A stretch of DNA of 64,000 nucleotides from Actinomycetota bacterium (GTDB lineage: Bacteria; Actinomycetota; UBA4738; HRBIN12), in assembly GCA_038249195.1 (NCBI GenBank), contig JBBRWM010000001.1, positions 75,489 through 139,488 on the forward strand. The letters run 5' to 3'. The position numbers and the translations under genes were made by a program. The notes below the pieces were generated by a model. That model was not told the DNA's origin. It did not search any database and saw only the letters and a list, made by a program, of their open reading frames with translations. Of the stretch, positions 1 through 64,000 are shown one piece after another; position 1 is the first letter of the stretch, and every line of letters begins with the position of its first letter.

Positions 1-417
<417 letters not shown>

Positions 418-421
<4 letters not shown>

Positions 422-1476
422 GCGAGCCGCTGGGCGTCTCCTCGCAGGGTGTCGAGTCCCACGAAGCCGAACAGGATCCAGGTGTGGCCGCCGGCGTCCA
501 CCGGCAGGACCGAGGCGAGCGGACCGGCGAACGGCAGCAGGGCGGACGCCTCGGGAGGAAGCGGCGAATCCAACCGCAGCGCCACGCGGGTATCGAACCC
601 CGATCCGAACGTGCGGATGGTGGGGTCGGGGATCGCGTGCGCGTCGGCGGCCGGACGGCTCGGCACCTTCGGCGTCGAGATGGCGGCACCCGCGGGCGGC
701 GTGAACGTGAAGACCGACGGGTCGATGGGTGCATACGAGACCGAGGTGAAGCCCAGGTCGATCGACGGCTCCGTGGCTCCCTTCGCGGTGATCTGCAGGC
801 GCAGCGGCAGCCGGGTCTCGGCATCGATCGCCACCGCGATGGAGCCGATCAGCGTCCGCGGTGACGATGGCGTGAGGACGAGCTCGTACGCCGAGCGTCC
901 CGCGACCTTCTCGGTTCCGGACACCGTGGCGTCCGCATAGGGAGCCAACGCGGTGAGCGCCAGGGATGCGAGCTTCGTCGGATCGAACCCGTGTCCCCCG
1001 AGCGATGCGCCGCCGCTTCCGAACCAGGCGCCGCTCCCCGGAGCCGGGAACGGGAGGTCCGCGTACACGAGGCGCTCCGCACGCATCCCGCTGGAGTCCC
1101 AGTACCAGGCCTCCGTGTGGTTCGCCACGAGGGTCTGTTCTCCCAGGTCGAACAGGTGCGACACGCGGAGTCCGTCGGGCGAGCGCCAGACCTTGTAGCG
1201 CTGGGACCCCAGCAAGGCGCTCGCCGGACCGAACGCGCCACCGCCGAGGCCGGCGGGAAGCTCCGGCAGCCCGAGGTCGACCCGGGTCCTGATCTCCCCG
1301 GAGACGCAGACGGGGCCGGCCGACGCCGCCAGCGTGGAGGCGAGGAGCTCGCTGGGGGTAACGGCGGCGAGCTTCGGGTTGGGATCGGCCCGCACCACCG
1401 AGACGCCCACCACGCTCAGCACCACCGCGAGGACCGCGCCGAGGCCGATCATCCGCGTCCGGGTCCGCTGCGCCAT
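418..1476 (-). CDS. Membrane-anchored exported protein, LolA-like/DUF4367-type (hypothetical), in an operon with the ABC ATPase
   Basis: Minus ORF with ATG at 1476 (MAQRTRTRMIGLGAVLAVVLSVVGV, N-terminal TM/signal). About 350 aa, Ala/Gly/Pro-rich exported domain. The longer 473-aa ORF upstream extension looks like GC-rich junk. Confidence 0.55.
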
Positions 1477-1550
1477 GGTTCCCTTGTACCACTCCGAGCC
1501 CCCAACGGTGGAGCCTTTCCACCGCGTTGGCGCAGGTTCGTCACATCGGC

Positions 1551-1889
1551 CTAGGACGGATCCTGGGCCCCGCCACGGTGTCCGAGGAACAGGCCCGCGA
1601 CGAACTGCATCACGAGGAAGATCAAGAACGTGAGGGGATACCACCAGAACCGATCGCGGAAGTAGTCGGCGAAGGCCCGACCTTGCAGGTAGGCACCGCT
1701 GCCATTGGGGTCCTTCAGGGTGGCCGACAGGTACAGGGAACCCGCGAGCGAGAGCCACATCCCCACACGCCCCACCACGAACGCGGCGAACAGCAGGTGG
1801 TCGCGCGGATCGGAACTGTCGAACGGCCTGCGGATCCAATGCACGAGCGAGCGGATCGCCATCGCGATCAACGCTCCCGCGAGCACGAG
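1551..1889 (-). CDS. Small hydrophobic membrane protein (hypothetical)
   Basis: C-terminal 110 aa of the ORF 1551..2030 are strongly hydrophobic (LVLAGALIAMAIRSLVHW...FWWYPLTFLIFLVMQFVAGLF). Candidate GTG start near 1889, just after the PRTase stop. Start is uncertain. Confidence 0.35.
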   Translation of the reverse strand, partial: LVLAGALIAMAIRSLVHWIRRPFDSSDPRDHLLFAAFVVGRVGMWLSLAGSLYLSATLKDPNGSGAYLQGRAFADYFRDRFWWYPLTFLIFLVMQFVAGLFLGHRGGAQDPS

Positions 1890-1900
1890 CTCGGCGATCC

Positions 1901-2536
1901 TCAGGCGTCCTCCCGGGCGTGCTCGAGAGCGGCTATGACCTCGGCGTCCGAGACCTGGTCGAACCGTTCGTACCACTGGCCGACCGCTCGCAGGTCGGCT
2001 GGGGTCTCGAGGATCACCGCCCGGTCGCACTCGCCCTCCAGGCGTCGGCCGACGCTCGCGGGGCCGATGGGGGCGGCGAACCAGGTCTCGGACGCGCCGG
2101 CGGCGCGGGCCCGACGGAGGGCCGCGATCGCGGTGGCTCCGGTCGCGACGCCGTCGTCCGCGATCAGTACCTTCCGGCCGATCAGATCCGGCGCTTGGGA
2201 GCCGGCGCGATACGCGGCCTCGCGCCTCGCCACCTCGCGCGCCTGGCGTGCGATCTCCGCCTCGAGGTAGTCCGGGGTCACGCCCAACATCGCGATCGCC
2301 ACGTCGTCGATCACCCGAACCTCCGCGGCCACGGCCCCGATCGCGAGCTCCGGGTTGCCGGGGGCCCCGAGCTTGCGGGTCACCACGACGTCGAGCGGTA
2401 CGCCGAACGCGGCGGCCACCGGCGCCGCAACGATCACCCCTCCGCGAGGGATGCCGAGCACCACCTCGGGGGCTTCTGTAGAGGGGCGCAGCGCCGCGAC
2501 GAGCCGCTCGCCGGCCTCCTCGCGATCGCGGAACAT
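1901..2536 (-). CDS. Phosphoribosyltransferase family protein
   Basis: 211-aa ORF with a PRPP-binding motif (VLIADDGVATGATAIAA). Confidence 0.75.
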   Translation of the reverse strand: MFRDREEAGERLVAALRPSTEAPEVVLGIPRGGVIVAAPVAAAFGVPLDVVVTRKLGAPGNPELAIGAVAAEVRVIDDVAIAMLGVTPDYLEAEIARQAREVARREAAYRAGSQAPDLIGRKVLIADDGVATGATAIAALRRARAAGASETWFAAPIGPASVGRRLEGECDRAVILETPADLRAVGQWYERFDQVSDAEVIAALEHAREDA

Positions 2537-2557
2537 GGCCTTATGGTGCCACCGCCT

Positions 2558-2623
2558 GCGCGGTTTGCCCGCGCGGTTTGCCCGCGCGGTTTGCCCGGGC
2601 GGTTTGCCGGAGCGGTTTGCCCG
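2558..2623. repeat. Five tandem copies of a 13-bp unit (GCGCGGTTTGCCC-like) in the divergent promoter region between the PRTase and Lrp-like genes
   Basis: The sequence reads gcgcggtttgccc gcgcggtttgccc gcgcggtttgccc gggcggtttgcc ggagcggtttgccc. Confidence 0.85.
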
Positions 2624-2675
2624 GCCGAGCCTCCCGCGGCTAGCATGGGCGCCCTCGATCGAGCGGGAGGTCAGC

Positions 2676-2909
2676 GTGGTTCAGGCGTACATCCTCATCC
2701 AGACCGAAGTGGGCAAGGCGGCAGCGGTCGCCGACGCCGTTCGAGGGATCGCCGGGGTCACCGAGGCCGAGGACGTCACGGGGCCTTACGATGTGATCGT
2801 GCGCGCCGAGGCCAAGACGGTGGACGAGCTGGGCAAGCTCGTCGTCGCGCGCATCCAGGGCGTCGAGGGCATCACGCGCACGCTCACCTGCCCCGTGGTG
2901 CACCTCTAG
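2676..2909 (+). CDS. Lrp/AsnC-family ligand-binding (RAM) domain-only small protein
   Basis: A GGGAGG RBS is followed by GTG at 2676. The 77-aa product VVQAYILIQTEVGKAAAVADAVRGIAGVTEAEDVTGPYDVIVRAEAKTVDELGKLVVARIQGVEGITRTLTCPVV matches the AsnC C-terminal domain. Confidence 0.6.
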   Translation: MVQAYILIQTEVGKAAAVADAVRGIAGVTEAEDVTGPYDVIVRAEAKTVDELGKLVVARIQGVEGITRTLTCPVVHL

Positions 2910-2922
2910 GCGGGCGGGCCCC

Positions 2923-4044
2923 TCAGGCGTCGAGCTCGCGGACGCGCGCGTCCGCGGTGGACTCGGCGGCGTGGCGCTCGATCGCGAGCTCGAGGAGCCG
3001 CTCGATCAGGTCCGGATAAGGCATGCCGCTCGCCTCCCACAGCTTCGGGTACATCGAGATCGTCGTGAATCCGGGGATCGTGTTGATCTCGTTGATCCAC
3101 GGCGACCCGTCGGTGCCCAGGAAGAAGTCCACCCGCGCCATGCCGGAGCACTCCACCGCGCGGAACGCCGTCACCGCCATGCGCTGGATCTGCTCCGCCA
3201 GCGCGTCCGGAAGCGGTGCGGGGACGCGGAGCTCCGCGCCGGCGTCGTCCAGGTACTTTGCGGCATAGTCGTAGAACGCGTGTCCGCGGGGAACCACCTC
3301 GCCGCACACGGAGGCCACCGGGTCGTCGTTGCCGAGCACCGCGCACTCGATCTCCCGCGCGGGCTCCAGGGCGCGCTCCAGCAGCGCCTTGCGCGCGAAC
3401 CGGAACGCCTCGCCCAGCGCGGCGTCGAGCTCGGACGCGTCGGCCACCTTGGAGATCCCCACGGAGGACCCCAGGTTGGCGGGCTTCACGAAGACTGGGT
3501 ATCCGAGCGCGGCGGCGTGCGCGCCGATGCCCTCGGGGTCCTCCTCGAGGTCGGGCTCGCGCACGACCTCCCACGCAAGGACGGGCAGGCCCGCAGCCGC
3601 GAACAGGATCTTCTGGATCGCCTTGTCCATCCCGACGGCGGAGCCGAGTACGCCCGCGCCGACGTAGGGCACGCCCGCGAGCTCGAGCATCCCCTGGACG
3701 GCCCCGTCCTCACCCATCGGCCCGTGCAGGACGGGGAACACCACGTCGATCGGCTCACGGCTGCCATCGGCGGCGACGAGCTCCCCGGAGGCGCCCTCGC
3801 TCGCCAGCTCCACGGCGCGCCCGACCCCTTCGGTGACCTCGGGCAGGCGGCCGGACTCGGCCGGCAGCGCGGGCGGCCCCGCCAGCACGTGCCAGCGGCC
3901 CCGCTTCGTGATGCCGATCGGCACGACCTCGTTGCGCTCAGGATCGAGCGCGTCGATCACCGAGCGCGCGGATAGACAGGAGATCTCGTGCTCGGCGGAG
4001 CGGCCGCCGAACAGTACGGCCACCCGTCGCTTGGGGCCGCTCAC
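2923..4044 (-). CDS. ddl: D-alanine--D-alanine ligase
   Basis: VSGPKRRVAVLFGGRSAEHEISCLSARSV...HGPMGEDGAVQGMLELAGVPYVG...NEINTIPGFT. GTG at 4042-4044 overlaps the upstream stop. Confidence 0.85.
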   Translation of the reverse strand: MSGPKRRVAVLFGGRSAEHEISCLSARSVIDALDPERNEVVPIGITKRGRWHVLAGPPALPAESGRLPEVTEGVGRAVELASEGASGELVAADGSREPIDVVFPVLHGPMGEDGAVQGMLELAGVPYVGAGVLGSAVGMDKAIQKILFAAAGLPVLAWEVVREPDLEEDPEGIGAHAAALGYPVFVKPANLGSSVGISKVADASELDAALGEAFRFARKALLERALEPAREIECAVLGNDDPVASVCGEVVPRGHAFYDYAAKYLDDAGAELRVPAPLPDALAEQIQRMAVTAFRAVECSGMARVDFFLGTDGSPWINEINTIPGFTTISMYPKLWEASGMPYPDLIERLLELAIERHAAESTADARVRELDA

Positions 4045-5225
4045 ACGCGCTCCAGCGCTCGCGCGACGTCCTCGAGGAGGTCGTCGGCGTCCTCGATGCC
4101 CGCCGACACGCGCACGAGCCCATCGGCGATCCCCGCGGCGCGGCGAACCTCGGGGTCCATCTGCCGGTGGGTCGTCGAGGCGGCGTGTCCGACCAGCGTG
4201 TGCGTCCCGCCCAGGCTCGTGGCCACCCACGCCAACTCGAGGCCGTCGCAGAAGCGTTGACCGCCCTCCACGCCGCCCTCGACCTCTACGGCGAGCATGC
4301 CGCCGAACCCCCGGGCGCCGAACATCGCGACCGCCGTCTCGTGGTCGGGGTGTGACTCGAGGCCCGGGTACCAGACCCGCTCGACCTTCGGGTGCGCCTC
4401 GAGGAGCCTGGCGAGCGCCATCGCGTTCGTGCCGTGACGCTGCATCCGCAATCCGAGCGTCATGATGCCGCGCAGGCTGAGCCAGGCCTCGAACGGGGCC
4501 ATCGTCCCGCCGGTGTCCAGCGCGGTGTCGCGCAGGAGCTCGCGGCCCTCTGAGGTGGTACAGACCACCCCGCCGATCAGGTCGTGATGGCCGCCCACGT
4601 ATTTCGTGACCGAGTGCACCACGTGGTCGAACCCCATGCCCGCAGGGTTGCACAGGTACGGAGACGCGAACGTGTTGTCGACCACCGCCGGGATCCCGGC
4701 GTCTCGGCACACGGCACCGAGCTCGCTCAGATCCGCGACCCGCACGTTGGGGTTCGCGATGGTCTCGACGAAGAAGAACGCGGCTCCCGGCAACGCCGCG
4801 CGAACGGCGTCGAGGTCATGGACGTCGACGAACTCGACGGCCACGCCGAAGCGCGGCATCACCTTCGTGGCGATCGAATGCGTGCCGCCGTAGAGCGCGC
4901 CCGAGCACACCACGCGGTCGCCCGCCCTGGCGAGTCCCGTGAAGAGCGTGTGCACGCCCGCCATCCCCGAGGCGAATCCGAACGCGTCGTCCGTCCCCTC
5001 CAGGTCCGCCATCTGCGACTCGAACGCCTGCACGGTGGGGTTCCCGTAGCCCCGGCTATAGGTGTAGCCGGGCTTGCGGAACGCGATCGTCTCGGCGTAG
5101 TCCTCGGAGCTGTCGAAACGATAGGTGGAGGTCTGGTAGATCGGGACGCTGGGGACCTGCTGGTCGATGGGCGGCGCCACCCCGCCGTGCACGGCCCGCG
5201 TCGAGAACCATCGCCCCTTGGCCAT
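4041..5225 (-). CDS. Cys/Met-metabolism PLP-dependent enzyme (cystathionine gamma-synthase / O-acylhomoserine sulfhydrylase family)
   Basis: 394-aa ORF MAKGRWFSTRAVHGGV...SVTKYVGGHHDLIGG (PLP lysine motif). Confidence 0.8.
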   Translation of the reverse strand: MAKGRWFSTRAVHGGVAPPIDQQVPSVPIYQTSTYRFDSSEDYAETIAFRKPGYTYSRGYGNPTVQAFESQMADLEGTDDAFGFASGMAGVHTLFTGLARAGDRVVCSGALYGGTHSIATKVMPRFGVAVEFVDVHDLDAVRAALPGAAFFFVETIANPNVRVADLSELGAVCRDAGIPAVVDNTFASPYLCNPAGMGFDHVVHSVTKYVGGHHDLIGGVVCTTSEGRELLRDTALDTGGTMAPFEAWLSLRGIMTLGLRMQRHGTNAMALARLLEAHPKVERVWYPGLESHPDHETAVAMFGARGFGGMLAVEVEGGVEGGQRFCDGLELAWVATSLGGTHTLVGHAASTTHRQMDPEVRRAAGIADGLVRVSAGIEDADDLLEDVARALERV

Positions 5226-5238
5226 GATGCCGGCCAGC

Positions 5239-5916
5239 CTACCCCTCGACGGACCAGCGCTTCGGGTACCGGGCGCGAAGGTCCGCCACCAGCGAGGTGA
5301 GCGCCGTCATCAGCTCGGCGGTCATCGCCTCCACGGCATCGTGGTCGTCGAGTTCTCCCGCCCGTGCGGTGACGTCGAACGCACTCCCCACCCTCGACCA
5401 CACGGGCCTTCCGAACTTCAGGCTTCCCCGCCCCGCCTTCTGCCACACGGCCTGCGAGCCCCAGCTCGCGAGCGGTGCGATGGGCACGCCCGAGGCGAGC
5501 GAAAGGCGGATCGCGCCGGTCCTGCCCTCCATCGGCAGGTGATCGGGACGCCGGGTGACCGTTCCCTCGGGGTAGATCACGACGCATTCCCCCTGGTCAA
5601 GGGCATCGAGCGCCCGCCGCAACGGGGCCTCCCCGCCCGTTCCCCGACGAACGGGGATCTGCCCGGCGCCACGGAACACGGTCCCGATCACGGGGATCTT
5701 GAAGAGGTCGTCCTTCGCCAGGAACCGGGGCCGTCGACCCGCGCGCACCACCGCGTCGGCGTTCGTGAGCGGATCGAGGTAGGAGAGGTGGTTGCACGCA
5801 ACGATGGCGGGGCCGCGCACGGGGATCGCGTCCAGGTCTTCGTAGCGCAGCCGGAACCACGCGCGCACCGGCGGTAGCGCCACCGTCTTCGCGACCTGGT
5901 ACCAGGGCTCCGCCAC
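5239..5916 (-). CDS. plsC: 1-acyl-sn-glycerol-3-phosphate acyltransferase (lysophospholipid acyltransferase)
   Basis: HXXXXD motif (VACNHLSYLDP) and PEGTVT motif. Start chosen at GTG 5916 (VAEPWYQ). The longer Arg-rich extension to 6027 is unlikely. Confidence 0.7.
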   Translation of the reverse strand: MAEPWYQVAKTVALPPVRAWFRLRYEDLDAIPVRGPAIVACNHLSYLDPLTNADAVVRAGRRPRFLAKDDLFKIPVIGTVFRGAGQIPVRRGTGGEAPLRRALDALDQGECVVIYPEGTVTRRPDHLPMEGRTGAIRLSLASGVPIAPLASWGSQAVWQKAGRGSLKFGRPVWSRVGSAFDVTARAGELDDHDAVEAMTAELMTALTSLVADLRARYPKRWSVEG

Positions 5917-5996
5917 GGTTCGACCTCTCGTGGAACGCTCATGCTGCGCAGACAGGCCGTGAGGGTACCGCGAGACTCGACTACCCTTGCGACCTC

Positions 5997-6641
5997 GTGC
6001 GCGTGATCGCTCTGCCCGTGAAGTCATTGGCCGACGCCAAGTCCCGGCTCGGCCCCGTCCTGTCGCCGTTGGAACGGGGGGCGCTCACGCTCGCCATGCT
6101 CGAGGACGTGCTGGACGTCACGCTGGAGCTGCCCGGGTGGGACACCTGGGTCGTCTCGCCCGACGAGTCGGTGCTGGAGATCACGCTCGCGCGGGGCGCG
6201 CACGCCATCATCGAGGAGGAGCCCCCGCTCACGAACGCGATCCTCCAGGTGCAGGAGGAGGCGAAGGCGCGTTCGGTCGAGCACCTCGCGGTCTTGCTCG
6301 CGGACACGCCGCTCGTGACACCCGAGGCCCTGACGCGGGCCCTCCACACGCTCGGGCCGGTCGTCCTCGCGCCGTCCGTGGACGAGAGCGGCACGAACCT
6401 GCTCGTGCGCCGGCCCCCCGCGGTCATCGACGCTCGGTTCGGCCCGGACTCCTACCGCCGACACCTCGAGGCCGCCGCGGAGACCGACGTCCCCGCCTCC
6501 GTGGTATCGATCCCGGAGCTGGCCTTCGACCTGGACGTCCCCGGCGATATCCTCACGGTGCTGGAAGCCGATAAGCCCGGCAGGACCCGTGACGTGGTGC
6601 GGGAGATGGACATCGGGTCGCGGCTGCCGACGCGGGCCTGA
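5997..6641 (+). CDS. cofC: 2-phospho-L-lactate / phosphoenolpyruvate guanylyltransferase (F420 biosynthesis)
   Basis: MRVIALPVKSLADAKSRLGPVLSPLERGALTLAMLEDVL ... GTNLLV...ARFGPDSYRRH aligns block by block with FbiD/CofC. Confidence 0.75.
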   Translation: MRVIALPVKSLADAKSRLGPVLSPLERGALTLAMLEDVLDVTLELPGWDTWVVSPDESVLEITLARGAHAIIEEEPPLTNAILQVQEEAKARSVEHLAVLLADTPLVTPEALTRALHTLGPVVLAPSVDESGTNLLVRRPPAVIDARFGPDSYRRHLEAAAETDVPASVVSIPELAFDLDVPGDILTVLEADKPGRTRDVVREMDIGSRLPTRA

Positions 6642-6679
6642 GGTCCCGGCACGAAGACCCGCACACGTAAGGAGCAGCG

Positions 6680-6889
6680 ATGGCTCAGGGGACGATCAAG
6701 GACTACGAGGACGAGACCGGGACCGGCAGCCTGCTGCTGGAGGACGGGCGGGAGGTGGAGATCGATGCGACGTCGATCGGCGATGAGGCGATCCGCACGC
6801 TCCGGCTCGGCCAGCGCGTGAAGTTCGACCTGGTGGAGACCGATGAGGGACTGCTCGCGCGCGACCTGCGCATCGTGACCTTCGATTAG
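6680..6889 (+). CDS. Small cold-shock-domain-like protein (69 aa)
   Basis: RBS aaggag, then ATG. MAQGTIKDYEDETGTGSLLLEDGREVEIDATSIG...GQRVKFDLVETDEGLLARDLRIV follows the CSD beta-barrel pattern but lacks the canonical RNP motifs. Confidence 0.45.
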   Translation: MAQGTIKDYEDETGTGSLLLEDGREVEIDATSIGDEAIRTLRLGQRVKFDLVETDEGLLARDLRIVTFD

Positions 6890-6898
6890 CGCTGAGCG

Positions 6899-7192
6899 CT
6901 ACCGCTTCCTGCGCACGCCGAGCACCTGCTCGCGGAACTCCTTACCGGGCGTGAACGCCGGCAGGTCGCGGGCCGGCACCACGATGGGCACCGTCGGCTT
7001 GCGGGGGTTCCGGGCGACGCGTTCGTTGCGGTGGCGGCGCTCGAAGGTGCCGAAGTCCGCGAGCGTCACGCGCTCGCCGCTCACCACCGACTCGCGCACG
7101 GCGTCGATCGAGGCGTCCACCACCCGGGCAACGTCGGCCTTGCTGAGCCCCGTCCGCTTGGCCACCTCGGCGACCAGACCGCCCTTGTTCAT
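6899..7192 (-). CDS. hup: DNA-binding protein HU
   Basis: MNKGGLVAEVAKRTGLSKADVARVVDASIDAVRESVVSGERVTLADFGTFERRHRNERVARNPRKP...PAFTPGKEFREQV. Confidence 0.85.
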   Translation of the reverse strand: MNKGGLVAEVAKRTGLSKADVARVVDASIDAVRESVVSGERVTLADFGTFERRHRNERVARNPRKPTVPIVVPARDLPAFTPGKEFREQVLGVRRKR

Positions 7193-7449
7193 GGCTCGTC
7201 TCCCTCCGGCGCGTGCAAGCTTCCTTGCGGCCCACCGTATCCGGATGCATACGCGCGGGTCAAACCAGGCTCCGGGCCGAACGAGGGACGACGGGCGTCG
7301 GTCTCGGGCACGCGTTTGGCCAACGAGCGTTTCAGCCTGGCCGTCGACGTCGTGCTCGGCACGCCGGGGGGCACGGTGGCTTGTATGCTGAGCGTTGCGC
7401 TGGAGGCTTCGGTCACCCTCGATAGGCCGCTGACCTGCGTCGATAGCCT

Positions 7450-7520
7450 TGGCCCGTGGTGTAACGGTAGCACGGCTGATTCTGGATCAGTTAGTCTTGG
7501 TTCGAATCCAGGCGGGCCAG
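7450..7520 (+). tRNA. tRNA-Gln (anticodon CTG)
   Basis: Manual cloverleaf fold. Acceptor TGGCCCG/CGGGCCA, U8, D-loop with GG. Anticodon stem GCTGA/TCAGT with loop TTCTGGA (CTG at 7482-7484). T-arm CTTGG-TTCGAAT-CCAGG. CCA is not encoded. Confidence 0.75.
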
Positions 7521-7528
7521 CGAGCGCC

Positions 7529-9148
7529 TCATGAACCGGCGGAGGGGTGCGTGGGATCCGGGTCCAGGACGAGGGGCGGGATCGGTTCCTGGGTGAAGTC
7601 GAAGTCCCTGCGCAGGTCGCCGAGGATCGGGACGTCCTCCCGCACGGTGGGTCGCGCGTCCGGCCAGCCGTCCACCGACGGATCGATGCGATCGCCTGTG
7701 AGGAACCGGTCTTCGATCAGCTTCAGGTAGGCGTCGAAGGACAGGAGCTGGCTCGAGACACCGGGTCGCGCCCACGGGCTCACCATGATGTCCGGCACCC
7801 GCAGGCCCCACCCGTTCTCGTCCACGACGGGCGGTCGCACGTGATCGTAGAAACCGCCCCAGTCGTCCCACGTGATGAAGATGGCCGTGTGCCTCCACTG
7901 CTCGGGGGGGCCCTGCATCACCGCGTTCACCACCCGGGTGACCCACGCCTGCCCGGGCGCGATGCTGTCGGGGGGATGCTCGGCGAGCGAGGTGGTGGGC
8001 ATGACCCAGGAGACGGCCGGGAGGTTGCCGTCCTCCGCCGCCTGGAAGAACTCAGGGCTCGGTCGGATGTTGTCCAGCTGGCCGGTGGCGGCCACGCTCG
8101 TGAATCCCGGCAACGGGTTCTGGATCGGCGCGGTCTCGACCCCCGCGATATCCGCGCACGGCGGCATGATGCAGCTGCCCGGTCCCACGAAGTACGCCCA
8201 CTCGACGCCGTGCTTGTAGAGGAGCCACGTGATGTCTCCCCACACGTAGGGGCGGGGCGGCCCCATCGTCGGGTTCCAGGAATGGGCGTGGCGCTTCGCC
8301 ACGTTGCGCCCCGGCCACTGCGCGTCGGAGCTGCAGGTCATCGCGTCCAGGGGATCAGCACACGAGGCCGACCAGCCCGAGACCAGGAACAGGTGCGAGG
8401 GCAGGGTCCACGAGTCCACGGGCGCGAACATGTGGTCGTGCAGGGTGAAGCGCCGCGCGTAGGCCCAGTAGTTGGGGATCTCGTGGGCGGTGTGGTAGCC
8501 GACCACGTCGGGCTGCCCCTGGGGTCCGCGGTTGACCCGCGTGCACGCCGGCTCGCCCGGATGCTTCGTGCACCCGTTGCCCACGAGGCGATACGACCGC
8601 ACGAACCCGTCCATCCTTCCCCCGTTCACGTCGATCCTCGACGCCTCCTCGCCGTGCGGCCCGCCCCCGTCCACCTGGTTCGTGTCGTGATACGGACGGT
8701 CGCAGCCGCCCCTGGGATCGGGTAAACACGCGGCGGGCCTGCCGTCGCGCATCGGGATGCCGTCCGCGCCGGGGAAGGTGCCGAAGTAGTGATCGAACGA
8801 GCGATTCTCCTGCACGATGAAGATGAAATGGTTGATGTTGCGGATGCCCTTGGCCGGGACGACGGCGAGTGCGTCGTTGGGGGCGGCGGCGGGCTGGGGC
8901 GGTGACTCCAGGGGTCCCAGGTCCACGCCCGCGGGCGCGCCGGAGGGATCCACGGGGTACTGATCCGGGATGAGGAACGGGTCGGCCTCACGCGAGGGGT
9001 CCGGCTCGGGCGGGCCGGTGCTCGACGCGACCGGGAGCGGAACGATCGGGTTCGCCGATCCACCCGAGCACGCGACGCCGACGGCCCCGGCGGCCACGAG
9101 GACCGCGAGCAGCGCGAGCCTCGGGCGGGTTGTCATGCGACGCATCAT
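7529..9148 (-). CDS. Phosphoesterase-family protein (PF04185; phospholipase C / AcpA acid phosphatase-like), lipoprotein
   Basis: 539 aa. Signal plus lipobox ([14 protein letters not shown]). [25 protein letters not shown] is the family signature. Confidence 0.8.
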
Positions 9149-9169
9149 GCGCGCGAGGCCCCGCCGCGT

Positions 9170-10642
9170 CTAGGGAGACGGGTCGAGGATGAGCGGGGCG
9201 ATCGGCGTTCGGGTCCAGTCGAACTCCTTGCCGAGGTTGCCCAGGCGCGAGGCTCTTTCCCGCACGGTCGGACGCGCGTCGGGCCAGCCGTCCGTGCGGG
9301 GGTTGAGCCGCTGACCGCCCAGGAAGCGGTCCTCGATCAACTTGAGGTAGGCGTCGAACGACAACGTCTGATGGTCCACCCCGCCGCGGGCGAACGGGCT
9401 GATGAGGATCCCGGGCACGCGGATCCCGTAGCCGTTGTGATCGATCCTGATGGGTTTCACATGGTCGTAGAACCCACCCCAGTCGTCCCAGGTGAGGAAG
9501 ATCGCCGTGTGCAGGTACTGGTCGCTCGGGCCCTTCATCACGGCGTTCACCACCCGCGTGACCCAGGCCTGCCCGTTGCCGATGTAGTCGGGCGGGTGCT
9601 CGCTCTTGTGGGTCGTGGGCATCACCCACGAGACCGAGGGGAGGTTGCCCGCCGCCGCTGCGTTGAAGAACTTCGTGTTTGCCTGCACGTTCTGCAGCTG
9701 GTGATCGACGGCGACGGTCCTGAACCCGGGAAGCGGGTTCTGGACCACGGTCGTCTGAGGCCCGCCCCCGGCGTGACACGGCGCCACCACGCACGTACCC
9801 GGACCGACGTAGTAGGCCCAGCTCACACCGTGGGCGTTCAGGAGCCAGGTGATATCCGCCCAGGCGTACGGGCGCGGGAGCCCGTCCGTAGGGTTCCAGA
9901 TGCGGCCCGAATCCGCCACGTTGTGGCCGGGGAACTTGAGGTCCGAACGGCAGCTCATCCCGTTGAGCGGGTTCGAACACGTGGCCGACCAGGCGGAGAC
10001 GAGGTAGAGATGCGAGGGCAGCGTCCAGGAGTCCGAGGGCGCGAACATCCGGTCCTGGAGCAGGTAGCGCCTCGCGTAAGCCCAGTAGTTCGGGATCTCG
10101 TGCGCCGTGTGGAACCCCATGACGTCGGGCGTCCGGTTGGGTCCCAGGTGCGCCTTTCGGCAGGGGTAGTAGCGAGGGAACTTGGTGCACTTCGTGCCCA
10201 TCGCTCGGAGCGAGCGCACGTAGCCGTCCATCTTCCCGTGGTCGATCGAGATGGTCGAACCGATCTCGCCGTGCGGGCCGCCCTGATCGAACAGGTTCGT
10301 GTCGTGATACGGACGCCGGCACGCCTTGGCTGCGGGATCGGGGATGCACGGTTTGAATCGACCCTTGGGGGTGCGCGGGATCCCGTTGGCCCCCGGGAAG
10401 GTCCCGAAGTAGTGATCGAACGACCGGTTCTCTTGGACCACGAACACCACGTGGTCGATGTTGCCGATGCCGAGGCTCGGATCGATGGGGGCGGCGGGCG
10501 CCGCCACGGCCGTCACGGACGGACCGAGCGCCGTCGCGCCCAAGCCGGACAACGCGAGGAGGCCGACGAGCAGCGTCGCGGAGCGAGTGGCTCGGTGCGT
10601 CACGGCGGGGCGCCGCGGCGAAGGGCCGCCCGATCTCATCAC
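9170..10642 (-). CDS. Phosphoesterase-family protein (PF04185), paralog 2
   Basis: [25 protein letters not shown]. Start GTG/ATG at 10639-10642 just after the upstream stop. Confidence 0.8.
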
Positions 10643-10643
10643 G

Positions 10644-12098
10644 TCATGGCCCCGGGTATCGCCCAAGCGGGGTGGGGTCGAGGATCACCGGCGGGATAGG
10701 GGCCTGCGTCCAGTCGAACTCCTTGGACAGGTTGCCCAGGCCGTGCTGGTTCTCCCGGACGCGAGGCCGGGCGTCGAAGATCCCGTATCGGCTCTTGAGG
10801 GTCTTGGGGTCCAGTCGTTCGCCGCCGAGGAACCGGTCCTCGATCAGCTTCAGGTAGGCGTCGAACGACAGGGTCTGGTGATCGATCGTGCCGCCCTTGG
10901 CGAACGGGCTGATGAGGATGCCGGGCACCCGGATGCCGTAGCCACTGGGGTCGATGCGGATCGGCTTGACGTGATCGTAGAAGCCGCCCCAGTCGTCCCA
11001 GGTGAGGAAGACCGCCGTGGTGTTGCGCTCGGCCGCGGGAGCTCGCATGACGGCGTTCACGACCTTGGTGACCCACTCCATGCCGGTGCCGATGTAGTCG
11101 GGAGGGTGCTCGCCCTTGTTAATGACGGGCATGACCCACGAGACGGATGGCAGCGTGTCCGTTCGCAACCCTTTGAAGAAGTTCGCGCGATCTTGGATGT
11201 TGCCCATCTGATGCGTGTCGGCGACGGTCTGGAAGCCGGGCAGCGGGTTCTGGTACCAGACGGTCGTCTTCTTGTCATAGGAGGGGCAAGGAGGAGCGAC
11301 ACACGTGTGTGCCCCCACGAAGTACCCCCACGAGACGTGGTGCTTGTACAGCAGGTACGTGATGTCCGTCCACTGGTAGGGGTAGGGCGGGCCATCGGGC
11401 GGCCGCCATCCATCCCCGGGAGCCGACAGGTCCGAACGGCACGATTGCGGCGTGAACTTCTTGCAGGTGGCCGACCAGGCCGAGACGAGGTAGAGGTGCG
11501 ACGGGAGCGTGTATGAGTCGGAGGGCGCGAACATGCGATCCTGCAGCAGGTACCTCTTCGCGTACCGCCAGTAGTTCGGGATCTCCTTGCCGGTGTGATA
11601 CCCCATCACGTCGGGCGTGCCCGCGGGCCCCGGGGTAGCGTGCCGGCAGTTGTAGGTCGGATCCTTGCTGTGTGAACACGGCGTCCCGAACTTGTGGAAC
11701 GTCTTGATGAAGCCGTTCATGCGGCCCCCGTGAACGTCGCCCGCCGACGCCTGTTCGTCGTGCGGCCCACCCATGTCGAACTGGTTCTTGTCGTGATACG
11801 GCCTGCGGCAGTGTCCGTACTGGGGGTCGGGCATGCAGGTCTTGAAATGGCCGCGCGGGCCCCGGGGCAGCCCGTTCGCGCCGGGGAAGGTCCCGAAATA
11901 GTGATCGAAGGATCGGTTCTCCTGCACCACGAAGATGATGTGCTGGAGGTTCCCGATGCCCAGCGTTGGGTCGATCCCCGGCGGGGCGGCTCTGCCGCGC
12001 GCACCGGCTGCGGCGGGCGCGGGCCGCGCGGCCATCGCGAAGGCGACGAGGGATCCGGCGACGAGGAGACAGGCGAGCGCGCGCAAGGAAGACCGCAT
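10644..12098 (-). CDS. Phosphoesterase-family protein (PF04185), paralog 3
   Basis: [23 protein letters not shown] signal. [25 protein letters not shown]. Confidence 0.8.
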
Positions 12099-12209
12099 GG
12101 GCCCCGCATCGTAGTCGGATGGGCGTGCCCTGGGAACCAGCCGCGGTGCTTTCTCCTACCATGGCCCGCGACGGCCGCGCCCGTGGCCGCGGAAGGAGAC
12201 GACCCGGCC

Positions 12210-13664
12210 GTGAGCGATGGAGCTGAACCGATCACCGTGACCCTGATCCCCGGGGACGGGATCGGGCCGGAATGCGTGCGTTCGGCCCAGGCCATCGTGG
12301 AGGCCACGGGCGCCCCCATCGCGTGGGAGGAGGCGGAGGCCGGCGCCGAGGTCTTCAGGCGCGGGGTGGCGTCGGGGGTTCCGGCCGAGACCATGGACTC
12401 CATCGCGCGCACGCGCGTGGCGCTGAAGGGCCCCCTGGAGACGCCCGTTGGTTTCGGCGAGAAGAGCGCGAACGTCACGCTGCGAAAGCTCTACGAGACG
12501 TACGCGAACGTTCGGCCCGTCCGGGAGATGCCGGGCGTGCGCACGCCCTACTCGGGCCGCGGGGTGGACCTGGTCGTGGTGCGGGAGAACGTCGAGGACC
12601 TCTACGCCGGCATCGAGTACATGCAGACGCCGGGCGTCGCGCAGACCCTCAAGCTCATCACGGTCAAGGGCTGCGAGAAGATCAGCCGCTTCGCGTTCGA
12701 GTACGCGCGCAGCGAGGGCCGCGCCAGCGTGGCGTGCGCCACCAAGGCCAACATCATGAAGTTCTCCGAGGGCACGCTGAAGCGGGTCTTCGAGCGCGTG
12801 GCGCCCGAGTACCCCGAGATCGAGTCGTGGCACGTGATCGTAGACAACGCGGCCCACCAGCTCGTGAAACGCCCCGAGCAGTACGAGGTCATCGTCACGA
12901 CGAACATGAACGGCGACATCCTGAGCGACCTGTCGAGCGCGCTGATCGGCGGGCTGGGGTTCGCCCCAAGCGCCAACATCGGCAACGAGGTCGCCATCTT
13001 CGAGGCCGTGCACGGCTCGGCGCCCAAGTACGCCGGCAAGGACGTCATCAACCCCACGGCGGTGATCCTGTCGTCGGTGATGATGCTGCGGTACCTCGGT
13101 CTCTTCGAGGAAGCGGCGGCCATCGAGCACGCGGTGTTCGTGACGCTGGAATCGGGCGTGCTCACGGGCGACGTGGTCGGGTACGACCGGGGGACCCCCA
13201 CCAGCGCCTACACGGAAGCGATCATCTCGAACCTCGGGAAGAAGACCGAGGCGTGGACGATCCGCGACCCTAAGCCGCTGCAACTCCCCCAGCTGTCGAC
13301 CGACCCTGACTACGTCAAGGTCTCCTCGCGCGCGGTGGTGGGCCTCGACGTCTTCGTTGAATCACCGCTCACGGCGGAGGAGCTGGGCGCCTCCCTAGAC
13401 GAGCTCGCCACCGGCACCCGGCTGGAGCTGCGGATGATCTCGAGCCGCGGGACCAAGGTCTTCCCGGCGACGGGTGCCATCACCGATACCGTCGATCACT
13501 GGCGGTGCCGCTTCATCATCCGCGAGGACCCGGGCGACCTGTGGGACGAGGACGTGCACCAGCTCCTCGCGCGCATCAGCCGCCGGCACACCTGGATGCA
13601 CATCGAGAAGCTCATGGAGTTCGACGGGGAGCTCGGGTTCACGCGGGACCAGGGCGAGAACTAG
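12210..13664 (+). CDS. icd: Isocitrate dehydrogenase (IDH/IPMDH superfamily) with an approx. 140-aa C-terminal extension
   Basis: RBS GGAAGGAG, then GTG at 12210. ITVTLIPGDGIGPE...NLYGDILSDL-like motifs (TNMNGDILSDL). The extra C-terminal domain resembles the Thermus-type IDH extension. Confidence 0.8.
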   Translation: MSDGAEPITVTLIPGDGIGPECVRSAQAIVEATGAPIAWEEAEAGAEVFRRGVASGVPAETMDSIARTRVALKGPLETPVGFGEKSANVTLRKLYETYANVRPVREMPGVRTPYSGRGVDLVVVRENVEDLYAGIEYMQTPGVAQTLKLITVKGCEKISRFAFEYARSEGRASVACATKANIMKFSEGTLKRVFERVAPEYPEIESWHVIVDNAAHQLVKRPEQYEVIVTTNMNGDILSDLSSALIGGLGFAPSANIGNEVAIFEAVHGSAPKYAGKDVINPTAVILSSVMMLRYLGLFEEAAAIEHAVFVTLESGVLTGDVVGYDRGTPTSAYTEAIISNLGKKTEAWTIRDPKPLQLPQLSTDPDYVKVSSRAVVGLDVFVESPLTAEELGASLDELATGTRLELRMISSRGTKVFPATGAITDTVDHWRCRFIIREDPGDLWDEDVHQLLARISRRHTWMHIEKLMEFDGELGFTRDQGEN

Positions 13665-13668
13665 TGCG

Positions 13669-14244
13669 TTACCCGAGCGCCTCGGTCGCTCTCGCCCTGC
13701 CGCGATCGCGTCGCTGACCCGTCCGACCGAGGGTCGATGATTCCTTCTCGGCCATATCTGCGACCTGGATGCTTGCCTCGGTGTGGACGATCGCCGCCTG
13801 GATCAAGAGCCGGACCAGCGGGTCGCCACGGTATCCGTCCTGAAGCCGCGTGAGCCCCGCGAGCTCTTGTTGATAGGCGCTCCGTTGCTCGGCGACTACC
13901 TGCGAAACCTTCTTCGACCCGAATCGCGCCGCGGCGAACAGCTTCAGGAAGAAGTCGTCTCGATACCCGCGAAGCCGAACGCTTGGCTCGGCGAGCCATC
14001 GCTCGAGCTCGCCTTCGCCGTCCCTCGTGATCCGGTACACATGCTTGTCGGGCCGGTTCGTCTGCTCGACCTGGCGCCTCGTGACGAGCCCCTCGCGAAC
14101 GAGGCGATCGAGCACCTGATAGACGTGGCCGATGTTCAGCTCACCCCATTGGGGACCGATGGCCTCCTCGAAGCGTGATCGAAGCTCGTAGCCGTGACTC
14201 GGCCCGTCTACCAAGAGGGCCAACACGGCGTGCTGGATGGGCAT
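13669..14244 (-). CDS. PadR-family transcriptional regulator
   Basis: MPIQHAVLALLVDGPSHGYELRSRFEEAIGPQWGELNIGHVYQVLDRLVREGLV. RBS ggaggagggagg sits upstream of the ATG at 14244. Confidence 0.7.
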   Translation of the reverse strand: MPIQHAVLALLVDGPSHGYELRSRFEEAIGPQWGELNIGHVYQVLDRLVREGLVTRRQVEQTNRPDKHVYRITRDGEGELERWLAEPSVRLRGYRDDFFLKLFAAARFGSKKVSQVVAEQRSAYQQELAGLTRLQDGYRGDPLVRLLIQAAIVHTEASIQVADMAEKESSTLGRTGQRRDRGRARATEALG

Positions 14245-14359
14245 GCGGAACGGCGCCTCCCTCCTCGAGTACCTAGTCGTGGTGTTGTTCGTCATGGTGT
14301 TGTTCATGATCGGTCTCGTCCTTCGAAGGGTGTTCAGGCACTAGACGCAAGGAAGGCGT

Positions 14360-14590
14360 CCCACTCGGTCGCCATCAACGCGGGAATATCGGCCGCTCTT
14401 CGGCCGCTCGACCTCACCCACGTCCAGTTCGTGCTCCTCGCCTGTACCTGGTGGCTGAACGACAGCGGCGAGCGCCCGTCGCAGATCGCCCTGGCGACGC
14501 AGCCGGCGCGGATGTCAAGACGGAACGTCTCAGGTGGTGCGGAGCCTCGAACGGAAGTCGCTCGTGCGCCGCAGGAGGGTCGAGCCCTAC
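14360..14590 (+). pseudogene. MarR-family regulator remnant (N-terminally truncated and frameshifted)
   Basis: Two frames together read ...LDLTHVQFVLLACTWWLNDSGERPSQIALATQ... then ...VVRSLERKSLVRRRRVEP*. This is the MarR recognition-helix and wing pattern split by a frameshift. Confidence 0.4.
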
Positions 14591-15552
14591 GGCAGCGGCA
14601 ACGGGGTGGCGCCGGACGCGTTCAGCAGGCGTGGGAGCCCATAGCGATCCTCGATGGCGGCCAGGAGCGAGTAGTGCGTGTAGGCCGTTGCGTCCGTGGC
14701 GCCGGGGGTGACGCCCGGCCCCTGGAGCGCTGCGTACAACGTCCCGGATTCGTCGAAGGTGATGAACACCTGGGCACCGGAGGCCAGCAGGGGCGGCACG
14801 TGGGACGCGAGCCAGGCGTCGCCCCGCTGGAGCAGGGCGTCGGAGTGCTGGATGCAGTTCACCCACTGCCCTCCCCCGCTTCCGTGGTCGTCGTTGCAGG
14901 CGTTGGGCGTGATGAACGTCACCGCGGGGGGGTTCGCGGGATCGAGGGAGCTGAGCGGCAGCACGTGCTCGGCACACGACGATGCGTTGAAGACGCTGGC
15001 GAACATCGGGGCGGGGACGTGCCGCATCAGATACGGGCCGCCGGTCGACGCGCTGTCCTGGGTCACGGCGCTCGAACAAGGCGAGGGCATCCCCTCCCCG
15101 TACACGCCCCAGCCGATGCCCGCGGCCTGCAGCTGGTCCCAGAGCGTGGTGGTGCACCCGGCGGCCGTGATGACGGGGTCCGCCGCCACGACGGAGTCGT
15201 CGGTCTTGCCGCACGACGATCCCGCCACCATCTGGAGGTAGTCGGCTAGGGAAGGTCCCCGGGACGAACCCTCCCGGTAGTCGGTGAAGCGGAGCCCTCC
15301 CGCCGCGAAGGCGTCGAGGTAGGCGCGATCCGCCGGGATCCTTGCTTGAAGCTCATCGTAGGAGAGGTTCTCCATCACGATGATCACGAGGCTGGGCGGG
15401 GTCGCCGTAGGGCTCGCGCTCGTGGGAGTCGCCGTCGCGGTCGCGGCGAGGGCGGTCGGCGTCGTTGCCGCCGTCGCGGCGGCGCCGCCCGGCGCACACG
15501 CGATCGCGGCAACGACCGAAACGGCGGCGAGCGTGAGGGTCGATCTCGTCAC
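14587..15552 (-). CDS. Phosphoesterase-family protein (PF04185), short secreted paralog 4
   Basis: Signal peptide plus Ala/Thr/Pro linker, then LVIIVMENLSYDE...ITPNACNDDHG. Confidence 0.7.
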   Translation of the reverse strand: MTRSTLTLAAVSVVAAIACAPGGAAATAATTPTALAATATATPTSASPTATPPSLVIIVMENLSYDELQARIPADRAYLDAFAAGGLRFTDYREGSSRGPSLADYLQMVAGSSCGKTDDSVVAADPVITAAGCTTTLWDQLQAAGIGWGVYGEGMPSPCSSAVTQDSASTGGPYLMRHVPAPMFASVFNASSCAEHVLPLSSLDPANPPAVTFITPNACNDDHGSGGGQWVNCIQHSDALLQRGDAWLASHVPPLLASGAQVFITFDESGTLYAALQGPGVTPGATDATAYTHYSLLAAIEDRYGLPRLLNASGATPLPLP

Positions 15553-15683
15553 GAGAGCTCCTGGTGCTAGGGGGCCGGAGGCACGACCCTAGAGCCGACG
15601 GGATGCCGACGGCAACCGTCGTCATCGTCGTCAAGAGCGACGCGACCGCTTGCTAGACTGCTCTGCGGTCGCGCCGTCGTCGC

Positions 15684-15756
15684 GGTCCCATCGTCTAGAG
15701 GCCTAGGACATCACCCTCTCAAGGTGAAGACACGGGTTCAAATCCCGTTGGGACTA
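15684..15756 (+). tRNA. tRNA-Glu (anticodon CTC)
   Basis: GGTCCCATCGTCTAGAGGCCTAGGACATCACCCTCTCAAGGTGAAGACACGGGTTCAAATCCCGTTGGGACTA. Anticodon loop CTCTCAA (CTC at 15718-15720). Strong similarity to bacterial tRNA-Glu. Confidence 0.85.
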
Positions 15757-15757
15757 C
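15710..15757. repeat. attL: 48-bp direct repeat formed by the tRNA-Glu 3' half (identical copy at 34789-34836; degenerate third copy at 36145-36184)
   Basis: atcaccctctcaaggtgaagacacgggttcaaatcccgttgggactac occurs at both positions with unrelated flanks. Confidence 0.85.
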
Positions 15758-15761
15758 TTCC

Positions 15762-15790
15762 GAAGCCGCAGGTCGGGGGCCTGCGGCTTC
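15762..15790 (+). terminator. Perfect 11-bp stem / 7-nt loop hairpin immediately after the tRNA-Glu/attL core (no U-tract)
   Basis: GAAGCCGCAGG tcggggg CCTGCGGCTTC. Confidence 0.35.
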
Positions 15791-15824
15791 GTCGTGGTCG
15801 GTGGTTGCTCGGTGTGGGTCGCAC

Positions 15825-15836
15825 ATGGGTCCCACA
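15825..15836. repeat. Candidate integrase arm-type site ATGGGTCCCACA (left end); two tandem copies at 34652-34675 (right end)
   Basis: The 12-mer occurs only near the two island ends. Confidence 0.4.
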
Positions 15837-15895
15837 TGCTGCGCCACAGCGCCAGGCGGACCCTCTCTGGTCGCCTGCCTGTCCACCAGGCGGAC

Positions 15896-16123
15896 CTAGC
15901 AGTGGATTACCATCTCACCCTCATGACAGAAGATGACCACCTGACCTCCTGTTTCAATCACATGGAAGCCCCGGTCCTTGGCCTCTTGAACCAACTCGCC
16001 TAGCGAGGCGTACTTCTCCACGTCGTCTCTCTTTCTGCGCACCACTCCACCCTGGGCCGCGGCGTCCGCGTTGAAGATCTGATCGATCCAGGCACTCATC
16101 GACGTTCTCCTCCCTATCCGCAA
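15896..16123 (-). CDS. Hypothetical small protein (75 aa) between the tRNA and the integrase
   Basis: ORF MRIGRRTSMSAWIDQIFNADAAAQGGVVRRKRDDVEKYASLGELVQEAKDRGFHVIETGGQVVIFCHEGEMVIHC. No recognisable family. Confidence 0.3.
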   Translation of the reverse strand: MRIGRRTSMSAWIDQIFNADAAAQGGVVRRKRDDVEKYASLGELVQEAKDRGFHVIETGGQVVIFCHEGEMVIHC

Positions 16124-16169
16124 TCTTCCTCGCCGTCAGCGTGACGGTAACGATTCGAAACGGCTCCCA

Positions 16170-17339
16170 CTACCCTGAGTCGAGCGACGCGCGCACGAGT
16201 GCGTCGATCGCGTCGGCAACCTGGCGCGAGACCTCCGGGTAGACCTCGACGTAGACGGTGTCCATCATGCGCGTCGACGTGTGGCCGAGCCTCGACGCCA
16301 CCGCCTTCATGTCCTTGGTAGCCGCGTAGGCGAGCGATGCGCCGGTGTGACGCAGCCACTCGGGGCGCACGCCCTCGACCCCGGCCTTCTCGCACGCGCG
16401 CTGCCAGATCGGGCGGAACACGTGCCGCCTCACAGGCCCTCCCCGCTCTCCCGAGAAGACCAGGCCTTCCAGGTTCGGATCCTCGGCGTCGACCAGCGGC
16501 GGGAACCGAAGGAGATGCTCGAGGAGCGGCGCCACGACGACGTCCGGCAGATCGACGACGCGGTTGGAGCGGGCGGTCTTCGGCGCGCCCCACTCGAAGC
16601 GCCCGTCGACCTCCACGAGCTTCTCATCGACGCCAACGGTTCGGCCCGACAGGTCGAGGTCGTCGCGCTTCACGGCGACCAGCTCCGACCAGCGCAGCGA
16701 CGAGTAGGCGCCCAGCAGCACGAAGGCTCGCCAGCGCGGTGGCAGCGCCTCGACGATCGCCGCGATCTCCTGCGGACGGAGGACGCGGATGCTCGAGCGC
16801 TCGGTACGCGGCGCCTCGATCCGCGCGGCCGGGTTCCGCCCGATCCGGTCGGCGTCCAGTGCGCTGTTCAGCATGACCCGGGCGAGCTTCAGGGCTTCCG
16901 CCGCCTGCCACGGGGAGCGCTGGGCGACCGTGGCGACCATGGCGCGGACGTCATCGCGCGTGATCCTCGCGAGCGCTGTGGCCCCGAGCGCGGGCTCGAC
17001 GTCCAGGCGCCACGTCCGCTCGTACTTCGACGCGGTGGACGGCGCGAGGCCTCCCGCCTTCGCGCGGACGAGCCAGGTCTCGTAGAAGTCCCTGAGGAGC
17101 ACCCGACCCGCGGCGGGATCGATGTAGTTGCCCCGGGTCTTGGACGACTCCGTGTCGTGCAGGAACCGCTCGGCGTCGGTGCGCCGCTGGAAGGACTGCG
17201 ACCGCTGGATCCCGTCGGGATCTCTCCAGCGGGCGATGTAGCCGAACGATCGGCCACTGCACTCCGGGCAGCTCCGGGCTCCGTCCGTGAGGCCGCGACG
17301 GCACACCCGGCGTCGGCACCGTTTCTGGATGCTCGCCAT
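16170..17339 (-). CDS. int: Tyrosine-type site-specific integrase
   Basis: ATG at 17339 (MASIQKR...). C-terminal catalytic region with R...HxxR...Y context (LRHTGASLAY...GHTSTRMMDTVY). The 497-aa ORF N-terminal extension is rejected. Confidence 0.85.
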   Translation of the reverse strand: MASIQKRCRRRVCRRGLTDGARSCPECSGRSFGYIARWRDPDGIQRSQSFQRRTDAERFLHDTESSKTRGNYIDPAAGRVLLRDFYETWLVRAKAGGLAPSTASKYERTWRLDVEPALGATALARITRDDVRAMVATVAQRSPWQAAEALKLARVMLNSALDADRIGRNPAARIEAPRTERSSIRVLRPQEIAAIVEALPPRWRAFVLLGAYSSLRWSELVAVKRDDLDLSGRTVGVDEKLVEVDGRFEWGAPKTARSNRVVDLPDVVVAPLLEHLLRFPPLVDAEDPNLEGLVFSGERGGPVRRHVFRPIWQRACEKAGVEGVRPEWLRHTGASLAYAATKDMKAVASRLGHTSTRMMDTVYVEVYPEVSRQVADAIDALVRASLDSG

Positions 17340-18055
17340 CAGGTCGCTCCACTGCCCTTGCTCTTGCGGAGCCGGTACGCCTCCTGCCGGGTGATCACGC
17401 GCAGTTGCGGGTGTGTGCTCATCGTCTCCTGGAGCCGATCGGCCTCGGCCTCGTCCCGGGCCACGTAGGGCACGCCGTGCTCGAGCTTCACCCGCACCTC
17501 GGCGCCCCACGGCCGCGCCGCCGTCGAGGTCTGCAGATCGCCCTCGCCCTCCCAGACGAAAATCGGACCGGGAAGCTTGGTCCGCTGCCGCAGCCGCGCC
17601 TCGCGTGCCGCGATGTAGTGCTCCCCGGGGGCCCCGCCCTCGCGGCGCCAGGATCGCGCCCACGGACGGGGAAGGTCGCCGGCGAGCGCGTCGATCGCTC
17701 GTTGTGCGGGCCGGGGGGCCGGTTCGGTCGGGCTGCGGACATCCCGGGTGAGGGTGATCCAGTCGCGGAAGGGGACCGTCCGCTCCCCCACGTCCAGACG
17801 CGCCGTCGCAGCGTCTCGGGTCGGCGCTCCGCCCGGGGTCCCCAGGATCGCGTGGACCGGCATCTCGAAGTAGGCGGCGATCGCGACGAGCTCCTCCACC
17901 TTGGCGTCGCGCCGACCCGATTCGGTCTCGGCGACGGTCTGGCGGACCCAGCGGAACCCCATCGCCTCCATCGCCTCCGCGAGTTCCGCCTGGGTCAGTC
18001 CGGCGGCTCGGCGCAGCGCACCGATGTTGTCCCCGACCAGCTCTGGAACCTTCAA
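17339..18055 (-). CDS. XRE-family HTH protein with a C-terminal domain of unknown function, translationally coupled to int
   Basis: RBS GAGGAGG, then TTG at 18055. HTH GALRRAAGLTQAELAEAMEAMGF. Its stop overlaps the int ATG (TGATG). Confidence 0.55.
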   Translation of the reverse strand: MKVPELVGDNIGALRRAAGLTQAELAEAMEAMGFRWVRQTVAETESGRRDAKVEELVAIAAYFEMPVHAILGTPGGAPTRDAATARLDVGERTVPFRDWITLTRDVRSPTEPAPRPAQRAIDALAGDLPRPWARSWRREGGAPGEHYIAAREARLRQRTKLPGPIFVWEGEGDLQTSTAARPWGAEVRVKLEHGVPYVARDEAEADRLQETMSTHPQLRVITRQEAYRLRKSKGSGAT

Positions 18056-18191
18056 CGACTCGCCTCCTCGCTCAACCCTGCGCGGCGATTCTCGCACATC
18101 TGTGCGACACCTTGCAAGCATGTCTTACCTAGCGTGATAAGCTGCACCGCGTCAAGAATCCTTCCCTGGTGTGATCGAAAGGAGGGGCACG

Positions 18192-18386
18192 TTGGGTCAA
18201 GAGCTGATGAGCCGGCGGGAGGTGGCGGCTTACCTCAGGGTTCCGGAGGCGACGCTCGCCCGCTGGGCCTACGAGAGGAAGGGCCCGAGGTTCTTCCGGG
18301 TCGGTCGCCACACGCGGTACCGCTTCGAGGACGTGGTCGGGTGGCTCGAGCGGAACGGCAGCGATCAACAGCGCAACGCGCCCTGA
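18192..18386 (+). CDS. Excisionase/Xis-like HTH DNA-binding protein
   Basis: AGGAGG, then TTG at 18192. MSRREVAAYLRVPEATLARWAYERKGPRFFRVGRHTRYRFEDVVGWLE is the classical excisionase-family HTH pattern. Confidence 0.55.
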   Translation: MGQELMSRREVAAYLRVPEATLARWAYERKGPRFFRVGRHTRYRFEDVVGWLERNGSDQQRNAP

Positions 18387-18489
18387 GCGAACGAGGCAGG
18401 CAGGTGCACCTGACGAGCGAGATATCCAAGGGAACGGCCGAGGCGCGAACGCCCCGGCCGCAGCGACGCGCTTCACGGGGAGGCGCGAC

Positions 18490-19395
18490 GTGAGCGACTC
18501 TACCGGCGGGGTCCGACATGGGAAGGCCGAGCGTTGGGCCCGCGACCTCTGGTGCGAAGCGATCGGTGACTCCACCCTGCCGAAGAGCGTCAGGCTCGTC
18601 GCCTTCGCGCTCGCCACGTTCATGAATCCCGAAGGAGTCGCGCGCCCCGCTCTCGCAACGCTCGCAGCCCGGGCCGGCGTGGCGCGATCGACGGCCGGTG
18701 AGGCCGTCGCCCGCATGATCGGCGACGGGTGGCTGGAACGGCTCGATGGAGGCGGCGGTTCGAGACGAGCCACCACCTACCGGGCGACACTCCCCGCCGG
18801 CAGCGTGGAGCCAGAGCGGCTGCGAACCGTCCGGTCTGGGCCGGACGGTTCCGAACCCGAACCGTCCGAAATCGGTCGCGAACCGTCCGGAACCGAGGCT
18901 CGAACCGTCCGGTCTGGGCCGGACACGAACAGACGAACAGATCCAACAGAGGGACGATCGCTCCGAGACAAGCTCACGGCGATCGGCGCCACTCCCGACG
19001 AGATCGCCGCTGTCTTGCGCCGTCATGAAGCCCGGCGAGACGGCGGCCTCCGCGTGAGTCTGCTGCCCGAAGTCCTCGAGACCGACCTGGCAGCCGCTCG
19101 GCGCCAGATGATCCGGGAGCAGCGCGATGCCGACGCCTACGCGGCGACACACGCGAGGACGACCGCGGAGGAGGCGATCGCGTTGATCAACCCCGCCTGG
19201 GCGCCGCTCCGCCAGCGGATCGTCGACCTGTTCCAGGAGGACGGAGGCGACTGCAGAGACCTCGACCGACTCAGGACGTGTGCGACCGACCTTGCCACAG
19301 TCGCAGAGAACGACCGCGCGGCCGGCTTGGCCGCGCTGCGGGCGTTCCGCCGACGGCGCCGACCCGCCGAGAAGCCGGAGACTGTGGATGCCTGA
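18490..19395 (+). CDS. Winged-HTH protein, replication-initiator-like, with an internal repetitive linker
   Basis: N-terminal wHTH (LVAFALATFMNPEGVARPALATLAARAGVARSTAGEAVARMIGDGWLERL). Peptide repeat RTVRSGPD x2 is encoded by DNA iterons. Confidence 0.5.
   Translation: MSDSTGGVRHGKAERWARDLWCEAIGDSTLPKSVRLVAFALATFMNPEGVARPALATLAARAGVARSTAGEAVARMIGDGWLERLDGGGGSRRATTYRATLPAGSVEPERLRTVRSGPDGSEPEPSEIGREPSGTEARTVRSGPDTNRRTDPTEGRSLRDKLTAIGATPDEIAAVLRRHEARRDGGLRVSLLPEVLETDLAAARRQMIREQRDADAYAATHARTTAEEAIALINPAWAPLRQRIVDLFQEDGGDCRDLDRLRTCATDLATVAENDRAAGLAALRAFRRRRRPAEKPETVDA
18823..18924. repeat. Iteron-like array: four direct and one inverted copy of GAACCGTCCGG, plus two copies of the palindrome-containing CCGGTCTGGGCCGGAC, inside the rep-like gene
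   Basis: Copies at 18823, 18858, 18879 and 18901, inverted at 18841. Spacing is 35/21/22 bp. Confidence 0.6.
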
Positions 19396-19610
19396 TCGCA
19401 GAGGCCTCCAGGGCTCAGAGCCGATCGAGGGCTCCGCCGTGACCACCTCGTCGCCCACAGGGGTAGGGCGGGTCGGAAACTTCATGACCGAGGCCGGGCG
19501 CACACCTCGCGCCTCCCAACTTCGCACGCGCCCGAAACTGGCGATTTCAGCCGGTCAGTTTTCGCCCGAAACTCAATCGAGCCGGTCACGAAACTCAGTC
19601 CGCTGGTTCC

Positions 19611-20453
19611 TCAGGAATGACTCGGTCCAGCACCGGATCGCTCGAGCACGCGTTGGAGTCCGTCAAGCTCATCTGTCGGGATCGCCTCTACGCCGACGTC
19701 GGAGAATAGCTCCAGCGACTCCCGGTAGATCTCCTCGTGCCGAGCCGACGGCTCACCCATCACGGCGCAGATCCTGATGATCCCCGCGCTCTGGTCAGCA
19801 TCGGAAGCGACCCATGCGACATGATCACGTTGCTTGATGACTTCCTCGGGTCTCTTCACCGAGAAGGAGAGCGGCTCCACAGCCACGGCCAGCTCAGACT
19901 TCAGGGTCCGCATGATGCCAACGTCGAGGCTGTTAGCCCCGTGTCGCACCGGGATCTGCGGGCGATCCACGATCCTCTCGCGTGGCACCCCCCAAGCGCG
20001 TAGACCTTCCATGAGTATGTTCCGCACCTTGGCGCGGCCAGGGGCAGGAGCGGGGGCCGGGAGCCCCCCGACGAATTCTCGGTAGAGCTGATCAAGCGTC
20101 TGCGAAGCCTCCACCACGAGGACGGGCCTGGGGGGGGTGAACTGCATCTGGAAGCCGAACTGCCCCGAGAGCTCCTCCAGACGATCCTTGGTCAACGCCT
20201 CCGGTAGGGTGTCAATGGCGGGTTGCCCGAAGTCCTCTGGGAAGCGCAGCCGGAAGTCCGCAAGGGCGCGCTCCGCCGCCCGCGGATCGAGGTCGGGCGC
20301 GATAGCGGCGATCTTCTTGCGGAAGGCCTTGGCGAACCGGTGATGCACATGTTGACCGCTCTCGGCGGACATCACGATCCCGACGTTGATCGCCTCGTCC
20401 CTGACCGGGTGCGGGACGAATCTCACCACCGAGTACAGGTAGAGATCGCTCAT
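19611..20453 (-). CDS. DUF3037-like protein
   Basis: N-terminus MSDLYLYSVVRFVPHPVRDEAINVGIVM matches the DUF3037 signature as I recall it (Y.Y..lR.vP...r.E.iNvG). Confidence 0.55.
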   Translation of the reverse strand: MSDLYLYSVVRFVPHPVRDEAINVGIVMSAESGQHVHHRFAKAFRKKIAAIAPDLDPRAAERALADFRLRFPEDFGQPAIDTLPEALTKDRLEELSGQFGFQMQFTPPRPVLVVEASQTLDQLYREFVGGLPAPAPAPGRAKVRNILMEGLRAWGVPRERIVDRPQIPVRHGANSLDVGIMRTLKSELAVAVEPLSFSVKRPEEVIKQRDHVAWVASDADQSAGIIRICAVMGEPSARHEEIYRESLELFSDVGVEAIPTDELDGLQRVLERSGAGPSHS

Positions 20454-20465
20454 GTCATCACTCCA

Positions 20466-21251
20466 TCAACCTCCGAGAATGGGCGTTAGCACGCCGTCGA
20501 GGGCAGCTCGCGACGTCACCAGGTATCGGCCAAGGGCATTCATCTCGTCCTCGGGAACCGCCCACTCGGCTGGCACGCCAGACACGGTCCCCAGTATGGC
20601 CAGATCGTCGACAGCGGCGACGGCCTGTAGGGCCCCGGCTAGGTCCTCTGAAGTGATGACCGTGCTCAGCGGCTCGAACGCTACGGGCGTCATCGACCCA
20701 GCCTTCCCATCTACGTCGGGTCCCCAGCTGTGATCGAAGCAGTGACCGTGGTCGTACCCGAGGATGTCCACGGCACCTCCGGGTGTGCTCTTGGAGATGA
20801 GGTGCTCGGGCTTTCCGTCCGTGTTCCGGGTCCACGTGTACAGCACGACGAGCCGAGCGAGGTCGCCGCGATTGCGCGCCGAGCGGCACGTCTCGGCGCT
20901 GGGACTGAGGACGCCTTCGATCCAGATCCGCCCGAAGGCGGCGCCAGGGGAAGCGTTGGTCAGCTCGGGAACCTCCCTCTTGACCCAATCGACAATCTCA
21001 GGGGCGATGGCGACGACATCGCCGTCGGGGACGGGGGCGCCGAACAACCGGGCCAAGCGAGCCACGACGAGTTCGTTCACGAGGATCCGATCCTGCGAAC
21101 CAGAGCTGGACTGGGGGTTCCCCCGGAGCTTTACTGTGCGCCGCACGCCGTCGTCGAAGTCCATCAGGACGGCGGCCGACCCACCCCCTCCAGCTTTCTG
21201 CAGAAACGTCGTCGCCGCGGGCCGTGTGGCCTCACCGGTTTCAGCATCCAC
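20466..21251 (-). CDS. HipA-core (CtkA/HipC-like) Ser/Thr kinase domain protein, 261 aa
   Basis: LVVLYTWTRNTDGKPEHL...GYDHGHCFD resembles the HipA C-terminal catalytic and activation motifs. No HipA N-terminal domains. Starts 15 nt after the hsdR stop. Confidence 0.55.
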   Translation of the reverse strand: MDAETGEATRPAATTFLQKAGGGGSAAVLMDFDDGVRRTVKLRGNPQSSSGSQDRILVNELVVARLARLFGAPVPDGDVVAIAPEIVDWVKREVPELTNASPGAAFGRIWIEGVLSPSAETCRSARNRGDLARLVVLYTWTRNTDGKPEHLISKSTPGGAVDILGYDHGHCFDHSWGPDVDGKAGSMTPVAFEPLSTVITSEDLAGALQAVAAVDDLAILGTVSGVPAEWAVPEDEMNALGRYLVTSRAALDGVLTPILGG

Positions 21252-21266
21252 GTCCGCAGCCCACGA

Positions 21267-24263
21267 CTACTTGCCCTGGGTCCCACGCAGGCGGTCGTAG
21301 ACCTCTTTCAGGTAGAAGCCCTTGATGGTGGCGGCGAAGTCGGGGTTGTCCATGATCTGGCGGAAGATCTCGTCGTTCGCCCCCATGCGCTCGATGATCG
21401 TGGCGTCGAAGACCTTGTCGAAGCCGAACTTGAAGTTCTCGATCGGGTTCGCGGTCGCCTGGTCGTGCAGGTCGGGGTTGGCGATCCACTCCTCCCGGAA
21501 CTGGTCGAACAGGAGCTGGTCGGCGTCCCCGAGGTTCAAGCCGAACCGTTCGTTGAGCAGGTCCACGATCGTGGAGAGGTGCTCGGACTCGGGCTCGTGC
21601 TGCTTGCCCACTCCCCCGCCGGTGACTGCCGGTGGCAGCTCGCCGCCTTCCCCGAGACCCAGCGAGATGTCGCCTTCGAAGGTCTTTTCCGTCCGCAGGT
21701 GCGTGAGCTCGACGTCCGAGCCGAGGTCGAGGCCTCCCTCACCCCGCCGAGGCAGGCGTGAACGGAGCGCCTTCGTGTAGACGTAGGTCTTCTCCAGGCT
21801 CGGGTCGGTCACCTGCACAATCTGGCCGAGGAACGAGTAGAGGTTGACGAACCGCTTGAGGATGTCCCGGTACTCGCGCTCCGCTTCCTCGTCGACGATC
21901 TTGAAGCGGTCCACCGCAGGGTCCAGGAACGCGTAGAGCTTGCCGTGATCGAGCGACGAAGCGTCTGACGAGAAGAACACCTGCGCGAACGCCTCGATCT
22001 CGTCCTCGCGGAGCACGTCGTACTCCCAGAGCCGATCGCGCGCATCCCAAAGCGCGTTCGGGTCGGTCGGCTCGGTGATCGTCGTCTCGTAGAACGGCGT
22101 GAACGCCTTCTGGATCTCTTCGGCGTCGTTCCTAAAGTCCAGGACGAAGGTGTCGTCCTTCCCCGGCGCGATCCGGTTCAGCCGTGAGAGCGTCTGGACG
22201 GCCGCGACTCCTTCGAGCTTCTTGTCAACGAACATCGTGTGCAGCAGCGGCTGGTCATAGCCCGTCTGGAACTTCTCCGCGACGACCATCACCTGGTACT
22301 CATCGGTGTCGAACTCGTTTCGGGTTTGGGTGTCCGGGAAGGGGTTCATCCAGGACTCGGTGTAGTCGATGCCCTCGTCGATCACCTTGCCGGAGAACGC
22401 CACGAGGGTCTTGACGTCGGTGTAGCCCTTCTCTGCGATGTAGGCGTCCAAGGCGCGCTTGTAACGGACGGCGTGCAGCCGGGAGGCTGTCACGACCATC
22501 GCCTTCGCCCGACCGCCGATCTTCTTGGCGGTGTGGGCACGGAAGTGCTCGACGACGATCTCAGCCTTCTGGGCGAGGTTGTAGGGATGCAAGCTCACGT
22601 AGCGCGCCACGGCCGCGACCGCCTTGGCCGGATCGAACTCCGGGTCCTCGGTCACCGCCTTCTCCACCCGCCAGTAGGTGTCGTAGGTCACGTAGGTCTT
22701 CAGCACGTCGAGGATGAAGCCCTCCTCGATCGCCTGACGCATCGAATAGAGATGGAAAGGCTCGAGCTTGCCGTCAGCGTTCTTCCGGCCGAACAACTCC
22801 AGGGTCTTGGCCTTCGGTGTCGCGGTGAACGCGAAGAAACTCAGGTTCGGCTGGTGGCCCCGCGCCGCGATCTGGGCGGCGAGGCGATCCTCGGCGTCGG
22901 GGAGCACGCCGCCCGACTCGGCGGCCTCGGCCTCGCTGAGCTCATCGTCCTCGCGGCCGGCGCCGAGGACGGCCTTCAGGTCCTTGGCGGCCTCGCCGGT
23001 TTGGGAGGAGTGCGCCTCGTCGACGACGACGGCGTAGCGCCGGTCACCGAGCTCCCCAACGAGGTCCTGGACGAAAGGGAAGGTCTGGAGCGTGCACACG
23101 ACGATCAGCGCCTGATCGCTTTCGAGCGCGTGGGCGAGGTGCTCGGACTTGGTGCCCGACCCGCCGATCTTCTCGACCATCCCGTGCTTGTGCTCGAACT
23201 GATAGATCGTGTCCTGGAGCTGGTGGTCCAACACGATCCGGTCAGTTATCACGATCACCTTGTGAAAGACCTTCTCGTCGTCGGCGTCGTGCAGGGTCGC
23301 CAGGCGATGAGCTAGCCACGCGATCGTGTTGGACTTCCCCGAGCCGGCTGAATGCTCGACGAGGTAGCGGTGGCCGGGTCCTTCTGCGCGGGCGTCGGCT
23401 TCGAGCTTCAGCACGGCGTCCCACTGGTGGAAGCGGGGGAAGATGACCCGGCTCGCCTTCTTCTTCGCGACCGAGGATCCCTCAGGCGGCCGCTCCACAT
23501 GGATGAAGCGCGCGAGGATGTCCAGCCAAGGATCGCGCGCCCAGACCTGCTCCCACAGGTAGGCGGTGCGGTGGCCCGCCGGGTTGGGAGGGTTCCCGGG
23601 GCCCCCGTCACTCCCCCGGTTGAAGGGCAGGAACTGGGTCTTCGCGCCGGCAAGCTGGGTGGTCATATAGACCTCGTCGGGATCCACAGCGAAGTGGACG
23701 ACGGCGCGCTTGCCGAGCAGCGTGTCGCGCGGATCGCGATCCTCCCGGTACTGCTTCTTCGCGTGTTCCACGGTCTGGTTCGTGAGCGGGTTCTTCAGCT
23801 CAGCCGTCGCAACCGGCAGACCGTTGACGAGCAGGCAGAGGTCGAGCTCGTTCTCATGGGCGGGTGAGTAGCGGAGCTGACGGGTGACGGTGAGCCGGTT
23901 CGCCTCGAAGTTGGTGACGAGGTCTGGCGTGAGGCCGTGGGCAGGTTTGAAGTAGGCAAGGCGGATCGTCACGCCGTGGTCGGTCACTCCGTGTCGCAGG
24001 ACATCGATCGTCCCGTGTTGGTCGATCTGCTTCGCGACGCGGTCGGCGAACTTCTCGCGGGCGGCATCCTCGCCGCCATGGAGCTGGACGAGGCGCGCCC
24101 ACTCTTCCGACTGCGTGGCGGTCACGAAGTCGAACAGCTCTGCGAGGTCGAGAGCGAGGTTCTGCTCATAGTGAGCGTCGGCTCCCGATGTGTAGCCGCC
24201 ATCACCGGTGAGTGACAGCTCGATCGCGTCCTCGAAGGACACCTCTTTCGCGACTTCCGGCAT
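21267..24263 (-). CDS. hsdR: Type I restriction enzyme R subunit
   Basis: 998 aa. ResIII/helicase motifs (VEHSAGSGKSNTIAW, VVVDEAHSSQTGE) and the C-terminal HsdR domain. Confidence 0.9.
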   Translation of the reverse strand: MPEVAKEVSFEDAIELSLTGDGGYTSGADAHYEQNLALDLAELFDFVTATQSEEWARLVQLHGGEDAAREKFADRVAKQIDQHGTIDVLRHGVTDHGVTIRLAYFKPAHGLTPDLVTNFEANRLTVTRQLRYSPAHENELDLCLLVNGLPVATAELKNPLTNQTVEHAKKQYREDRDPRDTLLGKRAVVHFAVDPDEVYMTTQLAGAKTQFLPFNRGSDGGPGNPPNPAGHRTAYLWEQVWARDPWLDILARFIHVERPPEGSSVAKKKASRVIFPRFHQWDAVLKLEADARAEGPGHRYLVEHSAGSGKSNTIAWLAHRLATLHDADDEKVFHKVIVITDRIVLDHQLQDTIYQFEHKHGMVEKIGGSGTKSEHLAHALESDQALIVVCTLQTFPFVQDLVGELGDRRYAVVVDEAHSSQTGEAAKDLKAVLGAGREDDELSEAEAAESGGVLPDAEDRLAAQIAARGHQPNLSFFAFTATPKAKTLELFGRKNADGKLEPFHLYSMRQAIEEGFILDVLKTYVTYDTYWRVEKAVTEDPEFDPAKAVAAVARYVSLHPYNLAQKAEIVVEHFRAHTAKKIGGRAKAMVVTASRLHAVRYKRALDAYIAEKGYTDVKTLVAFSGKVIDEGIDYTESWMNPFPDTQTRNEFDTDEYQVMVVAEKFQTGYDQPLLHTMFVDKKLEGVAAVQTLSRLNRIAPGKDDTFVLDFRNDAEEIQKAFTPFYETTITEPTDPNALWDARDRLWEYDVLREDEIEAFAQVFFSSDASSLDHGKLYAFLDPAVDRFKIVDEEAEREYRDILKRFVNLYSFLGQIVQVTDPSLEKTYVYTKALRSRLPRRGEGGLDLGSDVELTHLRTEKTFEGDISLGLGEGGELPPAVTGGGVGKQHEPESEHLSTIVDLLNERFGLNLGDADQLLFDQFREEWIANPDLHDQATANPIENFKFGFDKVFDATIIERMGANDEIFRQIMDNPDFAATIKGFYLKEVYDRLRGTQGK

Positions 24264-25537
24264 CAGGCCACCGCTCCGGTCCTCGAGAAGTCCCCTGAAA
24301 CAGCGCGAGTGATAAGAGCCTGGCGGCGCTCCGCCAATAGCCGGATCTGGTCCTTCAGCTGCCCAACAAGCAAACGCATCCGATCCCGCTCCGCATCGAG
24401 AGTCGCTACGACTTCCTCTTGCTCTGGCGGCGATGGATAGGGGAATCGGTGCGCTCGCAACTGCTCACGTGTGAGATGAACGATCGTGCTTTGGTTGCCC
24501 TCGACAGCGAACACGTCGCGGCCAGCGGCGGCGCGGAGACAGTACATCAGGAAGCGCGTCGAACCCAGGTGGCGCGGTCGCACTCGATGAACAGCCTTCT
24601 GGAAGAAGCAGGGCTCTACCTCACCCTTCCAGATGGCGGCCCTCCCCACCTCGCCTCCCTCACAAACCAATAGGTCCCCGGGGCGGAGCTCGCATCGACG
24701 TCGATCGAGCGCGTCGAAGTGCATCGAGTCGAGTTGATCTAAATCGAGGCGATCCCACTGCACGTTGGTGTTCCTGAGATACGGATACTGTTCAACGCCG
24801 GCACTAGCCTCAGGATTCACCATCTTCCCAAGCGTCACGTCGAAGTTGGCGCTCACCCTTTGCACGCTCCAGGACGTCGGAATCTCGCCGAGCCAGTCGA
24901 GTCCGGAGTCCTTCCTGGGTCCCTTCACGAGACCGCCCGAAATCAGATGGAAGACAGATGCCTCGAAGCGCTCTTCAAGCAGGGCAGCCACGTGCTGCTT
25001 CTTGTCAGTAAGCGCGTCGATGAGTGCGGTCTCGGCATTGAGATAGTCGGCGATGGCCCGCTGCCCAGGAAGAGAATGAACGGGAACCTCAATCGCAGCG
25101 ACCGCGTCGGCCCGAAGCCCGAAGCGGGTGACTCCACTCGCGGCAACCTCCTCCTGCGATCGCACCAACGTCGAGGCCATGCACCAGTACAGGAACTTGG
25201 GGATAACTCGCGACGGATCCGGCCTGATCAATGACAGGTGGTAGCCGCAGAGGACGCGATCCATGGGCTCGTCGATGAACGCCGGGACGCCGATGTCGTC
25301 GGCGGTCTCAGAGTCCTTCGTGATCAAGATGTCCCCGGGTTCAACCTGGAACTGTCGAATCTGGTCCTGAGTGGCAGTTGCGTCCATGAACTCGAGCTCG
25401 GACGTGATGAGCGGGTTGTAGTAGACATCCGTGTAGTTGCATAGGTGGACCGCCTGCTCCCCCTCCACGCTCTTCTTGTCGACATTGCTCGGTTTGACGG
25501 TGGCGAGATACTTCAGCTTCCTCGTCGCGTAGGTCAC
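24263..25537 (-). CDS. hsdS: Type I restriction-modification specificity subunit
   Basis: 424 aa with two target-recognition-domain halves separated by conserved coiled-coil repeats (…LIDALTDKKQHVAALLEERFEA… / …LVGQLKDQIRLLAERRQALI…). Confidence 0.85.
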   Translation of the reverse strand: MTYATRKLKYLATVKPSNVDKKSVEGEQAVHLCNYTDVYYNPLITSELEFMDATATQDQIRQFQVEPGDILITKDSETADDIGVPAFIDEPMDRVLCGYHLSLIRPDPSRVIPKFLYWCMASTLVRSQEEVAASGVTRFGLRADAVAAIEVPVHSLPGQRAIADYLNAETALIDALTDKKQHVAALLEERFEASVFHLISGGLVKGPRKDSGLDWLGEIPTSWSVQRVSANFDVTLGKMVNPEASAGVEQYPYLRNTNVQWDRLDLDQLDSMHFDALDRRRCELRPGDLLVCEGGEVGRAAIWKGEVEPCFFQKAVHRVRPRHLGSTRFLMYCLRAAAGRDVFAVEGNQSTIVHLTREQLRAHRFPYPSPPEQEEVVATLDAERDRMRLLVGQLKDQIRLLAERRQALITRAVSGDFSRTGAVA

Positions 25538-27528
25538 TCCGTCACCTCGCGGAGCAACTCTTGGATCTCCGCTTCAAGCGCCTTGATCTCCGCGTCGATC
25601 TCTTCGAGCGGCCGCGGCGCAACGTACTTGTAGAAGTGCCGCGTGAGCGGGACCTCGTAACCGAGCTTCGTCTTCGAAAGGTCTACCCAGGCGTCCGGCA
25701 CGAACTGGAGCACCTCGGTGTTCATGTAGCTCTCGATCGCCGCTCGGTATGGCTCCGAAGCCAAGTGCTCCACGGGGTCCGTGTCCCAGTCGACCTCGAC
25801 GTCGGGGAGCGGGACATTCTCGCTGTCGCGGACATCTGGATCTGCTTCAGGCGCTCCCTTCTTGTTCGTTACCACCGGGGCGTCGTGGTCACGCACGCTG
25901 AGCACGTCCCATAGCGCCTTCTCGATCGGCTTCGGCATGGCGCCGAGCTTCTTCGCGACCACCGTCTTGTCGGTCTCGGCGATGCCTTCGAGCGAGGCGA
26001 TCCGTTCCAGGAGATCGGTCTGCTCCTGTTCGCTGAGTTTCGTCCACGCCTTCTCGGCCGTGAGGCGCTCGGCCGTATCCGCCGTGACCTCCCAACGGAG
26101 CCGAAGCGGCCGCTCCACCGTGATCCGCATGAAGCCGAAGGTGTGATTCGGCATGAGCTTCACACGCTCGCCCTCGGCGAGTTCGCCATAGAGGCGTGTG
26201 ATCTCGTCGATCTGCTTATCGGAGATGCGCTTGCGTTTCTCGCCCAGGCTCTTGGGCATCTTCTCCCAGTACTCGCGGGCATCGACCAGCTGGACTTTGC
26301 CGCGGCGTTCGGGCGCCTTGCGGTTCGTCACGATCCAGAAGTAGGTGGAGATGCCGGTGTTGTAGAAGAGCTGGTCAGGAAGGGCCACCACGGCCTCCAG
26401 CCAGTCGTTCTCGATGATCCAGCGCCTGATCTCCGACTCGCCCGAGCCGGCACCGCCGGTGAACAGCGGTGAGCCGTTGAAGACGATCGCGAGCCGGCTC
26501 CCGCCCTTCTCTGGCGGCTTCATCTTCGAGATCATGTGCTGGAGGAACAGGAACGAGCCGTCGTTGATCCGTGGGAGCCCGGCTCCGAACCGCCCCTTGA
26601 ACCCGAGGTCCTCGGCCTCGGCACGGACCTCGTCTTCGACCTTCTTCCACTCCACACCGAAGGGCGGGTTCGCGAGCATGTAGTCGAAGCGCCAGTCCTC
26701 GAGGCCGTCTTCGGTGAAGGAGTTCCCCCGCAAGATGTGGGAGGCGTCCTGGCCCTTCAGCATCATGTCGGAGCGGCAGATCGCGTAGGTCTCCGGGTTG
26801 AGCTCCTGGCCGAAGACCTCGAGACGAGCGGCGGGGTTCAGGGCACGCAGGTGCTCCTCGGCGAACGAGAGCATCCCCCCGGTCCCACAGGCAGGGTCGT
26901 AGAGCGTGCGGACCGCTCCGGCCTTGCGGAGCGCGTCGTCGTCCTCGATGAACAAGAGGTTCACCATGAGGTGGATAACCTCGCGCGGAGTGAAGTGCTC
27001 TCCGGCGGTCTCGTTGGACTGCTCCGAGAAGCGCCGGACGAGCTCCTCGTAGACGTAGCCCATCTCCGTGTTGTCCACCGCGTCGGGGTGCAGGTCGATC
27101 TCGAGGAACTTGCCGACCACCATGTACAGGAGGTTCGCCTTGTCCAGGCGCGCGATCTGGGTCTCGAACCCGAAGTTGTCGATGATGTCGCGGGCGTTCT
27201 GGCTGAACCCGGCGATGTAGCTCCGCAGGTTCGGCGCGATGTTCGCCGGGTCCCCGACGAGCTTGCGGAAGTCGAGTTTCGACGTGTTGAAGAACTGCTG
27301 CCCGGCCTCGTGCGCGAGCACCTTCTCGACCATCTCAGGCGCGCCCTTGGTGGTCGAGGCTTTCTTGAGGACCTTCTCCTTGGTTGGTTCCAGCACGCAG
27401 TCGAGCCGCCGGATCACAACGAGCGGCAGGATCACGCGCCCGTACTCGGACTGCTTGTAGTCACCCCGGAGCAGGTCAGCGACCGACCAGATGAAGTTGA
27501 CCTTCTCGGAGAAGTGGCTCGGTGTCAT
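25534..27528 (-). CDS. hsdM: Type I restriction-modification DNA methyltransferase subunit
   Basis: N6-adenine methylase motif NPPFGVEW. HsdM N-terminal domain. Confidence 0.9.
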   Translation of the reverse strand: MTPSHFSEKVNFIWSVADLLRGDYKQSEYGRVILPLVVIRRLDCVLEPTKEKVLKKASTTKGAPEMVEKVLAHEAGQQFFNTSKLDFRKLVGDPANIAPNLRSYIAGFSQNARDIIDNFGFETQIARLDKANLLYMVVGKFLEIDLHPDAVDNTEMGYVYEELVRRFSEQSNETAGEHFTPREVIHLMVNLLFIEDDDALRKAGAVRTLYDPACGTGGMLSFAEEHLRALNPAARLEVFGQELNPETYAICRSDMMLKGQDASHILRGNSFTEDGLEDWRFDYMLANPPFGVEWKKVEDEVRAEAEDLGFKGRFGAGLPRINDGSFLFLQHMISKMKPPEKGGSRLAIVFNGSPLFTGGAGSGESEIRRWIIENDWLEAVVALPDQLFYNTGISTYFWIVTNRKAPERRGKVQLVDAREYWEKMPKSLGEKRKRISDKQIDEITRLYGELAEGERVKLMPNHTFGFMRITVERPLRLRWEVTADTAERLTAEKAWTKLSEQEQTDLLERIASLEGIAETDKTVVAKKLGAMPKPIEKALWDVLSVRDHDAPVVTNKKGAPEADPDVRDSENVPLPDVEVDWDTDPVEHLASEPYRAAIESYMNTEVLQFVPDAWVDLSKTKLGYEVPLTRHFYKYVAPRPLEEIDAEIKALEAEIQELLREVTE

Positions 27529-27646
27529 GGGGGTTCAGGGCTCCGTGTTGTCGTCAAGGAACAATGGCCGGAGCTTATCCCAGCTCTGTCAGCCGGTCCG
27601 GCAGGGCCGTCGGCCGTCTGTCAGGGCTTCGGACTACGGTTCAGTG

Positions 27647-29386
27647 ATGAATAGCGGGAGCGCCGTGGATAAGGGAAGCCTAGCCCGGGTTCGATCCGCC
27701 CTCGCCGGCGCCTCGGCGCTTCACGAAACTTCAGCCGCCCTGCGCGCTAGCTGGACTGATCAGGAGCCGGACCCCGCCGAACCGTTCATCTGGGCGTTCG
27801 ACTACCACTACCTTGAATCCAGCCAGCGGCTCGCTCGCGGGGCTTCAGGGCCGTGGGGACCGATGCTCGAGATGGATGGCCGCATCTGGCCACCCCCGCT
27901 CCCGACTGTCGCCGACGAACACTTGGCCGCTTGGGCGGATGCGGCCGCTGCGCTGTCAGATCTTCCCCTCGGCGCAGCCAGGCTCCACGACCTGCTCTGG
28001 GAACGCCGCTGGGGCGAACGGCCGGACCTCCACGCTCGATCGGCAGTCGACGCCTACACCGCGCTGATCCCCGAGTCCGAATCGCTCGACTCGGCGCACC
28101 ACATCGCTCGCTCGATGGAACTGGCGATAGCGGTTGGCGACCGCGAGAGAGAACGCGAGGTAGTTGCGCTCAGCCTGGCGGCGGCTCGACGGTCGCTCGA
28201 AGCCTCGACCCCGGAACCCGGAGTCGCGCTGAGACATGCCGAAGCGCTTCTCACGCTCCCGCGCGAGCGGCAACCTGCCGAAGTCGACGAACTCCTGGAG
28301 GGCGCGGCCAGCATCTATGCCGACGATCCGTGGATCGTCGAGACGGTGTTGGACCTCAAGGTCGAACGATCGACGGATCCAGATGCCGTTCGCGCACTGC
28401 GATTGCAGCAGGTCAACACATGGCGAGCCGCTGCAAGCGAGGCGGCAGGCTTGGTGAAGCTCAGCCACCTCCAGCGTGCTCTCGAGCTGGCTCGATTGCA
28501 TAACCTCGGATTCCTGATTGACGAGGTCCGACTCGAGCTTCAGGCGATCTCTGAGGAAGACCTGGACCTTAAGGAACTTTCAGCCGAAGTCACCGTCCCG
28601 GCAGACGAGGTGGAGAGGTACATCGAGAGGCTCGTCGGGGGGAGCTGGCAGGAAGCGTTGACCGCCATCGGTGCGGTCGGCCCGCCAAGCGGCCAGGTCG
28701 AGAAGAACATCGCGGATATCGAGCAGCAGATGAAGGACTTTCCGCTCTCACACCTCTTCACGCGGACCCTGCTCGGACCCGACGGCATCCCGACCAAGAG
28801 CGCTATGAGTGAGGAGGAGCATAAGGCGGAGGCGTTGATCCGGCAGGAACTGTTCGGCATCCAGGTCGAGAGTCATTTCAGAGCTGAAGCCTTGGACCGT
28901 GCCAGGGAACGCTACGGGCAGCCGTCGGCGGAGGAGCTGGCCGAGTTCTTCACGACTCCGCTCATCACCGCCGAGATCGCCGAGCGCTTCGCTCGGTCGC
29001 TGGATCTGTACTGGAGCGGCCACTTCGATGAGGCCGCTCTGGTCGCCCTGCCGCGCATCGAAGCTGTCCTCCGCAATGTTGCCCGAGAAGGAGGCTTCGC
29101 GATCGTCCGAGAGCCCCAACCGACCAAACCCGGCGGTGTGAAGCCGCTCGGAGAGATCCTCCGTCTCCTGGAAGGCGGGTATCCGGAGTCGTGGCGAAGG
29201 TACTTGCTGAACGCGCTCGTGGAGCCGACAGGGTTCAATCTCAGGAACGTCCACCTTCACGGGGTGCGGGCTGCCGCCACCCGCGAAGAAGCGGCCATCT
29301 TGATACAGATCGCCTGCCATTTGCGACTCATCCGAAGCGGTCCGTCGGACGACGAGACGAGTCCACACCACCCTGCGCCGGCCTAG
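27647..29386 (+). CDS. Large hypothetical protein (579 aa), mostly alpha-helical, with a C-terminal 'RN..HG' motif (DUF4209-like?)
   Basis: GTG/ATG at 27644/27647. C-terminus ...YLLNALVEPTGFNLRNVHLHGVRAAATREEAAILIQIACHLRLI. Divergent from hsdM across a 118-bp gap. The ORF's 5' extension of 52 aa is rejected. Confidence 0.5.
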   Translation: MNSGSAVDKGSLARVRSALAGASALHETSAALRASWTDQEPDPAEPFIWAFDYHYLESSQRLARGASGPWGPMLEMDGRIWPPPLPTVADEHLAAWADAAAALSDLPLGAARLHDLLWERRWGERPDLHARSAVDAYTALIPESESLDSAHHIARSMELAIAVGDREREREVVALSLAAARRSLEASTPEPGVALRHAEALLTLPRERQPAEVDELLEGAASIYADDPWIVETVLDLKVERSTDPDAVRALRLQQVNTWRAAASEAAGLVKLSHLQRALELARLHNLGFLIDEVRLELQAISEEDLDLKELSAEVTVPADEVERYIERLVGGSWQEALTAIGAVGPPSGQVEKNIADIEQQMKDFPLSHLFTRTLLGPDGIPTKSAMSEEEHKAEALIRQELFGIQVESHFRAEALDRARERYGQPSAEELAEFFTTPLITAEIAERFARSLDLYWSGHFDEAALVALPRIEAVLRNVAREGGFAIVREPQPTKPGGVKPLGEILRLLEGGYPESWRRYLLNALVEPTGFNLRNVHLHGVRAAATREEAAILIQIACHLRLIRSGPSDDETSPHHPAPA

Positions 29387-29423
29387 GCCTAGCCCAGACG
29401 GGAATCGGCGGTGTATACGTCTC

Positions 29424-29960
29424 GTGATGAGAGCGGACGCGACGGCGCGCGGGAAGGAGTGCCTTGCGCTTCTCGAGCAGGCCGGCCGCGATGCGGGTTG
29501 GACCGTGGTGCGGGAGTACCCGGTACCCGGCGGGAGAGTCGACCTTGTCTGGACCTGGCAGCCCGATTCGGCACTGGCCGGTGCCCCCGGACCGATCCCG
29601 ATCGTGGGCTTCGAGGTCGAGTCCAGTTGGCGCACCCGGCAGCACGTCAAGGGCGACCTCGTCAACCTGGCGGCCCTCCAGGCTGCGCTTGGAGTGATCG
29701 TCTTGCTTGGCCTCGATGAGGGCGACGGCTTGCTCCCGCACGCCGAGGAGCTGGTCGAGCGGTGGCCCTGGCGGATAGTCGTGTGGACCGAACGCGACGT
29801 CGAAGGACTCGTGAACGGCCTCGGCAACCAACCATTGAGTTTCGCGGCTGGCTGCGCAAGCGCGGGACCATCGACCGAGGACGATCCTGCTTCGACGACG
29901 ACGAGCCACGCGGGGGGTGGCGTGACGCCCACACACGGTCGTGTCCCGTCAAGTGGTTGA
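29424..29960 (+). CDS. Hypothetical protein with a possible PD-(D/E)xK-like core, 3' end abutting or interrupted by the IS256 insertion
   Basis: GRVDLVW...IVGFEVESSWRTRQHVKGD. The C-terminal 50 aa are low-complexity. The IS target duplication lies inside this tail. Confidence 0.35.
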   Translation: MMRADATARGKECLALLEQAGRDAGWTVVREYPVPGGRVDLVWTWQPDSALAGAPGPIPIVGFEVESSWRTRQHVKGDLVNLAALQAALGVIVLLGLDEGDGLLPHAEELVERWPWRIVVWTERDVEGLVNGLGNQPLSFAAGCASAGPSTEDDPASTTTSHAGGGVTPTHGRVPSSG

Positions 29961-31322
29961 GATTCGTCACCGCCATCCTCGCTTCCTAGGCGATCGCAGC
30001 GAGTAGTTCCTTGGGGTCCTCACCTCCCTCGAGCTCGGCGGCCTTGGCCATGGATCCGATCGAGAAGTAGCGGCGATCGGCCACCTGCCATTCGTCGTCT
30101 TGTTCAGCGAGCAGCGTCCCGACCATGCGCATCAACGAGTCGAGCGTCGGGAAGATCCCGATCACTCGGGTGCGCCGCTTGACCTCCTTGTGCAGCCGCT
30201 CGATCGGGTTGGTCGAGTGCAGCCGACGCCGGTGTTCCCGGGGGAAGTGCATGTGGGCCAGCACGTCTTCTGCGGCGTCTTCCAGCAGCTCCGCGGCCTG
30301 GGGGAACCTGGGCTCGAGCATCCGTGCGACCTCGTGCAGCTGGGTCATCGCCGAGGCGTGATCGGGGGCCACGAACACGGTGCGCACCACCGCGGCCACG
30401 GTGTCTTGAGCACCCTTGGGCACCGTGGACAGCAGGTTCCGCATGAAGTGAACCCGGCATCGCTGCCAGGTGGCCCCGGTGAGCACCTTCGCGATCGCCT
30501 GGCGCAGTCCCTCGTGCGCATCAGAAATCACCAGACGCACCCCTTTCAGCCCTCGCTTGATCAACGAGCGAAGGAACGACGTCCAGAACTGATGGTCCTC
30601 GCTCTGGCCGGTGGCCGCACCCAAGATCGTGCGTTGGCCTTCGGCGTTCACCCCGATCGCGACGACCGTGGCGACCGAGGTGACGCGGCCGGCCTGACGC
30701 ACCTTGTGGAAGGTGGCGTCCAACCACACGTAGGGGTGCTCGCCTTCGATCGGGCGCGTGAGGAAGTCCTTCACCTCGCCATCTAATGACTTGCAGATCC
30801 TGGAGACCTCCGAGCGTGAGATCCCATCGATCCCCAGGGCTTTGACGAGGTCATCGACCTTGCGGGTGCTCACGCCCTTGACGTAGGCCTCGACCACCAC
30901 CGCATGCATCGCCTTCTCGGCTCGCCGGCGGGGTTCGAGCAGGCTCGGGAAATAGGCCCCGGCACTCACCTTGGGGATCTTGAGCTCGATCGTGCCCGCC
31001 CGGGTGTCCCAGCGCCTGGTGCGGTAGCCGTTGCGGTAGGCGACCCGCTCGGAGCTGCGTTCATACGGCCCAGCACCGATCTGGGAGGAGACCTCGGTCT
31101 CCATCACGGCTTGGGCGAGCACCCGCACGCCTTCACGAAGCAGATCCACGTCGTCTTCCTCGAGAAGCTTGCCGACGAACGACGTGATGTCCATCCTGTT
31201 GGTGGCCATCGTCCCTCCCCATCTGACTGTCCTGTCGATGAGGATGGCGGTGGCCATCTATGTCACGGGGATTTCCACCCCGGATCTCCACTTCGAAAGT
31301 CCACCACTTCTCGGGACGCTAA
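29937..31322. mobile_element. IS256-family insertion sequence with imperfect terminal IRs and a 9-bp target-site duplication CCCACACAC
   Basis: Left IR ggtcgtGTCCCGTCAAGTGGTTGAGATTCG. The right end reverse-complements to GTCCCGAGAAGTGGTGGACTTTCG. TSD at 29928-29936 and 31323-31331. Confidence 0.8.
29986..31209 (-). CDS. tnp: IS256-family (mutator-type) transposase
   Basis: ATG at 31209 (MATNRMDITSFVGKLLEED...). DDE region ...VWLDATFHKVRQ...LVISDAHEGL. Confidence 0.9.
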   Translation of the reverse strand: MATNRMDITSFVGKLLEEDDVDLLREGVRVLAQAVMETEVSSQIGAGPYERSSERVAYRNGYRTRRWDTRAGTIELKIPKVSAGAYFPSLLEPRRRAEKAMHAVVVEAYVKGVSTRKVDDLVKALGIDGISRSEVSRICKSLDGEVKDFLTRPIEGEHPYVWLDATFHKVRQAGRVTSVATVVAIGVNAEGQRTILGAATGQSEDHQFWTSFLRSLIKRGLKGVRLVISDAHEGLRQAIAKVLTGATWQRCRVHFMRNLLSTVPKGAQDTVAAVVRTVFVAPDHASAMTQLHEVARMLEPRFPQAAELLEDAAEDVLAHMHFPREHRRRLHSTNPIERLHKEVKRRTRVIGIFPTLDSLMRMVGTLLAEQDDEWQVADRRYFSIGSMAKAAELEGGEDPKELLAAIA

Positions 31323-31603
31323 CCCACACACTTCGGCAAGTACCGGGCTCTATACGACTGGCTGACGGCCAATCAGCGGATCGCGTGCCAGCGACCTTCG
31401 GCCAGGTGGAGGAGATTCTGGGGTTCCCTCTCCCACGATCCTCAAGAGACCACCCGGCGCACTGGTCTGGGTACGAGGGCAGCGCAGTCGCGAGAGCGAT
31501 CGCTGACGCAGGCTGGCGAGCCAGGAACGTGAACCTGGCCGCCGAGACCCTCGTCTTCGAGCGCGTGACCTGAGGTGGATCGCCTCAGACGCGGCCCTGC
31601 TGA

Positions 31604-32449
31604 CTAGCTGTTTCCAAGAAGATCGTCGCGGACATCGCGCACGAAGGACGTGCACACGGCTTCCACTCGATCCGCTGGAACCCCGACGCGCAGAGCCTCC
31701 ACCGCCATCTGTATGCCACGGCTCGCCCGGGCTCCGAAGAGTTCGTCGAGGAACGCCAAGGCTGCTGCGGTCGGCGCCTCGGCTATGGGGTCGGCGAGCA
31801 GCGGCCGTAGCCTCTGGAGGAAGTCCTCGACCGGCACCGCCTGCATGATGCGGTAGACGTCCGCGGCGTCCTTGTCAGCGATCCGGTCATCCTTACCCGC
31901 ATGCAGGCGCTCGTGCAGCTTGTGGAGCTTCGCCACCACAAGGGCGGCCGGTCCGGCGACCCGGACCGAGAAGCTTCGAGTCTCCGTAGCTTCGAGCCCG
32001 GAGATCTCCATGACATCGACGTCGATGACCACTCCTTCAAGGCCCAGGGCCTTGCGCGCCGACATCTTGTCGTGGGGCTCGATCCGCGCGCCTCTGGTTC
32101 CGCCGGGAGGGGCGAGGCCCTCTGGCACCATGACGTCGACCGGGATGATCACGCTCCGCCCACCGACCCCGACGCTCTTGATCCAGGCCCCTGGCTGTTG
32201 TCCCTCTTGCGAGAACCCTCCTGCGCGCATCAGCTCCTCGAGGTGAGGCTGATCGGCCAGATCGGCAGGCGAGAGAGCGAGGTCCGCGTCGGTCGTGTAC
32301 GGGGCAACCGAGATATCGCCGTCCCCGGTCCTGAGGTAGACCGCCTGAGCGCCGACTACGACCACCGCGTCCCTCTGCGACCCGAGAGCCTCGAGCGCAT
32401 CCAGCAATACCGAGCGTGCGGCGACGTACAGCGGGTCGTAGTCAGTCAC
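31604..32449 (-). CDS. Nucleotidyltransferase-fold protein, AbiEii-like (putative type IV TA toxin / Abi)
   Basis: GTG at 32449, 3 nt after the upstream stop. N-terminal NTase motif VVVGAQAVYLRTGD...TTDADLAL (hG[GS]...DxD). Confidence 0.5.
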   Translation of the reverse strand: MTDYDPLYVAARSVLLDALEALGSQRDAVVVVGAQAVYLRTGDGDISVAPYTTDADLALSPADLADQPHLEELMRAGGFSQEGQQPGAWIKSVGVGGRSVIIPVDVMVPEGLAPPGGTRGARIEPHDKMSARKALGLEGVVIDVDVMEISGLEATETRSFSVRVAGPAALVVAKLHKLHERLHAGKDDRIADKDAADVYRIMQAVPVEDFLQRLRPLLADPIAEAPTAAALAFLDELFGARASRGIQMAVEALRVGVPADRVEAVCTSFVRDVRDDLLGNS

Positions 32450-32452
32450 CCG

Positions 32453-33568
32453 TCACTCGCGTTCGACCGCTGCGGCCATGGCCTCGATCGAGGCGTAGCG
32501 CCATGTGTTCTCGTTCTCGCGCATCCACTCGATCACGGCGTCGCCTTCGGCGGGCATCCGTCCGCTGCCGGCTAGGCAATCCATCGCCACCTGGCTGGGC
32601 GCGGCCCACACCAGGCCGCCGTCGCGGACCGCGCGCGCGAACACGACCTCGTTGTCGGGACGCACCAGGACGACGTCCGCGCCGGTCTCGGCGGGGAGGA
32701 GCTCGAGCTCTTGGGCGAGGTCGCGCGGCGACATCGTGTACATGACGAGCAGGGTCGGCGCGGCCACCGGCGAAAGACGAGCGGCGGCGAACGATCCGGT
32801 GATCGTCGGCGCTCCCTCCGGCCCGCGCATCGCCAGTTGCTCCACGAGTCCACGCGCGCCCTGGCGGGCGACGTAGCGGAAGCTCCCGGTCGGACGGAAG
32901 AGGTCGAGCACCTGTGCTCGGCGCCGGAGCACGGCGGGCCAGTCGACTCCGGTGACTGGGCCTGGGCTCTCCCTCTCGATCAGTCCCTCGTCGTCAAGGG
33001 TCTCCAGGATGCGGGAGACGTATCCCTCGTTGACGTTCGCTGCCTTCGCGATCTCGGCCCCGGTGTACGGCGGGGTTGCGTCGACCAGCACCCGAACGAC
33101 CGCACCGACCTTCGCGCCTCGCAACCCTCGTCGCGACTTCGTCGCCGAGGGGTCGCGCTGGGCGCCTTGGGTCTCGATGAAGACGCCGACCTGATCCAGG
33201 CTGATGCGGATGTTCCCCGTCAGGTCCACGTAGCTGACGCTCTCTTCCACCAGCAGCTCACGGACCTTCGGGCTTACATAGGGCGCGACGACCAGGATCG
33301 GGTAGTTCCCCATCTGCTTACGGAGGCGCCTCCACGGTCCACCCATGAGCACCTGCACATCGCGCACCGAGACGTCGGAGCGAGCTACGACGGCGACCGG
33401 TGTCTGAGATGACGGCTGCGGTCCCTTGATGATCAGGTCCTGGGGCTCGGGATCACCCCCGAGAGAGATCTTCTCGATGGCCCAGTTCGTGGGCAGGCGG
33501 CGGGTGAGCACATCGATCGCCGCGTCCAGGAGCTGGTTTTCCGTCCGTTCCAGTTGTTGGGCTTCCAT
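32453..33568 (-). CDS. Winged-HTH DNA-binding protein, AbiEi-like putative antitoxin/regulator
   Basis: AAGGAGG RBS, then ATG at 33568 (MEAQQLERTENQ...). Central MarR-like wHTH TGAEIAKAANVNEGYVSRILETLDDEGLIERE. Confidence 0.5.
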   Translation of the reverse strand: MEAQQLERTENQLLDAAIDVLTRRLPTNWAIEKISLGGDPEPQDLIIKGPQPSSQTPVAVVARSDVSVRDVQVLMGGPWRRLRKQMGNYPILVVAPYVSPKVRELLVEESVSYVDLTGNIRISLDQVGVFIETQGAQRDPSATKSRRGLRGAKVGAVVRVLVDATPPYTGAEIAKAANVNEGYVSRILETLDDEGLIERESPGPVTGVDWPAVLRRRAQVLDLFRPTGSFRYVARQGARGLVEQLAMRGPEGAPTITGSFAAARLSPVAAPTLLVMYTMSPRDLAQELELLPAETGADVVLVRPDNEVVFARAVRDGGLVWAAPSQVAMDCLAGSGRMPAEGDAVIEWMRENENTWRYASIEAMAAAVERE

Positions 33569-33576
33569 CTTGCCTC

Positions 33577-33598
33577 CTTGCCTCACCTTGGCAAGGGT
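33577..33598. promoter_or_regulatory. Inverted repeat TTGCC-N12-GGCAA overlapping the RBS of the wHTH gene, with further GGCAAGG direct repeats to 33682
   Basis: cttgcctccttgcctcaccttggcaagg and ggcaaggcttgtccagtctagacaaggcttgcc (contains GTCTAGAC). Confidence 0.35.
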
Positions 33599-33823
33599 AC
33601 ATGTATCGGGCAAGGCTTGTCCAGTCTAGACAAGGCTTGCCTGTCTCACGTGCGCGTGTCAGGGTCAGGCAATCTGGCAAGGTATCGGGTTCGCGCCTCG
33701 TTTCACTCTTTCGCCCGTTTCACCGCGGCGGTGAATATGGCCGATCCAGTGAAACGTGGCGCCTCCTGGTCGCGGGCTACCCTTGCGGGCGTTGGGGCGT
33801 CACCTGGGAGGTGGGACAGACCG

Positions 33824-34645
33824 ATGGCTGGGGTAGGGAGCACCGTGGGGCAGCTCTTCGTGATCGCCCGCAACCCTGAGCCGGACTCCAAGCTCCCTTA
33901 CCTGCTCAGCCTCCCGCTCGAGGGCCCCCTGATCCTCAAGGCACGCGACACCTGGCCGCGGGCCACGCGGATCTACTGCCACCCCTTCGAGGACGTGTGG
34001 CCCGCCGACGCCGACGTCATCGAGGAGACGCCGGTCACCTCGTGCCGGCGGCGGGGCGCGGTGATCGATCTGGTGCTCGACCGGCCGCGGAACACGCGGT
34101 CCCAGTTCGTGTTCACAGAGACCCGCGGACGACCCGCGATCTTCTGGCAGACGCAGAAGGCCGCCCGCGCGGCGAACCCCGGCGCTCGGATCCCGCGCCG
34201 CCGGGCCCTGACCGAGACCTTCACGATCTCGATCGACACGAGGGAGCGCTACCCCTACCGCTTCTCCGGCAGGAACGTCTTGGTCGAGCGCGCGACGCTG
34301 CAGGCCGGGGACTACGCGATCCTCGCCGACGGCGAGATCCTCGCGACGGTCGAGCGGAAGACCTTGGAGAACTTCGCGTCCTCGCTCTCGGACGGCACCA
34401 TCGCGTTCCAGATGCAGCGCCTCGGCGAGGCGCCGCGCGCCGCCGTGGTGGTGGAGGCCCGCTACTCCGCCCTGTTCAAGCTCGATCACGTTCCCGCGGG
34501 CTGGATCGCCGACGTGCTCGCCCGCCTGCAGGTCCGCTACCCGGAGATCCAGGTGGTCTTCGCCGACTCCCGGAAGTTCGCGGAAGAGTGGGCCTTCCGG
34601 TTCCTGGCTGCGGCGCTCGCCGAGGCCACCGACCGGGCGCCATAG
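33824..34645 (+). CDS. ERCC4 (XPF/Mus81-type) nuclease-domain protein, paralog 1
   Basis: ISIDTRE...GDYAIL...VERKTLENF matches the ERCC4 signature (V/IDxRE ... GDY ... ERKxxxD). Confidence 0.6.
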   Translation: MAGVGSTVGQLFVIARNPEPDSKLPYLLSLPLEGPLILKARDTWPRATRIYCHPFEDVWPADADVIEETPVTSCRRRGAVIDLVLDRPRNTRSQFVFTETRGRPAIFWQTQKAARAANPGARIPRRRALTETFTISIDTRERYPYRFSGRNVLVERATLQAGDYAILADGEILATVERKTLENFASSLSDGTIAFQMQRLGEAPRAAVVVEARYSALFKLDHVPAGWIADVLARLQVRYPEIQVVFADSRKFAEEWAFRFLAAALAEATDRAP

Positions 34646-34788
34646 CCATGAATGGGTCCCACATGGGTCCCACACGCGGACGCGAACCGGCGCGAAACGG
34701 CGCCACCCGACGCCAACCCTCAACCGCTCGTTTCCCCTGCTCAGCGGCCATTCAACTCCATCACCGCTGGTAGGCGAACCGCCCTCCG

Positions 34789-34836
34789 ATCACCCTCTCA
34801 AGGTGAAGACACGGGTTCAAATCCCGTTGGGACTAC
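34789..34836. repeat. attR: second copy of the tRNA-Glu 3' 48-mer
   Basis: Identical to 15710-15757. Confidence 0.85.
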
Positions 34837-35029
34837 GAGTCTGAACAGGCCGAACGCGTTCGGGGGACCTCCCGGGCCCGTGGCAACTGCGGTGGCAACG
34901 AGCCTCAGGAACGCCTCCTTCCAGGAGGACGCTTAACCGGGCTGAGCATCACGCATCAGGACCCTACGACCTTGTTCGCCTTCCCCTTGATCTGCCCTTC
35001 GTCCCTGCCCATAGTTCAACTCCCGGCCG

Positions 35030-35206
35030 CTACTTGAGGTGCAGACTGACCCCCAAGAGGATCAAGGGCCACAGAAGCACCGCGAGGACCGCAGACGCGA
35101 TCGGCTTCGCCGCGTCCAGATGCTCGAAGTAGTGGTGTCCGGCCGCCACGATCACGCCGACGATGATGTAGACGACGAAGAGAACCGCGCCCACCGTGCG
35201 ACTCAT
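35030..35206 (-). CDS. Small membrane protein (58 aa, two predicted TM helices)
   Basis: Translated manually as MSRTVGAVLFVVYIIVGVIVAAGHHYFEHLDAAKPIASAVLAVLLWPLILLGVSLHLK. Below the ORF-track cutoff. Confidence 0.35.
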   Translation of the reverse strand: MSRTVGAVLFVVYIIVGVIVAAGHHYFEHLDAAKPIASAVLAVLLWPLILLGVSLHLK

Positions 35207-35250
35207 GTCTGCCCCTATCTCTCGTCCTTCGTTCGGGCCGGACCTTCGTT

Positions 35251-35342
35251 CATGCGCGCCTCACGAAATAGATGATCGCCATCACGACAAGGACGACCAC
35301 GATGAGGCCGACGATCCCGATACCTCCGATAGCTGCAAGCAT
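35251..35342 (-). CDS. 30-aa hydrophobic peptide with a strong Shine-Dalgarno sequence
   Basis: gggagg-6nt-ATG. MLAAIGGIGIVGLIVVVLVVMAIIYFVRRA. Confidence 0.35.
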
Positions 35343-35720
35343 CGTTTTCCTCCCTTCGTATCTCCATCCGTACCAGCGTTCTTGCTGACAGCTCGCTTCC
35401 TCGCGTCACGCGAGCGTCACCGGACGCTCCTCCGCTTCCTGAGCGAGGAACAATTCCACCCAGGTCGGAACGATACCGTAGACACCCTCGGGAGCACCCG
35501 CCGTGGCCATCGCTGGCTCGGCGCCCCCCGAGTCGAGCAGTTGCGTGATCCGCGCTCGGAACCCGTCGCCACGTTGCCCTTCTATCCACACGCGAACGAT
35601 CAGGATCCCCGTGCGGTCCGATGTTTGCGAGCTCATGCGCTCATCTTCGTGAAAGCTCGTCACGGTGCTGTCACCGGCTCCCTGCTCCACCGGACCCATG
35701 GGCCGGATGGAACGAATCGG

Positions 35721-35924
35721 TCAGCGCAGGCCCTCGACCAAGGCTCGCAAGTTCTCCGAGGGGTCGAGCCCCGACTCCGCCCTGAAGGGGGGGCGGAACG
35801 CGTCGTACTCACGGAGGGCCGCATCGATGTTGTGCTCCGCGAGGTGCGCCTGGATGAGCGCGTGACGGGCGCTCTCACGCAAGGGCTCCCCCGACACCGC
35901 CGCGAGACCAGCCTCCTCGTTCAC
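35721..35924 (-). pseudogene. Fragment of a SARP/AfsR-type BTAD-domain regulator
   Basis: ALIQAHLAEHNIDAALREYDAFRPPFRAESGLDPSENLRALVEGL matches the BTAD consensus but is isolated (67 aa). Confidence 0.4.
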
Positions 35925-36144
35925 CTCGGCGACGTCGTCAAGGTCCTACGAGGGGTCGAGCACCCGGTGGGCGAGGGCTTTGCCTTCCCGCAGGTCGACG
36001 GCCACCGTCGGGGCCAGCTGGATGTGATCGCTCGTCAGCTCGAACGAATCATACGCCACTGCCTGAGCCCGGCAGGTGTAGGCCGGAGGCCTTGTAGTCC
36101 CAAGGCTTGCGCTGACCCTCCCGTAACGCAGGGCCCGAAGACAC

Positions 36145-36184
36145 TCTCGAGGTAAAGACACGGGTTCAGATCCCGTTGGGACTA
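36145..36184. repeat. Degenerate third copy of the tRNA-Glu 3' repeat (old att remnant)
   Basis: ctctcgaggtaaagacacgggttcagatcccgttgggactatc versus ctctcaaggtgaagacacgggttcaaatcccgttgggactac. Confidence 0.7.
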
Positions 36185-36236
36185 TCAGGAACGCTGTTCG
36201 CACCGCCATCACCCAAGGGTCATCCCGTGAGGACTC

Positions 36237-39218
36237 TCAGGCCGCGTACTGATCAGGTGCGGCAGTGAAGCTGTTGTGACAGCTCTGCGAACAGAAGGAG
36301 TACGTCGTGCCGTCGTACTCCTCGCTTGCGGCGGCCGTCGCCGGATCGATCTCCATGCCACACACCGGATCCTTCACGGTTGCCATGGTCTGCTCATCCT
36401 TGACGGGTTCTCGGTCGCCGACCTCCACCTGGACCGAACCGGTGACGGGGCGACCTCCACCGGCCACGGTTGGCGGCCTGAACCGGCGGAGGCGGTTCGC
36501 GTTCGTCACGACCGAGAGCGAGCTGGCGGCCATCGCCGCGGCGGCGATCATCGGGTTCAGCACGATCCCGAAGAAGGGATACAGGATGCCCGCCGCGATC
36601 GGGATACCGATCGCGTTGTAGATGAACGCGAAGAACAGGTTCTGCCGGATGTTGCGCATCGTGGCGCGGCTGAGCGCCAACGCCGACACCACGCCGCGCA
36701 GGTCTCCGGAGATGAGCGTGACGTCGGCGGCCTCGATCGCGACGTCGGTCCCGGTCCCGATCGCGATGCCGACGTCGGCTTGGGCGAGCGCCGGCGCGTC
36801 GTTGATCCCGTCGCCGACCATGGCGACCAGCTTCCCCTCATCCTGGAGCCGGAGAATCTCCAGCGCCTTGTCCTGCGGTAGCACCTCCGCGAGGACGCGC
36901 TCGATGCCGACCTGCCGTGCGACGGCCTCGGCGGTGCGCGCGTTGTCGCCGGTGATCATGACGACCTCGAGTCCGAGGTCCCGCAGAGCGCGCACGGCGG
37001 CAGGCGAGTCCTCCTTGATCGTGTCGGCGACCGCGACGACGCCGGCCAGACGTCCATCGATCGCGGTGTAGATGGCGGTCCTTCCCTCCGAGGCGAGACG
37101 CCCGGCGGTCTCCTCCAGCGCCGAGGGATCGGTGCCCGCGTCGGTGAGGAACTCCTTTCGGCCGACCAGCACCTCGTGTCCTTCGACGATCGCTCGGACC
37201 CCGTGGCCCGTCACGGAATCGAACGCGCTCGCATCGGCGAAGTCGATCCCTCGTGCCTGGGCTCCCGCCACGATCGCCGAGGCGAGCGGATGCTCCGATG
37301 AGCGCTCGGCGGATGCTACGAGACGAAGCAGCGCCTCGTCGCCGAAGCCGTTCGCGACGACGACATCGGTCAGGGCGGGCGCACCCTTGGTGATCGTGCC
37401 CGTCTTGTCCAGGACGATCGCGTCCAACTTGTGCGCGGTCTCCAACGCCTCCGCGGATCTGATCAGGACGCCGTTCTCCGCACCCTTTCCGGTCCCGACC
37501 ATGATGGAGAGCGGCGTCGCGAGCCCGAGGGCGCACGGGCACGCGATGATCAGGACCGACACGGCGCTCACGAGGGCGAACGTGAGGGCCGGCGACGGTC
37601 CGAAGTCGAACCAGATGACGAACGTGGCGATCGCGATGAACACGGCCGCCGGCACGAAGTAGCTGGCGACGAGATCCGCCAGCCGCTGGATCGGCGCCTT
37701 CGAGGCCTGGGCCCGCTCGACGAGCCCGATGATCTGCGCGAGCATCGTGTCGCGCCCGACCTTCGTGGCGCGGAACCGGAACGCGCCCGTCTGGTTGATC
37801 GTCGCGCCGATCACCGCGTCGCCGGTGTCCTTCGAGACCGGGATCGGCTCGCCGGTCACCATCGACTCGTCCACGGCCGATCGGCCATCGACGACCTCGC
37901 CGTCGACCGGGATCTTCTCGCCGGGTCGAACGAGGACCACGTCGCCGACCCCGACGTCCTCGATCGGGATCTCGCGCTCCTCGCCGTCGCGCACGACGCG
38001 CGCGGTCCTCGCCTGCAGCCCGATCAGTGTGCGGATGGCCTCTCCGGTTCCGGCCTTAGCCCTCGCCTCGAAGAGCCGACCCAGCAGGATCAGCGTGAGG
38101 ATCACGCCGACGGCCTCGTAGTAGACCTCCCGGAGCCCCGGCGGCACCATGCCGGGAGCGACCGTCACGAACAGGGAGTACCCGAACGCCGCGCACGTCC
38201 CGAGCGTGACGAGGGAGTTCATGTCGGCCGTGCGGTGGCTCAGGATGAGCCAGCCGGTGCGGTGGATCGGCCACCCCGTGTAGAGCATCACGGGTGCGAT
38301 GAACGCCAGCTGCACCCACGGGTTCAGCAGGAAGTCCGGCACCCAGGTCGCGTCGAAGAACTGCGTCGCCATGACGGCGACGAGCACGGGCGTCGTGAGG
38401 ATCGCGCCGACCACGACACGGCGCGAGAGGTCGCGGGTCTCGGCCCGCCGCGCGATCGCTTCCGTATCCTCCGTCTCGGCAGAGCCGGGCTCGCGCCGTT
38501 CCTCGACCCGATACCCGACCGCCTGGATGGCGTCGCGCATCTGCGCGGCGTCGACCTGCGATGGGTCGAAGTCCACAGCAACCCGCTCGGCGCCGTAGTT
38601 GGTCTCGACGCGGTCGACACCGGGGAGGCGGTCGAGCAGTGATCCGATGTTCGTAACGCACGTGGGGCATGCGAGCCCGTCGGCGCGAAGCGAGAACTCC
38701 ACCCGGCTCGTGCCGCTCACCTGTTGGTTCGGTCCCACCCCCACGGCTCTCGCCGCTTCGTGCGTGTGTGACGCGGCGGCAGACGGTTCGCGGCCGGCCT
38801 GCGTCGCCTCCGTCGCGGGCGCTCGCCTTTCGCCGTCACCGTCTCCCGCCTCGACGAGGAGGGTGCCGTGCAGCATGTTCATCCCACAGGCGAACCCGAA
38901 CTCCCCGATCCTCGTCGGCGTGAACTCCACCGTCGTCCGACCGAAAGCGGCGAGCGACTTGCCGACTCCGAAGTCCGGGAAGACCACCCGTGCGGAGCAA
39001 TCGCTGTTCTCCTGACGGTCGAAGACGAGCCGGAGGGGGACGCCTTCCTGCACCCGGATGAGGTTCGGCGAGTAGCCACCCTTGACGGTGATCTCGACCT
39101 CCTGGACCCCTCCGCGCACCTCGGCCCGTCGGGCCTGTTTGGGACCGAAGAAGAACCATCCGAGCCCCGCGATCAATGCCACGCCGCCCGCCGTTATCAG
39201 GACCTCCGTTCCCGTCAC
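36237..39218 (-). CDS. copA: Copper-translocating P1B-type ATPase with N-terminal cupredoxin-like and HMA domains and a C-terminal YHS/TRASH domain
   Basis: CPC ([13 protein letters not shown]), [13 protein letters not shown], CxxC HMA (GLACPTCV). C-terminal DPVCGMEID...YSFCSQSCH. Confidence 0.9.
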
Positions 39219-39295
39219 GTCGCTTCGCTCCTCCCGCAGATCTGGTGGCTCTCCGATGGCTCCTCGAACACCTTGACGCGCTTCTCGCTATACCT

Positions 39296-39312
39296 ATACC
39301 CTGGAGGGGTAT
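39296..39312. promoter_or_regulatory. CsoR-type operator palindrome ATACCC-N5-GGGTAT in the csoR/copA divergent promoter
   Basis: tatacctATACCCtggagGGGTATcat lies between the copA start (39218) and the csoR start (39354). Confidence 0.55.
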
Positions 39313-39353
39313 CATCCGTCAAACGGGATCTGCGGAGCGATCGGGAGGCGAAC

Positions 39354-39644
39354 GTGGCGATCCAGGCACGCGGGTACACGGCGACCAAACAGCAGCTGAT
39401 GCAGCGTCTAGCCAAGATCGAGGGTCAGGTCCGGGGCGTCTCGAAGATGGTCGAGGAGGACCGCTACTGCATCGACGTCGTGACGCAGATCAACGCCGCG
39501 AGGGCAGCGTTGGACAAGGTCGGCCTCGGGCTGTTGGACGGTCACGTCCGCCACTGCCTGATCGGCGGACACGGGGGCCCGACCGACCCGGACGAACAGG
39601 CTCAAGAGCTGATGGGAGCCGTGGGCCGGATGGTCTCGCGCTAG
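39354..39644 (+). CDS. csoR: CsoR/RcnR-family copper-sensing repressor
   Basis: gggagg RBS, then GTG. ...YCIDVVTQINAARAALDKVGLGLLDGHVRHC (Cys-His-Cys ligand pattern). Confidence 0.8.
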   Translation: MAIQARGYTATKQQLMQRLAKIEGQVRGVSKMVEEDRYCIDVVTQINAARAALDKVGLGLLDGHVRHCLIGGHGGPTDPDEQAQELMGAVGRMVSR

Positions 39645-39666
39645 GGCCGCGGCCGTGGCGGGAAGG

Positions 39667-40488
39667 ATGACCGACGAGAGGAGCGACGCTGGACGGCTCT
39701 TCGTCATCGCCAGCAACCCTGAGCCCGACTCCAAGCTCCCCTACCTCCTCAGCCTGCCCCTTGAAGGCTCCCCCATCCTGAAGGCGCGCGACACGTGGCC
39801 GAGAGCCACGCGGATCTACTGCCATCCATTCGATGACCTGTGGCCCTCCGACGCCGAGGTCATCGAGGAGACACCGGTCGCCTCATGCCGCCGGCGGGGG
39901 GCGGTGATCGACCTGGTGCTCGACCGGCCGAGGAACAAACGCTCTCAGTTCGTGTTCACACAAACCCGTGAGCGCCCCGCGATCTTCTGGCAGACCCAGA
40001 AGGCCGCGCGATCGGCGAACCCTGGGGCGCGCGTGCCTCGCGCCCGCGCCCTGAGCGAGACCTTCACGATCTCGATCGACACGAGGGAGCGCTACCCCTA
40101 CCGCTTCGCCGGCCGAGACATCGTCCTCGAGCGCGCCACGCTGCAAGCCGGGGACTACGCTGTCCTGGCGGAGAACGAGGTCATCGCGACGGTCGAGCGC
40201 AAGACCCTGGAGAACTTCACCGCCTCCCTCTCCGACGGCTCCCTCGCCTTCCAGCTGCAGCGGCTCGGCGAGGCACCGCGCGCCGCGGTCGTGGTAGAGG
40301 CTCGCTACTCGGCGCTGTTCAAACTCGATCACGTGCCCGCGGCGTGGATCGCCGACATGCTCGTCCGCCTGCAGGTTCGCTATCCGGAGATCCAGGTCGT
40401 CTTCGCCGACTCCAGGAAGTTCGCCGAGGAATGGACCTACCGCTTCTTGGCCGCGGCACTCGCCGAGGCCGCGGAGCGGACGCCATAG
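39667..40488 (+). CDS. ERCC4-type nuclease-domain protein, paralog 2 (about 85% identical to 33824-34645)
   Basis: LFVIASNPEPDSKLPYLLSLPLEG...ISIDTRE...GDYAVL...VERKTLENF. Confidence 0.6.
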   Translation: MTDERSDAGRLFVIASNPEPDSKLPYLLSLPLEGSPILKARDTWPRATRIYCHPFDDLWPSDAEVIEETPVASCRRRGAVIDLVLDRPRNKRSQFVFTQTRERPAIFWQTQKAARSANPGARVPRARALSETFTISIDTRERYPYRFAGRDIVLERATLQAGDYAVLAENEVIATVERKTLENFTASLSDGSLAFQLQRLGEAPRAAVVVEARYSALFKLDHVPAAWIADMLVRLQVRYPEIQVVFADSRKFAEEWTYRFLAAALAEAAERTP

Positions 40489-40524
40489 CACTCGATCGTG
40501 AACGACGCGGATCCGGCCTAGGGC

Positions 40525-41829
40525 TCAGCGTTCACTGATCGCGTCCACCGGCGGCGGGGCGTCCGGCAGGCGCATCACCGACCCACTCTCGGGCACCGAG
40601 ACGTGAACATGGCGCTCGGGCGGCTCAGGCGCCGCGTCGGGCATCTCGCGAACCTCCACCGGCAGCAGGCGATACCACAGGACGCCCAAGACCCCCGCGG
40701 CCGCGCATCCGATCCCTCCGATCATGAGCACCGCCCGGCCGCTCAGCACCACGAGAAGGCCGCCCGCGATCGCCGTGGCCGCCAGCTGCATGCCGTTGGC
40801 GAGGCCGCCGTAGGCCGCGAAGACCCGGCCACGATAGCGATCCTCCACCCGATGGACGATGAGGCTGCGCATCGAGACGCTCTGCACTCCGTTGGCGGCC
40901 CCCCCCACGGCGAACAGGATCAACGCGGGGATCAGTAGCGCGATGGCGGCCGCGCCACCCACCGCCAGCCCCAGGACGACGGAGGCGCCGAGGAGCGCGG
41001 GCACGAGCCGGCGGTTCGGCAGCTTGCGCGCGATCAAGGCGGCCCCGATCATGAGCCCGGCGAGCCACGCCGAGGCGAGCAGCCCGTAGCCCCACGCTCC
41101 CGCCATGAGGTTGTCCTGTGCGAAGAACACCTCCGCGACGTTGTCCATGGCTGCGAAGAGGATGACGGCCGTGAACACGGTGAAGGCCATGGCGAGGAGC
41201 GCGTCGCGGCGGATCACGCCCAGGCCGGCGCGCGCCTCCTCCTTCACGCCGTCCTCGGTCGCCTCCTGTGGCCGCCGACGCACGGTGAGGGCCAGCGCGG
41301 CCAGGGCGATGAGCACGAACGTGCCCGCGTCCACCAGCAGGGCCGCTCCAGATCCCACGCCGGCGGTGATCGTTCCCGCGAGGACCGGGCCGAGGATCAT
41401 GCCGCCGTAACGCGCCGTCTCGAGATACGCGTTTCCCGCCGTTGCGTGCTCGTCCCCCACAACGGCCGGCACGAGGGTGTAAAGGGCCGGGCTCGCGACC
41501 GCCAGCCCGGTCCCGAGCAGGAACGCCAACAACAAGAGGATGGGCAGCCCCGACGCGAAGGCAAGGCCGAGCGCCACCGCCGCCTGGAACGCCGTGGCCA
41601 CGGCGAGCGTGCGGGTTGTCTCGAAGTTGTCCACGATGACGCCCGCAGACGGCGCGAAGAGCACCAGGGGCAGCAGGCCGGCGAGTAGCAGGGCGGCCAC
41701 GGCCAGGCCGGAATGCGTGGCGGCGACCTTGAGGGTGAGGGCGATCAGGGCGAGTTCGTCGCCCAGGGAGGAGAGGCCGGAGGCCACCACCAACAGGCGG
41801 AAATCACGGCCGCGGAACGCCCCCTCCAC
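40525..41829 (-). CDS. MFS transporter
   Basis: 434 aa, about 12 TM segments. Typical MFS N-terminus. Confidence 0.8.
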   Translation of the reverse strand: MEGAFRGRDFRLLVVASGLSSLGDELALIALTLKVAATHSGLAVAALLLAGLLPLVLFAPSAGVIVDNFETTRTLAVATAFQAAVALGLAFASGLPILLLLAFLLGTGLAVASPALYTLVPAVVGDEHATAGNAYLETARYGGMILGPVLAGTITAGVGSGAALLVDAGTFVLIALAALALTVRRRPQEATEDGVKEEARAGLGVIRRDALLAMAFTVFTAVILFAAMDNVAEVFFAQDNLMAGAWGYGLLASAWLAGLMIGAALIARKLPNRRLVPALLGASVVLGLAVGGAAAIALLIPALILFAVGGAANGVQSVSMRSLIVHRVEDRYRGRVFAAYGGLANGMQLAATAIAGGLLVVLSGRAVLMIGGIGCAAAGVLGVLWYRLLPVEVREMPDAAPEPPERHVHVSVPESGSVMRLPDAPPPVDAISER

Positions 41830-42120
41830 GAGGAGGGATGCTAGGTGGCACCGGCCAGGGAGTGCATCACCCTAACGGCCTACCTTCGGGGACTCCGTGG
41901 GAGCTACGCCCGCGGCTGTGGGCCGGTGGACAACGGTCCCCGTCGACCAACGGGCGGGGGGCGACGAATGGGGCCCGCCCGAGGGCCTCGACCAGCAACC
42001 ATATGCGTGTCGTCGTCGGGCAGGCGCTTCGACCGGTGCGGGAGCGTCCTTCGGCGATCTTTGCCCGGGGTGTGACGCCCGTCACGGTGACGGCGACGCG
42101 AGCGCGTCAGCATCGAACAC

Positions 42121-43374
42121 ATGTTCGAGGGACTCCGAGACCTGCAAGGCGCAGCGCCCTCTGTGAGCAAGCTTCGTCTGGTGGTCGATTCGTTGCGTGC
42201 CGAGACGCTTGCCGAGCTGCCCGACGCGTCCATCGAGGCGGATCTCTGTGAGCTGCAGCGGACCTGCGAGGCCCTCGAGATCGAACGCGCACGCCGCGTC
42301 CGGGAGGCGGAGCGCCGCCGCCTGTTCGAACGCGACGGGCATCTTTCGGTCGGTGCGTGGCTCGTGGCTCGATTCCGGATGAGCTGGGCGGGCGCTCGGA
42401 GCCTGGCCGGATTGGGACGGAGCCTCGAGCAGATGCCAGTGACGCGGCGCGGCCTCGAGGACGGCGAGATCTCCCTCGCCGCCGCCCGGGTGCTGGCCGG
42501 CGCCCTCGCAGGCGAGCCGGAGGCGTTCGCCGAAGCGGAGCGGACGCTCGTCGAGGCCGCGAAGCTGCACTCGATCGTCGGGCTTCAACGCGTGGCGGCC
42601 CATTGGCGCGATGTGGTCTGCGAGGGGCTGGGATTTGATGGGCGCCTCGCGCGAAGGTTCCTCCATGCGTCCACGACGCTGGGGGGCATGGTGCGCGTGG
42701 ACGCAGACCTGGATCCCGAGACGGGTGAGAGCGTTCTGACGGCGATCCGTGCGGTGCTCGACGCGGAGGCGAGGAGCCGCACACCGCAGGACGATCGAAC
42801 GCCCTCCCAACGCAGAGCGGACGCCCTCGGCGAGGTCTGTCGGGCATGGCTCGAGCGCACAGATCGCCCCACCGTCGGTGTCGAGCGTCCCCACATCACC
42901 GTGACGGTACCGCTGGACGTTTTGCGCTCTCAGGGCATCGCGGAGTTCGACATCGCCGGCACCGCGAGCGCCGAGGCGGCCCGGCGCTTGGCGTGCGACG
43001 CCTCGGTGACGCGCGTCGTGCTCGGACCCCGCTCCGAGCCGTTGGACGTCGGGCGACGCACTCCCGTCGTTCCCGCCTCGATGCGCCGGGCGCTCCACGT
43101 GCGTGACGGGGCATGTCGGTTCCCGGGTTGCGAGCGTCCCAAGAGCTGGTGCGATGCCCACCACGTGCGGCACTGGGCACACGGCGGTCCCACCTCGGTC
43201 GGCAATCTCGTACTGCTGTGCCGACGCCACCACCGGTTGATCCATGAGGGCGGCTTCTCGGTCGTGATATCCGGCGGCCGACCCATGTTCGGGCGTCCGG
43301 ACGGCTCCAGCCTCGACGGCCTGTCCCCACCCCTGGGCGAGGTGCAGCCGGGGCCGATGTCCGCCTCACGGTGA
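42121..43374 (+). CDS. HNH endonuclease-domain protein (DUF222 + HNH; 13E12-repeat-type)
   Basis: C-terminal CRFPGCERPKSWCDAHHVRHWAHGGPTSVGNLVLLCRRHHRLIHE. Confidence 0.75.
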   Translation: MFEGLRDLQGAAPSVSKLRLVVDSLRAETLAELPDASIEADLCELQRTCEALEIERARRVREAERRRLFERDGHLSVGAWLVARFRMSWAGARSLAGLGRSLEQMPVTRRGLEDGEISLAAARVLAGALAGEPEAFAEAERTLVEAAKLHSIVGLQRVAAHWRDVVCEGLGFDGRLARRFLHASTTLGGMVRVDADLDPETGESVLTAIRAVLDAEARSRTPQDDRTPSQRRADALGEVCRAWLERTDRPTVGVERPHITVTVPLDVLRSQGIAEFDIAGTASAEAARRLACDASVTRVVLGPRSEPLDVGRRTPVVPASMRRALHVRDGACRFPGCERPKSWCDAHHVRHWAHGGPTSVGNLVLLCRRHHRLIHEGGFSVVISGGRPMFGRPDGSSLDGLSPPLGEVQPGPMSASR

Positions 43375-43381
43375 GCCTGGA

Positions 43382-44122
43382 TCAACAGGTTGGGACGACC
43401 CATTCGGGCGGCGGGCCTATGGGCACACCAGCCGCCCGCGACCGGGCCCGAAGGCGCGCCCGATAGATCTGCATGTACGGGTGTTGCCAATCGGCGTGGG
43501 TCTGACAGCGCCAGGAGGGGTAGCGTTCGTGATGGTAGGGGCTCATCAGGCTCTCCGCGTGGCCGATGACGTTGCGGTTCTGGATGGCGTACCGGGCACG
43601 CAGCCACAGCGTCAGTTGCAGCGACGACGCCATCATGGCTGGGTTCGCGAGGATCGCGGCCGCGCTGCGGCCCACGTGCTCGATGCCGATCGAGCGGTCG
43701 TTGAGTCCGATCGCATGCCGGCACCGCGTCCTCAGGTTCACGAGCTGGTAGATCGTGCCGTCCGTGTCGATCACGAAATGCGCGCAGGTACCCGGCTTCT
43801 CGCCGAGGTGAACCGCGTTGGACGCGAACGTGTTCCACGAGCCCTGGTAGGAGTCCCCGTCCGTGAAGTGCTCCACGATCACCCGCGGACGCGTGAGCCG
43901 CCAGGCCCACGCGCCGTAATGCCGGCGCGAGTACGCACCCATCTGCTGGCGGCGACGCGCGGGGAACGGGATCGGATCCCACACGATGTGCGGGCGCGCC
44001 GCGGCGACATGCGTCGCGCGGACGATCGCAGGCGCGCGGGGCGCCGCGGCGACGGTCACCGCCGACCCCGGGGCGAGCAGGGCGGTGCCCGCAAGGAGCG
44101 CCGCCATCCGAAGCGGCCTCAC
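43382..44122 (-). CDS. Secreted N-acetylmuramoyl-L-alanine amidase (Amidase_2/PGRP domain)
   Basis: Signal peptide. HFVIDTDGTIYQLV...HAIGLNDRSIGIEHVG. Confidence 0.75.
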   Translation of the reverse strand: MRPLRMAALLAGTALLAPGSAVTVAAAPRAPAIVRATHVAAARPHIVWDPIPFPARRRQQMGAYSRRHYGAWAWRLTRPRVIVEHFTDGDSYQGSWNTFASNAVHLGEKPGTCAHFVIDTDGTIYQLVNLRTRCRHAIGLNDRSIGIEHVGRSAAAILANPAMMASSLQLTLWLRARYAIQNRNVIGHAESLMSPYHHERYPSWRCQTHADWQHPYMQIYRARLRARSRAAGVPIGPPPEWVVPTC

Positions 44123-45546
44123 AGGCTCACCGCCCCGCGCAGTCGCGCCACCGTGCGCTCATGCCCGAGCAGGGAGAGCGACTCGGGCAAGGGCGGGGAT
44201 ACGTTCGATCCCGTCGCGGCGGCGCGCACGGGTTGCCAGCCTTTCGTGCGGTTCAGGCCGGCGCCGGCGGCGAGCTCGTCCAGCGTCGCCCCGATCGTTT
44301 CGGCGTTCCATTCCGGCAGGGCGGCGAGGGCCTCGGCGGCAGCAGATACGTATCCCTCGGGCGCCTTTGCGAGCAACGCCGCGGCCTTCTCGTTGGACAC
44401 GATGTCGTCGGTGAACAGGAACCTGAGCAGGTTCACGCTCTCGGTGAGCGTCTTCATCCGTTCCTTCACGAGAGGCATCGCCGCGCGCAGGGTGCCGGGA
44501 TCGGGCATGAGCCCCGCCTCCGTGAGGAAATGCAGGCATCGTGCGGCGAGGTCGTCGTCGTCCAGCTGCTGGATGTAGTGGTTGTTGAGCCAGGTGAGCT
44601 TCTCGACGTCGAACGCCGCGGGGTGCGAGGAGACGCGGTGCAGATCGAAGGCCGCGACCAGCTCGTCCCGGCTCAGGAACTCCCGATCCTCGGGCGCCGA
44701 CCAGCCCAGCAGGGCGAGGTAGTTCACCATGGCTTCCGGGAGGAAGCCCTGCTCGCGGAACGCCTGCACGCTCGTGGAACCGTGCCGCTTGGATAGGGGC
44801 TGCCGGTCGGGGCCGAGCACCTGGGGGACGTGGGCATACCGAGGGGGCACCCCGCCCAGCGCCTCGATCACCGCCGCGTTACGAGGCGCGCTCGCCAGCA
44901 GGTCGTCGCCTCGGACCACATGGGTGATCCCCATCGCCAGGTCGTCCACGGCCACGGCGAGCAGGAACACCGGCGAGCCGTCGGATCGCACGAGGACGAA
45001 GTCATGCACCTGCCCAGGCGCGAATCGCACCTCGCCCTTCACGAGGTCGTCGACGACCCATCCGCCTTCGGGCATGCGGAAGCGCAGCACCGACGAACGC
45101 CCCTCGGCTTCGAAGGCGGCGCGCTCCCGCGGGCCCAGCGCGCGACAGCGGCCGTCGTAGCCAGGGGCCTCCCCGCGCGCCATCGCGGAGGCCCGTCGTT
45201 CCTGCAATTCCTCCGTCGTGCAGTAGCAGCGGTACGCGTCGCCTTGGGCCAGCAGTCGGTCGGCTGCCGCGCCGTACACATCCATCCGCTGCGACTGGCG
45301 GTAGGGCTCGTGCGGCCCCCCCACCTGCGGACCTTCGTCCCAGTCCAGACCGAGCCAGCGGAGGTCCTCGAGCACGCCGAGAACGGCCTCCTCGGTGACG
45401 CGGCTCGCGTCGGTGTCTTCGACGCGGAGCACGAAGGAACCGCCCTCATGCCGGGCCCACAGCCACGAGAACAGCGCGCTGCGCACGTTGCCGACGTGGA
45501 GCGATCCGCTGGGGGCGGGCGCGAAGCGGCACCGGACCTCGCTCAC
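44119..45546 (-). CDS. gltX: Glutamate--tRNA ligase
   Basis: GTG start. HVGN (HIGH) motif and ...KLSKR-type region (PLSKRHG). Confidence 0.9.
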   Translation of the reverse strand: MSEVRCRFAPAPSGSLHVGNVRSALFSWLWARHEGGSFVLRVEDTDASRVTEEAVLGVLEDLRWLGLDWDEGPQVGGPHEPYRQSQRMDVYGAAADRLLAQGDAYRCYCTTEELQERRASAMARGEAPGYDGRCRALGPRERAAFEAEGRSSVLRFRMPEGGWVVDDLVKGEVRFAPGQVHDFVLVRSDGSPVFLLAVAVDDLAMGITHVVRGDDLLASAPRNAAVIEALGGVPPRYAHVPQVLGPDRQPLSKRHGSTSVQAFREQGFLPEAMVNYLALLGWSAPEDREFLSRDELVAAFDLHRVSSHPAAFDVEKLTWLNNHYIQQLDDDDLAARCLHFLTEAGLMPDPGTLRAAMPLVKERMKTLTESVNLLRFLFTDDIVSNEKAAALLAKAPEGYVSAAAEALAALPEWNAETIGATLDELAAGAGLNRTKGWQPVRAAATGSNVSPPLPESLSLLGHERTVARLRGAVSL

Positions 45547-45556
45547 GCGCGCGACC

Positions 45557-46318
45557 TCAGTCCACCACGGTGTTGGCGAGCGTCCCCACGCCCTCGACCT
45601 CGATCTCGACGAGGTCGCCGGCCGACAGGTTCCCCACGCCCTCGGGGGTCCCAGTGAGCAGCACGTCGCCGGGCAGCATGGTCATGAAGGTCGTGATGTA
45701 CTCGATCAGCGTCGCCACGCCGAACACCATGTCGCGCGTCTCGCCGGACTGCACCGTGTCCCCGTTCAGGCGGGTCCACACCCGGGTTTCGTTCGGATCG
45801 ACCTCAGTCTCGATCCACGGGCCGAGGGGACACGATCCGTCGAAGCCCTTCGCGCGAGTCCATTGATCGTCCGTTCGCTGCAGGTCGCGCAGCGTGACGT
45901 CGTTCGCGCAGGTGTACCCAAGGATGACGCGGTACGCGTCCTCCGCCCGGACGTTCTTGGCGAGCGCACCGATCACCACGGCGAGCTCGCCCTCGTAGTC
46001 GACCCTCGCGCTCACGGGCAGCAGTTGGATGGGCTCGCGCGGCCCGATGACCGCCGTGGAGGGCTTGAGGAACAGGAGCGGCTCCTCGGGCACCTCCATC
46101 CCGAACTCGGCCGCATGGGCCGCGTAGTTCTTGCCGACGCACACCACCTTCGAGGGCAGGACGGGTGCCAGGAGGCGGACGTCGTCCAACGGGATCTCCT
46201 CCCCCGTCGGGACGGGCCGCTCGAAGAAGGTTCCCTCGAGGACCCGGACAAGGTCCGTCCCCGGTTCCACCGCGCCCGTGGCGATGCGATCGGCATGGCG
46301 GAAGCGGACGAAACGCAT
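45557..46318 (-). CDS. Fumarylacetoacetate hydrolase (FAH) family protein
   Basis: KVVCVGKNYAAHAAE...DYEGELAVVIG...TGTPEGVG. Confidence 0.8.
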   Translation of the reverse strand: MRFVRFRHADRIATGAVEPGTDLVRVLEGTFFERPVPTGEEIPLDDVRLLAPVLPSKVVCVGKNYAAHAAEFGMEVPEEPLLFLKPSTAVIGPREPIQLLPVSARVDYEGELAVVIGALAKNVRAEDAYRVILGYTCANDVTLRDLQRTDDQWTRAKGFDGSCPLGPWIETEVDPNETRVWTRLNGDTVQSGETRDMVFGVATLIEYITTFMTMLPGDVLLTGTPEGVGNLSAGDLVEIEVEGVGTLANTVVD

Positions 46319-46348
46319 CCGCAGACGTTACCGCAGGCCGCCGGGCTC

Positions 46349-47137
46349 TCAGCCCAACCGGCTGCCGCTCGTGAAGGTCGCGCCGACTTGGCGCCAGTAC
46401 CCCGCGATCATCTCCACGGGCGCGAGCGCGTCGAGCTCGTCGTCCGGCGAAGCGTGCAGCTCGACCGTCGGCGTCCCGGCCCACGTCGGGCCTACGTCCA
46501 CGTCCTGAGAGGCCATCGTGACGAGCTCGTCGAGACTCGCCGCTCGCGATGGGTCGATGTGCGGCATCCAGCGCGAGTGCAGCATGGGCAAGGCGTTCAC
46601 GGATCCGCCGGTCTCCGCGCGCCCCGTGAGCGTGAGCGTGACGTCGGCGAGGCGGCGATCGTTGGCCGCCAGCGTGGCCCCCAGGACTCCCCCGGGGGCC
46701 AGACGCGGTCCCGCACGACCCACGGTGACCGGCCTCGTCATCCAGATCGCGCCGAGCTTCTTCGGGTACCCCTGGTACCAGCCGCGCGCGAGGGCGAAGT
46801 CCTTGTCGACCCAGATGTAGACGCACCGCGAATACGTCTCGCCCCCGTAGGTGCATCGCACGACCACGAAGCACTCCTTGTACTGCGAGCGAACGGGGTC
46901 CAGCAGCTCTCCGCCGTCGTCGCTGCACGATTGCCAGTCGGCCCAGATGATGGCGACGGCGCCGGGGTCCTCGTCGGCGACGCCGACCCCCCCGGGCAGC
47001 AACGCCGAGACGTTCGCCGGATCCGTGCGGTACTCGACGGTGAGGACGTCGCCCGAGTAGTGCCAGGGAGGCGGCGGCACGATGGAGGCGCGGCCCTCGG
47101 GTGACTTCGGGAGCATGAATCCGCTCGGCTCCGCCAT
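46349..47137 (-). CDS. Acetoacetate decarboxylase (ADC/MppR-like) family protein
   Basis: ATG at 47137 (MAEPSGFMLPKSPEG...PPPPWHYSGDVLTVEYRTDP). Confidence 0.6.
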   Translation of the reverse strand: MAEPSGFMLPKSPEGRASIVPPPPWHYSGDVLTVEYRTDPANVSALLPGGVGVADEDPGAVAIIWADWQSCSDDGGELLDPVRSQYKECFVVVRCTYGGETYSRCVYIWVDKDFALARGWYQGYPKKLGAIWMTRPVTVGRAGPRLAPGGVLGATLAANDRRLADVTLTLTGRAETGGSVNALPMLHSRWMPHIDPSRAASLDELVTMASQDVDVGPTWAGTPTVELHASPDDELDALAPVEMIAGYWRQVGATFTSGSRLG

Positions 47138-47195
47138 GGCGCCTATCGTACCCTTCGGTACCGGAGGGACTTCGCAGCGGACCGGAGGGCGAGGG

Positions 47196-48041
47196 GTGGA
47201 GACACGGCGGATCGTGCTGGATGGCGTTGCCGCGACGGTCACGCGAGAAGGCGGCGAGCTCGTCGCGGCCGACGGACGCCGCATGCCGGTGGATGAGCCG
47301 GTCCACCTCCCCCCGGTGGAGCCCTCCAAGATCCTCTGTGTCCACCTGAACTACGAGAGCCGCCGCGCGGAGTTCGGCGTGACCCTCGGGGCGGCGCCCA
47401 CCTACTTCCAGAAACCCACGAGCGCGCTGAACGGGCACGGCGGCCAGATCGTGCGGCCGCCTCGGTGCCGCTACCTCAATTACGAGGGCGAGATCGCGAT
47501 CGTGATCGACGGTGTGTGCCGCCACGTCGCCCCCGAGGACGTGGAGTCCTTCATCCGCGGCTATACCGTGGCCAACGACTACGGGCTGCACGACTTCCGC
47601 GACACCGACGCCGGCTCGATGCTGCGCGTGAAGGGCAGCGACAGCCTGGCCCCGCTCGGTCCGGGGCTCGTCACGGACTGGGACTTCCATGACAAAGGGA
47701 TCCGCACGCGCGTGAACGGCGAGCTCGTGCAGGAGGGGAACACCGAGGAGATGATCTGGGACATGCATTACCTCGTGGCCGACCTCGCCCGCACGATCAC
47801 CCTGATGCCCGGCGACGTGATCCTGTCCGGCACCCCAGCGAACTCCCGCCCCGTCGAGCCAGGCGACGTGGTTGAGGTGGAGGTGGACGGGCTCGGGACG
47901 CTGCGCAACGCGGTGGTGGAGGGGAGCGTCCCGATCCGCGAGGACGTGGGCGCCCAGCCGAGCGCGTCCGAGGAGGTCATCTCCACGACGTTCGGCGGGG
48001 ACTGGGAGTTCCGAGGGATCCGCCCTCCTCGGCGGACCTAG
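47196..48041 (+). CDS. FAH family protein (second paralog, divergent from the ADC gene)
   Basis: GTG at 47196. KILCVHLNYESRRAEFG...NYEGEIAIVIDG...SGTPANSRPV. Confidence 0.75.
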   Translation: METRRIVLDGVAATVTREGGELVAADGRRMPVDEPVHLPPVEPSKILCVHLNYESRRAEFGVTLGAAPTYFQKPTSALNGHGGQIVRPPRCRYLNYEGEIAIVIDGVCRHVAPEDVESFIRGYTVANDYGLHDFRDTDAGSMLRVKGSDSLAPLGPGLVTDWDFHDKGIRTRVNGELVQEGNTEEMIWDMHYLVADLARTITLMPGDVILSGTPANSRPVEPGDVVEVEVDGLGTLRNAVVEGSVPIREDVGAQPSASEEVISTTFGGDWEFRGIRPPRRT

Positions 48042-48049
48042 GCGGGGGC

Positions 48050-49042
48050 GTGCTCGCGACCGTGGATCGCGCCGTCGAGGCCTGGGCGGCGCTCGTCGCG
48101 GCATGCGTCCGGACGGATCGGCGAGGCCGCCTCCACCTTGCCGAGGGACCCCGCGGCCCGCGCGCACCCGTGTGGCCGTATGCGCAGGCGCTCGCGGCGG
48201 CCGTCGATCTGGATCGCGTTACGGGCGGCGACGAGTCGGCCCGCTGGGTGGACGGGCTCGCCGTATACGCGCGCGGCACTGCCTACGCCCCGACCCCTCG
48301 TCAGCGCCGCCGCTACTACGACGACAATGCCTGGATCGGGCTCGCGCTCGCGCAACGGCACCGACAGACGGGAACGCAAGCGGACGCGGACCACGCCCGG
48401 CGTGTGTTCGGCTTCGTTCGCGGGGGAGCCGATCCAGACGGCGGCGTCAGGTGGGTGGAGGGCCGGGGATCCCGCAACGCGTGCGCCACGGCGCCGGCGG
48501 CCCAGCTGGCGCTTTGGTTGCATCTCGCGCACCCCGACGAGGACGCCCTCGCGTTCGCGCGCCGGTCGATGGCGTGGATCGACCGCACGCTGGTGCTCGA
48601 GTCCGGGCTGATCGGTGACCACGAGGACGAGGGACGCGTCGATACCACCGTCTGGTCCTACAACCAGGGCGTCGCCGTGGGCGCCTGGACCCTGCTGGCT
48701 CGCGTCATGGGCGAGGGAGGTGAGCGGGCGGCACGGATCGCCACGGCGTCCCTCGATCGGTTCCGTGACGACGTCTTGTGGGCCCATCCGCCCGTCTTCA
48801 ACGCCATCTGGTTCCGCAACCTGCTCGCCCGACACGCTGTCGAGCCCATGGCCGGCCTGGTGGACCGGCTCGACGCGTATCTGGAACGGGCGTGGCTCGA
48901 AGCCCGCGACCCCGGGACCGGGTTGTTCACCGCTGGGGGGATCGGAAGCTACGACGGCACCCCCGCGATCGACCACGCCGGCCTCACCCAGCTCTTCGCG
49001 CTGCGCGCGTGGCCGGAGCCGGCCTGGACTGACATCGCCTGA
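48050..49042 (+). CDS. Glycoside hydrolase family 76-like (alpha-1,6-mannanase fold) protein
   Basis: YYDDNAWIGLAL and a six-hairpin-like repeat pattern. Confidence 0.6.
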   Translation: MLATVDRAVEAWAALVAACVRTDRRGRLHLAEGPRGPRAPVWPYAQALAAAVDLDRVTGGDESARWVDGLAVYARGTAYAPTPRQRRRYYDDNAWIGLALAQRHRQTGTQADADHARRVFGFVRGGADPDGGVRWVEGRGSRNACATAPAAQLALWLHLAHPDEDALAFARRSMAWIDRTLVLESGLIGDHEDEGRVDTTVWSYNQGVAVGAWTLLARVMGEGGERAARIATASLDRFRDDVLWAHPPVFNAIWFRNLLARHAVEPMAGLVDRLDAYLERAWLEARDPGTGLFTAGGIGSYDGTPAIDHAGLTQLFALRAWPEPAWTDIA

Positions 49043-49073
49043 GCGCAGATGCAGATGTCGGCCCTGCGAACGC

Positions 49074-50231
49074 TCAGCCCCAGAGCCGGTCGGCGACTCG
49101 GCCCACGAGCTCCAACTTCCGCCATTGGATGTCCTCGTCGATCTCGTTGCCGAGCATCACGGAGGCGAACCCGCACTGCGGGCTGATCGCGAGCCGATCG
49201 AGCCCGCCGACGAACCGCGCCGCCTCCTCCATGCGCCGCACGAGATCGTCCTCGACCTCCATGGTCTTGTGCTTCGAGCTGATGATGCCCATCACCATCA
49301 CGGCCTCCGGACGGAGGTGACGAACGGCCTCGAACCCGCCGTCCCGGCCGAGGTCGTCCCACTCCACCAGGAACGTGTCGTAGGTCAGCCCCCCGAACAC
49401 GCGCTCCGCGACCGGCTCGAGCGAGCCCTCGCACATCCACGACGAGCGGAAGTTCCCGCGACAGATGTGCAGCGCCACCGTGACGTGATCGGGGATCCCC
49501 TCGATCACGGCGGCGTCGGCCGCCAGCGCGGACGCGAGCACCTGCTGCACGTCGTGCCCGGCTGCCTCGAACCGATCGGTCCACGCCGGATCCACGAGGT
49601 ACGGATACAGCGGGAAATCGAACTGGACGTAGTTGGCCCCCGCGGCCACCGCGTCGGCCACCAGTTCGCGTTCGATCGTCACCGCCGCGTCCACGAATGC
49701 CTCAAGGGATCCGTACCCGGCACCGGCCGGGCCCGCGACCGTCGTGAGCGGGTGCGTGAAGATCGACGCGGCCGGGAACGTGACCTTGAACGGGTAGCCG
49801 TCGGCGGCCTCAGCAAGGAACGCGGCCTCGCGCGCGGCCGGAGAGTCCACCGTTTCCAGGCGGTCGACCACTTCGTGCACGTTGAGCTCCACGTCCTGGC
49901 CGCGCTCGTTGCGGAACGCCACGGTCTTGTCCGTGCGGATACCCCGCACGGCGTCGTAGAACGAGTTCATGAACATCCAGCGACGGAACTCGCCGTCGGT
50001 GACCACGTCCAGACCGCAGTCGCGCTGGCGGCGCACCGCGTCGCGCACCGCCTCGTCCTCGAGGGCGAGAAGCTCCGTGCGGTCCCTCGCGCGCTCCTCG
50101 TCCAGGACCGCGGAGTGTCCCGCATCGTAGAAGTGCTCGACGGCGGCCCTCAGCGCGGGCGGACGGAGCAGCGAGCCCACCGTTTCGGCGCGGGCGGGCG
50201 AGCGGGGGCGGACGGTCGAGTCGCCTCTCAC
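49074..50231 (-). CDS. Cobalamin-independent methionine synthase (MetE) C-terminal-domain-like protein
   Basis: GTG at 50231 overlaps the P450 stop. ...PFKVTFPAASIFTHPL...HICRGNF...SPQCGF. Confidence 0.7.
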   Translation of the reverse strand: MRGDSTVRPRSPARAETVGSLLRPPALRAAVEHFYDAGHSAVLDEERARDRTELLALEDEAVRDAVRRQRDCGLDVVTDGEFRRWMFMNSFYDAVRGIRTDKTVAFRNERGQDVELNVHEVVDRLETVDSPAAREAAFLAEAADGYPFKVTFPAASIFTHPLTTVAGPAGAGYGSLEAFVDAAVTIERELVADAVAAGANYVQFDFPLYPYLVDPAWTDRFEAAGHDVQQVLASALAADAAVIEGIPDHVTVALHICRGNFRSSWMCEGSLEPVAERVFGGLTYDTFLVEWDDLGRDGGFEAVRHLRPEAVMVMGIISSKHKTMEVEDDLVRRMEEAARFVGGLDRLAISPQCGFASVMLGNEIDEDIQWRKLELVGRVADRLWG

Positions 50232-51418
50232 GTGAGGCCCCGATCCGCGTCCCAGCGCACCCATAGGGAGTCCGGGGCGCGGAACTCCCAGCCGGTGAGC
50301 GTCACGGGACGTTCCTCGTTCGGCCGGAGCCCCGGGAGCCGGTCCAGCAAGATATCGAGCGAGACGCGCGCGAGGTGCCGCCCGAACCAGGCTCCGAGGC
50401 AGAAGTGGGTCCCGATTGCGAACGCGAGATGCGCGCCCTCCTTGCGCCTGACGTCGAATAGGTCCGGATCCGCCCATCGACGCGGGTCGCGATTTGCGGA
50501 GGTCAGGACCGCGCCCAGCAGCGCTCCCGCCTCCAGGGGGGCACCCGCAAGCTCCGTGTTGCACGTGGCCTGCCGCGTCGAGGTGCCCACCGGCCCGACC
50601 CAGCGCAGGGTTTCCTCCACGGCCGCCTTCACCAACGAGCGGTCGGCACGGACGTCGTCGAACTGCTCCGGATGCTGCATGAGCGCCCAGAGCGTGAGCG
50701 CGATGAGGTCGCGGGGTTCCTGCAGCCCACCCGAGAGCATGAGCTTTGTGTTCGCCACGATCTGCGGGCGTGACATGCGCCGCCCATCCTCCTCGTGGCG
50801 CACCATCCAGGAGAGCACGGAGCCGTCGGGCTCGGTATCCAGCCGGTCCAGCACGCGCTCGATCGCGGCACCGAGTTCCGCGCTCGCCTCGTCGGCCGGC
50901 ACCTGCTTGCCAGGGTCGGCCTCGAAGTTCGCGAGGCCGGGCATCAGGCCTTCGTTCCACCGCAGGATGTCCTGCCACGGGATGTCGTCGAGGCCGAGCA
51001 TGAACCGGAGCGATCGCACGCTCATGGGGTCGCAGTACGCGCGGAACAGGTCGACCTCGCCGGCGCTCGCGAAGCCGTCGATCAGCTCGTTCGCGAGGCG
51101 GGGGATCATGCCCTGGGTCCGGTCCTCGACGTCGCGCGGGCGGTACGGCACCTCCGTGATCGCTCGGATCCAGCGCTGGTCGGGGCCCTCCATGCCCAGC
51201 ATGTTCTCCCCCATCGTCCGGTTGAGCGTGGAGGGATCCGTGGCGGCCGTGAACGTGTCCGGATCCAGGTCGACCGCGCGCACGTCGTCGTGGCGCGTGA
51301 CGAGCCAGAGCCCCACCGCCGGGACCCAGCTCACGGGCTCCTCGTCTCGCAGCCGGGCATACACGGGGTAGGGATCACGCTCGAGCTCCTCGAGCGTGAT
51401 GGTCGCCCCGATGCTCAC
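50228..51418 (-). CDS. Cytochrome P450
   Basis: Heme loop HLAFAIGTHFCLGAWFGR. EXXR (AVEETLRW). Start taken at the second GTG after GGGAGGGAGG. Confidence 0.8.
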   Translation of the reverse strand: MSIGATITLEELERDPYPVYARLRDEEPVSWVPAVGLWLVTRHDDVRAVDLDPDTFTAATDPSTLNRTMGENMLGMEGPDQRWIRAITEVPYRPRDVEDRTQGMIPRLANELIDGFASAGEVDLFRAYCDPMSVRSLRFMLGLDDIPWQDILRWNEGLMPGLANFEADPGKQVPADEASAELGAAIERVLDRLDTEPDGSVLSWMVRHEEDGRRMSRPQIVANTKLMLSGGLQEPRDLIALTLWALMQHPEQFDDVRADRSLVKAAVEETLRWVGPVGTSTRQATCNTELAGAPLEAGALLGAVLTSANRDPRRWADPDLFDVRRKEGAHLAFAIGTHFCLGAWFGRHLARVSLDILLDRLPGLRPNEERPVTLTGWEFRAPDSLWVRWDADRGLT

Positions 51419-51526
51419 GCAGCCTCCCTCCCTGTCCACGGAGACGGTATTTTGTGCTCGAACGATTCACGCGCGCAAGCGGCGCGAGACCCGGCTATCG
51501 TGCGCGGAACGCTCCAAGGGAGGGTC

Positions 51527-52837
51527 ATGGACACGAACGGGAAACGCCTCCGCCTGCTCTACCCCGACGTCCACGGACTGGAACGCGGGAAGTATCTGTT
51601 CGGCGACGTCGCCGAATCGGGGCACGCGGCGTTCTGCATCGGCGTCTACCCCCTCACACACGATCGCGAGATCCTCATGGTGCCCGGCACGCAGTTCGAC
51701 GTGGGCCTACCCGACATCGAGGTGGATCTCGACCGCGAGTCGCTGCGGCCGAGCTGGGAGCCGGAGACGGTGATCGGCATCGGCGACGCGACGTTCAAAG
51801 GGAAGCCCGTCGCCATCGACCCGCGGCACGTCCTGCGCGAAGCCGTGGATGCCTGGCGGGCGATGGACTTGGAGCCACAGATCAGCTTCGAGCTCGAGTT
51901 CTACCTGCTGGAGCCCGAGAGCGGCGGCGGGACGTGGCGTCCCGTGAGCCTGCCGTCACACCGCGTGTACGGGACCGGCACGGCCATCGACCCCACGGGC
52001 TGTATCGACGACATGGTGAGCGCGGCGCTCGCGTGCGACTTCCCGGTGGAGAGCTGGAGCAGCGAATTCGACGAGGCTGCCTTCGAGGTGAACATCCGGT
52101 ACAACGACGCGATCCCCGCCGCCGACGAGGCGTTCATCTTCCGGCTGCTGATCCGCGAGGCGGCGACGCGCCGCGGCTATCTCGCGACGTTCCTGGGCCG
52201 GCCGCTCAACGATCGCGGCGGTAGCGGCATGCACGTGAACCTCAGTTTCCGCCGCGACGATGGGTCCAACGCGTTCCACGATCCGAACGACCCCCACGGG
52301 ATCTCGGAGCTCGCCCGTCGATGCATCGCGGGGATCCTCGGCCATCATGAGGGGATGGGCGCGATCATGGCCCCGCACGTGAACGCGTACAAGCGCCTGC
52401 AGCCCGACATGCTGAACGGGTATCTCGCCACGTGGGGCTTCGACGACCGAACGGTGTCGGTCCGCGTCCCCCCCGCGCGGGGCGAGGGCACGCGACTGGA
52501 GCAGCGCACCGCCGACGCCGCGGCGAACCCCTACCTCGTGGGCGCCGCCGTCCTGCACGCGGCCCGCTTCGGGGTGGAAGACGAGCTCGAACTGCCGCCG
52601 CCGCAGGTGGCGGGCGAGCCGCCCAACTCCGACGTCAGCATCCCGCCGAACCTCGACGCGGCCCTGGCGGCGCTCAACGCCGACACGCGCCTGGTGGAGG
52701 CGCTCGGCCCGGAGCTGGTGGAGGCGTTCACCATCCTCAAGCGCGGAGAATGGGAGCGCTACCTCGCCGCCACCGAGGATCGCGACACCACCGAGGTCAC
52801 CGACTGGGAGCTGCGCTACTACCTCCCCTACTACTGA
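51527..52837 (+). CDS. Glutamine synthetase family protein (GlnA3/gamma-glutamyl-amine synthetase-like)
   Basis: aagggaggg, then ATG. GSGMHVNLSF and ...RVPP...GTRLEQR motifs. Confidence 0.8.
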   Translation: MDTNGKRLRLLYPDVHGLERGKYLFGDVAESGHAAFCIGVYPLTHDREILMVPGTQFDVGLPDIEVDLDRESLRPSWEPETVIGIGDATFKGKPVAIDPRHVLREAVDAWRAMDLEPQISFELEFYLLEPESGGGTWRPVSLPSHRVYGTGTAIDPTGCIDDMVSAALACDFPVESWSSEFDEAAFEVNIRYNDAIPAADEAFIFRLLIREAATRRGYLATFLGRPLNDRGGSGMHVNLSFRRDDGSNAFHDPNDPHGISELARRCIAGILGHHEGMGAIMAPHVNAYKRLQPDMLNGYLATWGFDDRTVSVRVPPARGEGTRLEQRTADAAANPYLVGAAVLHAARFGVEDELELPPPQVAGEPPNSDVSIPPNLDAALAALNADTRLVEALGPELVEAFTILKRGEWERYLAATEDRDTTEVTDWELRYYLPYY

Positions 52838-53427
52838 GTCGCGCGCGTCGGTCCGCCGTGCTTTCCGGCCTCCCAGTGTCCGCCGTACCGATCTGCGGCG
52901 TAGGAGAGCGGCAACTCCTCGAGGGACGTTGCCATCGTGTCGTTCCAGCGGTTCAGGAACCCGAAGAGGCCGATGACCGCAAGCATCTCGACGATCTGTC
53001 CGTCGTCCCAATAGCGCCGGAGCTCCTCGAAATGGGCGGGCGTCACCTCGTTGGGAACCAGGGATGCGTCCCGCGCGAACCGCAAGGCGGCGCGCTCCCC
53101 GTCGTCGTATCGCGGGGAGCGCTCGAAGTCCCAGATCTGCGCGATCTTCTCGCCGTCGACGCCGCGCTCCCTCGCGTCGACGGCCTCGTGCGCCTGGCAG
53201 TAGCGGCACCCGGCGGCCACGCTCGCCATGATCCCGATGAGAGGCTTGAGATCCTTGGGCAGGGTGCCGGTGTTCCAGATCTGGGTGATCAGCTCGCTGA
53301 ACGCGCCGAGGATCTCGGGCCGCCGTGCCATGGTGTAGAGGCTGTTGGGCACGAAGCTGAGGGTCTCGTCGTAGTGGCGGAAGAGGGGCTCGAGTTCGGG
53401 ATGATCCTCCCGCCGCAGCGGTTCCAT
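52831..53427 (-). CDS. Carboxymuconolactone decarboxylase / AhpD-like family protein
   Basis: CRYCQAHE (CxxC..H AhpD core). Start at MEPL (GGAGG-11nt-ATG). Confidence 0.7.
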   Translation of the reverse strand: MEPLRREDHPELEPLFRHYDETLSFVPNSLYTMARRPEILGAFSELITQIWNTGTLPKDLKPLIGIMASVAAGCRYCQAHEAVDARERGVDGEKIAQIWDFERSPRYDDGERAALRFARDASLVPNEVTPAHFEELRRYWDDGQIVEMLAVIGLFGFLNRWNDTMATSLEELPLSYAADRYGGHWEAGKHGGPTRATQ

Positions 53428-53531
53428 GTTGGCCATGGCCTCCAGGCTAGCCGAGGCTCCGCCTTGCGACCGAAGCCGTTCGCGGGCAAGATGCTTCGGT
53501 AGCGAACGAGTGCCGAGCCGAGTGAAGGGAC

Positions 53532-54794
53532 GTGATGAGCGGCGCACTGGACGGGATCGATCTGGTGGACCCGGACAACTACGTGGAGGGGGTCCCGTTC
53601 GCGTGGTTCGACCGGCTGCGCGAGGAGGCGCCGGTGATGTGGCACCCGGAGCCCGGTCCGAACTCGGGCTTCTGGTCCGTCACCCGCTACGACGACCTCA
53701 CGACCGTTCACATGGACTGGCAGACGTACTCCTCCGAGGTGGGGGCGGTCTCTTTAGAAGAGCTCGACGAGGAGCAGCTCCTGATCCGCAAGTCGATGCT
53801 GGAGACCGATCCGCCACGACACACCGAGCTCCGCAAGGTGTGCTCGAAGAAGTTCAGCGCCCGCGCGGTGGGCGCGTTCGAGGACTGGATCCGCGACGTC
53901 GCCCGTAGCGTCCTCGATCGCGCGCTCCCGCTCGGCAATTTCGACTTCGTGAGCGAGATCAGTCGCGAGCTCCCCATCCGGTTCCTGTGCTCGATCTTCA
54001 CCGTTCCGCAGGAGGATGCGCCGGAGCTGATCCGTTGGGGCGACGAGATGATCGGCAACCAGGACCCCGACACCGCGGCCGTGGTCGTGGACAAGGAGGA
54101 CACCGAGGCCTACCGCCTCCTGCCGTTCCGCTCCCCCGCCGCCACCAAGGTGTTCGCGTACGCCGACCGACAGCGGGACGCACGCCTCGCCGAGCCCGCC
54201 GACGACGTTATCCAAGCGCTCACCATCGCCCAGTCCGAGGGCATCCTGGACGAGCAGGATTTCCACAACTACTTCTCGGTCCTGATGATCGCGGGCAACG
54301 AGACCACGCGTCACACGATCTCCCACGGGATGCTTGCGCTCATGGAGCACCCGGAACAGCTGCAGCTGCTCCGCGAAGACCCGTCGCTCATCCCCGCCGC
54401 CACGGAGGAGATCCTGCGATGGGCCACGCCGGTGTTTCATTTCCGGCGCACCGCCACGCGCGACGTGGAGCTGGGCGGGCAGCAGATCAAGGCCGGCGAC
54501 AAGGTCGTCACCTGGTACATCAGCGCGAACCGGGACCCCGCCGTGTTCCCCGATCCATACCGCTTCGACGTGACCCGCACGCCCAACGATCACGTCACCT
54601 TCGGGCCGGGCGGGCCGCACTTCTGCTTGGGCGCGCACCTCGCGCGCCTGGAGACGCGCATCTTGTTCCAGGAGCTGCTTCCTCGCCTGGATACGATCGA
54701 GTTGGCCGGCCCCGTCGTGCGGCTTCGCTCCAATTTCGTCAACGGGATCAAACGGATGCCCGTCAGGCTATCTACGGAGAGCGCCTCAGGGTAG
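53532..54794 (+). CDS. Cytochrome P450
   Basis: FGPGGPHFCLGAHLAR. EEILRW. AGNETT. Confidence 0.85.
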   Translation: MMSGALDGIDLVDPDNYVEGVPFAWFDRLREEAPVMWHPEPGPNSGFWSVTRYDDLTTVHMDWQTYSSEVGAVSLEELDEEQLLIRKSMLETDPPRHTELRKVCSKKFSARAVGAFEDWIRDVARSVLDRALPLGNFDFVSEISRELPIRFLCSIFTVPQEDAPELIRWGDEMIGNQDPDTAAVVVDKEDTEAYRLLPFRSPAATKVFAYADRQRDARLAEPADDVIQALTIAQSEGILDEQDFHNYFSVLMIAGNETTRHTISHGMLALMEHPEQLQLLREDPSLIPAATEEILRWATPVFHFRRTATRDVELGGQQIKAGDKVVTWYISANRDPAVFPDPYRFDVTRTPNDHVTFGPGGPHFCLGAHLARLETRILFQELLPRLDTIELAGPVVRLRSNFVNGIKRMPVRLSTESASG

Positions 54795-54943
54795 TCGGGA
54801 CGGCCTTCGTCGTACTCGTCGACACCTGCGTCAAACGCGCTCATCCCATGATCCTGCGGATCGACCGCATCGCATCTCCCACAGGCGCATAGGTTCCGGC
54901 CGTCGCCGGTGCCCATGGGACGGGGAGGATTGGGGGACGCGGA

Positions 54944-55744
54944 CCGAAGGGAAGGATCATCGCCACCACGACCGATCAACCTGCCATCCCCACGGGGGTC
55001 ACCGACGAGCGACTCGCCGGCCTCCGCCGCTGGAACATCGGCCTCACGATCCTGCATCTCGCCCAGGCGGCGCTCATCCTCTTCCTCGCCGACGACTTCG
55101 CGATCGCGGTCACGTCCTCGTTCCCGGAGGGCGCACCGGGTTCGCCGGCGCCTCCGCCCGAGGCGCTGTTCGATGTGCGGATCGGCGTGGCTGTGGCCAT
55201 CTTCCTCGGCCTGGCGGCGCTGGACCACCTGCTGACCGCGACCGTGAGCCGCGGCGTGTACGAGCGCGACCTGCGCCGGGGCATCAACCGCTTCCGGTGG
55301 GTGGAGTACTCGTTCAGCGCCACCCTGATGATCGTGCTGATCGGCTTCTACTCCGGCGTCACCTCGATCAACACCGTGATCGCGGTGGCGGGAGCCAACG
55401 TGGGCATGATCCTGTTCGGCTGGCTCCAGGAGCGCATGAATCCGCCCGGCCGCACTTCGACGACGATGCTGCCGTTCTGGTTCGGCGCGCTGGTCGGCAT
55501 CGCGCCGTGGATCTCGATCGCCGTCAACATCGTTGGTTCTTCTTCGGTGCCAGGGTTCGTCTACGGCATCGTGGTGGCGCAGTTCGTCTTCTTCTTCAGC
55601 TTCGGGCTGAACCAACTGCTGCAGTACCGCGAAACGGGTCCCTGGGCCGACTACGCGTTCGGCGAGAAGGCGTACCTCGTGCTGAGCCTGGGAGCGAAAT
55701 CGTTCCTCGCATGGCAGATCTTCGCCGGGTCACTCGCGACCTGA
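54944..55744 (+). CDS. Heliorhodopsin. The conserved TM1-2 region lies upstream of the first canonical start (55175); a possible frameshift or non-canonical start makes the 5' boundary unresolved
   Basis: Manual translation of frame 2 from 54944 gives ...DERLAGLRRWNIGLTILHLAQAALILFLADDFAIAVTSSF...NRFRWVEYSFSATLMIVLIG...MILFGWLQE...LPFWFG...VPGFVYGI...YLVLSLGAKSFLAWQIFAG. This aligns along its length with heliorhodopsin 48C12, including the retinal Schiff-base Lys in SLGAKS. Confidence 0.8.
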   Translation, partial: PKGRIIATTTDQPAIPTGVTDERLAGLRRWNIGLTILHLAQAALILFLADDFAIAVTSSFPEGAPGSPAPPPEALFDVRIGVAVAIFLGLAALDHLLTATVSRGVYERDLRRGINRFRWVEYSFSATLMIVLIGFYSGVTSINTVIAVAGANVGMILFGWLQERMNPPGRTSTTMLPFWFGALVGIAPWISIAVNIVGSSSVPGFVYGIVVAQFVFFFSFGLNQLLQYRETGPWADYAFGEKAYLVLSLGAKSFLAWQIFAGSLAT

Positions 55745-55799
55745 GACGCACGAGCGGTGAGCGAGGCTTCCCGCGCGGTCAGTCCTTCGGCCGGCTCGC

Positions 55800-56312
55800 T
55801 CAGGACCCGGCGTCGCCGGTCGCCACCGAGGCGAACAAGGTGCGGAGCATCGCCGCCAGGTCGTCCTGCTGGGCCGGCGAGAGGGGAGCGGCCACGGCGG
55901 ACTCCTCGAGGTTGAACGTGGGGAAGAGCGTCTCGATCGTGCTTCGCCCCGAAGGGGTCAACTCCGCGATCACCATGCGCCCGTCCTTGGGATCCTTGCG
56001 TCGTGTGAGGAACCCGCGGCCCTCGAGCGTGCTCATCACGCCCGTCGCCGTCGGCCGGCTGATGCCCACGGCGGAGGCGAACGCGCGGGCCTCCATCGGG
56101 CCCCACACCCATAGCACCCACAGGCCCACGAACGAGGTCCACGACAGCCGGTCGTTCGCGAGCACGCGCGCCTCCATGTGACGCCGGATGGCGGTCGAGC
56201 TTCGGAAGAGGTTCGAGATGGCCCACATCGCCCGGAAGTCGAGCGGCAGGTGCCCGAGCTCCTTCACGACCTTCCGCTCCGCCGGGAGCAGCTGGTCGTG
56301 CTGGTCGTTCAT
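55800..56312 (-). CDS. MarR-family transcriptional regulator
   Basis: ATG at 56312 overlaps the decarboxylase stop (ATGA). ...GISRPTATGVMSTLEGRGFLTRRKDPKDGR. Confidence 0.75.
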   Translation of the reverse strand: MNDQHDQLLPAERKVVKELGHLPLDFRAMWAISNLFRSSTAIRRHMEARVLANDRLSWTSFVGLWVLWVWGPMEARAFASAVGISRPTATGVMSTLEGRGFLTRRKDPKDGRMVIAELTPSGRSTIETLFPTFNLEESAVAAPLSPAQQDDLAAMLRTLFASVATGDAGS

Positions 56313-57736
56313 CGAGGCCGCTCCGCGGCGAGGCGCTCCCCCAGCTCCCGCGCCACGTCGATGAGCGCGAGCACGTCCTCCTCCGTGGTGCGGTAGTTCA
56401 CGAAACACGGACGCAACCAGAGCTCGTCGTCGATCAGCGCCGACGACAGATACACGCGGCCGTCCGCCTGGATCGCCCGTGCGAGCGCGTCGTTGTGCGC
56501 GTTCAGGTCGACCACCCCGGGCGGCGTGTGTCGCAACGGCACGATGGACAGCTGCGGCGGCGCCTCCAGCACGACGAAGTCCTCGGAAGCCTGCAGGTGC
56601 CGATACAACAGGTCGGCCTCCTCGAGGTTCCGCTCGATCGCCGCGCGGAACTGGGCCGCGCCGTGCGCGCGGAAGGCGAGCCACACCTTGAGCGCCCGGA
56701 AGGGCCTCGAATACTCCAACGTGATGTCCACCGCGTGCAGCTCGTGCCGCTGGTGCGGCAGGTAGCCCTGTTCGTGCGCGAACGCCGCCGCGAGCGCGTC
56801 GGCGTCCTTCATCAGGACGACGCCGCACGCCTTGGGCAGGTACAGCCATTTGTGGGCATCCACCGAGCACGAGTCCGCGCGCTCGATGCCCGCGAACTCT
56901 CGGGCCGCCCGCTCGGTGGCGGCGGCCGGGAGCCCGTAGGCCCCGTCGACGTGTAGCCAGACGCCGCGCGCGGCGCAGACGTCCGCCACCTCGCCGATGG
57001 GATCGACCGCGCCCGTGAGCGTGGTCCCGGCGGTGACGATCACGGCGATCGGCACGATGCCCTGGGCGACGTCGCGGTCGATGGCCTCGGCGAGCAGGTC
57101 GGGGCGCAGCCTGCGAAGGCCGTCCAGCGAAACGGCACGCAGCTGGTCCGAGCCGATCCCCAGGAGCTCCACGGCGCGCGTGACCGAGTAGTGGACCTCC
57201 TGCGAGCAGTAGACGGCGACGTCGCGTCCACCGAGCCCCGTCACGCGGGAGCCGGGCAACGCGTGCTCGCGCGCGGCGGCCAGGGCGGAGACGTTGCTGA
57301 TGGTGCCCCCGCTCGTGAACGCACCGCCGGTGGCCGGGAACCCGATGAACTCGGCCACCCACCGCACCGCCTGGTCCTCCACCTCGGTGGCCGCCCGCGC
57401 GTCCACGGCGAGGTTGATGTCGTAGCTGTGTGCCAGCAGGTCCGCGAGCGCCCCGATCTCGAGGCCGCTGGAGCCGATGAAGGCGAAGTACCGCGGGCGC
57501 GCCTGGGCGATCGATTCGTCGAGGATGCGTGCCGCGTCGTCCAGCGACTCGTGGACCGGGGTGGGTCGCTCGGGTAGCCCCGCCGCCAGCAGCCCCCGCA
57601 CGCGGTCGTCGAGCGGCGGCTCCTCCGGACGGAACCGGTCGAAGCTGTGCCAGGCCTCCCCCACGAGCCGCGCCGCGTGCTCGAGCGCCTCCTCACGAGG
57701 CGCGTCGAGCCGCAGCGGCCGTTCGGGATCGGTCAC
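56309..57736 (-). CDS. Group II PLP-dependent amino-acid decarboxylase
   Basis: SVDAHKWLYLPKACG (PLP-Lys). GTG at 57736, 10 nt after the permease stop. Confidence 0.85.
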   Translation of the reverse strand: MTDPERPLRLDAPREEALEHAARLVGEAWHSFDRFRPEEPPLDDRVRGLLAAGLPERPTPVHESLDDAARILDESIAQARPRYFAFIGSSGLEIGALADLLAHSYDINLAVDARAATEVEDQAVRWVAEFIGFPATGGAFTSGGTISNVSALAAAREHALPGSRVTGLGGRDVAVYCSQEVHYSVTRAVELLGIGSDQLRAVSLDGLRRLRPDLLAEAIDRDVAQGIVPIAVIVTAGTTLTGAVDPIGEVADVCAARGVWLHVDGAYGLPAAATERAAREFAGIERADSCSVDAHKWLYLPKACGVVLMKDADALAAAFAHEQGYLPHQRHELHAVDITLEYSRPFRALKVWLAFRAHGAAQFRAAIERNLEEADLLYRHLQASEDFVVLEAPPQLSIVPLRHTPPGVVDLNAHNDALARAIQADGRVYLSSALIDDELWLRPCFVNYRTTEEDVLALIDVARELGERLAAERPR

Positions 57737-57746
57737 GGCTCCGATG

Positions 57747-59264
57747 CTACGAGGGTGCGTCGCGATGGATCCGCTCGGCACCCCCGTCCGAGAGGTCGGC
57801 GAGCGCCTGGCTGGCGGGCTCGCGTCCGCGCATGATCGTGGTGACGACGGCGCCGATGACGAACCATCCCAGCGCGAACCAGGGCGCGAGCAGGGTGGGG
57901 CTGGGCACCTTGTAGAAGGCGCCGTAGATGGCCGCGCCCGTGAGCGCGATCCCGATCAGCGACGCGACCACGACCCCCACCATGTTGGCGTGGCCGGCCA
58001 GCCCGCGGAAGGCACCCACGGACATCAACAGGTAGACGACCACCAGCGCGAACCCACCGAACGTCGAGGCCCAGATGAACAGGGAGAAGTAGTGCGGGGT
58101 ATCGGGGAGCGCGAAGAGACTCGTCCAGAACTCGTTCAGGGCGATGAATCCCGCCATCACGAGGATCATCAGCGCGATGGCGCCCGTTGGCGTCCCGTAC
58201 CGGGCCGACACCCTCGCGAGCGGTCCCGGGATGCGGCGGTCGCGCGCCATGGCGAACACGCCCCTCGTGGACGCCGTCGCGGCCCCCACCCCGACGGCAA
58301 GGATGTCGAGCAGGACCACGACGATCAGCACCTTGAGGATCGCGTCGGAGCCGTAGCCGCCCGCGGCCTCGGGCGACCCGAGTGCGAACAGCGGCGCCGC
58401 CGCGGCCGCGAAGATGTTGTCGAGATTGAATCCGAAGCCGGCGACCTGCGTGTAGGCGGCGATCAGGTAGAAGACGCTCACCACCACCACGGACAGCAGC
58501 ACCGCGCGCGGGATCGCGCGCTTGGGTTCCGCGGCCTCCTCGGCGAGGTTCGCGGCGGTCTCGAAGCCCACGAAGATCAGGACGCCGTAGAGGACCCCGA
58601 AGAAGATCCCCGACCACCCGTCGACCGACGACGACGGGTTGAACGCCTTGGCGACGTCATTGTCGCCGCCGAGGTCCACGATGACCTTGATGAAGAAGGC
58701 CAACACCACGGCGACCGAGATCAGCGCGAGTGTGAGCTGGACCCGCGTGGAGATCTGTACGCCGAAGTAGAGGACCACGAGGACGAACAGGGCGAACAGC
58801 GCGCTCCACGCCCAGACCGGGAGCGGCGAGGACGAGCTGAACACGCCCGGCGCCGCCGCGTCCGCGGTGAAGATCGAATCGTGGATGTAGCCGCCGACCA
58901 ACACGCCGAGGCCGGCCGTGAGCACCATGGTGCCGCCGTAGTACAGCCAGCCGGCGGCCGCCCCCACGCTCGTGCCCAAGCCCGCCGACACGTAGTCGTA
59001 GAGCGAACCGGCAGCGTGGATCTTCTTGGCGTACTGCGCCACGATCCACCCGATCGCGAAGATGCCGATCGCGGCGATGAGCACGCTCAACGGCGCCGCG
59101 ACCCCGGCGCCCTTTGCGGCCGCATTGGCACCCACGATCAGGGGGATCAAGAACGCGGCCGAGAACACCGGCCCCATGAACCCCACGGACTGAGCCACGA
59201 CGTCGACGAGCGAGAGCTTGGGCGCTCCCAGCCGTTCGTAGCCGAGTGCTTCCTTGTCTGCCAC
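57747..59264 (-). CDS. APC-family amino acid/polyamine permease
   Basis: 505 aa, about 12 TM segments. APC N-terminal signature region. Confidence 0.85.
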   Translation of the reverse strand: MADKEALGYERLGAPKLSLVDVVAQSVGFMGPVFSAAFLIPLIVGANAAAKGAGVAAPLSVLIAAIGIFAIGWIVAQYAKKIHAAGSLYDYVSAGLGTSVGAAAGWLYYGGTMVLTAGLGVLVGGYIHDSIFTADAAAPGVFSSSSPLPVWAWSALFALFVLVVLYFGVQISTRVQLTLALISVAVVLAFFIKVIVDLGGDNDVAKAFNPSSSVDGWSGIFFGVLYGVLIFVGFETAANLAEEAAEPKRAIPRAVLLSVVVVSVFYLIAAYTQVAGFGFNLDNIFAAAAAPLFALGSPEAAGGYGSDAILKVLIVVVLLDILAVGVGAATASTRGVFAMARDRRIPGPLARVSARYGTPTGAIALMILVMAGFIALNEFWTSLFALPDTPHYFSLFIWASTFGGFALVVVYLLMSVGAFRGLAGHANMVGVVVASLIGIALTGAAIYGAFYKVPSPTLLAPWFALGWFVIGAVVTTIMRGREPASQALADLSDGGAERIHRDAPS

Positions 59265-59298
59265 GTGGTCCCCCTATCCTCGTGAAGAGGCGGTGGCG

Positions 59299-60195
59299 CT
59301 AGGCCGCGCCCCCGCCGGTCCAACCGTCCGCCGGGCGCTCGAACCACACGTGGACCTGGCCCGTGCCGACGGACGCTTCGTATTCGCTGAACAGCTCGCC
59401 GGGCGCCTGGCACCGCGCTCCGCCCACGGCGGCGGCCATCATCAGGTAGTGGCCGAAATGGCCCTCGGGCGCGGCGGCTCGATACTCGGGCATCCAGTCG
59501 ATCACGCCCGCGTGGTCGCCGTCTTGGAACATCTTGATCACGCGCTGATCGGCCTCGTAGGACTCCATCCCGAGGATATTCTGCGGGGCGGCGGAGCTCT
59601 CGTGCTGCCGCAGCTCCCGGAACGGGAAGAAGCGATGCGTCATGCCGCCCGAAGCCAGCAGCACGACCCGTCGCTCGCTCTCGGCCACCGCCTGCCCGAT
59701 CAGTTCTCCCAGCAAGAGGAAGTCCTCGGTGGTGCAGCACTGGTTGAGGGCCACGCTGATCCACCGCGTGGCCAGGTCTCCCAGATAGGTCCAGACGTTC
59801 ACCGTGCCGTAGAAGATGGGCAGGTACGGGTCGTCACACGCGAGGATCCATGTGTCGTCGCGGCCTTCGGCCTGCGCGGCGATCAGCTTCGCGAGGTCGG
59901 GATCGCCCGGCATGTCGTACGGGATCCCCGCCATCCCTCGCGGCAGCTCGTGGCTGGTGAACCGGCCCTCGCGCCGTTCGTGCGCCGTGACGATGTGCTC
60001 GAACGTCGATTCCCAGTGGGTGTCGAACACGATCACCGTGTCGGGCCGCAGCCGGTCGATGCACTCCGTGCGCATCCGACGCAGGCCCGGCACCAGCGTG
60101 ATCTCGTTGCCGTCGTTGAGCTCCCGGCGCGTGTCCTCCGGCAACATGATGGTGGGGACGTGCGCGACCAACGCCGCGCCGACGATCTCACCCAT
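59299..60195 (-). CDS. Class III extradiol ring-cleavage dioxygenase (LigB family)
   Basis: ...VIVFDTHWESTFEHIV...LASGGMTHRF (the His ligand pattern of LigB/DODA). Confidence 0.7.
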   Translation of the reverse strand: MGEIVGAALVAHVPTIMLPEDTRRELNDGNEITLVPGLRRMRTECIDRLRPDTVIVFDTHWESTFEHIVTAHERREGRFTSHELPRGMAGIPYDMPGDPDLAKLIAAQAEGRDDTWILACDDPYLPIFYGTVNVWTYLGDLATRWISVALNQCCTTEDFLLLGELIGQAVAESERRVVLLASGGMTHRFFPFRELRQHESSAAPQNILGMESYEADQRVIKMFQDGDHAGVIDWMPEYRAAAPEGHFGHYLMMAAAVGGARCQAPGELFSEYEASVGTGQVHVWFERPADGWTGGGAA

Positions 60196-60198
60196 GGA

Positions 60199-61695
60199 TC
60201 AGCCCCTTTCCCACGATGCGGTGCAGACGTTCTTCACGTCCGCATAGAAGTCGAAGCTCCAGGTGCCGCCCTCGCGCCCGATGCCCGAGTTGCGCGACCC
60301 GCCGAACGGCGCACCAAGGTCCCGCACGAAGAAGCAATTCACCCATACCGTGCCGGCCACCAGCCTGGAGGAGACGCGTTCGGCGCGACCCTCGTCGCCC
60401 GTGTACAGGATGGCGGCGAGGCCATACTCCGTAGCATTCGCGAGCGCCACGGCCTCGTCCTCGTCCTGGAACGCCTGTGCGGTGAGCACCGGGCCGAAGA
60501 CCTCCTGCGTGAGGATCTCCGAGCCGGCTGGGGCGTCGGCGAACAGGGTCGGCCGGTAGTAGAGGCCCCCGAGCTCCTCGTTCGGGCCCCCGCCGAACAC
60601 CACGCGCCCGCCGTCGGCCTTCGCACGCTGCACGAACCCGTCGACGCGCTCGAAGTGCTCGCGGGTGATCTGCGGGCCGAGGTCGGTGGACGCTTCACGC
60701 GGATCGCCCTGGACCAGTCCGTTCGCCCGTTCCGTCAGGCGCTCGAGGACCTGGTCGAAGATCGACGCCTCGAGGATGAGCCTCGTGCCCGCCAGGCAGA
60801 CCTGCCCCGCGTTGTCGAACTGGTTCACGGCCTGCTCCACCACCGCATCGATGTCCGCATCGGCGAACGCCACGAAGGGCGACTTGCCGCCGAGCTCGAG
60901 CGACGCGGGCGTGAGGTTGGCCCCCGCGGCGGCGGCCACGAGGCGCCCAGTGGGCACCGACCCGGTGAACGCCACGCGGTCCACGTCCGGATGCGCCACG
61001 AGCGCGGCACCGGCCTCCTCGCCGATCCCCTGCACCACGTTGAACGCGCCATCCGGGAGCCCGGCCTCGTGCGCGATGTCGGCGAGGAGCGAGGCGGTGA
61101 GTGGCGCCCACTCCGGCGGCTTGAGGACCACGGCGTTCCCCGCAGCCAGGGCGGGGGCGACGCGCCAGGTCGCGAGCATCAGCGGCGCGTTCCAGGGCGT
61201 GATGACCACGGCGACGCCCGAGGGTTCCCACGCGAAGCGTTCGGCGAACCCTTCGTGATCCTTCGTCTCGTCCCCGAGCCTCAGCAGGTGATCGGCGAAG
61301 AACCGGAAGTTGCGCGCCACCCGCGGCATGACGGAGTCTCGCATCGACCGCAGCAGGGAGCCGTTGTCGCACGTCTCCACGGCGGCGAGTTCGGGCACGC
61401 GCGCGATGACACCGTCGGCGACGCGATGCAGGACCTCCGCGCGTTCCTTGGGCGGCATCGCGCCCCACCGTTGCGAACCGGTGCGCGCGGCCGCGATCGC
61501 CGCGGCCGCCTCGCGCGAGCCGCCCCGAGCCACCTCGGCGATCGTCCGTCCATCGATCGGCGAGACGTCGCTGAAGGTGGATGCGGAGGCCAGCCGTTCG
61601 CCCCCGACCCAGTGGTGGGTGGAAACCTCAACCCCCGCAACCGTGGCGACCCCGTCCGTTGCGTCCCCCCGTCTTACGCCGGCGCGTCTGCTCAT
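60199..61695 (-). CDS. NAD(P)+ aldehyde dehydrogenase (hydroxy-/aminomuconic-semialdehyde dehydrogenase-like)
   Basis: ELGGKSP and catalytic Cys (GQVCLAGTRL) motifs. True start may be the internal GTG near 61626. Confidence 0.85.
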   Translation of the reverse strand: MSRRAGVRRGDATDGVATVAGVEVSTHHWVGGERLASASTFSDVSPIDGRTIAEVARGGSREAAAAIAAARTGSQRWGAMPPKERAEVLHRVADGVIARVPELAAVETCDNGSLLRSMRDSVMPRVARNFRFFADHLLRLGDETKDHEGFAERFAWEPSGVAVVITPWNAPLMLATWRVAPALAAGNAVVLKPPEWAPLTASLLADIAHEAGLPDGAFNVVQGIGEEAGAALVAHPDVDRVAFTGSVPTGRLVAAAAGANLTPASLELGGKSPFVAFADADIDAVVEQAVNQFDNAGQVCLAGTRLILEASIFDQVLERLTERANGLVQGDPREASTDLGPQITREHFERVDGFVQRAKADGGRVVFGGGPNEELGGLYYRPTLFADAPAGSEILTQEVFGPVLTAQAFQDEDEAVALANATEYGLAAILYTGDEGRAERVSSRLVAGTVWVNCFFVRDLGAPFGGSRNSGIGREGGTWSFDFYADVKNVCTASWERG

Positions 61696-61866
61696 GAGAA
61701 GTCGTTCGCTCCCGAACGGTATGGACGCGACCGGTGCATGTCAAGACGGGGCCGTCGCCGAGCGGCGGGGGGCGCGGTAGGACTCTCGGGCGTCGGCTCA
61801 TCGCGCAGGGAAGAATGGGCCATCGGCCCGATGGGGGGGCCGCCCCGCCCGTCTAAGGTCGGACCG

Positions 61867-62148
61867 ATGCATGATCCCCGCAGTCAACTGATCGACGTCT
61901 CCGACTCCGCGCTCGGCAGCATCGAACCGCGGAGCCCCGGCGCGCTTTTGACGCTGCTCGCGGAGCGGGAGCCCCTCGTGCTCGACGACGACGGCCCCCG
62001 CCGCGCCTATGCGGACTGGGCGCCGTTCGAAGACGCCTTCATCCGCACCGAGCGCGAGCGCGACCGGTCCATCGATGAGATGGCGGCCACGCTGGAGCGA
62101 ACGCCCGGCGCCGTGAGCCTCCGGCTGCGCAAACTTCGGGTGGGCTGA
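61867..62148 (+). CDS. Small HTH protein (sigma-70 region-4-like C-terminus), hypothetical
   Basis: 93 aa. ...RSIDEMAATLERTPGAVSLRLRKLRVG. Lies inside a 964-aa spurious ORF. Confidence 0.35.
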   Translation: MHDPRSQLIDVSDSALGSIEPRSPGALLTLLAEREPLVLDDDGPRRAYADWAPFEDAFIRTERERDRSIDEMAATLERTPGAVSLRLRKLRVG

Positions 62149-62158
62149 GCCGCCCGCG

Positions 62159-63097
62159 CTAGGCCCCCTGAACGCGCGACCACCCGTCCGCATAGAGCTT
62201 CTCCACGTCCGCGCCCAGGGCCGCCGTGAACGAGAGCCGGTCGAGCACGTCCGCCGGCGGGAAGATCACCGGGTTGTCCCTGACGGCCGGATCGAGCAAC
62301 GGCATCGCCGCCGGGTTCGCGGTGTCGTACTGGATCACGTTGGCGTTCTTCGCGCTGATCTCCGGCTCGAGGTAGAAGTTCATGAACGCCAGCGCGTTCG
62401 CGAAGTTCGGCGCGCCCTTCGCGACGGCCAGCGAGTCCACCCAGCGCAAGGCCCCGGCCTCGGGAAGCACGAAGCCCAGCTTCGGATTGTTCCCCTTGGC
62501 CTGAAGCACGTCTCCGGAATACGCGTGCGCGGCGACCAGATCGCCGTTCGCGAGGCCGTCGGCGTACGTCGCTGAGTCGAAGCCGCGGATGACCGCCCTC
62601 ATCTCGATCAGGCGATCGGTTCCGGCGTCGATCTCGTCCGGAGACGTCGTGTTTGGGTCCAGCCCCAGCGAGAACAGCGACGCCGCGTACGCGTCGCGGA
62701 TCTCATCCAGGACGGTCATCTTGCCCCGGTACTTGGCATCCATGAACACGGACCAGTCCGGGGGCTCGTCGAACACCGTGGTGTCGTATCCGATGCCAGT
62801 GGTCCCGGCGGCCCAGGGGATCGTGTAGCGGTTCCCGGCGTCGACCGGCTGCAGCAGCCCCAGCTCCAAGAACCGGCGCACGAAGTTCTCGCTTGGCACG
62901 ATCAGGTCGAACGAGGACTCCATCCTGTCGCCGGCACGCGGTGAAGACGTGCCCTTCAGGCGCTGCGCGAGCTCGTCGTTCGAGGCGTAGGTCTCGTAGG
63001 ACACGCCTATCCCGGTCTCCTCGCTGAATGCGCCGAGGACGCTGTGTGCGACATAGCCCGGCCAGTTGTGGAATACGAGCCGTGATGGACCGCTCAT
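62159..63097 (-). CDS. ABC transporter periplasmic substrate-binding protein, PotD/PotF polyamine-binding family
   Basis: 312 aa. PotD-like fold signature across the length. Confidence 0.75.
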   Translation of the reverse strand: MSGPSRLVFHNWPGYVAHSVLGAFSEETGIGVSYETYASNDELAQRLKGTSSPRAGDRMESSFDLIVPSENFVRRFLELGLLQPVDAGNRYTIPWAAGTTGIGYDTTVFDEPPDWSVFMDAKYRGKMTVLDEIRDAYAASLFSLGLDPNTTSPDEIDAGTDRLIEMRAVIRGFDSATYADGLANGDLVAAHAYSGDVLQAKGNNPKLGFVLPEAGALRWVDSLAVAKGAPNFANALAFMNFYLEPEISAKNANVIQYDTANPAAMPLLDPAVRDNPVIFPPADVLDRLSFTAALGADVEKLYADGWSRVQGA

Positions 63098-63137
63098 GAG
63101 CGAAGCCTCTCCACGACCCGCACGATGAACGGCGACC

Positions 63138-64000
63138 TCACGACGCGAAGAAGGCCGTGAGCGCGGGCTCTGCCCGAGCGTGCAGCGCCGCAGCCGCCCG
63201 TTGGCGCTCGAGGGTCTGTTGCAGCCCCTTCTCCGCCTGCGGGATGGGGTGCTCCGCGAAGAAGGCGGTCGCGTCGGCCACCTGCTCCGGGAGCGTGAGG
63301 AATCGAACGCCGTCGGCCATGCGGATGATCAAGGATGCCGGGAACCGCTCGTGCAGCTCGGCCCAATGCTCCTTGATGAAGTCCCACGCGCGCGGGCCCT
63401 GCTCGCGGTTCACGGTGGCGAACGCGAGCACGAACGGCGCGTTCTGGGTCCTGATCGTCCCGTCCGATGCGGCGGCGAGCGTGCGATCCATCTCGGCGAC
63501 CCCCCGGAATTGCGGGAGCGCGTAGAGGTAGCGCAGCTGCTCCTGGGGCGTCGGCGCCTCCCGGCTCATATGCTCGAACCCTTCGAAGTCCTGCGGTGTC
63601 CCGGTGCGCGCCAGCACCGTGATCGATGCGGCCGCGAGGGCGGCGTCCACGTCCAGGCCGGCGCGTGACTCCGACTCGAATTCGCGCGCGGCCGCCTGGG
63701 CATTCGGGTCCGCGCCCAGCACGCCGAGGCCTTGCAGCAAGGCCCCGCGGAGCGCGCGCGTGAGATCGAGGTCTTCCGCGCGGGCCTCCCAGCCGAGACG
63801 CTCGAGCGCCGGGGCCACCAAACGCCGGACGAACGAACGAAGGCTTTCGCGTGCCGCGCCGTCGAGGAACCGATCGCACCAACCGAGGCCCTGCAGCAGC
63901 GCCTGCCACACGGAGAGGTCGCCCTCATCGCCGAAACGCTCCGCGAACCGCACGAACTCGGGCGCGCTCGCCGCTCCCGATACCACGGCCGCCCACAGGT
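63138..64000 (-). CDS. pepN: Aminopeptidase N, C-terminal (ERAP1-like) domain. The gene continues beyond the window end
   Basis: Helical C-terminal domain pattern of M1 aminopeptidases. The ORF is open at 63986 and beyond. Confidence 0.7.
   Translation of the reverse strand, partial: LWAAVVSGAASAPEFVRFAERFGDEGDLSVWQALLQGLGWCDRFLDGAARESLRSFVRRLVAPALERLGWEARAEDLDLTRALRGALLQGLGVLGADPNAQAAAREFESESRAGLDVDAALAAASITVLARTGTPQDFEGFEHMSREAPTPQEQLRYLYALPQFRGVAEMDRTLAAASDGTIRTQNAPFVLAFATVNREQGPRAWDFIKEHWAELHERFPASLIIRMADGVRFLTLPEQVADATAFFAEHPIPQAEKGLQQTLERQRAAAALHARAEPALTAFFAS

Follow-up and report, generated by a model that had tools for sequence, protein, structure and literature searches.

The SaPI/PICI elements are laid out as int-repressor / xis-rep with an iteron origin, and they are known to carry defence cargo. 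The initiator O of phage lambda is a wHTH protein. Its iterons lie within its own gene, in the linker that follows the DNA-binding domain, and a more A+T-rich tract comes after them.

Defence islands are also known on chromosomally integrated mobile elements, including E. coli integration hotspots, ciMGEs and pipolins (PMC10121019, PMC10201445, PMC11551731). Tandem integrations of AICEs leave att copies behind (PMC2440964). Among toxins, the MenT proteins stop translation through modification of the tRNA acceptor stem (PMC7450476, PMC10435456). HipAD / DS-6 is a validated anti-phage system in which a HipA-like kinase is toxic and a DUF3037 protein neutralises it (PMC13092281, PMC12548924).

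The locus described here lies in a 64-kb stretch of DNA, hereafter the window. The segment 15758-34836 is very probably one site-specific integrative element, a member of a family whose integration target in uncultured soil Actinomycetota is tRNA-Glu(CTC). The original prediction of a tRNA-Glu-targeted, integrase-borne, non-conjugative defence island is supported and is strengthened by comparative evidence. The island is well preserved and is an ordinary example of a well-known element type.

Results

Attachment and arm-type sites

One tRNA-Glu(CTC) gene, the integration target, is found at 15684-15757 (+) by ARAGORN and Rfam (RF00005, 63.8 bits). Its 3' 48 nt (15710-15757), which run from tRNA position 27 to position 74 and include the whole anticodon arm, form the attL core. 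An exact direct copy at 34789-34836 (+), 19,079 bp away from start to start, forms the attR core, where the island ends on the right. The repeat search thus recovers the predicted identical 48-bp repeat around 19.1 kb, and 48/48 identity cannot be chance. The right-hand copy is partial rather than a second full tRNA gene, since neither ARAGORN nor Rfam calls a tRNA there and the tRNA 5' half has no match in the 26 nt that precede the copy (34763-34788). Apart from a degenerate copy at 36138-36185, the window contains no further att-core copies, and none lies within the island. In k-mer and GC comparisons the island stands out from its flanks: its GC content is 0.660 vs 0.696 in the flanks, and tetranucleotide distances to the flanks are 0.25-0.33 over the cargo vs 0.145 +/- 0.024 outside.

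Just 3' of the tRNA, the inverted-repeat search finds a perfect, island-supplied hairpin with a 12-bp stem (15761-15791, +). It is the probable tRNA terminator and is also present in L075, a decayed relative. The predicted arm-site architecture is borne out by tandem 11-bp arm-type repeats at both island ends. The P' arm has two repeats, TGGGTCGCACA and TGGGTCCCACA, at 15815-15836 (+), and the P arm has TGGGTCCCACA twice at 34653-34674 (+). Four of the five arm-repeat matches in the window are at the two island ends, and 0.79 are expected by chance over the whole window. An equivalent tandem 11-mer pair is present in 8 of 8 related integrase-tRNA spacers examined, and its sequence varies between members of the integrase family. 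The P arm sites are kept in the right end of the related locus L073.

Backbone genes

The integrase adjoins the tRNA, and XRE, Xis-like HTH_17 and wHTH genes follow as predicted. The tyrosine integrase (16170-17339, -; 389 aa) has an N-terminal arm-binding-type domain (Pfam Phage_integrase, Phage_int_M, SAM_3). Its ATG start at 17339 agrees with an exact database protein (P0001), and the R-K-R-H-Y columns are conserved over 20 homologues. The adjacent gene (17339-18055, -) has the same orientation and encodes an XRE-family HTH regulator of 238 aa (Pfam HTH_31, HTH_3; PHROG repressor families; L009 gene call), the putative island repressor. Divergent from it are the Xis-like and rep genes. The Xis-like gene (18171-18386, +) encodes a MerR-type HTH_17 excisionase (Pfam HTH_17, 3.4e-11; PHROG 66 'excisionase'). 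Its start is likely at 18207, giving 59 aa, and its product is the sole non-integrase island protein that recurs widely beside related integrases.

The rep gene (18490-19395, +) encodes a lambda-O-like replication initiator with a wHTH N-terminal domain, which matches PHROG 391 'replication initiation O-like' and three other replication-initiator/primosomal PHROGs. Rep is nearly an orphan, with two database matches only and no BLAST match among phages or plasmids; its sole database homologue carries PF13730 HTH_36. A putative origin lies inside the gene at 18823-18951 (+). Five exact GAACCGTCCG iterons, four direct and one inverted, are spaced 35, 21 and 22 bp apart in 88 bp, with a relatively A+T-rich tract, ACGAACAGACGAACAGATCCAACAGA, after them. 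These five are all of the exact copies in the window. The Rep homologue in L072 has the same iteron array and spacing (47, 21 and 22 bp), built from another iteron sequence.

The remaining small ORF between the tRNA and the integrase (15896-16123, -; 75 aa, or 67 aa as called in a Logan assembly) has no match in Pfam, NCBIfam, PADLOC or PHROGs and is absent from L075. In profile searches including PHROGs, genes for a relaxase, coupling protein, FtsK/TraB, capsid or terminase were absent from the island, in agreement with the predicted lack of conjugation genes.

Cargo genes

The cargo is mostly of defence or addiction type, as predicted. The DUF3037 protein (19611-20453, -; Pfam 1.1e-15; PADLOC PDC-M66B 1.2e-8) is the putative antitoxin or partner, of the PDC-M66B / HipAD-B type, of a HipA-like kinase core of the PDC-M66A type (20466-21251, -; PADLOC 5.4e-4). 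The HipA_2 match of the kinase (1.1e-4) is below the Pfam curated cut-off, and its translation has kinase-like NTD...H and DHG motifs. The pair is recognised as PDC-M66/HipAD type, with a weak kinase match. The type I restriction-modification operon (21267-27528, -) is supported by Pfam matches in each gene: hsdM (25534-27528, -; N6_Mtase 4e-60 and HsdM_N), hsdS (24263-25537, -; Methylase_S in two stretches) and hsdR (21267-24263, -; HSDR_N, SWI2_SNF2, ResIII, T1R_D3).

The gene divergent from hsdM (27491-29386, +) is present where the original prediction placed an unknown, and it can now be named. It encodes a HEPN-superfamily (DUF4209/C6orf70-type) protein that matches the PADLOC candidate PDC-S39 (4.7e-16) and, weakly, Pfam DUF4209. 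A C-terminal RNVHLH (Rx4H) motif is present, and the real start is probably downstream of 27491. The DUF4209/HEPN family is on record within R-M operons. The neighbouring ORF (29424-29960, +) had been called nuclease-like. This label is not upheld, as no profile matches at any threshold. The ORF lengthens to 237 aa after in silico removal of an insertion sequence, whose arrival cost it the original 3' end and put another in its place.

This IS256-family insertion sequence, which the original prediction did not mention, spans 1386 bp (29937-31322, -). It contains a transposase gene at 29986-31257 (Pfam Transposase_mut, 1.7e-127), has imperfect terminal inverted repeats and is intact. The 9-bp target duplication CCCACACAC (29928-29936 and 31323-31331) is still perfect, which indicates a recent insertion.

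Farther right is a DUF7662 small protein (31373-31573, +; Pfam 5.1e-9), followed by a nucleotidyltransferase (NTase) of the NTP_transf_8 / GSU2403 family (PF12281; 31604-32449, -). The best solved-structure matches of the NTase model are MenT1, MenT3 and MenT4, which makes it a putative toxin with a MenT/AbiEii-like fold. Its AbiEii-like sequence match is below the curated threshold. A 371-aa protein with a wHTH at residues 165-215 (32453-33568, -) is always encoded upstream of the NTase and is the putative antitoxin or regulator; it has no AbiEi match. This pair, called AbiE-like in the original prediction, is conserved in six related loci (L067, L068, L069, L070, L073 and L075). Divergent from it is a gene for an ERCC4 (XPF/Hef-type) nuclease-domain protein (33824-34645, +; Pfam ERCC4 5e-14; PDB Hef nuclease domain 5e-4), also as predicted. 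The NTase-wHTH-ERCC4 trio is found in L067 and L073 as well, and it seems to be a conserved cassette of the island family's right end, not random cargo. In L067 the trio is distal to an att copy, not inside it, so the cassette also moves or is rearranged on its own.

Related genomes and the integration hotspot

L002 has 85-90% nucleotide identity in both flanks and lacks the island content, rather than carrying the same genes without a repeat. It is not a clean empty site, as other content lies between its tRNA and a fossil att copy. L073 shares window positions 31624-34835 at 86% identity; the similarity ends exactly at the att core, with a different flank beyond. L075 is syntenic on both sides and holds a decayed island copy that retains the tRNA, the hairpin and the P' arm, and in which a 62-bp remnant of int is joined to the NTase pair. 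The island's layout recurs in L005, where an exact 47-bp repeat is accompanied by separate arm repeats at either end and by a fossil copy. In seven metagenome loci, a related integrase lies 70-90 bp away from tRNA-Glu(CTC). In sequence comparison, the related genomes show the island unit to be mobile.

The degenerate copy of the tRNA 3' end at 36138-36185 (+), absent from the original prediction, is 85% identical to the core over 48 nt and 93% over 41 nt. It is a fossil attR at the outer edge of the hotspot. Between it and the island is an older hotspot remnant (34837-36137) with small ORFs and a 67-aa BTAD fragment (35721-35924, -) that covers only the C-terminal part of the Pfam domain. This content has no counterpart in L002 or L067. 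L002 holds an orthologous fossil copy with the same downstream flank, analogous fossil copies are present in L005 and L067, and multiple tandem att copies occur in four genomes. The locus is an old multi-genome integration hotspot marked by a fossil att site.

Discussion

The single-element reading follows from an exact att core of 48 bp by which the tRNA is restored, together with a full-length integrase, a Xis-type gene and two-sided arm sites. It follows also from the absence of the segment in a close relative and from ends that recur elsewhere, with homology stopping at the core. The XRE protein would repress the divergent xis-rep operon. Upon derepression, Int and Xis would recombine attL with attR; judging by how long the identity block is, the crossover may fall in the anticodon-loop region. 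The excised circle would replicate from the iteron origin within the O-like rep gene, and Int would reinsert it into a tRNA-Glu(CTC). The type I R-M system, the HipA-like/DUF3037 abortive-infection pair and the HEPN RNase may protect the host, and the MenT-like, tRNA-modifying NTase toxin and its wHTH partner may stabilise the island.

A possible but not probable alternative is that the segment arrived by integration and has since become fixed as an immobile genomic island, which neither excises nor spreads and whose genes serve as host defence. Transfer genes are lacking, and dead remnants litter the hotspot here and elsewhere (the fossil att copy, L075 and L067). Neither an excised circle (attP) nor an empty attB was seen, and two Logan contigs (SRR19962012) break inside the repeat. 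The IS256 insertion in the cargo means that decay of the island has begun to some degree. However, that insertion is recent and falls outside the backbone, the ORFs of int, xre, xis and rep have kept their full length and conserved catalytic columns, and both ends retain intact arm sites. The att repeats are still identical, whereas the fossil copy has drifted.

The absence of transfer genes means that movement between cells would need help, from a related T4SS element or a phage, or by transformation. It is unlikely that the island is a mobilisable passenger of related T4SS elements, moved in trans via an unrecognised oriT, or in cis after tandem integration of an ICE at the same tRNA and composite excision from the outermost att sites. 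Related integrases (57-77% identity) are beside the same tRNA-Glu(CTC) on other backbones, including T4SS conjugative elements; in five loci (L007, L011, L029, L033 and L037) they adjoin Replic_Relax relaxases and VirB4/VirD4-type genes. AICEs are documented to integrate in tandem (PMC2440964), which would fit the tandem att copies. Yet the island has no recognisable oriT or relaxase, and no co-resident ICE is found in the window. The arm-site sequences differ across the family, which makes it uncertain that a foreign integrase would recognise them.

Far less probable is a PICI-like phage satellite or a defective prophage remnant, induced and packaged with the help of a phage. The int-repressor / xis-rep-ori order, the lambda-O-like Rep with an intragenic ori and the actinophage integrases (~30% identity) among the best integrase matches in annotated collections would suit it. 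Against it, terminase, capsid, portal and packaging-interference genes are absent, all island ORFs are accounted for, and PHROG matches are confined to the regulator, Xis, Rep and ERCC4. The integrase also has no close relative in 2.9 million IMG/VR viral contigs. Finally, a local duplication or a second decayed tRNA gene around ordinary chromosomal genes, favoured by the mere existence of a repeat and nothing else, is refuted by the absence in L002, the partial copy that begins exactly at tRNA position 27 and the flank switch in L073, to which the adjacent integrase with its arm sites and the atypical composition are added, and its probability is practically nil.

Compared with known systems, the integrative element is similar to AICEs in its actinobacterial host, its tyrosine integrase and Xis, its replication module and its regulator. 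As in AICEs, the att identity segment (about 43-58 bp) overlaps the tRNA 3' end and the tRNA stays functional. Unlike AICEs, it lacks an FtsK/TraB-type transfer gene as well as spd, pif/NUDIX and kor, its Rep is lambda-O-like with intragenic iterons instead of RepSA/RepAM/prim-pol, and about 15 of its 19 kb are defence/toxin cargo. Its integrase is 27-32% identical to plasmid/AICE-type integrases in PLSDB. With ciMGE/pipolin defence islands it shares integrase-bounded insertion at a tRNA hotspot, direct repeats, a small backbone and a set of exchangeable defence systems, but the phylum and integrase family are different, PolB is absent and the backbone here is replicative. The gene order, iteron origin and size class resemble SaPI/PICI, although packaging or capsid-remodelling genes and signs of a helper phage are absent and the family is missing from IMG/VR.

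Rep resembles lambda O and ori-lambda in its wHTH, in the iterons inside its own gene and in the A+T-richer tract after them. The resemblance is limited to the profile level (PHROG E 3.5e-11), the island lacks a P-like helicase loader, and the gene is not on a phage. The NTase pair is like MenAT/AbiE in its two-gene operon, its DNA-binding partner encoded upstream and its best structure matches. It differs in that the NTase belongs to PF12281, not PF08843, the 371-aa partner has a central wHTH and no AbiEi/MenA similarity, and a divergent ERCC4 gene often joins the pair. The kinase followed by a DUF3037 protein is like HipAD / DS-6 (PADLOC PDC-M66), except that the kinase match is below the Pfam cut-off and the DUF3037 protein has no DUF1829 match. 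This pair is a putative actinobacterial version of HipAD.

Attachment sites and island boundaries

The window contains two tRNA genes, and Rfam finds no other RNA across it. The tRNA-Glu(CTC) gene lies at 15684–15757 on the forward strand (tRNA gene call; Rfam, 63.8 bits). Its terminal 48 nt (15710–15757, attL) are duplicated exactly, 48/48, at 34789–34836 (attR). The repeat spans tRNA position 27, the anticodon arm, the T arm and the 3' strand of the acceptor. Identity over 48 bp, extending as far as the anticodon arm, is typical of the classic anticodon-loop mode of tRNA integration. The distal copy is partial: the 26 nt that precede it differ from the tRNA 5' half, and neither tRNA gene calling nor Rfam finds a second tRNA there. 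The original prediction of a 48-bp direct repeat of the tRNA-Glu 3' half is therefore upheld, with a single intact tRNA-Glu, and the distal match is not a second full tRNA gene. AICE att identity segments are 43–58 bp long, a range that includes the 48 bp of the window (PMC2440964). Logan contigs from SRR19962012, a run that contains exact copies of the flank and the integrase, break inside the repeat.

At the attL junction (15757/15758) the window reads ...ACTAC followed by TT. In the related genomes L002, L005 and L075 the tRNA ends in ...ACTACCA, with CCA encoded, so in the window CCA needs post-transcriptional addition. At the island junction tRNA-Glu thus loses its genome-encoded CCA, and the island brings a perfect hairpin 3' of the tRNA (12-bp stem, 15761–15791, + strand).

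Arm-type repeats are present near both ends. The TGGGTCCCACA 11-mer occurs five times in 64 kb with at most one mismatch, against 0.79 expected, and four of the five occurrences form two tandem pairs. One pair (15815–15836, P' arm) lies 58 bp inside attL and the other (34653–34674, P arm) 115 bp before attR. On the integrase strand the window arm pair reads TGTGGGACCCA/TGTGCGACCCA. A tandem 9–11-mer pair occurs at the equivalent position in 8/8 related int-tRNA spacers examined, and most of these pairs share a GGGAC core (for example CGCGGGACGGA/TGCGGGACGGA and CGCGGGACCC/TGCGGGACCC). The 9.2-kb island of L005, bounded by a 47-bp exact repeat, has its own arm pair at each end.

Additional short repeats are found near both att sites. 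CCAGGCGGACC occurs twice, 34 bp apart, near attL (window 15852–15896 region), and CGCGAAMCGG occurs twice in tandem near attR (34681–34700), where it is kept in the related genome L073. These repeats may be sites for Xis or an accessory factor.

A third att copy, missed by the original prediction, is present at 36138–36185 (85% over 48 nt). No further copies were found in the window and none within the island; the division of the 19 kb into two tandem elements was rejected on this empty internal search. The GC content is 0.660 in the island and 0.696 in the flanks. Tetranucleotide distance to the flanks is 0.25–0.33 over the cargo, compared with 0.145 ± 0.024 outside, and the composition of the int–rep backbone is host-like.

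Integrase and regulators

Coding frames were picked by GC3. The tyrosine integrase (389 aa; 16170–17339, −) matches Pfam Phage_integrase, and its start was set from the translation and an exact database match. Residues R216, K254, R330, H353 and Y363 are invariant across 20 homologues. The gene predicted as an integrase adjoining the tRNA is thus a tyrosine recombinase beside the att site with its catalytic residues conserved. Database homologues have Pfam Integrase_N_phage at the N terminus, in keeping with arm binding. A 75-aa orphan ORF with no profile match (15896–16123, −) lies between the integrase and the tRNA. Sequence and comparative evidence together very probably establish that the island integrated at tRNA-Glu(CTC) through this integrase and its arm sites.

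Next to the integrase gene, on the side away from the tRNA, lie an XRE regulator (17339–18055, −) and an HTH_17 Xis (18171–18386, +; Pfam 3.4e-11; PHROG 'excisionase'). A sigma-70 promoter scan was negative, as was the search for operator-like repeats in the xre–xis intergenic region. From the gene layout, XRE and Xis would form a switch. The island is probably competent to excise today. The competing view, that it is now fixed and immobile, is somewhat unlikely.

The integrase is at most ~27–32% identical to entries of annotated phage and plasmid collections, which makes it a new clade, though of a known kind. It has no close relative in IMG/VR. Integrases with 57–77% identity lie 70–90 bp from an opposite-strand tRNA-Glu(CTC) in L014, L015, L016, L038, L039, L042 and L050; the distance is greater in L007, L011, L033 and L034. 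A subclade with ~53% identity (L024, L029 and L052) lies beside tRNA-Gly(GCC) instead of tRNA-Glu(CTC), which suggests a target switch inside the integrase family.

The backbones beside related integrases are diverse. They comprise a T4SS ICE backbone with VirB4/TraC, a VirD4-like protein and a Replic_Relax relaxase (L007, L011 and L029), a relaxase-xis-int arrangement (L033 and L037), DUF3631 (L014, L015 and L028) and AAA_25 (L005). Xis is the sole protein widely common to these backbones and the window island. The relaxase or VirB4-type genes of the first five loci favor a reading in which the island is a passenger of related T4SS ICEs, which is nonetheless unlikely. The ORFs of the island contain no relaxase, coupling protein, FtsK/TraB, VirB4, terminase or capsid domains (Pfam, PHROG and PADLOC), and the island space is fully assigned, leaving nowhere for such a gene. 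This agrees with the earlier claim that conjugation genes are missing.

In L007 (JGI 3300050231), a 62%-identical integrase lies between a T4SS/relaxase module and cargo (11456–19945). The cargo includes Multi_ubiq, ThiF (E1-like), an M78 peptidase and a large AAA protein. It is possibly a ubiquitin-like (Bil-type) defense system on an actinobacterial ICE at tRNA-Glu(CTC).

Putative replication module

The wHTH replication initiator (rep; 18490–19395, +) matches PHROG 391, 'replication initiation O-like' (3.5e-11), and has no BLAST-level match in phage and plasmid collections. Within the gene, GAACCGTCCG is present in five exact copies within 88 bp (18824–18911), four in direct orientation and one inverted, spaced 35, 21 and 22 bp apart; no exact copy occurs elsewhere in the window. 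The array corresponds to rep codons 111–140, directly after the wHTH domain, and is followed by ACGAACAGACGAACAGATCCAACAGA. The parallel arrangement is ori-lambda, which lies inside gene O.

A word-indexed protein search returned a single rep homologue, P0242 on contig L072 (57% in the N-terminal domain; PF13730). This contig also codes for an HTH_17 Xis. Its array consists of GAAACCGTCCCA in four direct copies and one inverted, with spacings of 47, 21 and 22 bp; the outer copies are lengthened to 24-nt exact repeats, and GAACAGAAGAACAGAAGAACAGA follows. Repeat number and phasing are thus conserved between the window and L072, and copies are identical within an element while the unit differs between elements. 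This is the pattern of iterons that co-evolve with their initiator. Such conservation makes the O-like Rep/iteron putative origin well supported, although repeats in the linker peptide could contribute to an iteron-like array.

Cargo genes

The cargo begins with a DUF3037 gene (PDC-M66B; 19611–20453, −; Pfam DUF3037 1.1e-15) and a HipA-like kinase core (PDC-M66A; 20466–21251, −). The DUF3037 assignment is solid. That of the kinase is sub-threshold (HipA_2 with 22 bits, where the cut-off is 27; PDC-M66A, 5.4e-4). A HipA-like kinase with DUF3037 is the architecture of PADLOC PDC-M66. The combination has been validated both as DS-6/HipAD and beside Retron-Sda1, where the kinase is needed for defense and loss of DUF3037 is toxic (PMC13092281, PMC12548924).

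A complete type I hsdM-hsdS-hsdR operon occupies 21267–27528 (−). HsdS has two Methylase_S stretches, and HsdR has nuclease, helicase and C-terminal domains. All three genes are full-length and HsdS has two target-recognition domains, as expected from the type I RM system originally proposed. A 631-aa protein (27491–29386, +) matches PADLOC PDC-S39 (4.7e-16) and, weakly, DUF4209, and it terminates in an RNVHLH (Rx4H) motif. DUF4209 is a HEPN family recorded in R-M operons (PMC3710099). It is followed by an ORF with no profile match (29424–29960, +), an IS256-family element (29937–31322, −; Transposase_mut 1.7e-127) with imperfect terminal inverted repeats and a perfect 9-bp target duplication (CCCACACAC), and a DUF7662 small protein (31373–31573, +).

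The right end of the island holds a trio: a 281-aa nucleotidyltransferase (NTase; 31604–32449, −), its 371-aa wHTH partner (32453–33568, −) and an ERCC4 nuclease-domain protein (33824–34645, +). The NTase has more than 1500 homologues. Many of these have a PF12281 (NTP_transf_8) match or bear the name 'GSU2403 family nucleotidyltransferase fold protein'. The residues G33 and D54xD56 show no variation. The predicted fold is MenT-like. MenT toxins act by modifying the acceptor stem of tRNAs (PMC7450476, PMC10435456). The match of the NTase to AbiEii (PF08843; E 0.06, 13.7 bits) is below the cut-off, and no island protein matches AbiEi in Pfam. PDB searches with the NTase and partner sequences gave nothing useful. 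The partner shows no AbiEi similarity, and a profile of four partners against PDB returns only MarR/SlyA wHTH (E ~1) and not 6Y8Q. The original description of this pair as 'AbiE-like' holds for the toxin fold and the operon logic but not for family membership.

The partner, 371–386 aa in length, is upstream of the NTase in every context examined (L067, L068, L069, L070, L073 and L075). Neighbors of the pair in these related loci include a Gabija-like OLD + UvrD, Fic, HsdS, an M78 peptidase and DUF4411. An ERCC4 gene is found beside the pair in L067, L073 and the window; L068, L069 and L075 have the pair without it.

A second ERCC4 gene (39655–40488, +) is found outside the island, with copA on one side and an MFS transporter gene on the other. 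Its identity to the island copy is 84% in protein and 85% in nucleotides, with homology from about codon 5 to the stop codon; to the L067 copy it is equally close (86%), a star-like relation. There is no att copy beside it. This gene may be all that is left of an earlier island from the same family.

Related genomes and history of the hotspot

L002, an uncultured Actinomycetes MAG, is collinear with the window on both sides (85–91% nt). Its left side shares tRNA-Gln, isocitrate dehydrogenase, the phosphoesterase and tRNA-Glu, and its right side shares the fossil att and copA. The interval from the tRNA to the fossil att is taken up by 8.3 kb of unrelated DNA with a 1910-aa BTAD-kinase-STAND-WD40 protein. 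The 19-kb island is absent from L002 and is therefore lineage-specific. A search of species-level genomes through the flanking phosphoesterase found no pristine attB; the site in L002, the sole close relative, holds different content and is not empty.

L073 (GCA_040961345.1) aligns with window 31624–34835 at 86%, covering the NTase, its partner, ERCC4, the P-arm repeats and the core (46/46). The alignment ends exactly at the core end, where a Rieske gene is next, and the interior past the NTase differs from the window. Synteny between L075 and the window extends over both flanks, and L075 has no integrase. It keeps tRNA-Glu, the hairpin and the P' arm repeats (85% to window 15676–15859), and a 62-bp fragment of the integrase 3' end (93.5% to 16188–16249) is fused to an NTase pair that is 83% identical to window 31620–33692. 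L075 is a deleted relative of the same island. Presence varies among L002, L073 and L075, and the L073 boundary falls at the att core, which bears out the interpretation as an integrase-borne defense island at tRNA-Glu.

The trio proteins of the window and L067 (GCA_041643115.1) are 86–87% identical; core proteins between these lineages are ~75–78% identical by indirect comparison. The L067 trio (5796–9329; 84% nt) is distal to an att copy, and the window trio is inside attR. The sequence just upstream of the L067 att copy resembles that just upstream of attR in the window. Neither arrangement could be derived from the other through one excision or one integration event.

The fossil att at 36138–36185 has an orthologue in L002 with a shared downstream flank, and the substitutions differ between the two. 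Further remnants occur in L005 (a fossil 519 bp past attR), L002 (an extra 18-nt copy) and L067 (two partial copies and a truncated one at the distal edge). In the window, the 1.3 kb from attR to the fossil contains a 67-aa BTAD fragment and small ORFs. This arrangement is the pattern of sequential integration, as in AICESav3708/3728 (PMC2440964). A decayed orthologue of the L002/L067 BTAD/STAND genes was considered for 34837–36137 and rejected, since the BTAD similarity is generic and the orientation inconsistent. This stretch also contains two tiny hydrophobic ORFs of 57 and 30 aa, read by eye (35036–35345, −), and a 97-aa ORF with no profile match (35406–35699).

A copA-type P1B ATPase gene (cupredoxin + HMA + YHS; 36237–39218, −) adjoins the fossil att. 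It is present in L002. It and ~1.5 kb at 41830–43381 have no counterpart in L075, where the tRNA-Glu hotspot abuts an MFS gene. The variable region may reach past the fossil att. On the left flank, three tandem ~1.3-kb paralogues (7553–11975; 67–70% mutual nt identity) align with PF04185 phosphoesterase (phospholipase C-like) genes of L075. A PadR-family regulator gene (13669–14307, −) between isocitrate dehydrogenase and phosphoesterase is missing in L002 (~900-bp indel) and present in Logan contig L001.

Interpretation and comparison with known systems

A broader proposal concerns the whole island family: a replicative, transfer-defective hitch-hiker that spreads via T4SS elements of the same clade and tRNA, by tandem accretion or trans-mobilization, with the trio as an undescribed three-gene addiction/anti-phage module. 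This proposal is doubtful. A phage satellite or defective prophage is very improbable: the lack of packaging genes argues against it, as does the absence of the family from IMG/VR. Local duplication as the source of the repeat is already refuted.

tRNA hotspots that carry integrase-bounded defense islands are well known (PMC10121019, PMC10201445, PMC11551731). The tRNA-Glu(CTC) island is well preserved and ordinary in kind, and the understanding of such islands is unchanged by it. It provides a clean, fully delimited example from a poorly studied group of uncultured soil Actinomycetota, in which the att core and the arm sites of both ends can be assigned along with a proposed regulatory switch, a putative origin and the cargo. 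It also puts three defense types that are candidates or newly validated (HipA-like/DUF3037, HEPN-DUF4209/PDC-S39 and the GSU2403-type NTase pair) in a mobile context in high-GC Gram-positives. An integrase clade with the fixed target tRNA-Glu(CTC) could be converted into an integration vector for such organisms.

The IS256-family element shares with its family a mutator-type DDE transposase, imperfect inverted repeats and a 9-bp duplication. The island as a whole differs from T4SS-type ICEs and IMEs in having no relaxase, coupling protein or VirB4-type ATPase. It resembles PICIs in the order and orientation of int, repressor/xis and rep/ori and in its iterons, but it has no terminase or capsid match in PHROG or Pfam and its family is absent from IMG/VR. 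Like AICEs, it combines integration/excision (int, xis), replication (O-like rep and iterons) and regulation (xre) modules at an actinomycete tRNA; unlike them, it lacks the FtsK/SpoIIIE-like TraB and Spd transfer module. It is nearest in spirit to pSE101, which is replicative and non-conjugative.

Follow-up and report, generated by a model that had tools for sequence, protein, structure and literature searches.

The two genes that follow hsdM, hsdS and hsdR in the window (the whole 64,000-nt stretch of DNA that was analysed) probably encode a divergent member of the anti-phage system composed of a HipA_2 kinase and a DUF3037 protein, named PDC-M66, DS-6 or HipAD. The probability of this reading, including the mechanism proposed for it below, is put at about 0.75. 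Systems of this type have been catalogued and validated before, and the locus is no new kind of defence. The original prediction, that such a kinase has no established partner and that the combination is not a characterised system, is outdated, since the DS-6/HipAD and Retron-Sda1 pairs have been tested (PMC13092281, PMC12548924).

All five genes are co-oriented on the minus strand, in the order hsdM (the first gene of the cluster), hsdS, hsdR, kinase gene, DUF3037 gene (Table 1). The type I restriction-modification (RM) genes encode intact, co-oriented HsdM, HsdS and HsdR according to Pfam, PADLOC and NCBIfam; HsdR scored 173 bits against TIGR00348, under the cut-off of that model. The hsdM and hsdS genes overlap by 4 nt, and hsdS and hsdR by 1 nt. 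As had been claimed, the kinase gene starts exactly 15 nt past the hsdR stop codon, and is in the hsdR frame; the DUF3037 gene follows exactly 12 nt further on the same strand, with GGAG 7 nt 5' of its start. The span originally assigned to the whole arrangement, 20466-24263, does hold hsdR and the kinase gene, but the DUF3037 gene lies outside it. In a promoter and terminator scan, no terminator-like site was found between hsdR and the kinase pair, and promoter-like sites were uninformative (one, against 0.7 expected). Judging from the 15-nt and 12-nt gaps, co-transcription of the pair with hsdMSR, as first proposed, is plausible. A 15-nt gap is too short to hold an intergenic promoter of the pair's own, a difference from a classical self-regulated toxin-antitoxin pair. 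The possibility that the two genes are a decaying remnant was rejected: both ORFs are intact and their conserved residues are present.

Table 1. Positions of the tRNA-Glu island features and of the five-gene cluster within the window.
Feature	Position	Strand	Description
tRNA-Glu(CTC)	15684..15757	+	ARAGORN; 3' 48 nt (15710-15757) are the left attachment-site repeat
Tyrosine integrase	16170..17339	-	389 aa; Phage_integrase, Phage_int_M, SAM_3
XRE-type, excisionase-like HTH gene	17339-18121		after integrase; from gene calls on identical Logan contig L003
DUF3037 gene	19611..20453	-	280 aa, ATG start; PF11236; predicted neutraliser or sensor
Kinase gene	20466..21251	-	261 aa, GTG start; HipA_2-type, Ser/Thr-kinase-like, predicted toxin
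hsdR	21267..24263	-	998 aa; Pfam HSDR_N, SWI2_SNF2, ResIII, T1R_D3-like; PADLOC REase_I 107 bits
hsdS	24263..25537	-	424 aa; Pfam Methylase_S, two stretches; PADLOC Specificity_I 246 bits
hsdM	25534..27528	-	664 aa; Pfam N6_Mtase 204 bits, HsdM_N 99.6 bits; PADLOC MTase_I 921 bits
Right attachment-site repeat	34789..34836	+	exact 48-nt copy of tRNA-Glu 3' end

The cluster rides on a 19.1-kb island (15710-34836) integrated at the tRNA-Glu gene. The tRNA gene has a tyrosine integrase gene adjacent to it, the 3' end of the tRNA recurs as a direct repeat where the island ends on the other side, and a third, degenerate copy of the repeat (85%) is found at 36138-36185. G+C is 0.62-0.66 within the island versus about 0.70 outside it. 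The cargo also includes a PDC-S39-like gene beside the type I RM genes.

HipA_2 (PF20613) was the sole Pfam match of the kinase, at 22 bits and under the 27-bit cut-off. The HipA_C profile originally expected gave no match, and neither did HipA_N, at E <= 1; HipA_2 is the correct family. NCBIfam has no model for the kinase or the DUF3037 protein. Searching the PDB by sequence only with the kinase profile was uninformative, giving just an insignificant 28-residue match to HipA, so a fold search was needed. The best PDB matches of an AF2 model (pLDDT 82, pTM 0.85) are CtkA, PI4KII-alpha and HipA, and the model points to a HipA/CtkA fold. Together with the alignment to DS-6A given below and the 3478 relatives from a profile search, mostly 240-300 aa long, it bears out the description of this protein as a minimal HipA-core, CtkA-type kinase. 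Its key residues are G23-G24-S25, K41, E60, N127, W140, D145 (catalytic), D167-H-G, P227 and W230. Among 62 kinases encoded beside DUF3037 genes, K41 is conserved in 61, D145 in 60 and D167 in all, and the G23-G24-S25 loop is largely conserved. All of these are present in the window kinase, as anticipated for the catalytic motif, and its ATP-binding Lys, its catalytic Asp and the Asp that binds Mg are intact. The public gene call (P0001) is 232 aa long and starts at M30. A Gly-rich loop (AGGGGS) lies 5' of this position and is kept in P0002, P0005 and across the family, so the 261-aa ORF is to be preferred.

The identity of the partner as a DUF3037 protein was borne out (PF11236, 58.3 bits versus a cut-off of 22.6), the domain occupying residues ~1-128. 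Residues ~140-280 are predicted by modelling to adopt a restriction-endonuclease-like fold of ~140 aa. Of 67 partner proteins, 63 keep D177, which stands where the first acidic residue of the nuclease motif is expected. The (D/E)xK motif was not found in this C-terminal domain, position 193 being Q, H, N or E, and among the 67 proteins there is no conserved Lys at the nuclease motif. An active PD-(D/E)xK nuclease was rejected because the ExK motif is missing. In a Pfam scan, DUF1829 had no match in the partner, nor in DS-6B. An endonuclease-like domain with one conserved Asp and an incomplete site offers a lead on what the partner may sense or bind.

The pairing itself is widespread. A survey that drew in part on a search with a 10-sequence DUF3037 alignment covered 71 other non-redundant DUF3037 loci, 63 of them with room for an upstream gene, and 59 of these 63 have a kinase ORF immediately upstream in the same orientation, the recurrent linkage that the original prediction had proposed looking for. 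The paired loci span Chloroflexota, Actinomycetota, Acidobacteriota, Bacillota, Planctomycetota, WPS-2 and an archaeon, and a scan of viral contigs gave one locus. These observations support the kinase and DUF3037 genes as a conserved module. The sub-clade to which the window pair belongs is very sparse, the first searches, run over 5.8 billion proteins, having yielded 6 and 4 relatives. The source genome has a G+C content of about 70%.

Assignment to the catalogued system draws on several comparisons. PDC-M66A and PDC-M66B were the sole matches of the two proteins in the PADLOC defence library, both of them weak and partial (PDC-M66A: E 5.4e-4, 17 bits, 129 of 270 model positions; PDC-M66B: E 1.2e-8, 33 bits, 127 of 281 model positions). 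Given a PDC-M66A match that covers about half the model, PADLOC might not itself call this system. BLASTP aligned the kinase end-to-end with DS-6A, which is a strong member of HipA_2 (258 bits), over 244 aa with 23% identity (E 9e-11), placing D145 opposite DS-6A D139; hhalign gave 96.8% for the same two proteins. For the partner and DS-6B, hhalign gave 97.8% over residues 1-210, reaching the first strands of the C-terminal domain, and BLASTP aligned the N-terminal 42 aa only.

The DS-6 pair of E. coli, found by DefensePredictor, has been shown to defend alone; a D139A mutant of DS-6A loses defence, and a complex of the A and B proteins is predicted by AF3 (PMC13092281). The same source cites HipAD of Brenes & Laub 2025. 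In the Retron-Sda1 operon, deletion of HipA abolishes defence, deletion of DUF3037 is toxic, and neither the RT nor the ncRNA is needed, which marks the kinase there as the toxin on which defence depends and DUF3037 as its neutraliser (PMC12548924). Toxicity, neutralisation and kinase-dependent defence would carry over to the window pair by analogy with these homologues, and a toxin kinase acting in abortive infection, as first suggested, is the best reading of the pair on the same grounds. All five genes would be expressed as one operon from the hsdM side, to judge by their spacing. In an uninfected cell, the DUF3037 protein would bind the kinase and keep it harmless, as its homologues suggest; a phage cue would then free the kinase to phosphorylate an essential host target, leading to growth arrest and aborted infection. 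The restriction enzyme would meet the phage first, and the kinase pair would form a second, independently acting barrier.

The proposal that the pair is coupled to restriction fared less well. Of 41 other loci with 3 kb or more of flanking sequence, just 3 have type I RM genes next to the pair, a count which may be somewhat low because detection of hsd genes relied on phmmer and jackhmmer seeded with the window proteins and missed the EcoEI-type HsdR of locus L089. RM genes are absent from the window's nearest relatives, L002 (57%), L088 (45%) and L001 (41%). With R, M and S for the hsd genes, K for the kinase and D for DUF3037, the window arrangement is M-S-R-K-D. That of L029 is R-K-D, with gaps of 17 and 10 nt, near-identical to those of the window; L031 has K-D-M-S, and L089 has R-IVP-S-K-D-M. 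The four RM-linked pairs, which fall in unrelated clades, show four differing gene orders, always on the same strand as the hsd genes. They are at most 29% identical to one another, and for each of them closer relatives exist without an RM link, a pattern that suits repeated insertion better than a unit that has co-evolved. The idea that the window and L029 inherited hsdR and the pair jointly was rejected, as their HsdR proteins are 36% and their pairs 28% identical, and both pairs have closer relatives without an RM link. RM linkage is a minority feature of the kinase pair, a mobile cassette complete in itself that has inserted into or next to type I RM operons on repeated occasions. The genes from which PDC-M66 itself was defined lay within BREX, DISARM or type I RM systems. 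About three RM adjacencies were observed versus 0.1-0.6 expected by chance over 564 kb of flank, a rough estimate with an assumed background density, and the recurrence could exceed hitch-hiking.

Several features of these arrangements recall a guard on restriction, in which the pair, like PrrC with EcoprrI, would be silenced by or monitor HsdMSR and fire once restriction is knocked out by a phage anti-restriction protein. The direct adjacency to type I RM genes in four orders on one strand, its excess over the chance estimate, the way in which PDC-M66 was defined, and a 15-nt gap that would force shared transcription all lean this way. Set against them are the 38 of 41 loci without RM genes, the low identity among RM-linked pairs with closer unlinked relatives, and the fact that DS-6 and the Retron-Sda1 pair protect E. 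coli with no cognate RM system present (PMC13092281, PMC12548924). A guard is judged unlikely, and it is just as doubtful that the independent captures next to type I RM genes, in at least four lineages, were selected for as a circuit that frees the kinase when HsdMSR is lost or inhibited, for example by phage anti-restriction proteins. Were the guard real, it would be a kinase-based counterpart of PrrC-EcoprrI, with the shared transcript, the 15-nt gap and the common frame tying the expression levels of kinase and hsdR together.

The mobile setting raises the further idea of an addiction module that chiefly stabilises the 19-kb island by post-segregational killing, with no part in phage defence. 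The pair does lie on an att-bounded island with an integrase and an excisionase-like HTH gene, several of its relatives (L002, L085, L088) have an integrase, resolvase or relaxase as neighbour, and in one homologous pair the deletion of DUF3037 is toxic (PMC12548924). The homologues, however, protect measurably from phage in a kinase-dependent way (PMC12548924, PMC13092281), the cargo of the island is defence-themed (the type I RM genes and the PDC-S39-like gene), and L087 is chromosomal, with mobile-element genes not found nearby. Addiction, which would be compatible with the best explanation, is considered improbable. The fold predicted for the partner could also be taken to mean that the DUF3037 protein is a nuclease effector acting through its C-terminal domain, with the kinase as its sensor or regulator. 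Conservation of D177 is in keeping with this, but the rest of the nuclease motif is missing, as described above, and in homologues deletion of DUF3037 is not without effect but toxic, and defence requires the catalytic Asp of the kinase (PMC12548924, PMC13092281); we regard such an effector as very improbable.

With the kinase toxin and DUF3037 neutraliser as the preferred reading, the locus adds a very divergent clade of high G+C to HipAD/PDC-M66. Standard thresholds nearly miss this clade: the Pfam match is under the cut-off, the PADLOC matches are weak and the public gene call lacks the ATP-binding loop. It also contributes to a record of capture beside type I RM genes on at least four separate occasions, and the 19-kb mobile island provides a compact natural test case for cooperation between RM and an abortive kinase.

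Among known systems, HipBA of E. coli shares the kinase superfamily fold (Foldseek matches 3dnv, 3tpv and 2wiu), the combination of a kinase toxin with a neutralising partner, and a spacing of ~22 residues between the catalytic and Mg-binding Asp. HipA, however, is ~440 aa long with HipA_N and HipA_C, neither of which was matched by the 261-aa window kinase, and the HTH antitoxin HipB is encoded upstream, where the window has hsdR at 15 nt and an unrelated partner downstream. Canonical HipBA was rejected, its size, domains and partner all being wrong. CtkA of Helicobacter pylori (3akk) matches the window kinase best in structure (E 2.4e-7, TMq 0.61); it is a minimal HipA-core kinase as well, about as long, with 13% identity to that of the window. 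It has been described as a secreted, pro-inflammatory kinase, and we know of no DUF3037 partner for it. PrrC-EcoprrI resembles the window in having an effector of abortive-infection type within or beside a co-oriented type I RM operon. PrrC is an ABC-ATPase/anticodon nuclease, whereas the effector here is a predicted kinase; and PrrC is confined almost entirely to type I RM systems and needs the enzyme for its function, whereas the kinase pair is mostly standalone, its 3 of 41 loci (at least 3 kb of flank, L089 HsdR missed) being far from a near-obligate location.

The closest likenesses are with the two tested pairs. DS-6 has the same kinase-first order, proteins of 249 and 275 aa (261 and 280 aa in the window), the GGS loop, Lys, W-x-x-N/G-x-D catalytic loop, D-H-G and P-x-E-W in its kinase, and matches of both proteins to the PDC-M66A and PDC-M66B models, weak and partial ones in the case of the window pair. 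It differs in being prophage-associated and standalone, whereas the window pair sits at the 3' end of hsdMSR on a tRNA-Glu island. A C-terminal domain follows DUF3037 in DS-6B, where it has been called DUF1829, and an endonuclease-like one follows it in the window partner. In Retron-Sda1, the C-terminus of the DUF3037 protein was reported to be similar to a retron DNA-binding protein (PMC12548924). The Retron-Sda1 pair is the same two-domain system, and its cassette has likewise been captured inside another defence operon, there a type III retron and here a type I RM system.

Five tightly packed minus-strand ORFs run from 27528 to 19611 (see table), in a window of about 70% G+C. The identities of hsdM, hsdS and hsdR are upheld by Pfam, PADLOC and NCBIfam, and a GGAG lies 7 nt 5' of the start of the DUF3037 gene. 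A scan for terminator-like sites between hsdR and the kinase-DUF3037 pair, weak for this type of genome, found none. The gaps reported on either side of the kinase in the original prediction were exact on re-measurement; its span for the locus, 20466-24263, leaves out the DUF3037 gene. The length of the first gap puts the kinase ORF in the hsdR reading frame, with a single TAG and the 15 nt between them (21252-21269), and read-through of the TAG would yield an HsdR-kinase fusion. The shared frame is probably a coincidence, and was given no weight because the gap at an analogous locus (L029) measures 17 nt.

Features of the island and the five-gene cluster (window positions)
Feature	Position	Strand	Remarks
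tRNA-Glu(CTC)	15684-15757		
Left repeat	15710-15757		3' 48 nt of tRNA-Glu
Tyrosine integrase	16170-17339		adjoins tRNA-Glu
Winged-helix-like ORF	18490-19395	+	301 aa; holds 24-nt and 18-nt repeats
DUF3037 gene	20453..19611	minus	280 aa; ATG start; 12-nt gap after kinase
Kinase	21251..20466	minus	261 aa; GTG start; 15-nt gap after hsdR
hsdR	24263..21267	minus	998 aa; 1-nt overlap with hsdS
hsdS	25537..24263	minus	424 aa; 4-nt overlap with hsdM
hsdM	27528..25534	minus	664 aa; first gene
631-aa ORF	27491-29386	+	PADLOC single-gene candidate PDC-S39, 56.6 bits, E 4.7e-16
IS256/Mutator-family transposase	29986-31257	minus	426 bits; between PDC-S39-like gene and right-hand cargo
ERCC4-domain gene	33554-34645		
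Exact copy of tRNA-Glu 3' end	34789-34836		48 nt; 19.1 kb away
Third copy of tRNA-Glu 3' end	36138-36185		85% identity; 1.35 kb beyond second

The tRNA repeats, the integrase and a G+C content that falls to 0.62-0.66 inside the borders mark the cluster as cargo of a 19.1-kb integrative island, with an XRE-type HTH gene also adjoining the tRNA. The third copy suggests that the region beyond the island (34837-36185) is left over from an earlier tandem insertion. Just inside both ends is a 25-nt motif, TGGGTC[G/C]CACATGGGTCCCACA (15815-15839 and 34653-34677), which could be an arm-type binding site for the integrase. The 631-aa ORF is transcribed away from hsdM, the two overlapping at their 5' ends; it matches DUF4209 weakly and may be a third defence gene of the island. 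Further cargo encodes two winged-helix-like proteins and one ERCC4-domain protein. A 300-nt direct repeat of 85% identity links the ERCC4-domain gene (33837-34136) to a copy outside the island (39680-39979, in ORF 39655-40488) that looks like a chromosomal paralogue. The 301-aa ORF contains an exact 24-nt direct repeat (18823-18846 and 18901-18924, 78 nt apart) and a related 18-nt one (at 18817 and 18873).

The only Pfam match of the kinase is to HipA_2 (PF20613), whose 27-bit cut-off it misses with a score of 22 bits; HipA_C gave no Pfam match. An initial search of 5.8 billion proteins yielded just six relatives, itself included. With a profile built from these six, the number of representative proteins matched rose to 3478 at E <= 1e-3, of which 1277 reach E <= 1e-10; nearly all are 240-300 aa long. 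The family is thus large, and the window kinase lies in a thinly populated clade at its edge. The public database call (P0001) is 232 aa, starting at M30, which would lose the conserved Gly-rich ATP-binding loop G23-G24-S25; since this AGGGGS sequence, kept in the alignment with relatives P0002 and P0005, precedes M30, the GTG at 21251 is to be preferred as start codon. An AF2 model is confident (pLDDT 82, pTM 0.85), and in the PDB it most resembles CtkA (E 2.4e-7, TMq 0.61), PI4KII-alpha and HipA, so that the CtkA/HipA-core label originally applied holds at the level of fold. Among 62 DUF3037-adjacent kinases, K41 (61/62), D145 (60/62) and D167 (all 62) are conserved, as are E60, N127, W140, P227 and W230; alignment, the check proposed for the catalytic residues, finds all eight in the window kinase. 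Some family kinases appear to exceed 340 aa (P0126, 509 aa; P0082, P0085, P0145 and P0150, 344-354 aa), and at locus L008 one seems to lie within a long open frame (429-3278); these are hints of fused extra domains, or may be just the open frames typical of high-G+C DNA.

The expected linkage of the two genes in other genomes is conserved. From one genome per species, metagenomes, viral contigs and contigs encoding database matches, 71 DUF3037 loci besides the window remained after near-duplicates were removed. Where at least 400 nt of upstream sequence was present, 59 of 63 have a kinase ORF on the same strand ending at the DUF3037 start; the other four are truncated or partial DUF3037 matches. 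Hosts of the pair include Chloroflexota, Actinomycetota, Acidobacteriota, Bacillota, Planctomycetota, WPS-2 and one Nitrosopumilaceae archaeon.

Linkage to type I restriction is looser. Among the 41 other loci where 3 kb or more of flank extends past the pair, only three have type I genes directly beside it. With K for kinase, D for DUF3037 and IVP for a 23S_rRNA_IVP-domain gene, the window order is M-S-R-K-D; the others are R-K-D in L029 (gaps of 17 and 10 nt; HsdR 36% and pair 28% identical to the window), K-D-M-S in L031, and R-IVP-S-K-D-M in L089, a Phycisphaeraceae-type cluster. Over the 564 kb of flanking sequence covered, chance would give about 0.1-0.6 such cases, a rough figure with an assumed density. 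The four linked pairs share at most 29% identity, and the closest relatives of each are pairs without such linkage; those of the window pair are at L002 (57%), L088 (45%) and L001 (41%). Adjacency is thus recurrent, above chance (in agreement with what the embedding screen implied), repeatedly arisen and not required. Elsewhere the pair has been met, for example, with a resolvase/relaxase element (L085), in plain chromosome (L087) and with integrases and HicB (L088). In L001, the closest relative from NCBI, whose kinase is 46% identical, an NTP_transf_8 gene overlaps the kinase start within a tight run of five genes (8114-12177: wHTH, NTP_transf_8, kinase, DUF3037, 151-aa ORF), possibly an extended form of the system.

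The pair is best read, with a probability of roughly 0.75, as an autonomous HipAD-type toxin/neutraliser module that shares a transcript with the restriction system and acts independently of it. The kinase would be a toxin kept in check by the DUF3037 protein; infection would release it to phosphorylate an essential target, aborting the infection. The coupling to restriction originally proposed is not supported, given the 3 of 41 loci and published homologues that work without an RM system. A guard wired to the type I enzyme, as PrrC is with EcoprrI, would fit the above-chance adjacency but is unlikely on these same counts, although some functional tie at the window locus is possible. An addiction role for the island that carries the pair is about as doubtful, and is compatible with the autonomous module.

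That the DUF3037 protein is itself a nuclease effector is more improbable still. Its residues 7-128 match DUF3037 (Pfam, 58 bits), with a nearly invariant N-terminal motif in 67 such proteins (Y7, P14, R18, E20, N23, G25). D177 in the C-terminal domain is kept in 63 of the 67, but no (D/E)xK was found there in these proteins, the expected position holding Q, H, N or E without the Lys. The domain, with its nuclease-like fold, would serve in binding or sensing rather than as an active nuclease.

The sole defence-library matches of the two proteins are to PADLOC PDC-M66A (E 5e-4) and PDC-M66B (E 1e-8), models of a known system. The Retron-Sda1 study found DUF3037 strongly tied to HipA-like kinases, the pair being PDC-M66; in that operon the RT and ncRNA are dispensable, deletion of HipA abolishes defence, and deletion of DUF3037 is toxic (PMC12548924). 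The same architecture was validated by DefensePredictor as DS-6, renamed HipAD, where defence is abolished by the kinase mutation D139A, and where AF3 modelling predicts that A and B form a complex and, more weakly, DNA binding (PMC13092281). The original prediction was right in its observation and in the kind of system proposed, and wrong in considering it uncharacterised. Compared with sequences from the supplement of PMC13092281, the window kinase aligns with DS-6A, a strong HipA_2 member (258 bits), over 244 residues at 23% identity (E 9e-11; hhalign 96.8%). D145 corresponds to D139 in a common W-x-x-N-x-D loop, D167-H-G aligns with I-D-H-N, and V-P-A-E-W with I-P-E-E-W. The partner aligns with DS-6B over residues 1-210 by hhalign (97.8%), and over just the first 42 by BLASTP. 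The window pair is a divergent new member of this experimentally validated system.

What the first reader, a model, noticed from the sequence alone, without database searches (positions are those of the whole stretch)
27529..29960. Large uncharacterised protein divergent from hsdM, followed by a small nuclease-like ORF
A 579-aa, largely helical protein with no recognisable catalytic motif apart from a C-terminal ...FNLRNVHLHG... block sits head-to-head with hsdM across 118 bp. I recall the 'RN..HG' motif from DUF4209, but that is a tentative recollection.

It is followed after 37 nt by a 178-aa ORF with a D...E.K arrangement (RVDLVW / FEVES / HVKGD). Position and composition make this a candidate two-gene defense module.
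Basis: inference. Interest (0 to 1): 0.7.

Follow-up and report, generated by a model that had tools for sequence, protein, structure and literature searches.

The report
HEPN RNase candidate beside broken nuclease gene
The large gene is an intact member of an already catalogued but untested family of predicted RNA-cutting anti-phage proteins, and the small "nuclease" next to it is an unrelated restriction-enzyme-like gene broken by a jumping element, so the two do not form a two-gene system.

Summary
The sequence features are real, but the two-gene interpretation is not supported.

**Small gene.** The 178-aa ORF is the 5' fragment of a roughly 250-aa gene encoding a restriction-endonuclease-fold domain plus DUF7662. 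A 1386-bp IS256-family element (29937-31322, 9-bp target duplication) splits it. The 3' part (31332-31573) also carries a frameshift.

**Linkage.** No small-family gene lies beside any other locus encoding a homolog of the large protein. No homolog of the large protein lies at any of five distinct small-family loci.

**Context.** Both genes sit in a 19-kb island integrated at tRNA-Glu, together with a type I restriction-modification system and PDC-M66-like genes.

**Most likely function.** I infer that the large protein is a stand-alone abortive-infection RNase. The family is already known, so this is an ordinary new member of modest interest.

The parts
27529..27646 (.). 118-bp divergent intergenic region between the hsdM start and the start of the large gene
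   Evidence: Sequence read. No sigma-70-like promoter or meaningful terminator was found; that scan is not informative for a high-GC organism.
27647..29386 (+). Intact 579-aa gene encoding a DUF7380 + helical-repeat + DUF4209 (HEPN) protein, a member of PADLOC candidate PDC-S39
   Evidence: ORF. Pfam DUF4209 at E 0.0032. PADLOC PDC-S39 at E 3e-16. 30 homologs at 34-53% identity. Pfam and PADLOC scans of the alignment members. AlphaFold2 mean pLDDT 89.6.
27848..28171 (+). Approximate DUF7380 region (about residues 68-175), including the invariant R112-L-H-D115-L-L-W118 block
   Evidence: 21 of 24 aligned members match Pfam DUF7380 at E <= 0.01. Positions were transferred from homologs P0002 and P0014. 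The window protein itself has no DUF7380 hit at E <= 0.01.
28964..29326 (+). Approximate C-terminal HEPN (DUF4209) domain, about residues 440-560, with invariant E472 and R476
29243..29260 (+). HEPN Rx4H motif, R533-N-V-H-L-H538, the predicted RNase active site
   Evidence: Invariant N531, R533, N534 and H538 in 24 homologs. An Rx4H motif is kept in 132 of 135 full-length cluster representatives, 129 of them as RN.
29424..29936 (+). 5' fragment (171 codons) of a disrupted gene: restriction-endonuclease-fold domain plus linker. The apparent 178-aa ORF runs on to 29960 inside the IS element
29937..31322 (-). 1386-bp IS256/Mutator-family insertion sequence. Transposase ORF at 29986-31257 (-). Imperfect terminal inverted repeats. 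9-bp target-site duplication CCCACACAC at 29928-29936 and 31323-31331
   Evidence: Pfam Transposase_mut at E 1.7e-127. Inverted repeat I1. Ends and duplication read from sequence. Single copy in the window.
31332..31573 (+). 3' fragment of the disrupted gene (DUF7662 domain), with a further frameshift at about 31368-31373. Stop codon at 31571-31573
   Evidence: tblastn hits in two different frames. Translations of the rejoined gene. 40 of 42 family members match Pfam DUF7662.
21267..27528 (-). Context: type I restriction-modification operon. hsdR 21267-24263, hsdS 24263-25537, hsdM 25534-27528
   Evidence: Pfam and PADLOC REase_I and MTase_I models.
15710..34836 (.). Context: integrated genomic island of about 19.1 kb, bounded by identical 48-bp direct repeats (attL 15710-15757, the 3' end of tRNA-Glu, and attR 34789-34836). 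Integrase at 16170-17663 (-)
   Evidence: tRNA prediction. Repeat search, with 0 matches expected by chance. Alignment of the repeats. Integrase Pfam hit. GC content 66.0% inside versus 69.6% in the flanks.

Best explanation
The finding contains two unrelated cargo genes of a 19-kb integrative defence island at tRNA-Glu.

**Gene 1 (27647-29386).** This is an intact, stand-alone member of the bacterial C6orf70/ERMARD-like HEPN family (DUF7380 + TPR-like helical repeats + C-terminal DUF4209). PADLOC lists this family as the single-gene candidate PDC-S39.

Proposed mechanism, inferred by analogy with other HEPN proteins:
- The C-terminal HEPN domain is a metal-independent endoribonuclease that uses the invariant R533/N534/H538 motif.
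- As in other HEPN enzymes, it probably forms a composite active site by dimerising.
- The N-terminal DUF7380 and helical-repeat part probably holds it inactive and acts as the sensor of infection.
- Once triggered, it would cleave cellular or phage RNA and abort the infection.
- It would act alongside the adjacent type I restriction-modification (RM) system, but need not depend on it.

**Gene 2 (29424-29936 plus 31332-31573).** This is the remnant of a separate gene of about 250 aa encoding a restriction-endonuclease-fold nuclease with a C-terminal DUF7662 domain. An IS256-family insertion and a frameshift have inactivated it. It is not a partner of gene 1.

**What is shown:** family membership, motif conservation, predicted fold, gene disruption, island boundaries and lack of co-occurrence.
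**What is inferred:** RNase activity, autoinhibition and sensing, and the anti-phage role.
For: **Family membership**
- Pfam DUF4209 is hit by the window protein (sub-threshold) and by 23 of 24 aligned members. DUF7380 is hit by 21 of 24.
- PADLOC PDC-S39 is hit by 24 of 24 members, best E 4.8e-32.
- DUF4209 is described as the C6orf70 HEPN family, fused to TPR, in bacteria more than eukaryotes, and occurring in R-M related operons (PMC3710099).

**Active site**
- N531, R533, N534, H538, E472 and R476 are invariant.
- 132 of 135 full-length 50%-identity cluster representatives keep an Rx4H motif.

**Fold**

**Family size**
- A profile search found 6404 cluster representatives at E <= 1e-3. The 150 best-scoring hits are mostly full length.

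**Defence and mobile-element context of homologs**
- Type I RM within 10 kb in L002, L023 and L032, as well as in the window.
- CBASS E2 and SAVED genes plus an integrase.
- TIR, PIN and NYN genes.
- HepT/MNT and PIN genes.
- TrwC relaxase and an MTES_1575 helicase.

**Independence of the two genes**
- No small-family gene occurs beside any other large-protein homolog, and no large-protein homolog occurs at any small-family locus.

**Pseudogene status of gene 2**
-, with the IS anatomy.

**Island**
-.
Against: - No member of this family has been tested. The PDC systems are explicitly 145 untested candidates (bioRxiv 10.1101/2024.01.29.577857).
- The window protein falls below the Pfam gathering score for DUF4209 and gives no DUF7380 hit at E <= 0.01.
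- Foldseek found no solved structure at E <= 1e-3, and a sequence profile found none either.
- Neither family was found on viral contigs, and no trigger is known.
- The type I RM association, 4 of about 15 well-flanked loci, was not tested against a formal background.
- The frameshift in the 3' fragment could be an assembly error. The only second assembly (L001) is identical over the whole stretch and may derive from the same reads.
Confidence: 0.6

Rival explanations
1. RM-coupled guard, as with PrrC. The HEPN protein would be functionally tied to the adjacent type I restriction-modification (RM) enzyme. It would stay latent while HsdMSR is intact, and would be released as an RNase when a phage anti-restriction protein disables the RM complex.
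For: - The gene starts 118 bp from hsdM, transcribed divergently.
- Type I RM genes lie within 10 kb in 3 of about 14 other well-flanked homolog loci (L002, L023, L032).
- The hsdR in L032 is 52.6% identical to the window's hsdR.
- The C6orf70 HEPN family is noted as occurring in R-M related operons (PMC3710099).
- PDC candidates were discovered embedded in BREX, DISARM or type I RM systems.
Against: - Most homolog loci with good flanks have no type I RM within 10 kb.
- Where RM is present, distance and orientation vary: divergent at 118 bp; 2.6 kb away with an integrase in between; 3.2 kb away with Fic and another gene in between; 7-9 kb away on the opposite strand.
- Codon usage of the large gene (GC3 0.75) differs from hsdM and hsdR (0.89), which suggests separate acquisition.
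Confidence: 0.15
2. The 579-aa protein and the downstream nuclease-like protein would form one two-gene defence operon, for example a sensor/RNase plus a DNase effector.
For: - The two genes are on the same strand, 37 nt apart, with no predicted terminator between them.
- Both families occur in defence-island contexts.
- The small family has a restriction-endonuclease fold.
Against: - They co-occur nowhere else. About 33 loci with large-protein homologs have no small-family gene, and 5 distinct small-family loci have no large-protein homolog.
- PADLOC models the large family as a single-gene system.
- The small gene is interrupted by an IS element and frameshifted, while the large gene keeps every invariant residue.
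Confidence: 0.05
3. Not an immune gene. The HEPN protein would be a selfish toxin or addiction module of the integrative element, or an RNA-binding or RNA-processing regulator with no anti-phage effect.
For: - It lies in a mobile island with an integrase and att repeats.
- Some homologs sit directly beside integrases or transposases.
- Two homologs carry an N-terminal winged-helix DNA-binding domain (P0023 and L032).
- Some HEPN domains are non-catalytic RNA binders (PMC3710099).
- No defence phenotype has been published for this family.
Against: - The catalytic Rx4H motif is almost universally retained, which argues for an active nuclease.
- No conserved adjacent antitoxin-like small gene is seen across the loci.
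- The neighbours are mainly defence genes rather than element-maintenance genes.
Confidence: 0.15

Closest known systems
PADLOC phage defence candidate PDC-S39 (single-gene candidate; Payne et al., bioRxiv 10.1101/2024.01.29.577857)
   Same: The window protein and all 24 aligned homologs match both PDC-S39 models across most of their length (residues 68-540 of the window protein). The gene stands alone, is about 570 aa, and lies next to a type I RM system, which is the context used to nominate PDC candidates.
   Different: The match is distant: E 3e-16 for the window protein and 4.8e-32 at best among the homologs. This is therefore a divergent branch, apparently actinobacterial. Here the gene is divergent from hsdM rather than embedded within the RM operon. 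PDC-S39 itself is untested, so membership gives no demonstrated function.
C6orf70/ERMARD-type HEPN family, Pfam DUF4209 (Anantharaman et al. 2013, PMC3710099)
   Same: It has the C-terminal DUF4209 domain with the R-N-x3-H signature. It is fused to TPR-like helical repeats. It is bacterial and associated with RM loci, all as that paper describes.
   Different: The window sequence is below Pfam's gathering score (18 versus 22.3 bits). The N-terminal DUF7380 module is not discussed in that paper. No comparison with eukaryotic ERMARD could be made here because the AlphaFold database library was unavailable.
PrrC and RloC anticodon nucleases (HEPN RNases linked to type I RM)
   Same: Each is a HEPN-type RNase domain at the C-terminus of a larger regulatory protein, encoded next to hsd genes. 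Each serves as a plausible second line of defence behind restriction (PMC3710099).
   Different: This protein has no ABC-ATPase N-terminal domain and is not embedded between hsd genes. In most loci there is no RM system nearby. No sequence similarity to PrrC or RloC models was detected in PADLOC.
HEC-08 (DUF3644 HEPN + zinc-ribbon single-gene defence; Payne et al. 2024)
   Same: It is a single-gene HEPN protein found by association with other defence systems. Its defence activity was abolished by mutating the histidine of the Rx4-6H motif. It shows how a stand-alone HEPN defence protein can behave.
   Different: It belongs to a different HEPN family (DUF3644, with the HEPN domain at the N-terminus) and has different accessory domains. 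No homology to it was detected here.
PD-(D/E)xK restriction-endonuclease-fold proteins (AF1548, NgoMIV, R.BspD6I, NucS): applies to the small gene only
   Different: There is no literal (D/E)xK motif: the sequence is E-V-E, with the lysine on the following helix. No Pfam model covers this domain (0 of 42 members match one) and no PADLOC model matches. The C-terminal DUF7662 domain is uncharacterised. The window copy is a pseudogene.

Membership tests
Pfam DUF4209 (C6orf70/ERMARD HEPN family) | Match to the PF13910 profile at or above the gathering score of 22.3 bits | tested here: inconclusive
   The window protein scores 18 bits, E 0.0032, over residues 515-548, which is below the cut-off. 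Full-length homologs pass: P0002 29.9, P0006 30.1, P0014 26.6, P0023 31.7 bits. 23 of 24 aligned members match at E <= 0.01. The window protein is homologous to these over 98% of its length (E 6e-168).
HEPN superfamily | Conserved Rx4-6H motif | tested here: met
   R533-N-V-H-L-H538. R533, N534 and H538 are invariant in 24 sequences. The motif is kept in 132 of 135 full-length representatives.
HEPN superfamily | All-alpha helical-bundle HEPN fold | tested here: met
HEPN superfamily | Endoribonuclease activity that depends on the Rx4H residues | not testable with these tools
   This needs biochemistry. Nothing has been published for this family.
PADLOC PDC-S39 | Near-full-length match to the PDC-S39 HMMs | tested here: met
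   PDLC05012 at E 3.3e-16 (residues 68-483, profile positions 74-516 of 615). PDLC05011 at E 5.5e-14 (residues 88-540, profile positions 86-556 of 595). 24 of 24 homologs match. PADLOC's own coverage and E-value rules were not applied.
PADLOC PDC-S39 | Functions as a single gene with no obligatory partner | tested here: met
   Neighbouring genes differ at every homolog locus examined, and no conserved adjacent gene is seen.
PADLOC PDC-S39 | Anti-phage activity | not testable with these tools
   The PDC systems are described as 145 untested candidates.
Pfam DUF7380 | Match to the PF24098 profile | tested here: inconclusive
   The window protein gives no hit at E <= 0.01. 21 of 24 aligned homologs do, and the invariant R112/D115/L116/L117 block lies in the aligned region.
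PrrC-like RM-embedded anticodon nuclease | Gene embedded between hsd genes on the same strand, with an ABC-ATPase N-terminal domain | tested here: not met
   The gene is divergent from hsdM and outside the operon. No ATPase domain or PrrC model was matched.
PD-(D/E)xK restriction-endonuclease fold (small gene) | alpha-beta-beta-beta-alpha-beta core with conserved acidic residues and a lysine | tested here: met
Restriction-endonuclease fold + DUF7662 family (small gene) | Intact reading frame through the C-terminal DUF7662 domain | tested here: not met
   An IS element is inserted after codon 171, and a frameshift lies at about 31368-31373.
IS256 / Mutator-family insertion sequence | Transposase_mut transposase, terminal inverted repeats and an 8-9-bp target duplication | tested here: met
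   PF00872 at E 1.7e-127. Inverted repeats at both ends. 9-bp direct duplication CCCACACAC flanking a 1386-bp element. The expected duplication length for IS256 is from general knowledge.

The most novel reading that the evidence does not exclude
The DUF7380-DUF4209 protein could be an actinobacterial guard of type I restriction. Its N-terminal DUF7380 and helical-repeat module would monitor the integrity of the neighbouring HsdMSR complex, or bind phage anti-restriction proteins directly. It would then unleash the HEPN RNase. This would be a PrrC-like logic built from entirely different parts, in a family that also gave rise to eukaryotic ERMARD.
Probability: 0.12. Interest if true: 0.6.

Novelty: new member of a known kind. 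Interest (0 to 1): 0.3.

Why it matters
The family is large: a profile search found 6404 cluster representatives. It has a eukaryotic branch, ERMARD/C6orf70. It keeps an almost universally conserved HEPN active site, yet no member has a demonstrated function.

This intact copy sits beside a type I RM system in a cleanly bounded mobile island. That makes it a reasonable construct for the first functional test of PDC-S39.

For annotation, the practical value is corrective:
- The "178-aa nuclease" should be recorded as an IS-disrupted pseudogene.
- The pair should not be propagated as a two-gene system.
- The full-length small family (a restriction-endonuclease fold not covered by Pfam, plus DUF7662) recurs near RM and TIR genes. 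It is absent from PADLOC, so it is a possible candidate in its own right, though not in this genome.

Tried and rejected
- NCBIfam found nothing for either protein.
- Sequence-profile searches of the PDB gave only chance-level hits for both families.
- Foldseek of the large-protein model against the PDB gave no hit at E <= 1e-3, only generic helical solenoids.
- The AlphaFold database (afdb50) fold library was unavailable, so no structural comparison with ERMARD was made.
- hhalign of the family profile against a single PF05168 HEPN protein from L045 gave no signal. This is uninformative because one side was a single sequence.
- The genome scan failed with the 24-sequence alignment because no stretch was conserved enough. 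Repeating it with 9 sequences returned only 7 loci.
- Viral contig scans found no relative of either family.
- The promoter and terminator scan of 27300-31800 found nothing above chance.
- Cluster look-up returned no names or organism, so the host remains unidentified. High GC content and homologs in Actinomycetes MAGs, Frankia and Streptomyces plasmids suggest an actinobacterium.
- Literature searches for DUF7380, DUF7662 and ERMARD + HEPN returned nothing.
- I considered the longer 631-aa start at 27491 and rejected it. It overlaps hsdM, and homolog alignments begin near residue 5-10 of the 579-aa form.
- I considered the 192-aa gene downstream of the closest homolog (L009) as a possible divergent partner and rejected it. 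It looks like a hydrolase/cyclase fragment and has no significant similarity to the small family.
Full report
**1. What is in the sequence**

The window is high-GC, about 70%. A lower-GC stretch runs from roughly 19 to 40 kb.

The type I restriction-modification (RM) operon lies on the minus strand (Pfam, PADLOC):
- hsdR, 21267-24263
- hsdS, 24263-25537
- hsdM, 25534-27528

A plus-strand ORF begins at ATG 27647, which is 118 bp from the hsdM start. It ends at 29386 and encodes 579 aa. A longer 631-aa reading from 27491 would overlap hsdM. Homologs do not support it, because their alignments begin near residue 5-10 of the 579-aa form.

After 37 nt, a GTG at 29424 opens a 178-aa ORF that ends at 29960. 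A Mutator/IS256-family transposase gene follows directly on the minus strand at 29986-31257.

**2. The large protein**

*Family assignment*
- Pfam gives a sub-threshold DUF4209 hit (18 bits, E 0.0032, residues 515-548).
- PADLOC gives two near-full-length matches to the candidate system PDC-S39 (E 3.3e-16 and 5.5e-14).
- NCBIfam gives nothing.
- A word-indexed search of 5.8 billion proteins found 30 homologs at 34-53% identity, almost all 560-580 aa.
- Scanned individually, 23 of 24 aligned members match DUF4209, 21 of 24 match DUF7380, and 24 of 24 match PDC-S39.
- A profile search over 1.84 billion cluster representatives found 6404 relatives at E <= 1e-3 and 1488 at E <= 1e-30. The 150 best-scoring hits are mostly full length.
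- This is therefore a large family with a fixed architecture, and the window protein belongs to a divergent branch of it.

*HEPN identity*
- DUF4209 was assigned to the HEPN superfamily by Anantharaman et al. 2013 as the C6orf70 family. That paper predicts it to be catalytically active, notes fusion to TPR repeats, finds it more in bacteria than eukaryotes, and says it occurs in R-M related operons (PMC3710099).
- In the 24-sequence alignment, N531, R533, N534 and H538 are invariant, as are E472 and R476 in the preceding long helix. These form the R-N-x3-H version of the HEPN Rx4-6H motif.
- Among 135 full-length 50%-identity representatives, 132 keep an Rx4H motif in the last 130 residues. 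In 129 of them it reads RN.

*Predicted structure*
- The AlphaFold2 model is confident (mean pLDDT 89.6) and almost entirely helical.
- Foldseek found nothing at E <= 1e-3, and no solved structure is detectable by sequence. The family has no experimental structure.
- The N-terminal region has its own invariant block, R112-L-H-D115-L-L-W118, which lies within DUF7380. Its role is unknown.

*Status as a defence candidate*
- PDC systems were nominated because members were found embedded in BREX, DISARM or type I RM loci. The authors describe them as 145 untested candidates (bioRxiv 10.1101/2024.01.29.577857).
- PDC-S39 appears in the literature I could search only as a PADLOC output in genome surveys.
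- The same preprint shows that a different single-gene HEPN protein, HEC-08, defends in a way that depends on the histidine of its Rx4-6H motif. That supports the plausibility of the mechanism, not membership.

**3. The small ORF**

*It is a fragment*
- Its homologs (70 found) are typically 235-260 aa. They consist of a conserved N-terminal domain of about 135 aa, a variable linker, and a C-terminal DUF7662 domain.
- The window ORF matches only the N-terminal domain and the linker.
- tblastn with full-length homologs finds the missing DUF7662 part at about 31322-31567, on the far side of the transposase gene.

*The insertion*
- The element spans 29937-31322 (1386 bp).
- It has imperfect terminal inverted repeats.
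- It is flanked by a 9-bp direct duplication, CCCACACAC, at 29928-29936 and 31323-31331.
- Removing the IS plus one copy of the duplication takes out 1395 nt, which is 3 x 465. This rejoins the gene in frame as ...T-P-T-H|F-G-K-Y-R-A-L-Y-D-W-L..., matching the family's H-x-G-K-Y-x-x-L-W-x-W-L block.

*A second lesion*
- A frameshift at about 31368-31373 moves the rest of DUF7662 into another frame. That frame ends at the stop codon 31571-31573.
- The independent Logan contig L001 is identical over the whole stretch, but it may come from the same reads.
- Codons 172-178 of the 178-aa ORF and its stop codon lie within the IS.
- The gene is therefore a pseudogene.

*What the intact gene would encode*
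- An AlphaFold2 model of the full-length homolog P0036 (pLDDT 89.7) shows an alpha-beta-beta-beta-alpha-beta core.
- The conserved residues are E31, D40, E64, E66 and K76 in window numbering (E43, D52, E76, E78 and K88 in P0036).
- No Pfam model covers this domain: 0 of 42 members match one. No PADLOC model matches it either.

**4. Are the two genes a module?**

*Loci sampled*
- I collected loci for large-protein homologs from species-representative genomes (7 loci), metagenomes (19 loci) and exact-protein look-ups.
- tblastn with the window fragment and two full-length small-family proteins found no small-family gene at any of these roughly 33 loci. About 14 of them have at least 5 kb of flank on both sides.
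- The closest homolog (P0002, 48% identity) is followed after 20 nt by an unrelated 192-aa hydrolase/cyclase-like fragment.
- Conversely, five distinct small-family loci contain no large-protein homolog.

*What neighbours each family instead*

| Family | Locus | Neighbouring genes |
|---|---|---|
| Large protein | L002, L023, L032 | Type I RM within 10 kb |
| Large protein | L021 | CBASS E2 and SAVED genes, integrase |
| Large protein | L013 | TIR, PIN and NYN genes |
| Large protein | L022 | HepT/MNT and PIN |
| Large protein | L011 | TrwC relaxase, MTES_1575 helicase |
| Small protein | L015 | Integrase |
| Small protein | L016 | TIR protein |
| Small protein | L018 | Large helicase, type IV secretion genes |
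| Small protein | L043 | Type III-like RM locus |
| Small protein | L045 | Type I RM, then a likely MNT/HEPN pair |

Both are therefore independent cargo genes of defence islands or mobile elements. They happen to be adjacent here.

*How tight is the RM link?*
- Type I RM lies within 10 kb in 4 of about 15 well-flanked loci, counting the window. This looks far above what a random gene would show, but I did not compute a formal background.
- Distance and orientation vary: divergent at 118 bp in the window; 2.6 kb away with an integrase in between in L023; 3.2 kb away with Fic and another gene in between in L032; 7-9 kb away on the opposite strand in L002.
- This pattern fits defence-island co-localisation better than operon-level coupling.

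**5. Wider context**

- A tRNA-Glu gene lies at 15684-15757. It is followed by a tyrosine integrase at 16170-17663 on the minus strand.
- The last 48 bp of the tRNA region (15710-15757) recur exactly at 34789-34836. A degenerate third copy lies at about 36138-36185.
- These repeats bound an island of about 19.1 kb with 66.0% GC, against 69.6% in the flanks.
- Island contents, in order:
  - an HTH regulator
  - a DUF3037 + HipA-like pair, which matches PADLOC PDC-M66B and PDC-M66A
  - hsdRSM
  - the HEPN gene
  - the broken nuclease gene with its IS
  - two unannotated genes, one with a weak winged-helix match
  - an ERCC4-domain nuclease

**6. Mechanism and verdict**

*Best-supported reading (confidence about 0.6)*
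- The 579-aa protein is a stand-alone HEPN endoribonuclease of the PDC-S39 / DUF4209 family.
- Its N-terminal DUF7380 and helical-repeat part senses infection and restrains the RNase.
- On activation it cleaves RNA and aborts the infection, adding a second layer beside the type I RM system.

*Shown versus inferred*
- Shown: family membership, active-site conservation, predicted fold and genomic context.
- Inferred: RNase activity, regulation and the anti-phage role.

*Rivals*
- A PrrC-like guard of the RM system (about 0.15).
- A non-defence toxin or regulator of the island (about 0.15).
- The original two-gene module (about 0.05).

*Novelty and interest*
- The family, its HEPN nature, its RM association and its candidate-defence status are all already on record.
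- This is a new, divergent member of a known kind, and interest is modest.
- The useful corrections are that the "small nuclease" is an IS-split, frameshifted pseudogene of an unrelated family, and that there is no two-gene system here.

Noticed in passing
window 15684-15757, 34789-34836, 36138-36185: The 3' 48 bp of tRNA-Glu (15710-15757) recur exactly at 34789-34836 and in degenerate form at about 36138-36185. Together with the integrase at 16170-17663 (-), this bounds a 19.1-kb integrative island. A remnant of about 1.35 kb follows it, probably left by an earlier insertion at the same site.
   Followed up: partly
window 19611-20453 (-) and 20466-21251 (-): A DUF3037 protein and a HipA_2-like kinase lie adjacent, just downstream of hsdR. 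They match PADLOC candidate PDC-M66B (E 1.2e-8) and PDC-M66A (E 5.4e-4). This would be a second untested defence candidate in the same island.
   Followed up: no
window 33554-34645 (+): An ERCC4-domain nuclease (Pfam E 9.8e-14) is the last gene of the island before attR. It has no PADLOC match.
   Followed up: no
window 31604-32449 (-) and 32453-33613 (-): Two island genes have good coding signal. The first has no Pfam or PADLOC hit. The second has only weak MarR/IclR-type winged-helix matches at about residues 170-217.
   Followed up: no
loci L015-L020, L043-L045 (proteins P0036, P0055, P0057, P0075, P0083): The intact small family (a restriction-endonuclease-fold domain with no Pfam model, plus DUF7662) is absent from PADLOC. 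It recurs beside an integrase, a CAP12/TIR protein, a type III-like RM locus and a type I RM locus. It may be an unlisted defence or mobile-element nuclease family.
   Followed up: partly
P0023 (locus L013, 10001-11881) and L032 9710-11602: Some large-protein homologs carry an extra N-terminal winged-helix DNA-binding domain of about 50-100 aa in front of DUF7380. This suggests a DNA-associated or self-regulating variant.
   Followed up: no
L032 2905-6498: This type I HsdR is 52.6% identical to the window's HsdR. It has a C-terminal Schlafen/AlbA_2 domain and sits in an operon with PRiA4_ORF3, an AAA_14/DUF4143 ATPase and a Fic protein, upstream of a large-protein homolog.
   Followed up: no
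window 36237-39218 (-): A copper-type P1B ATPase with cupredoxin, HMA and YHS domains lies immediately outside the island remnant.
   Followed up: no
window 27647-29386 versus 21267-27528: Third-position GC is 0.75 for the HEPN gene and 0.74 for hsdS, against 0.89 for hsdM and hsdR. This hints that the island is a mosaic, and that hsdS (or its target-recognition domains) and the HEPN gene were acquired separately.
   Followed up: no
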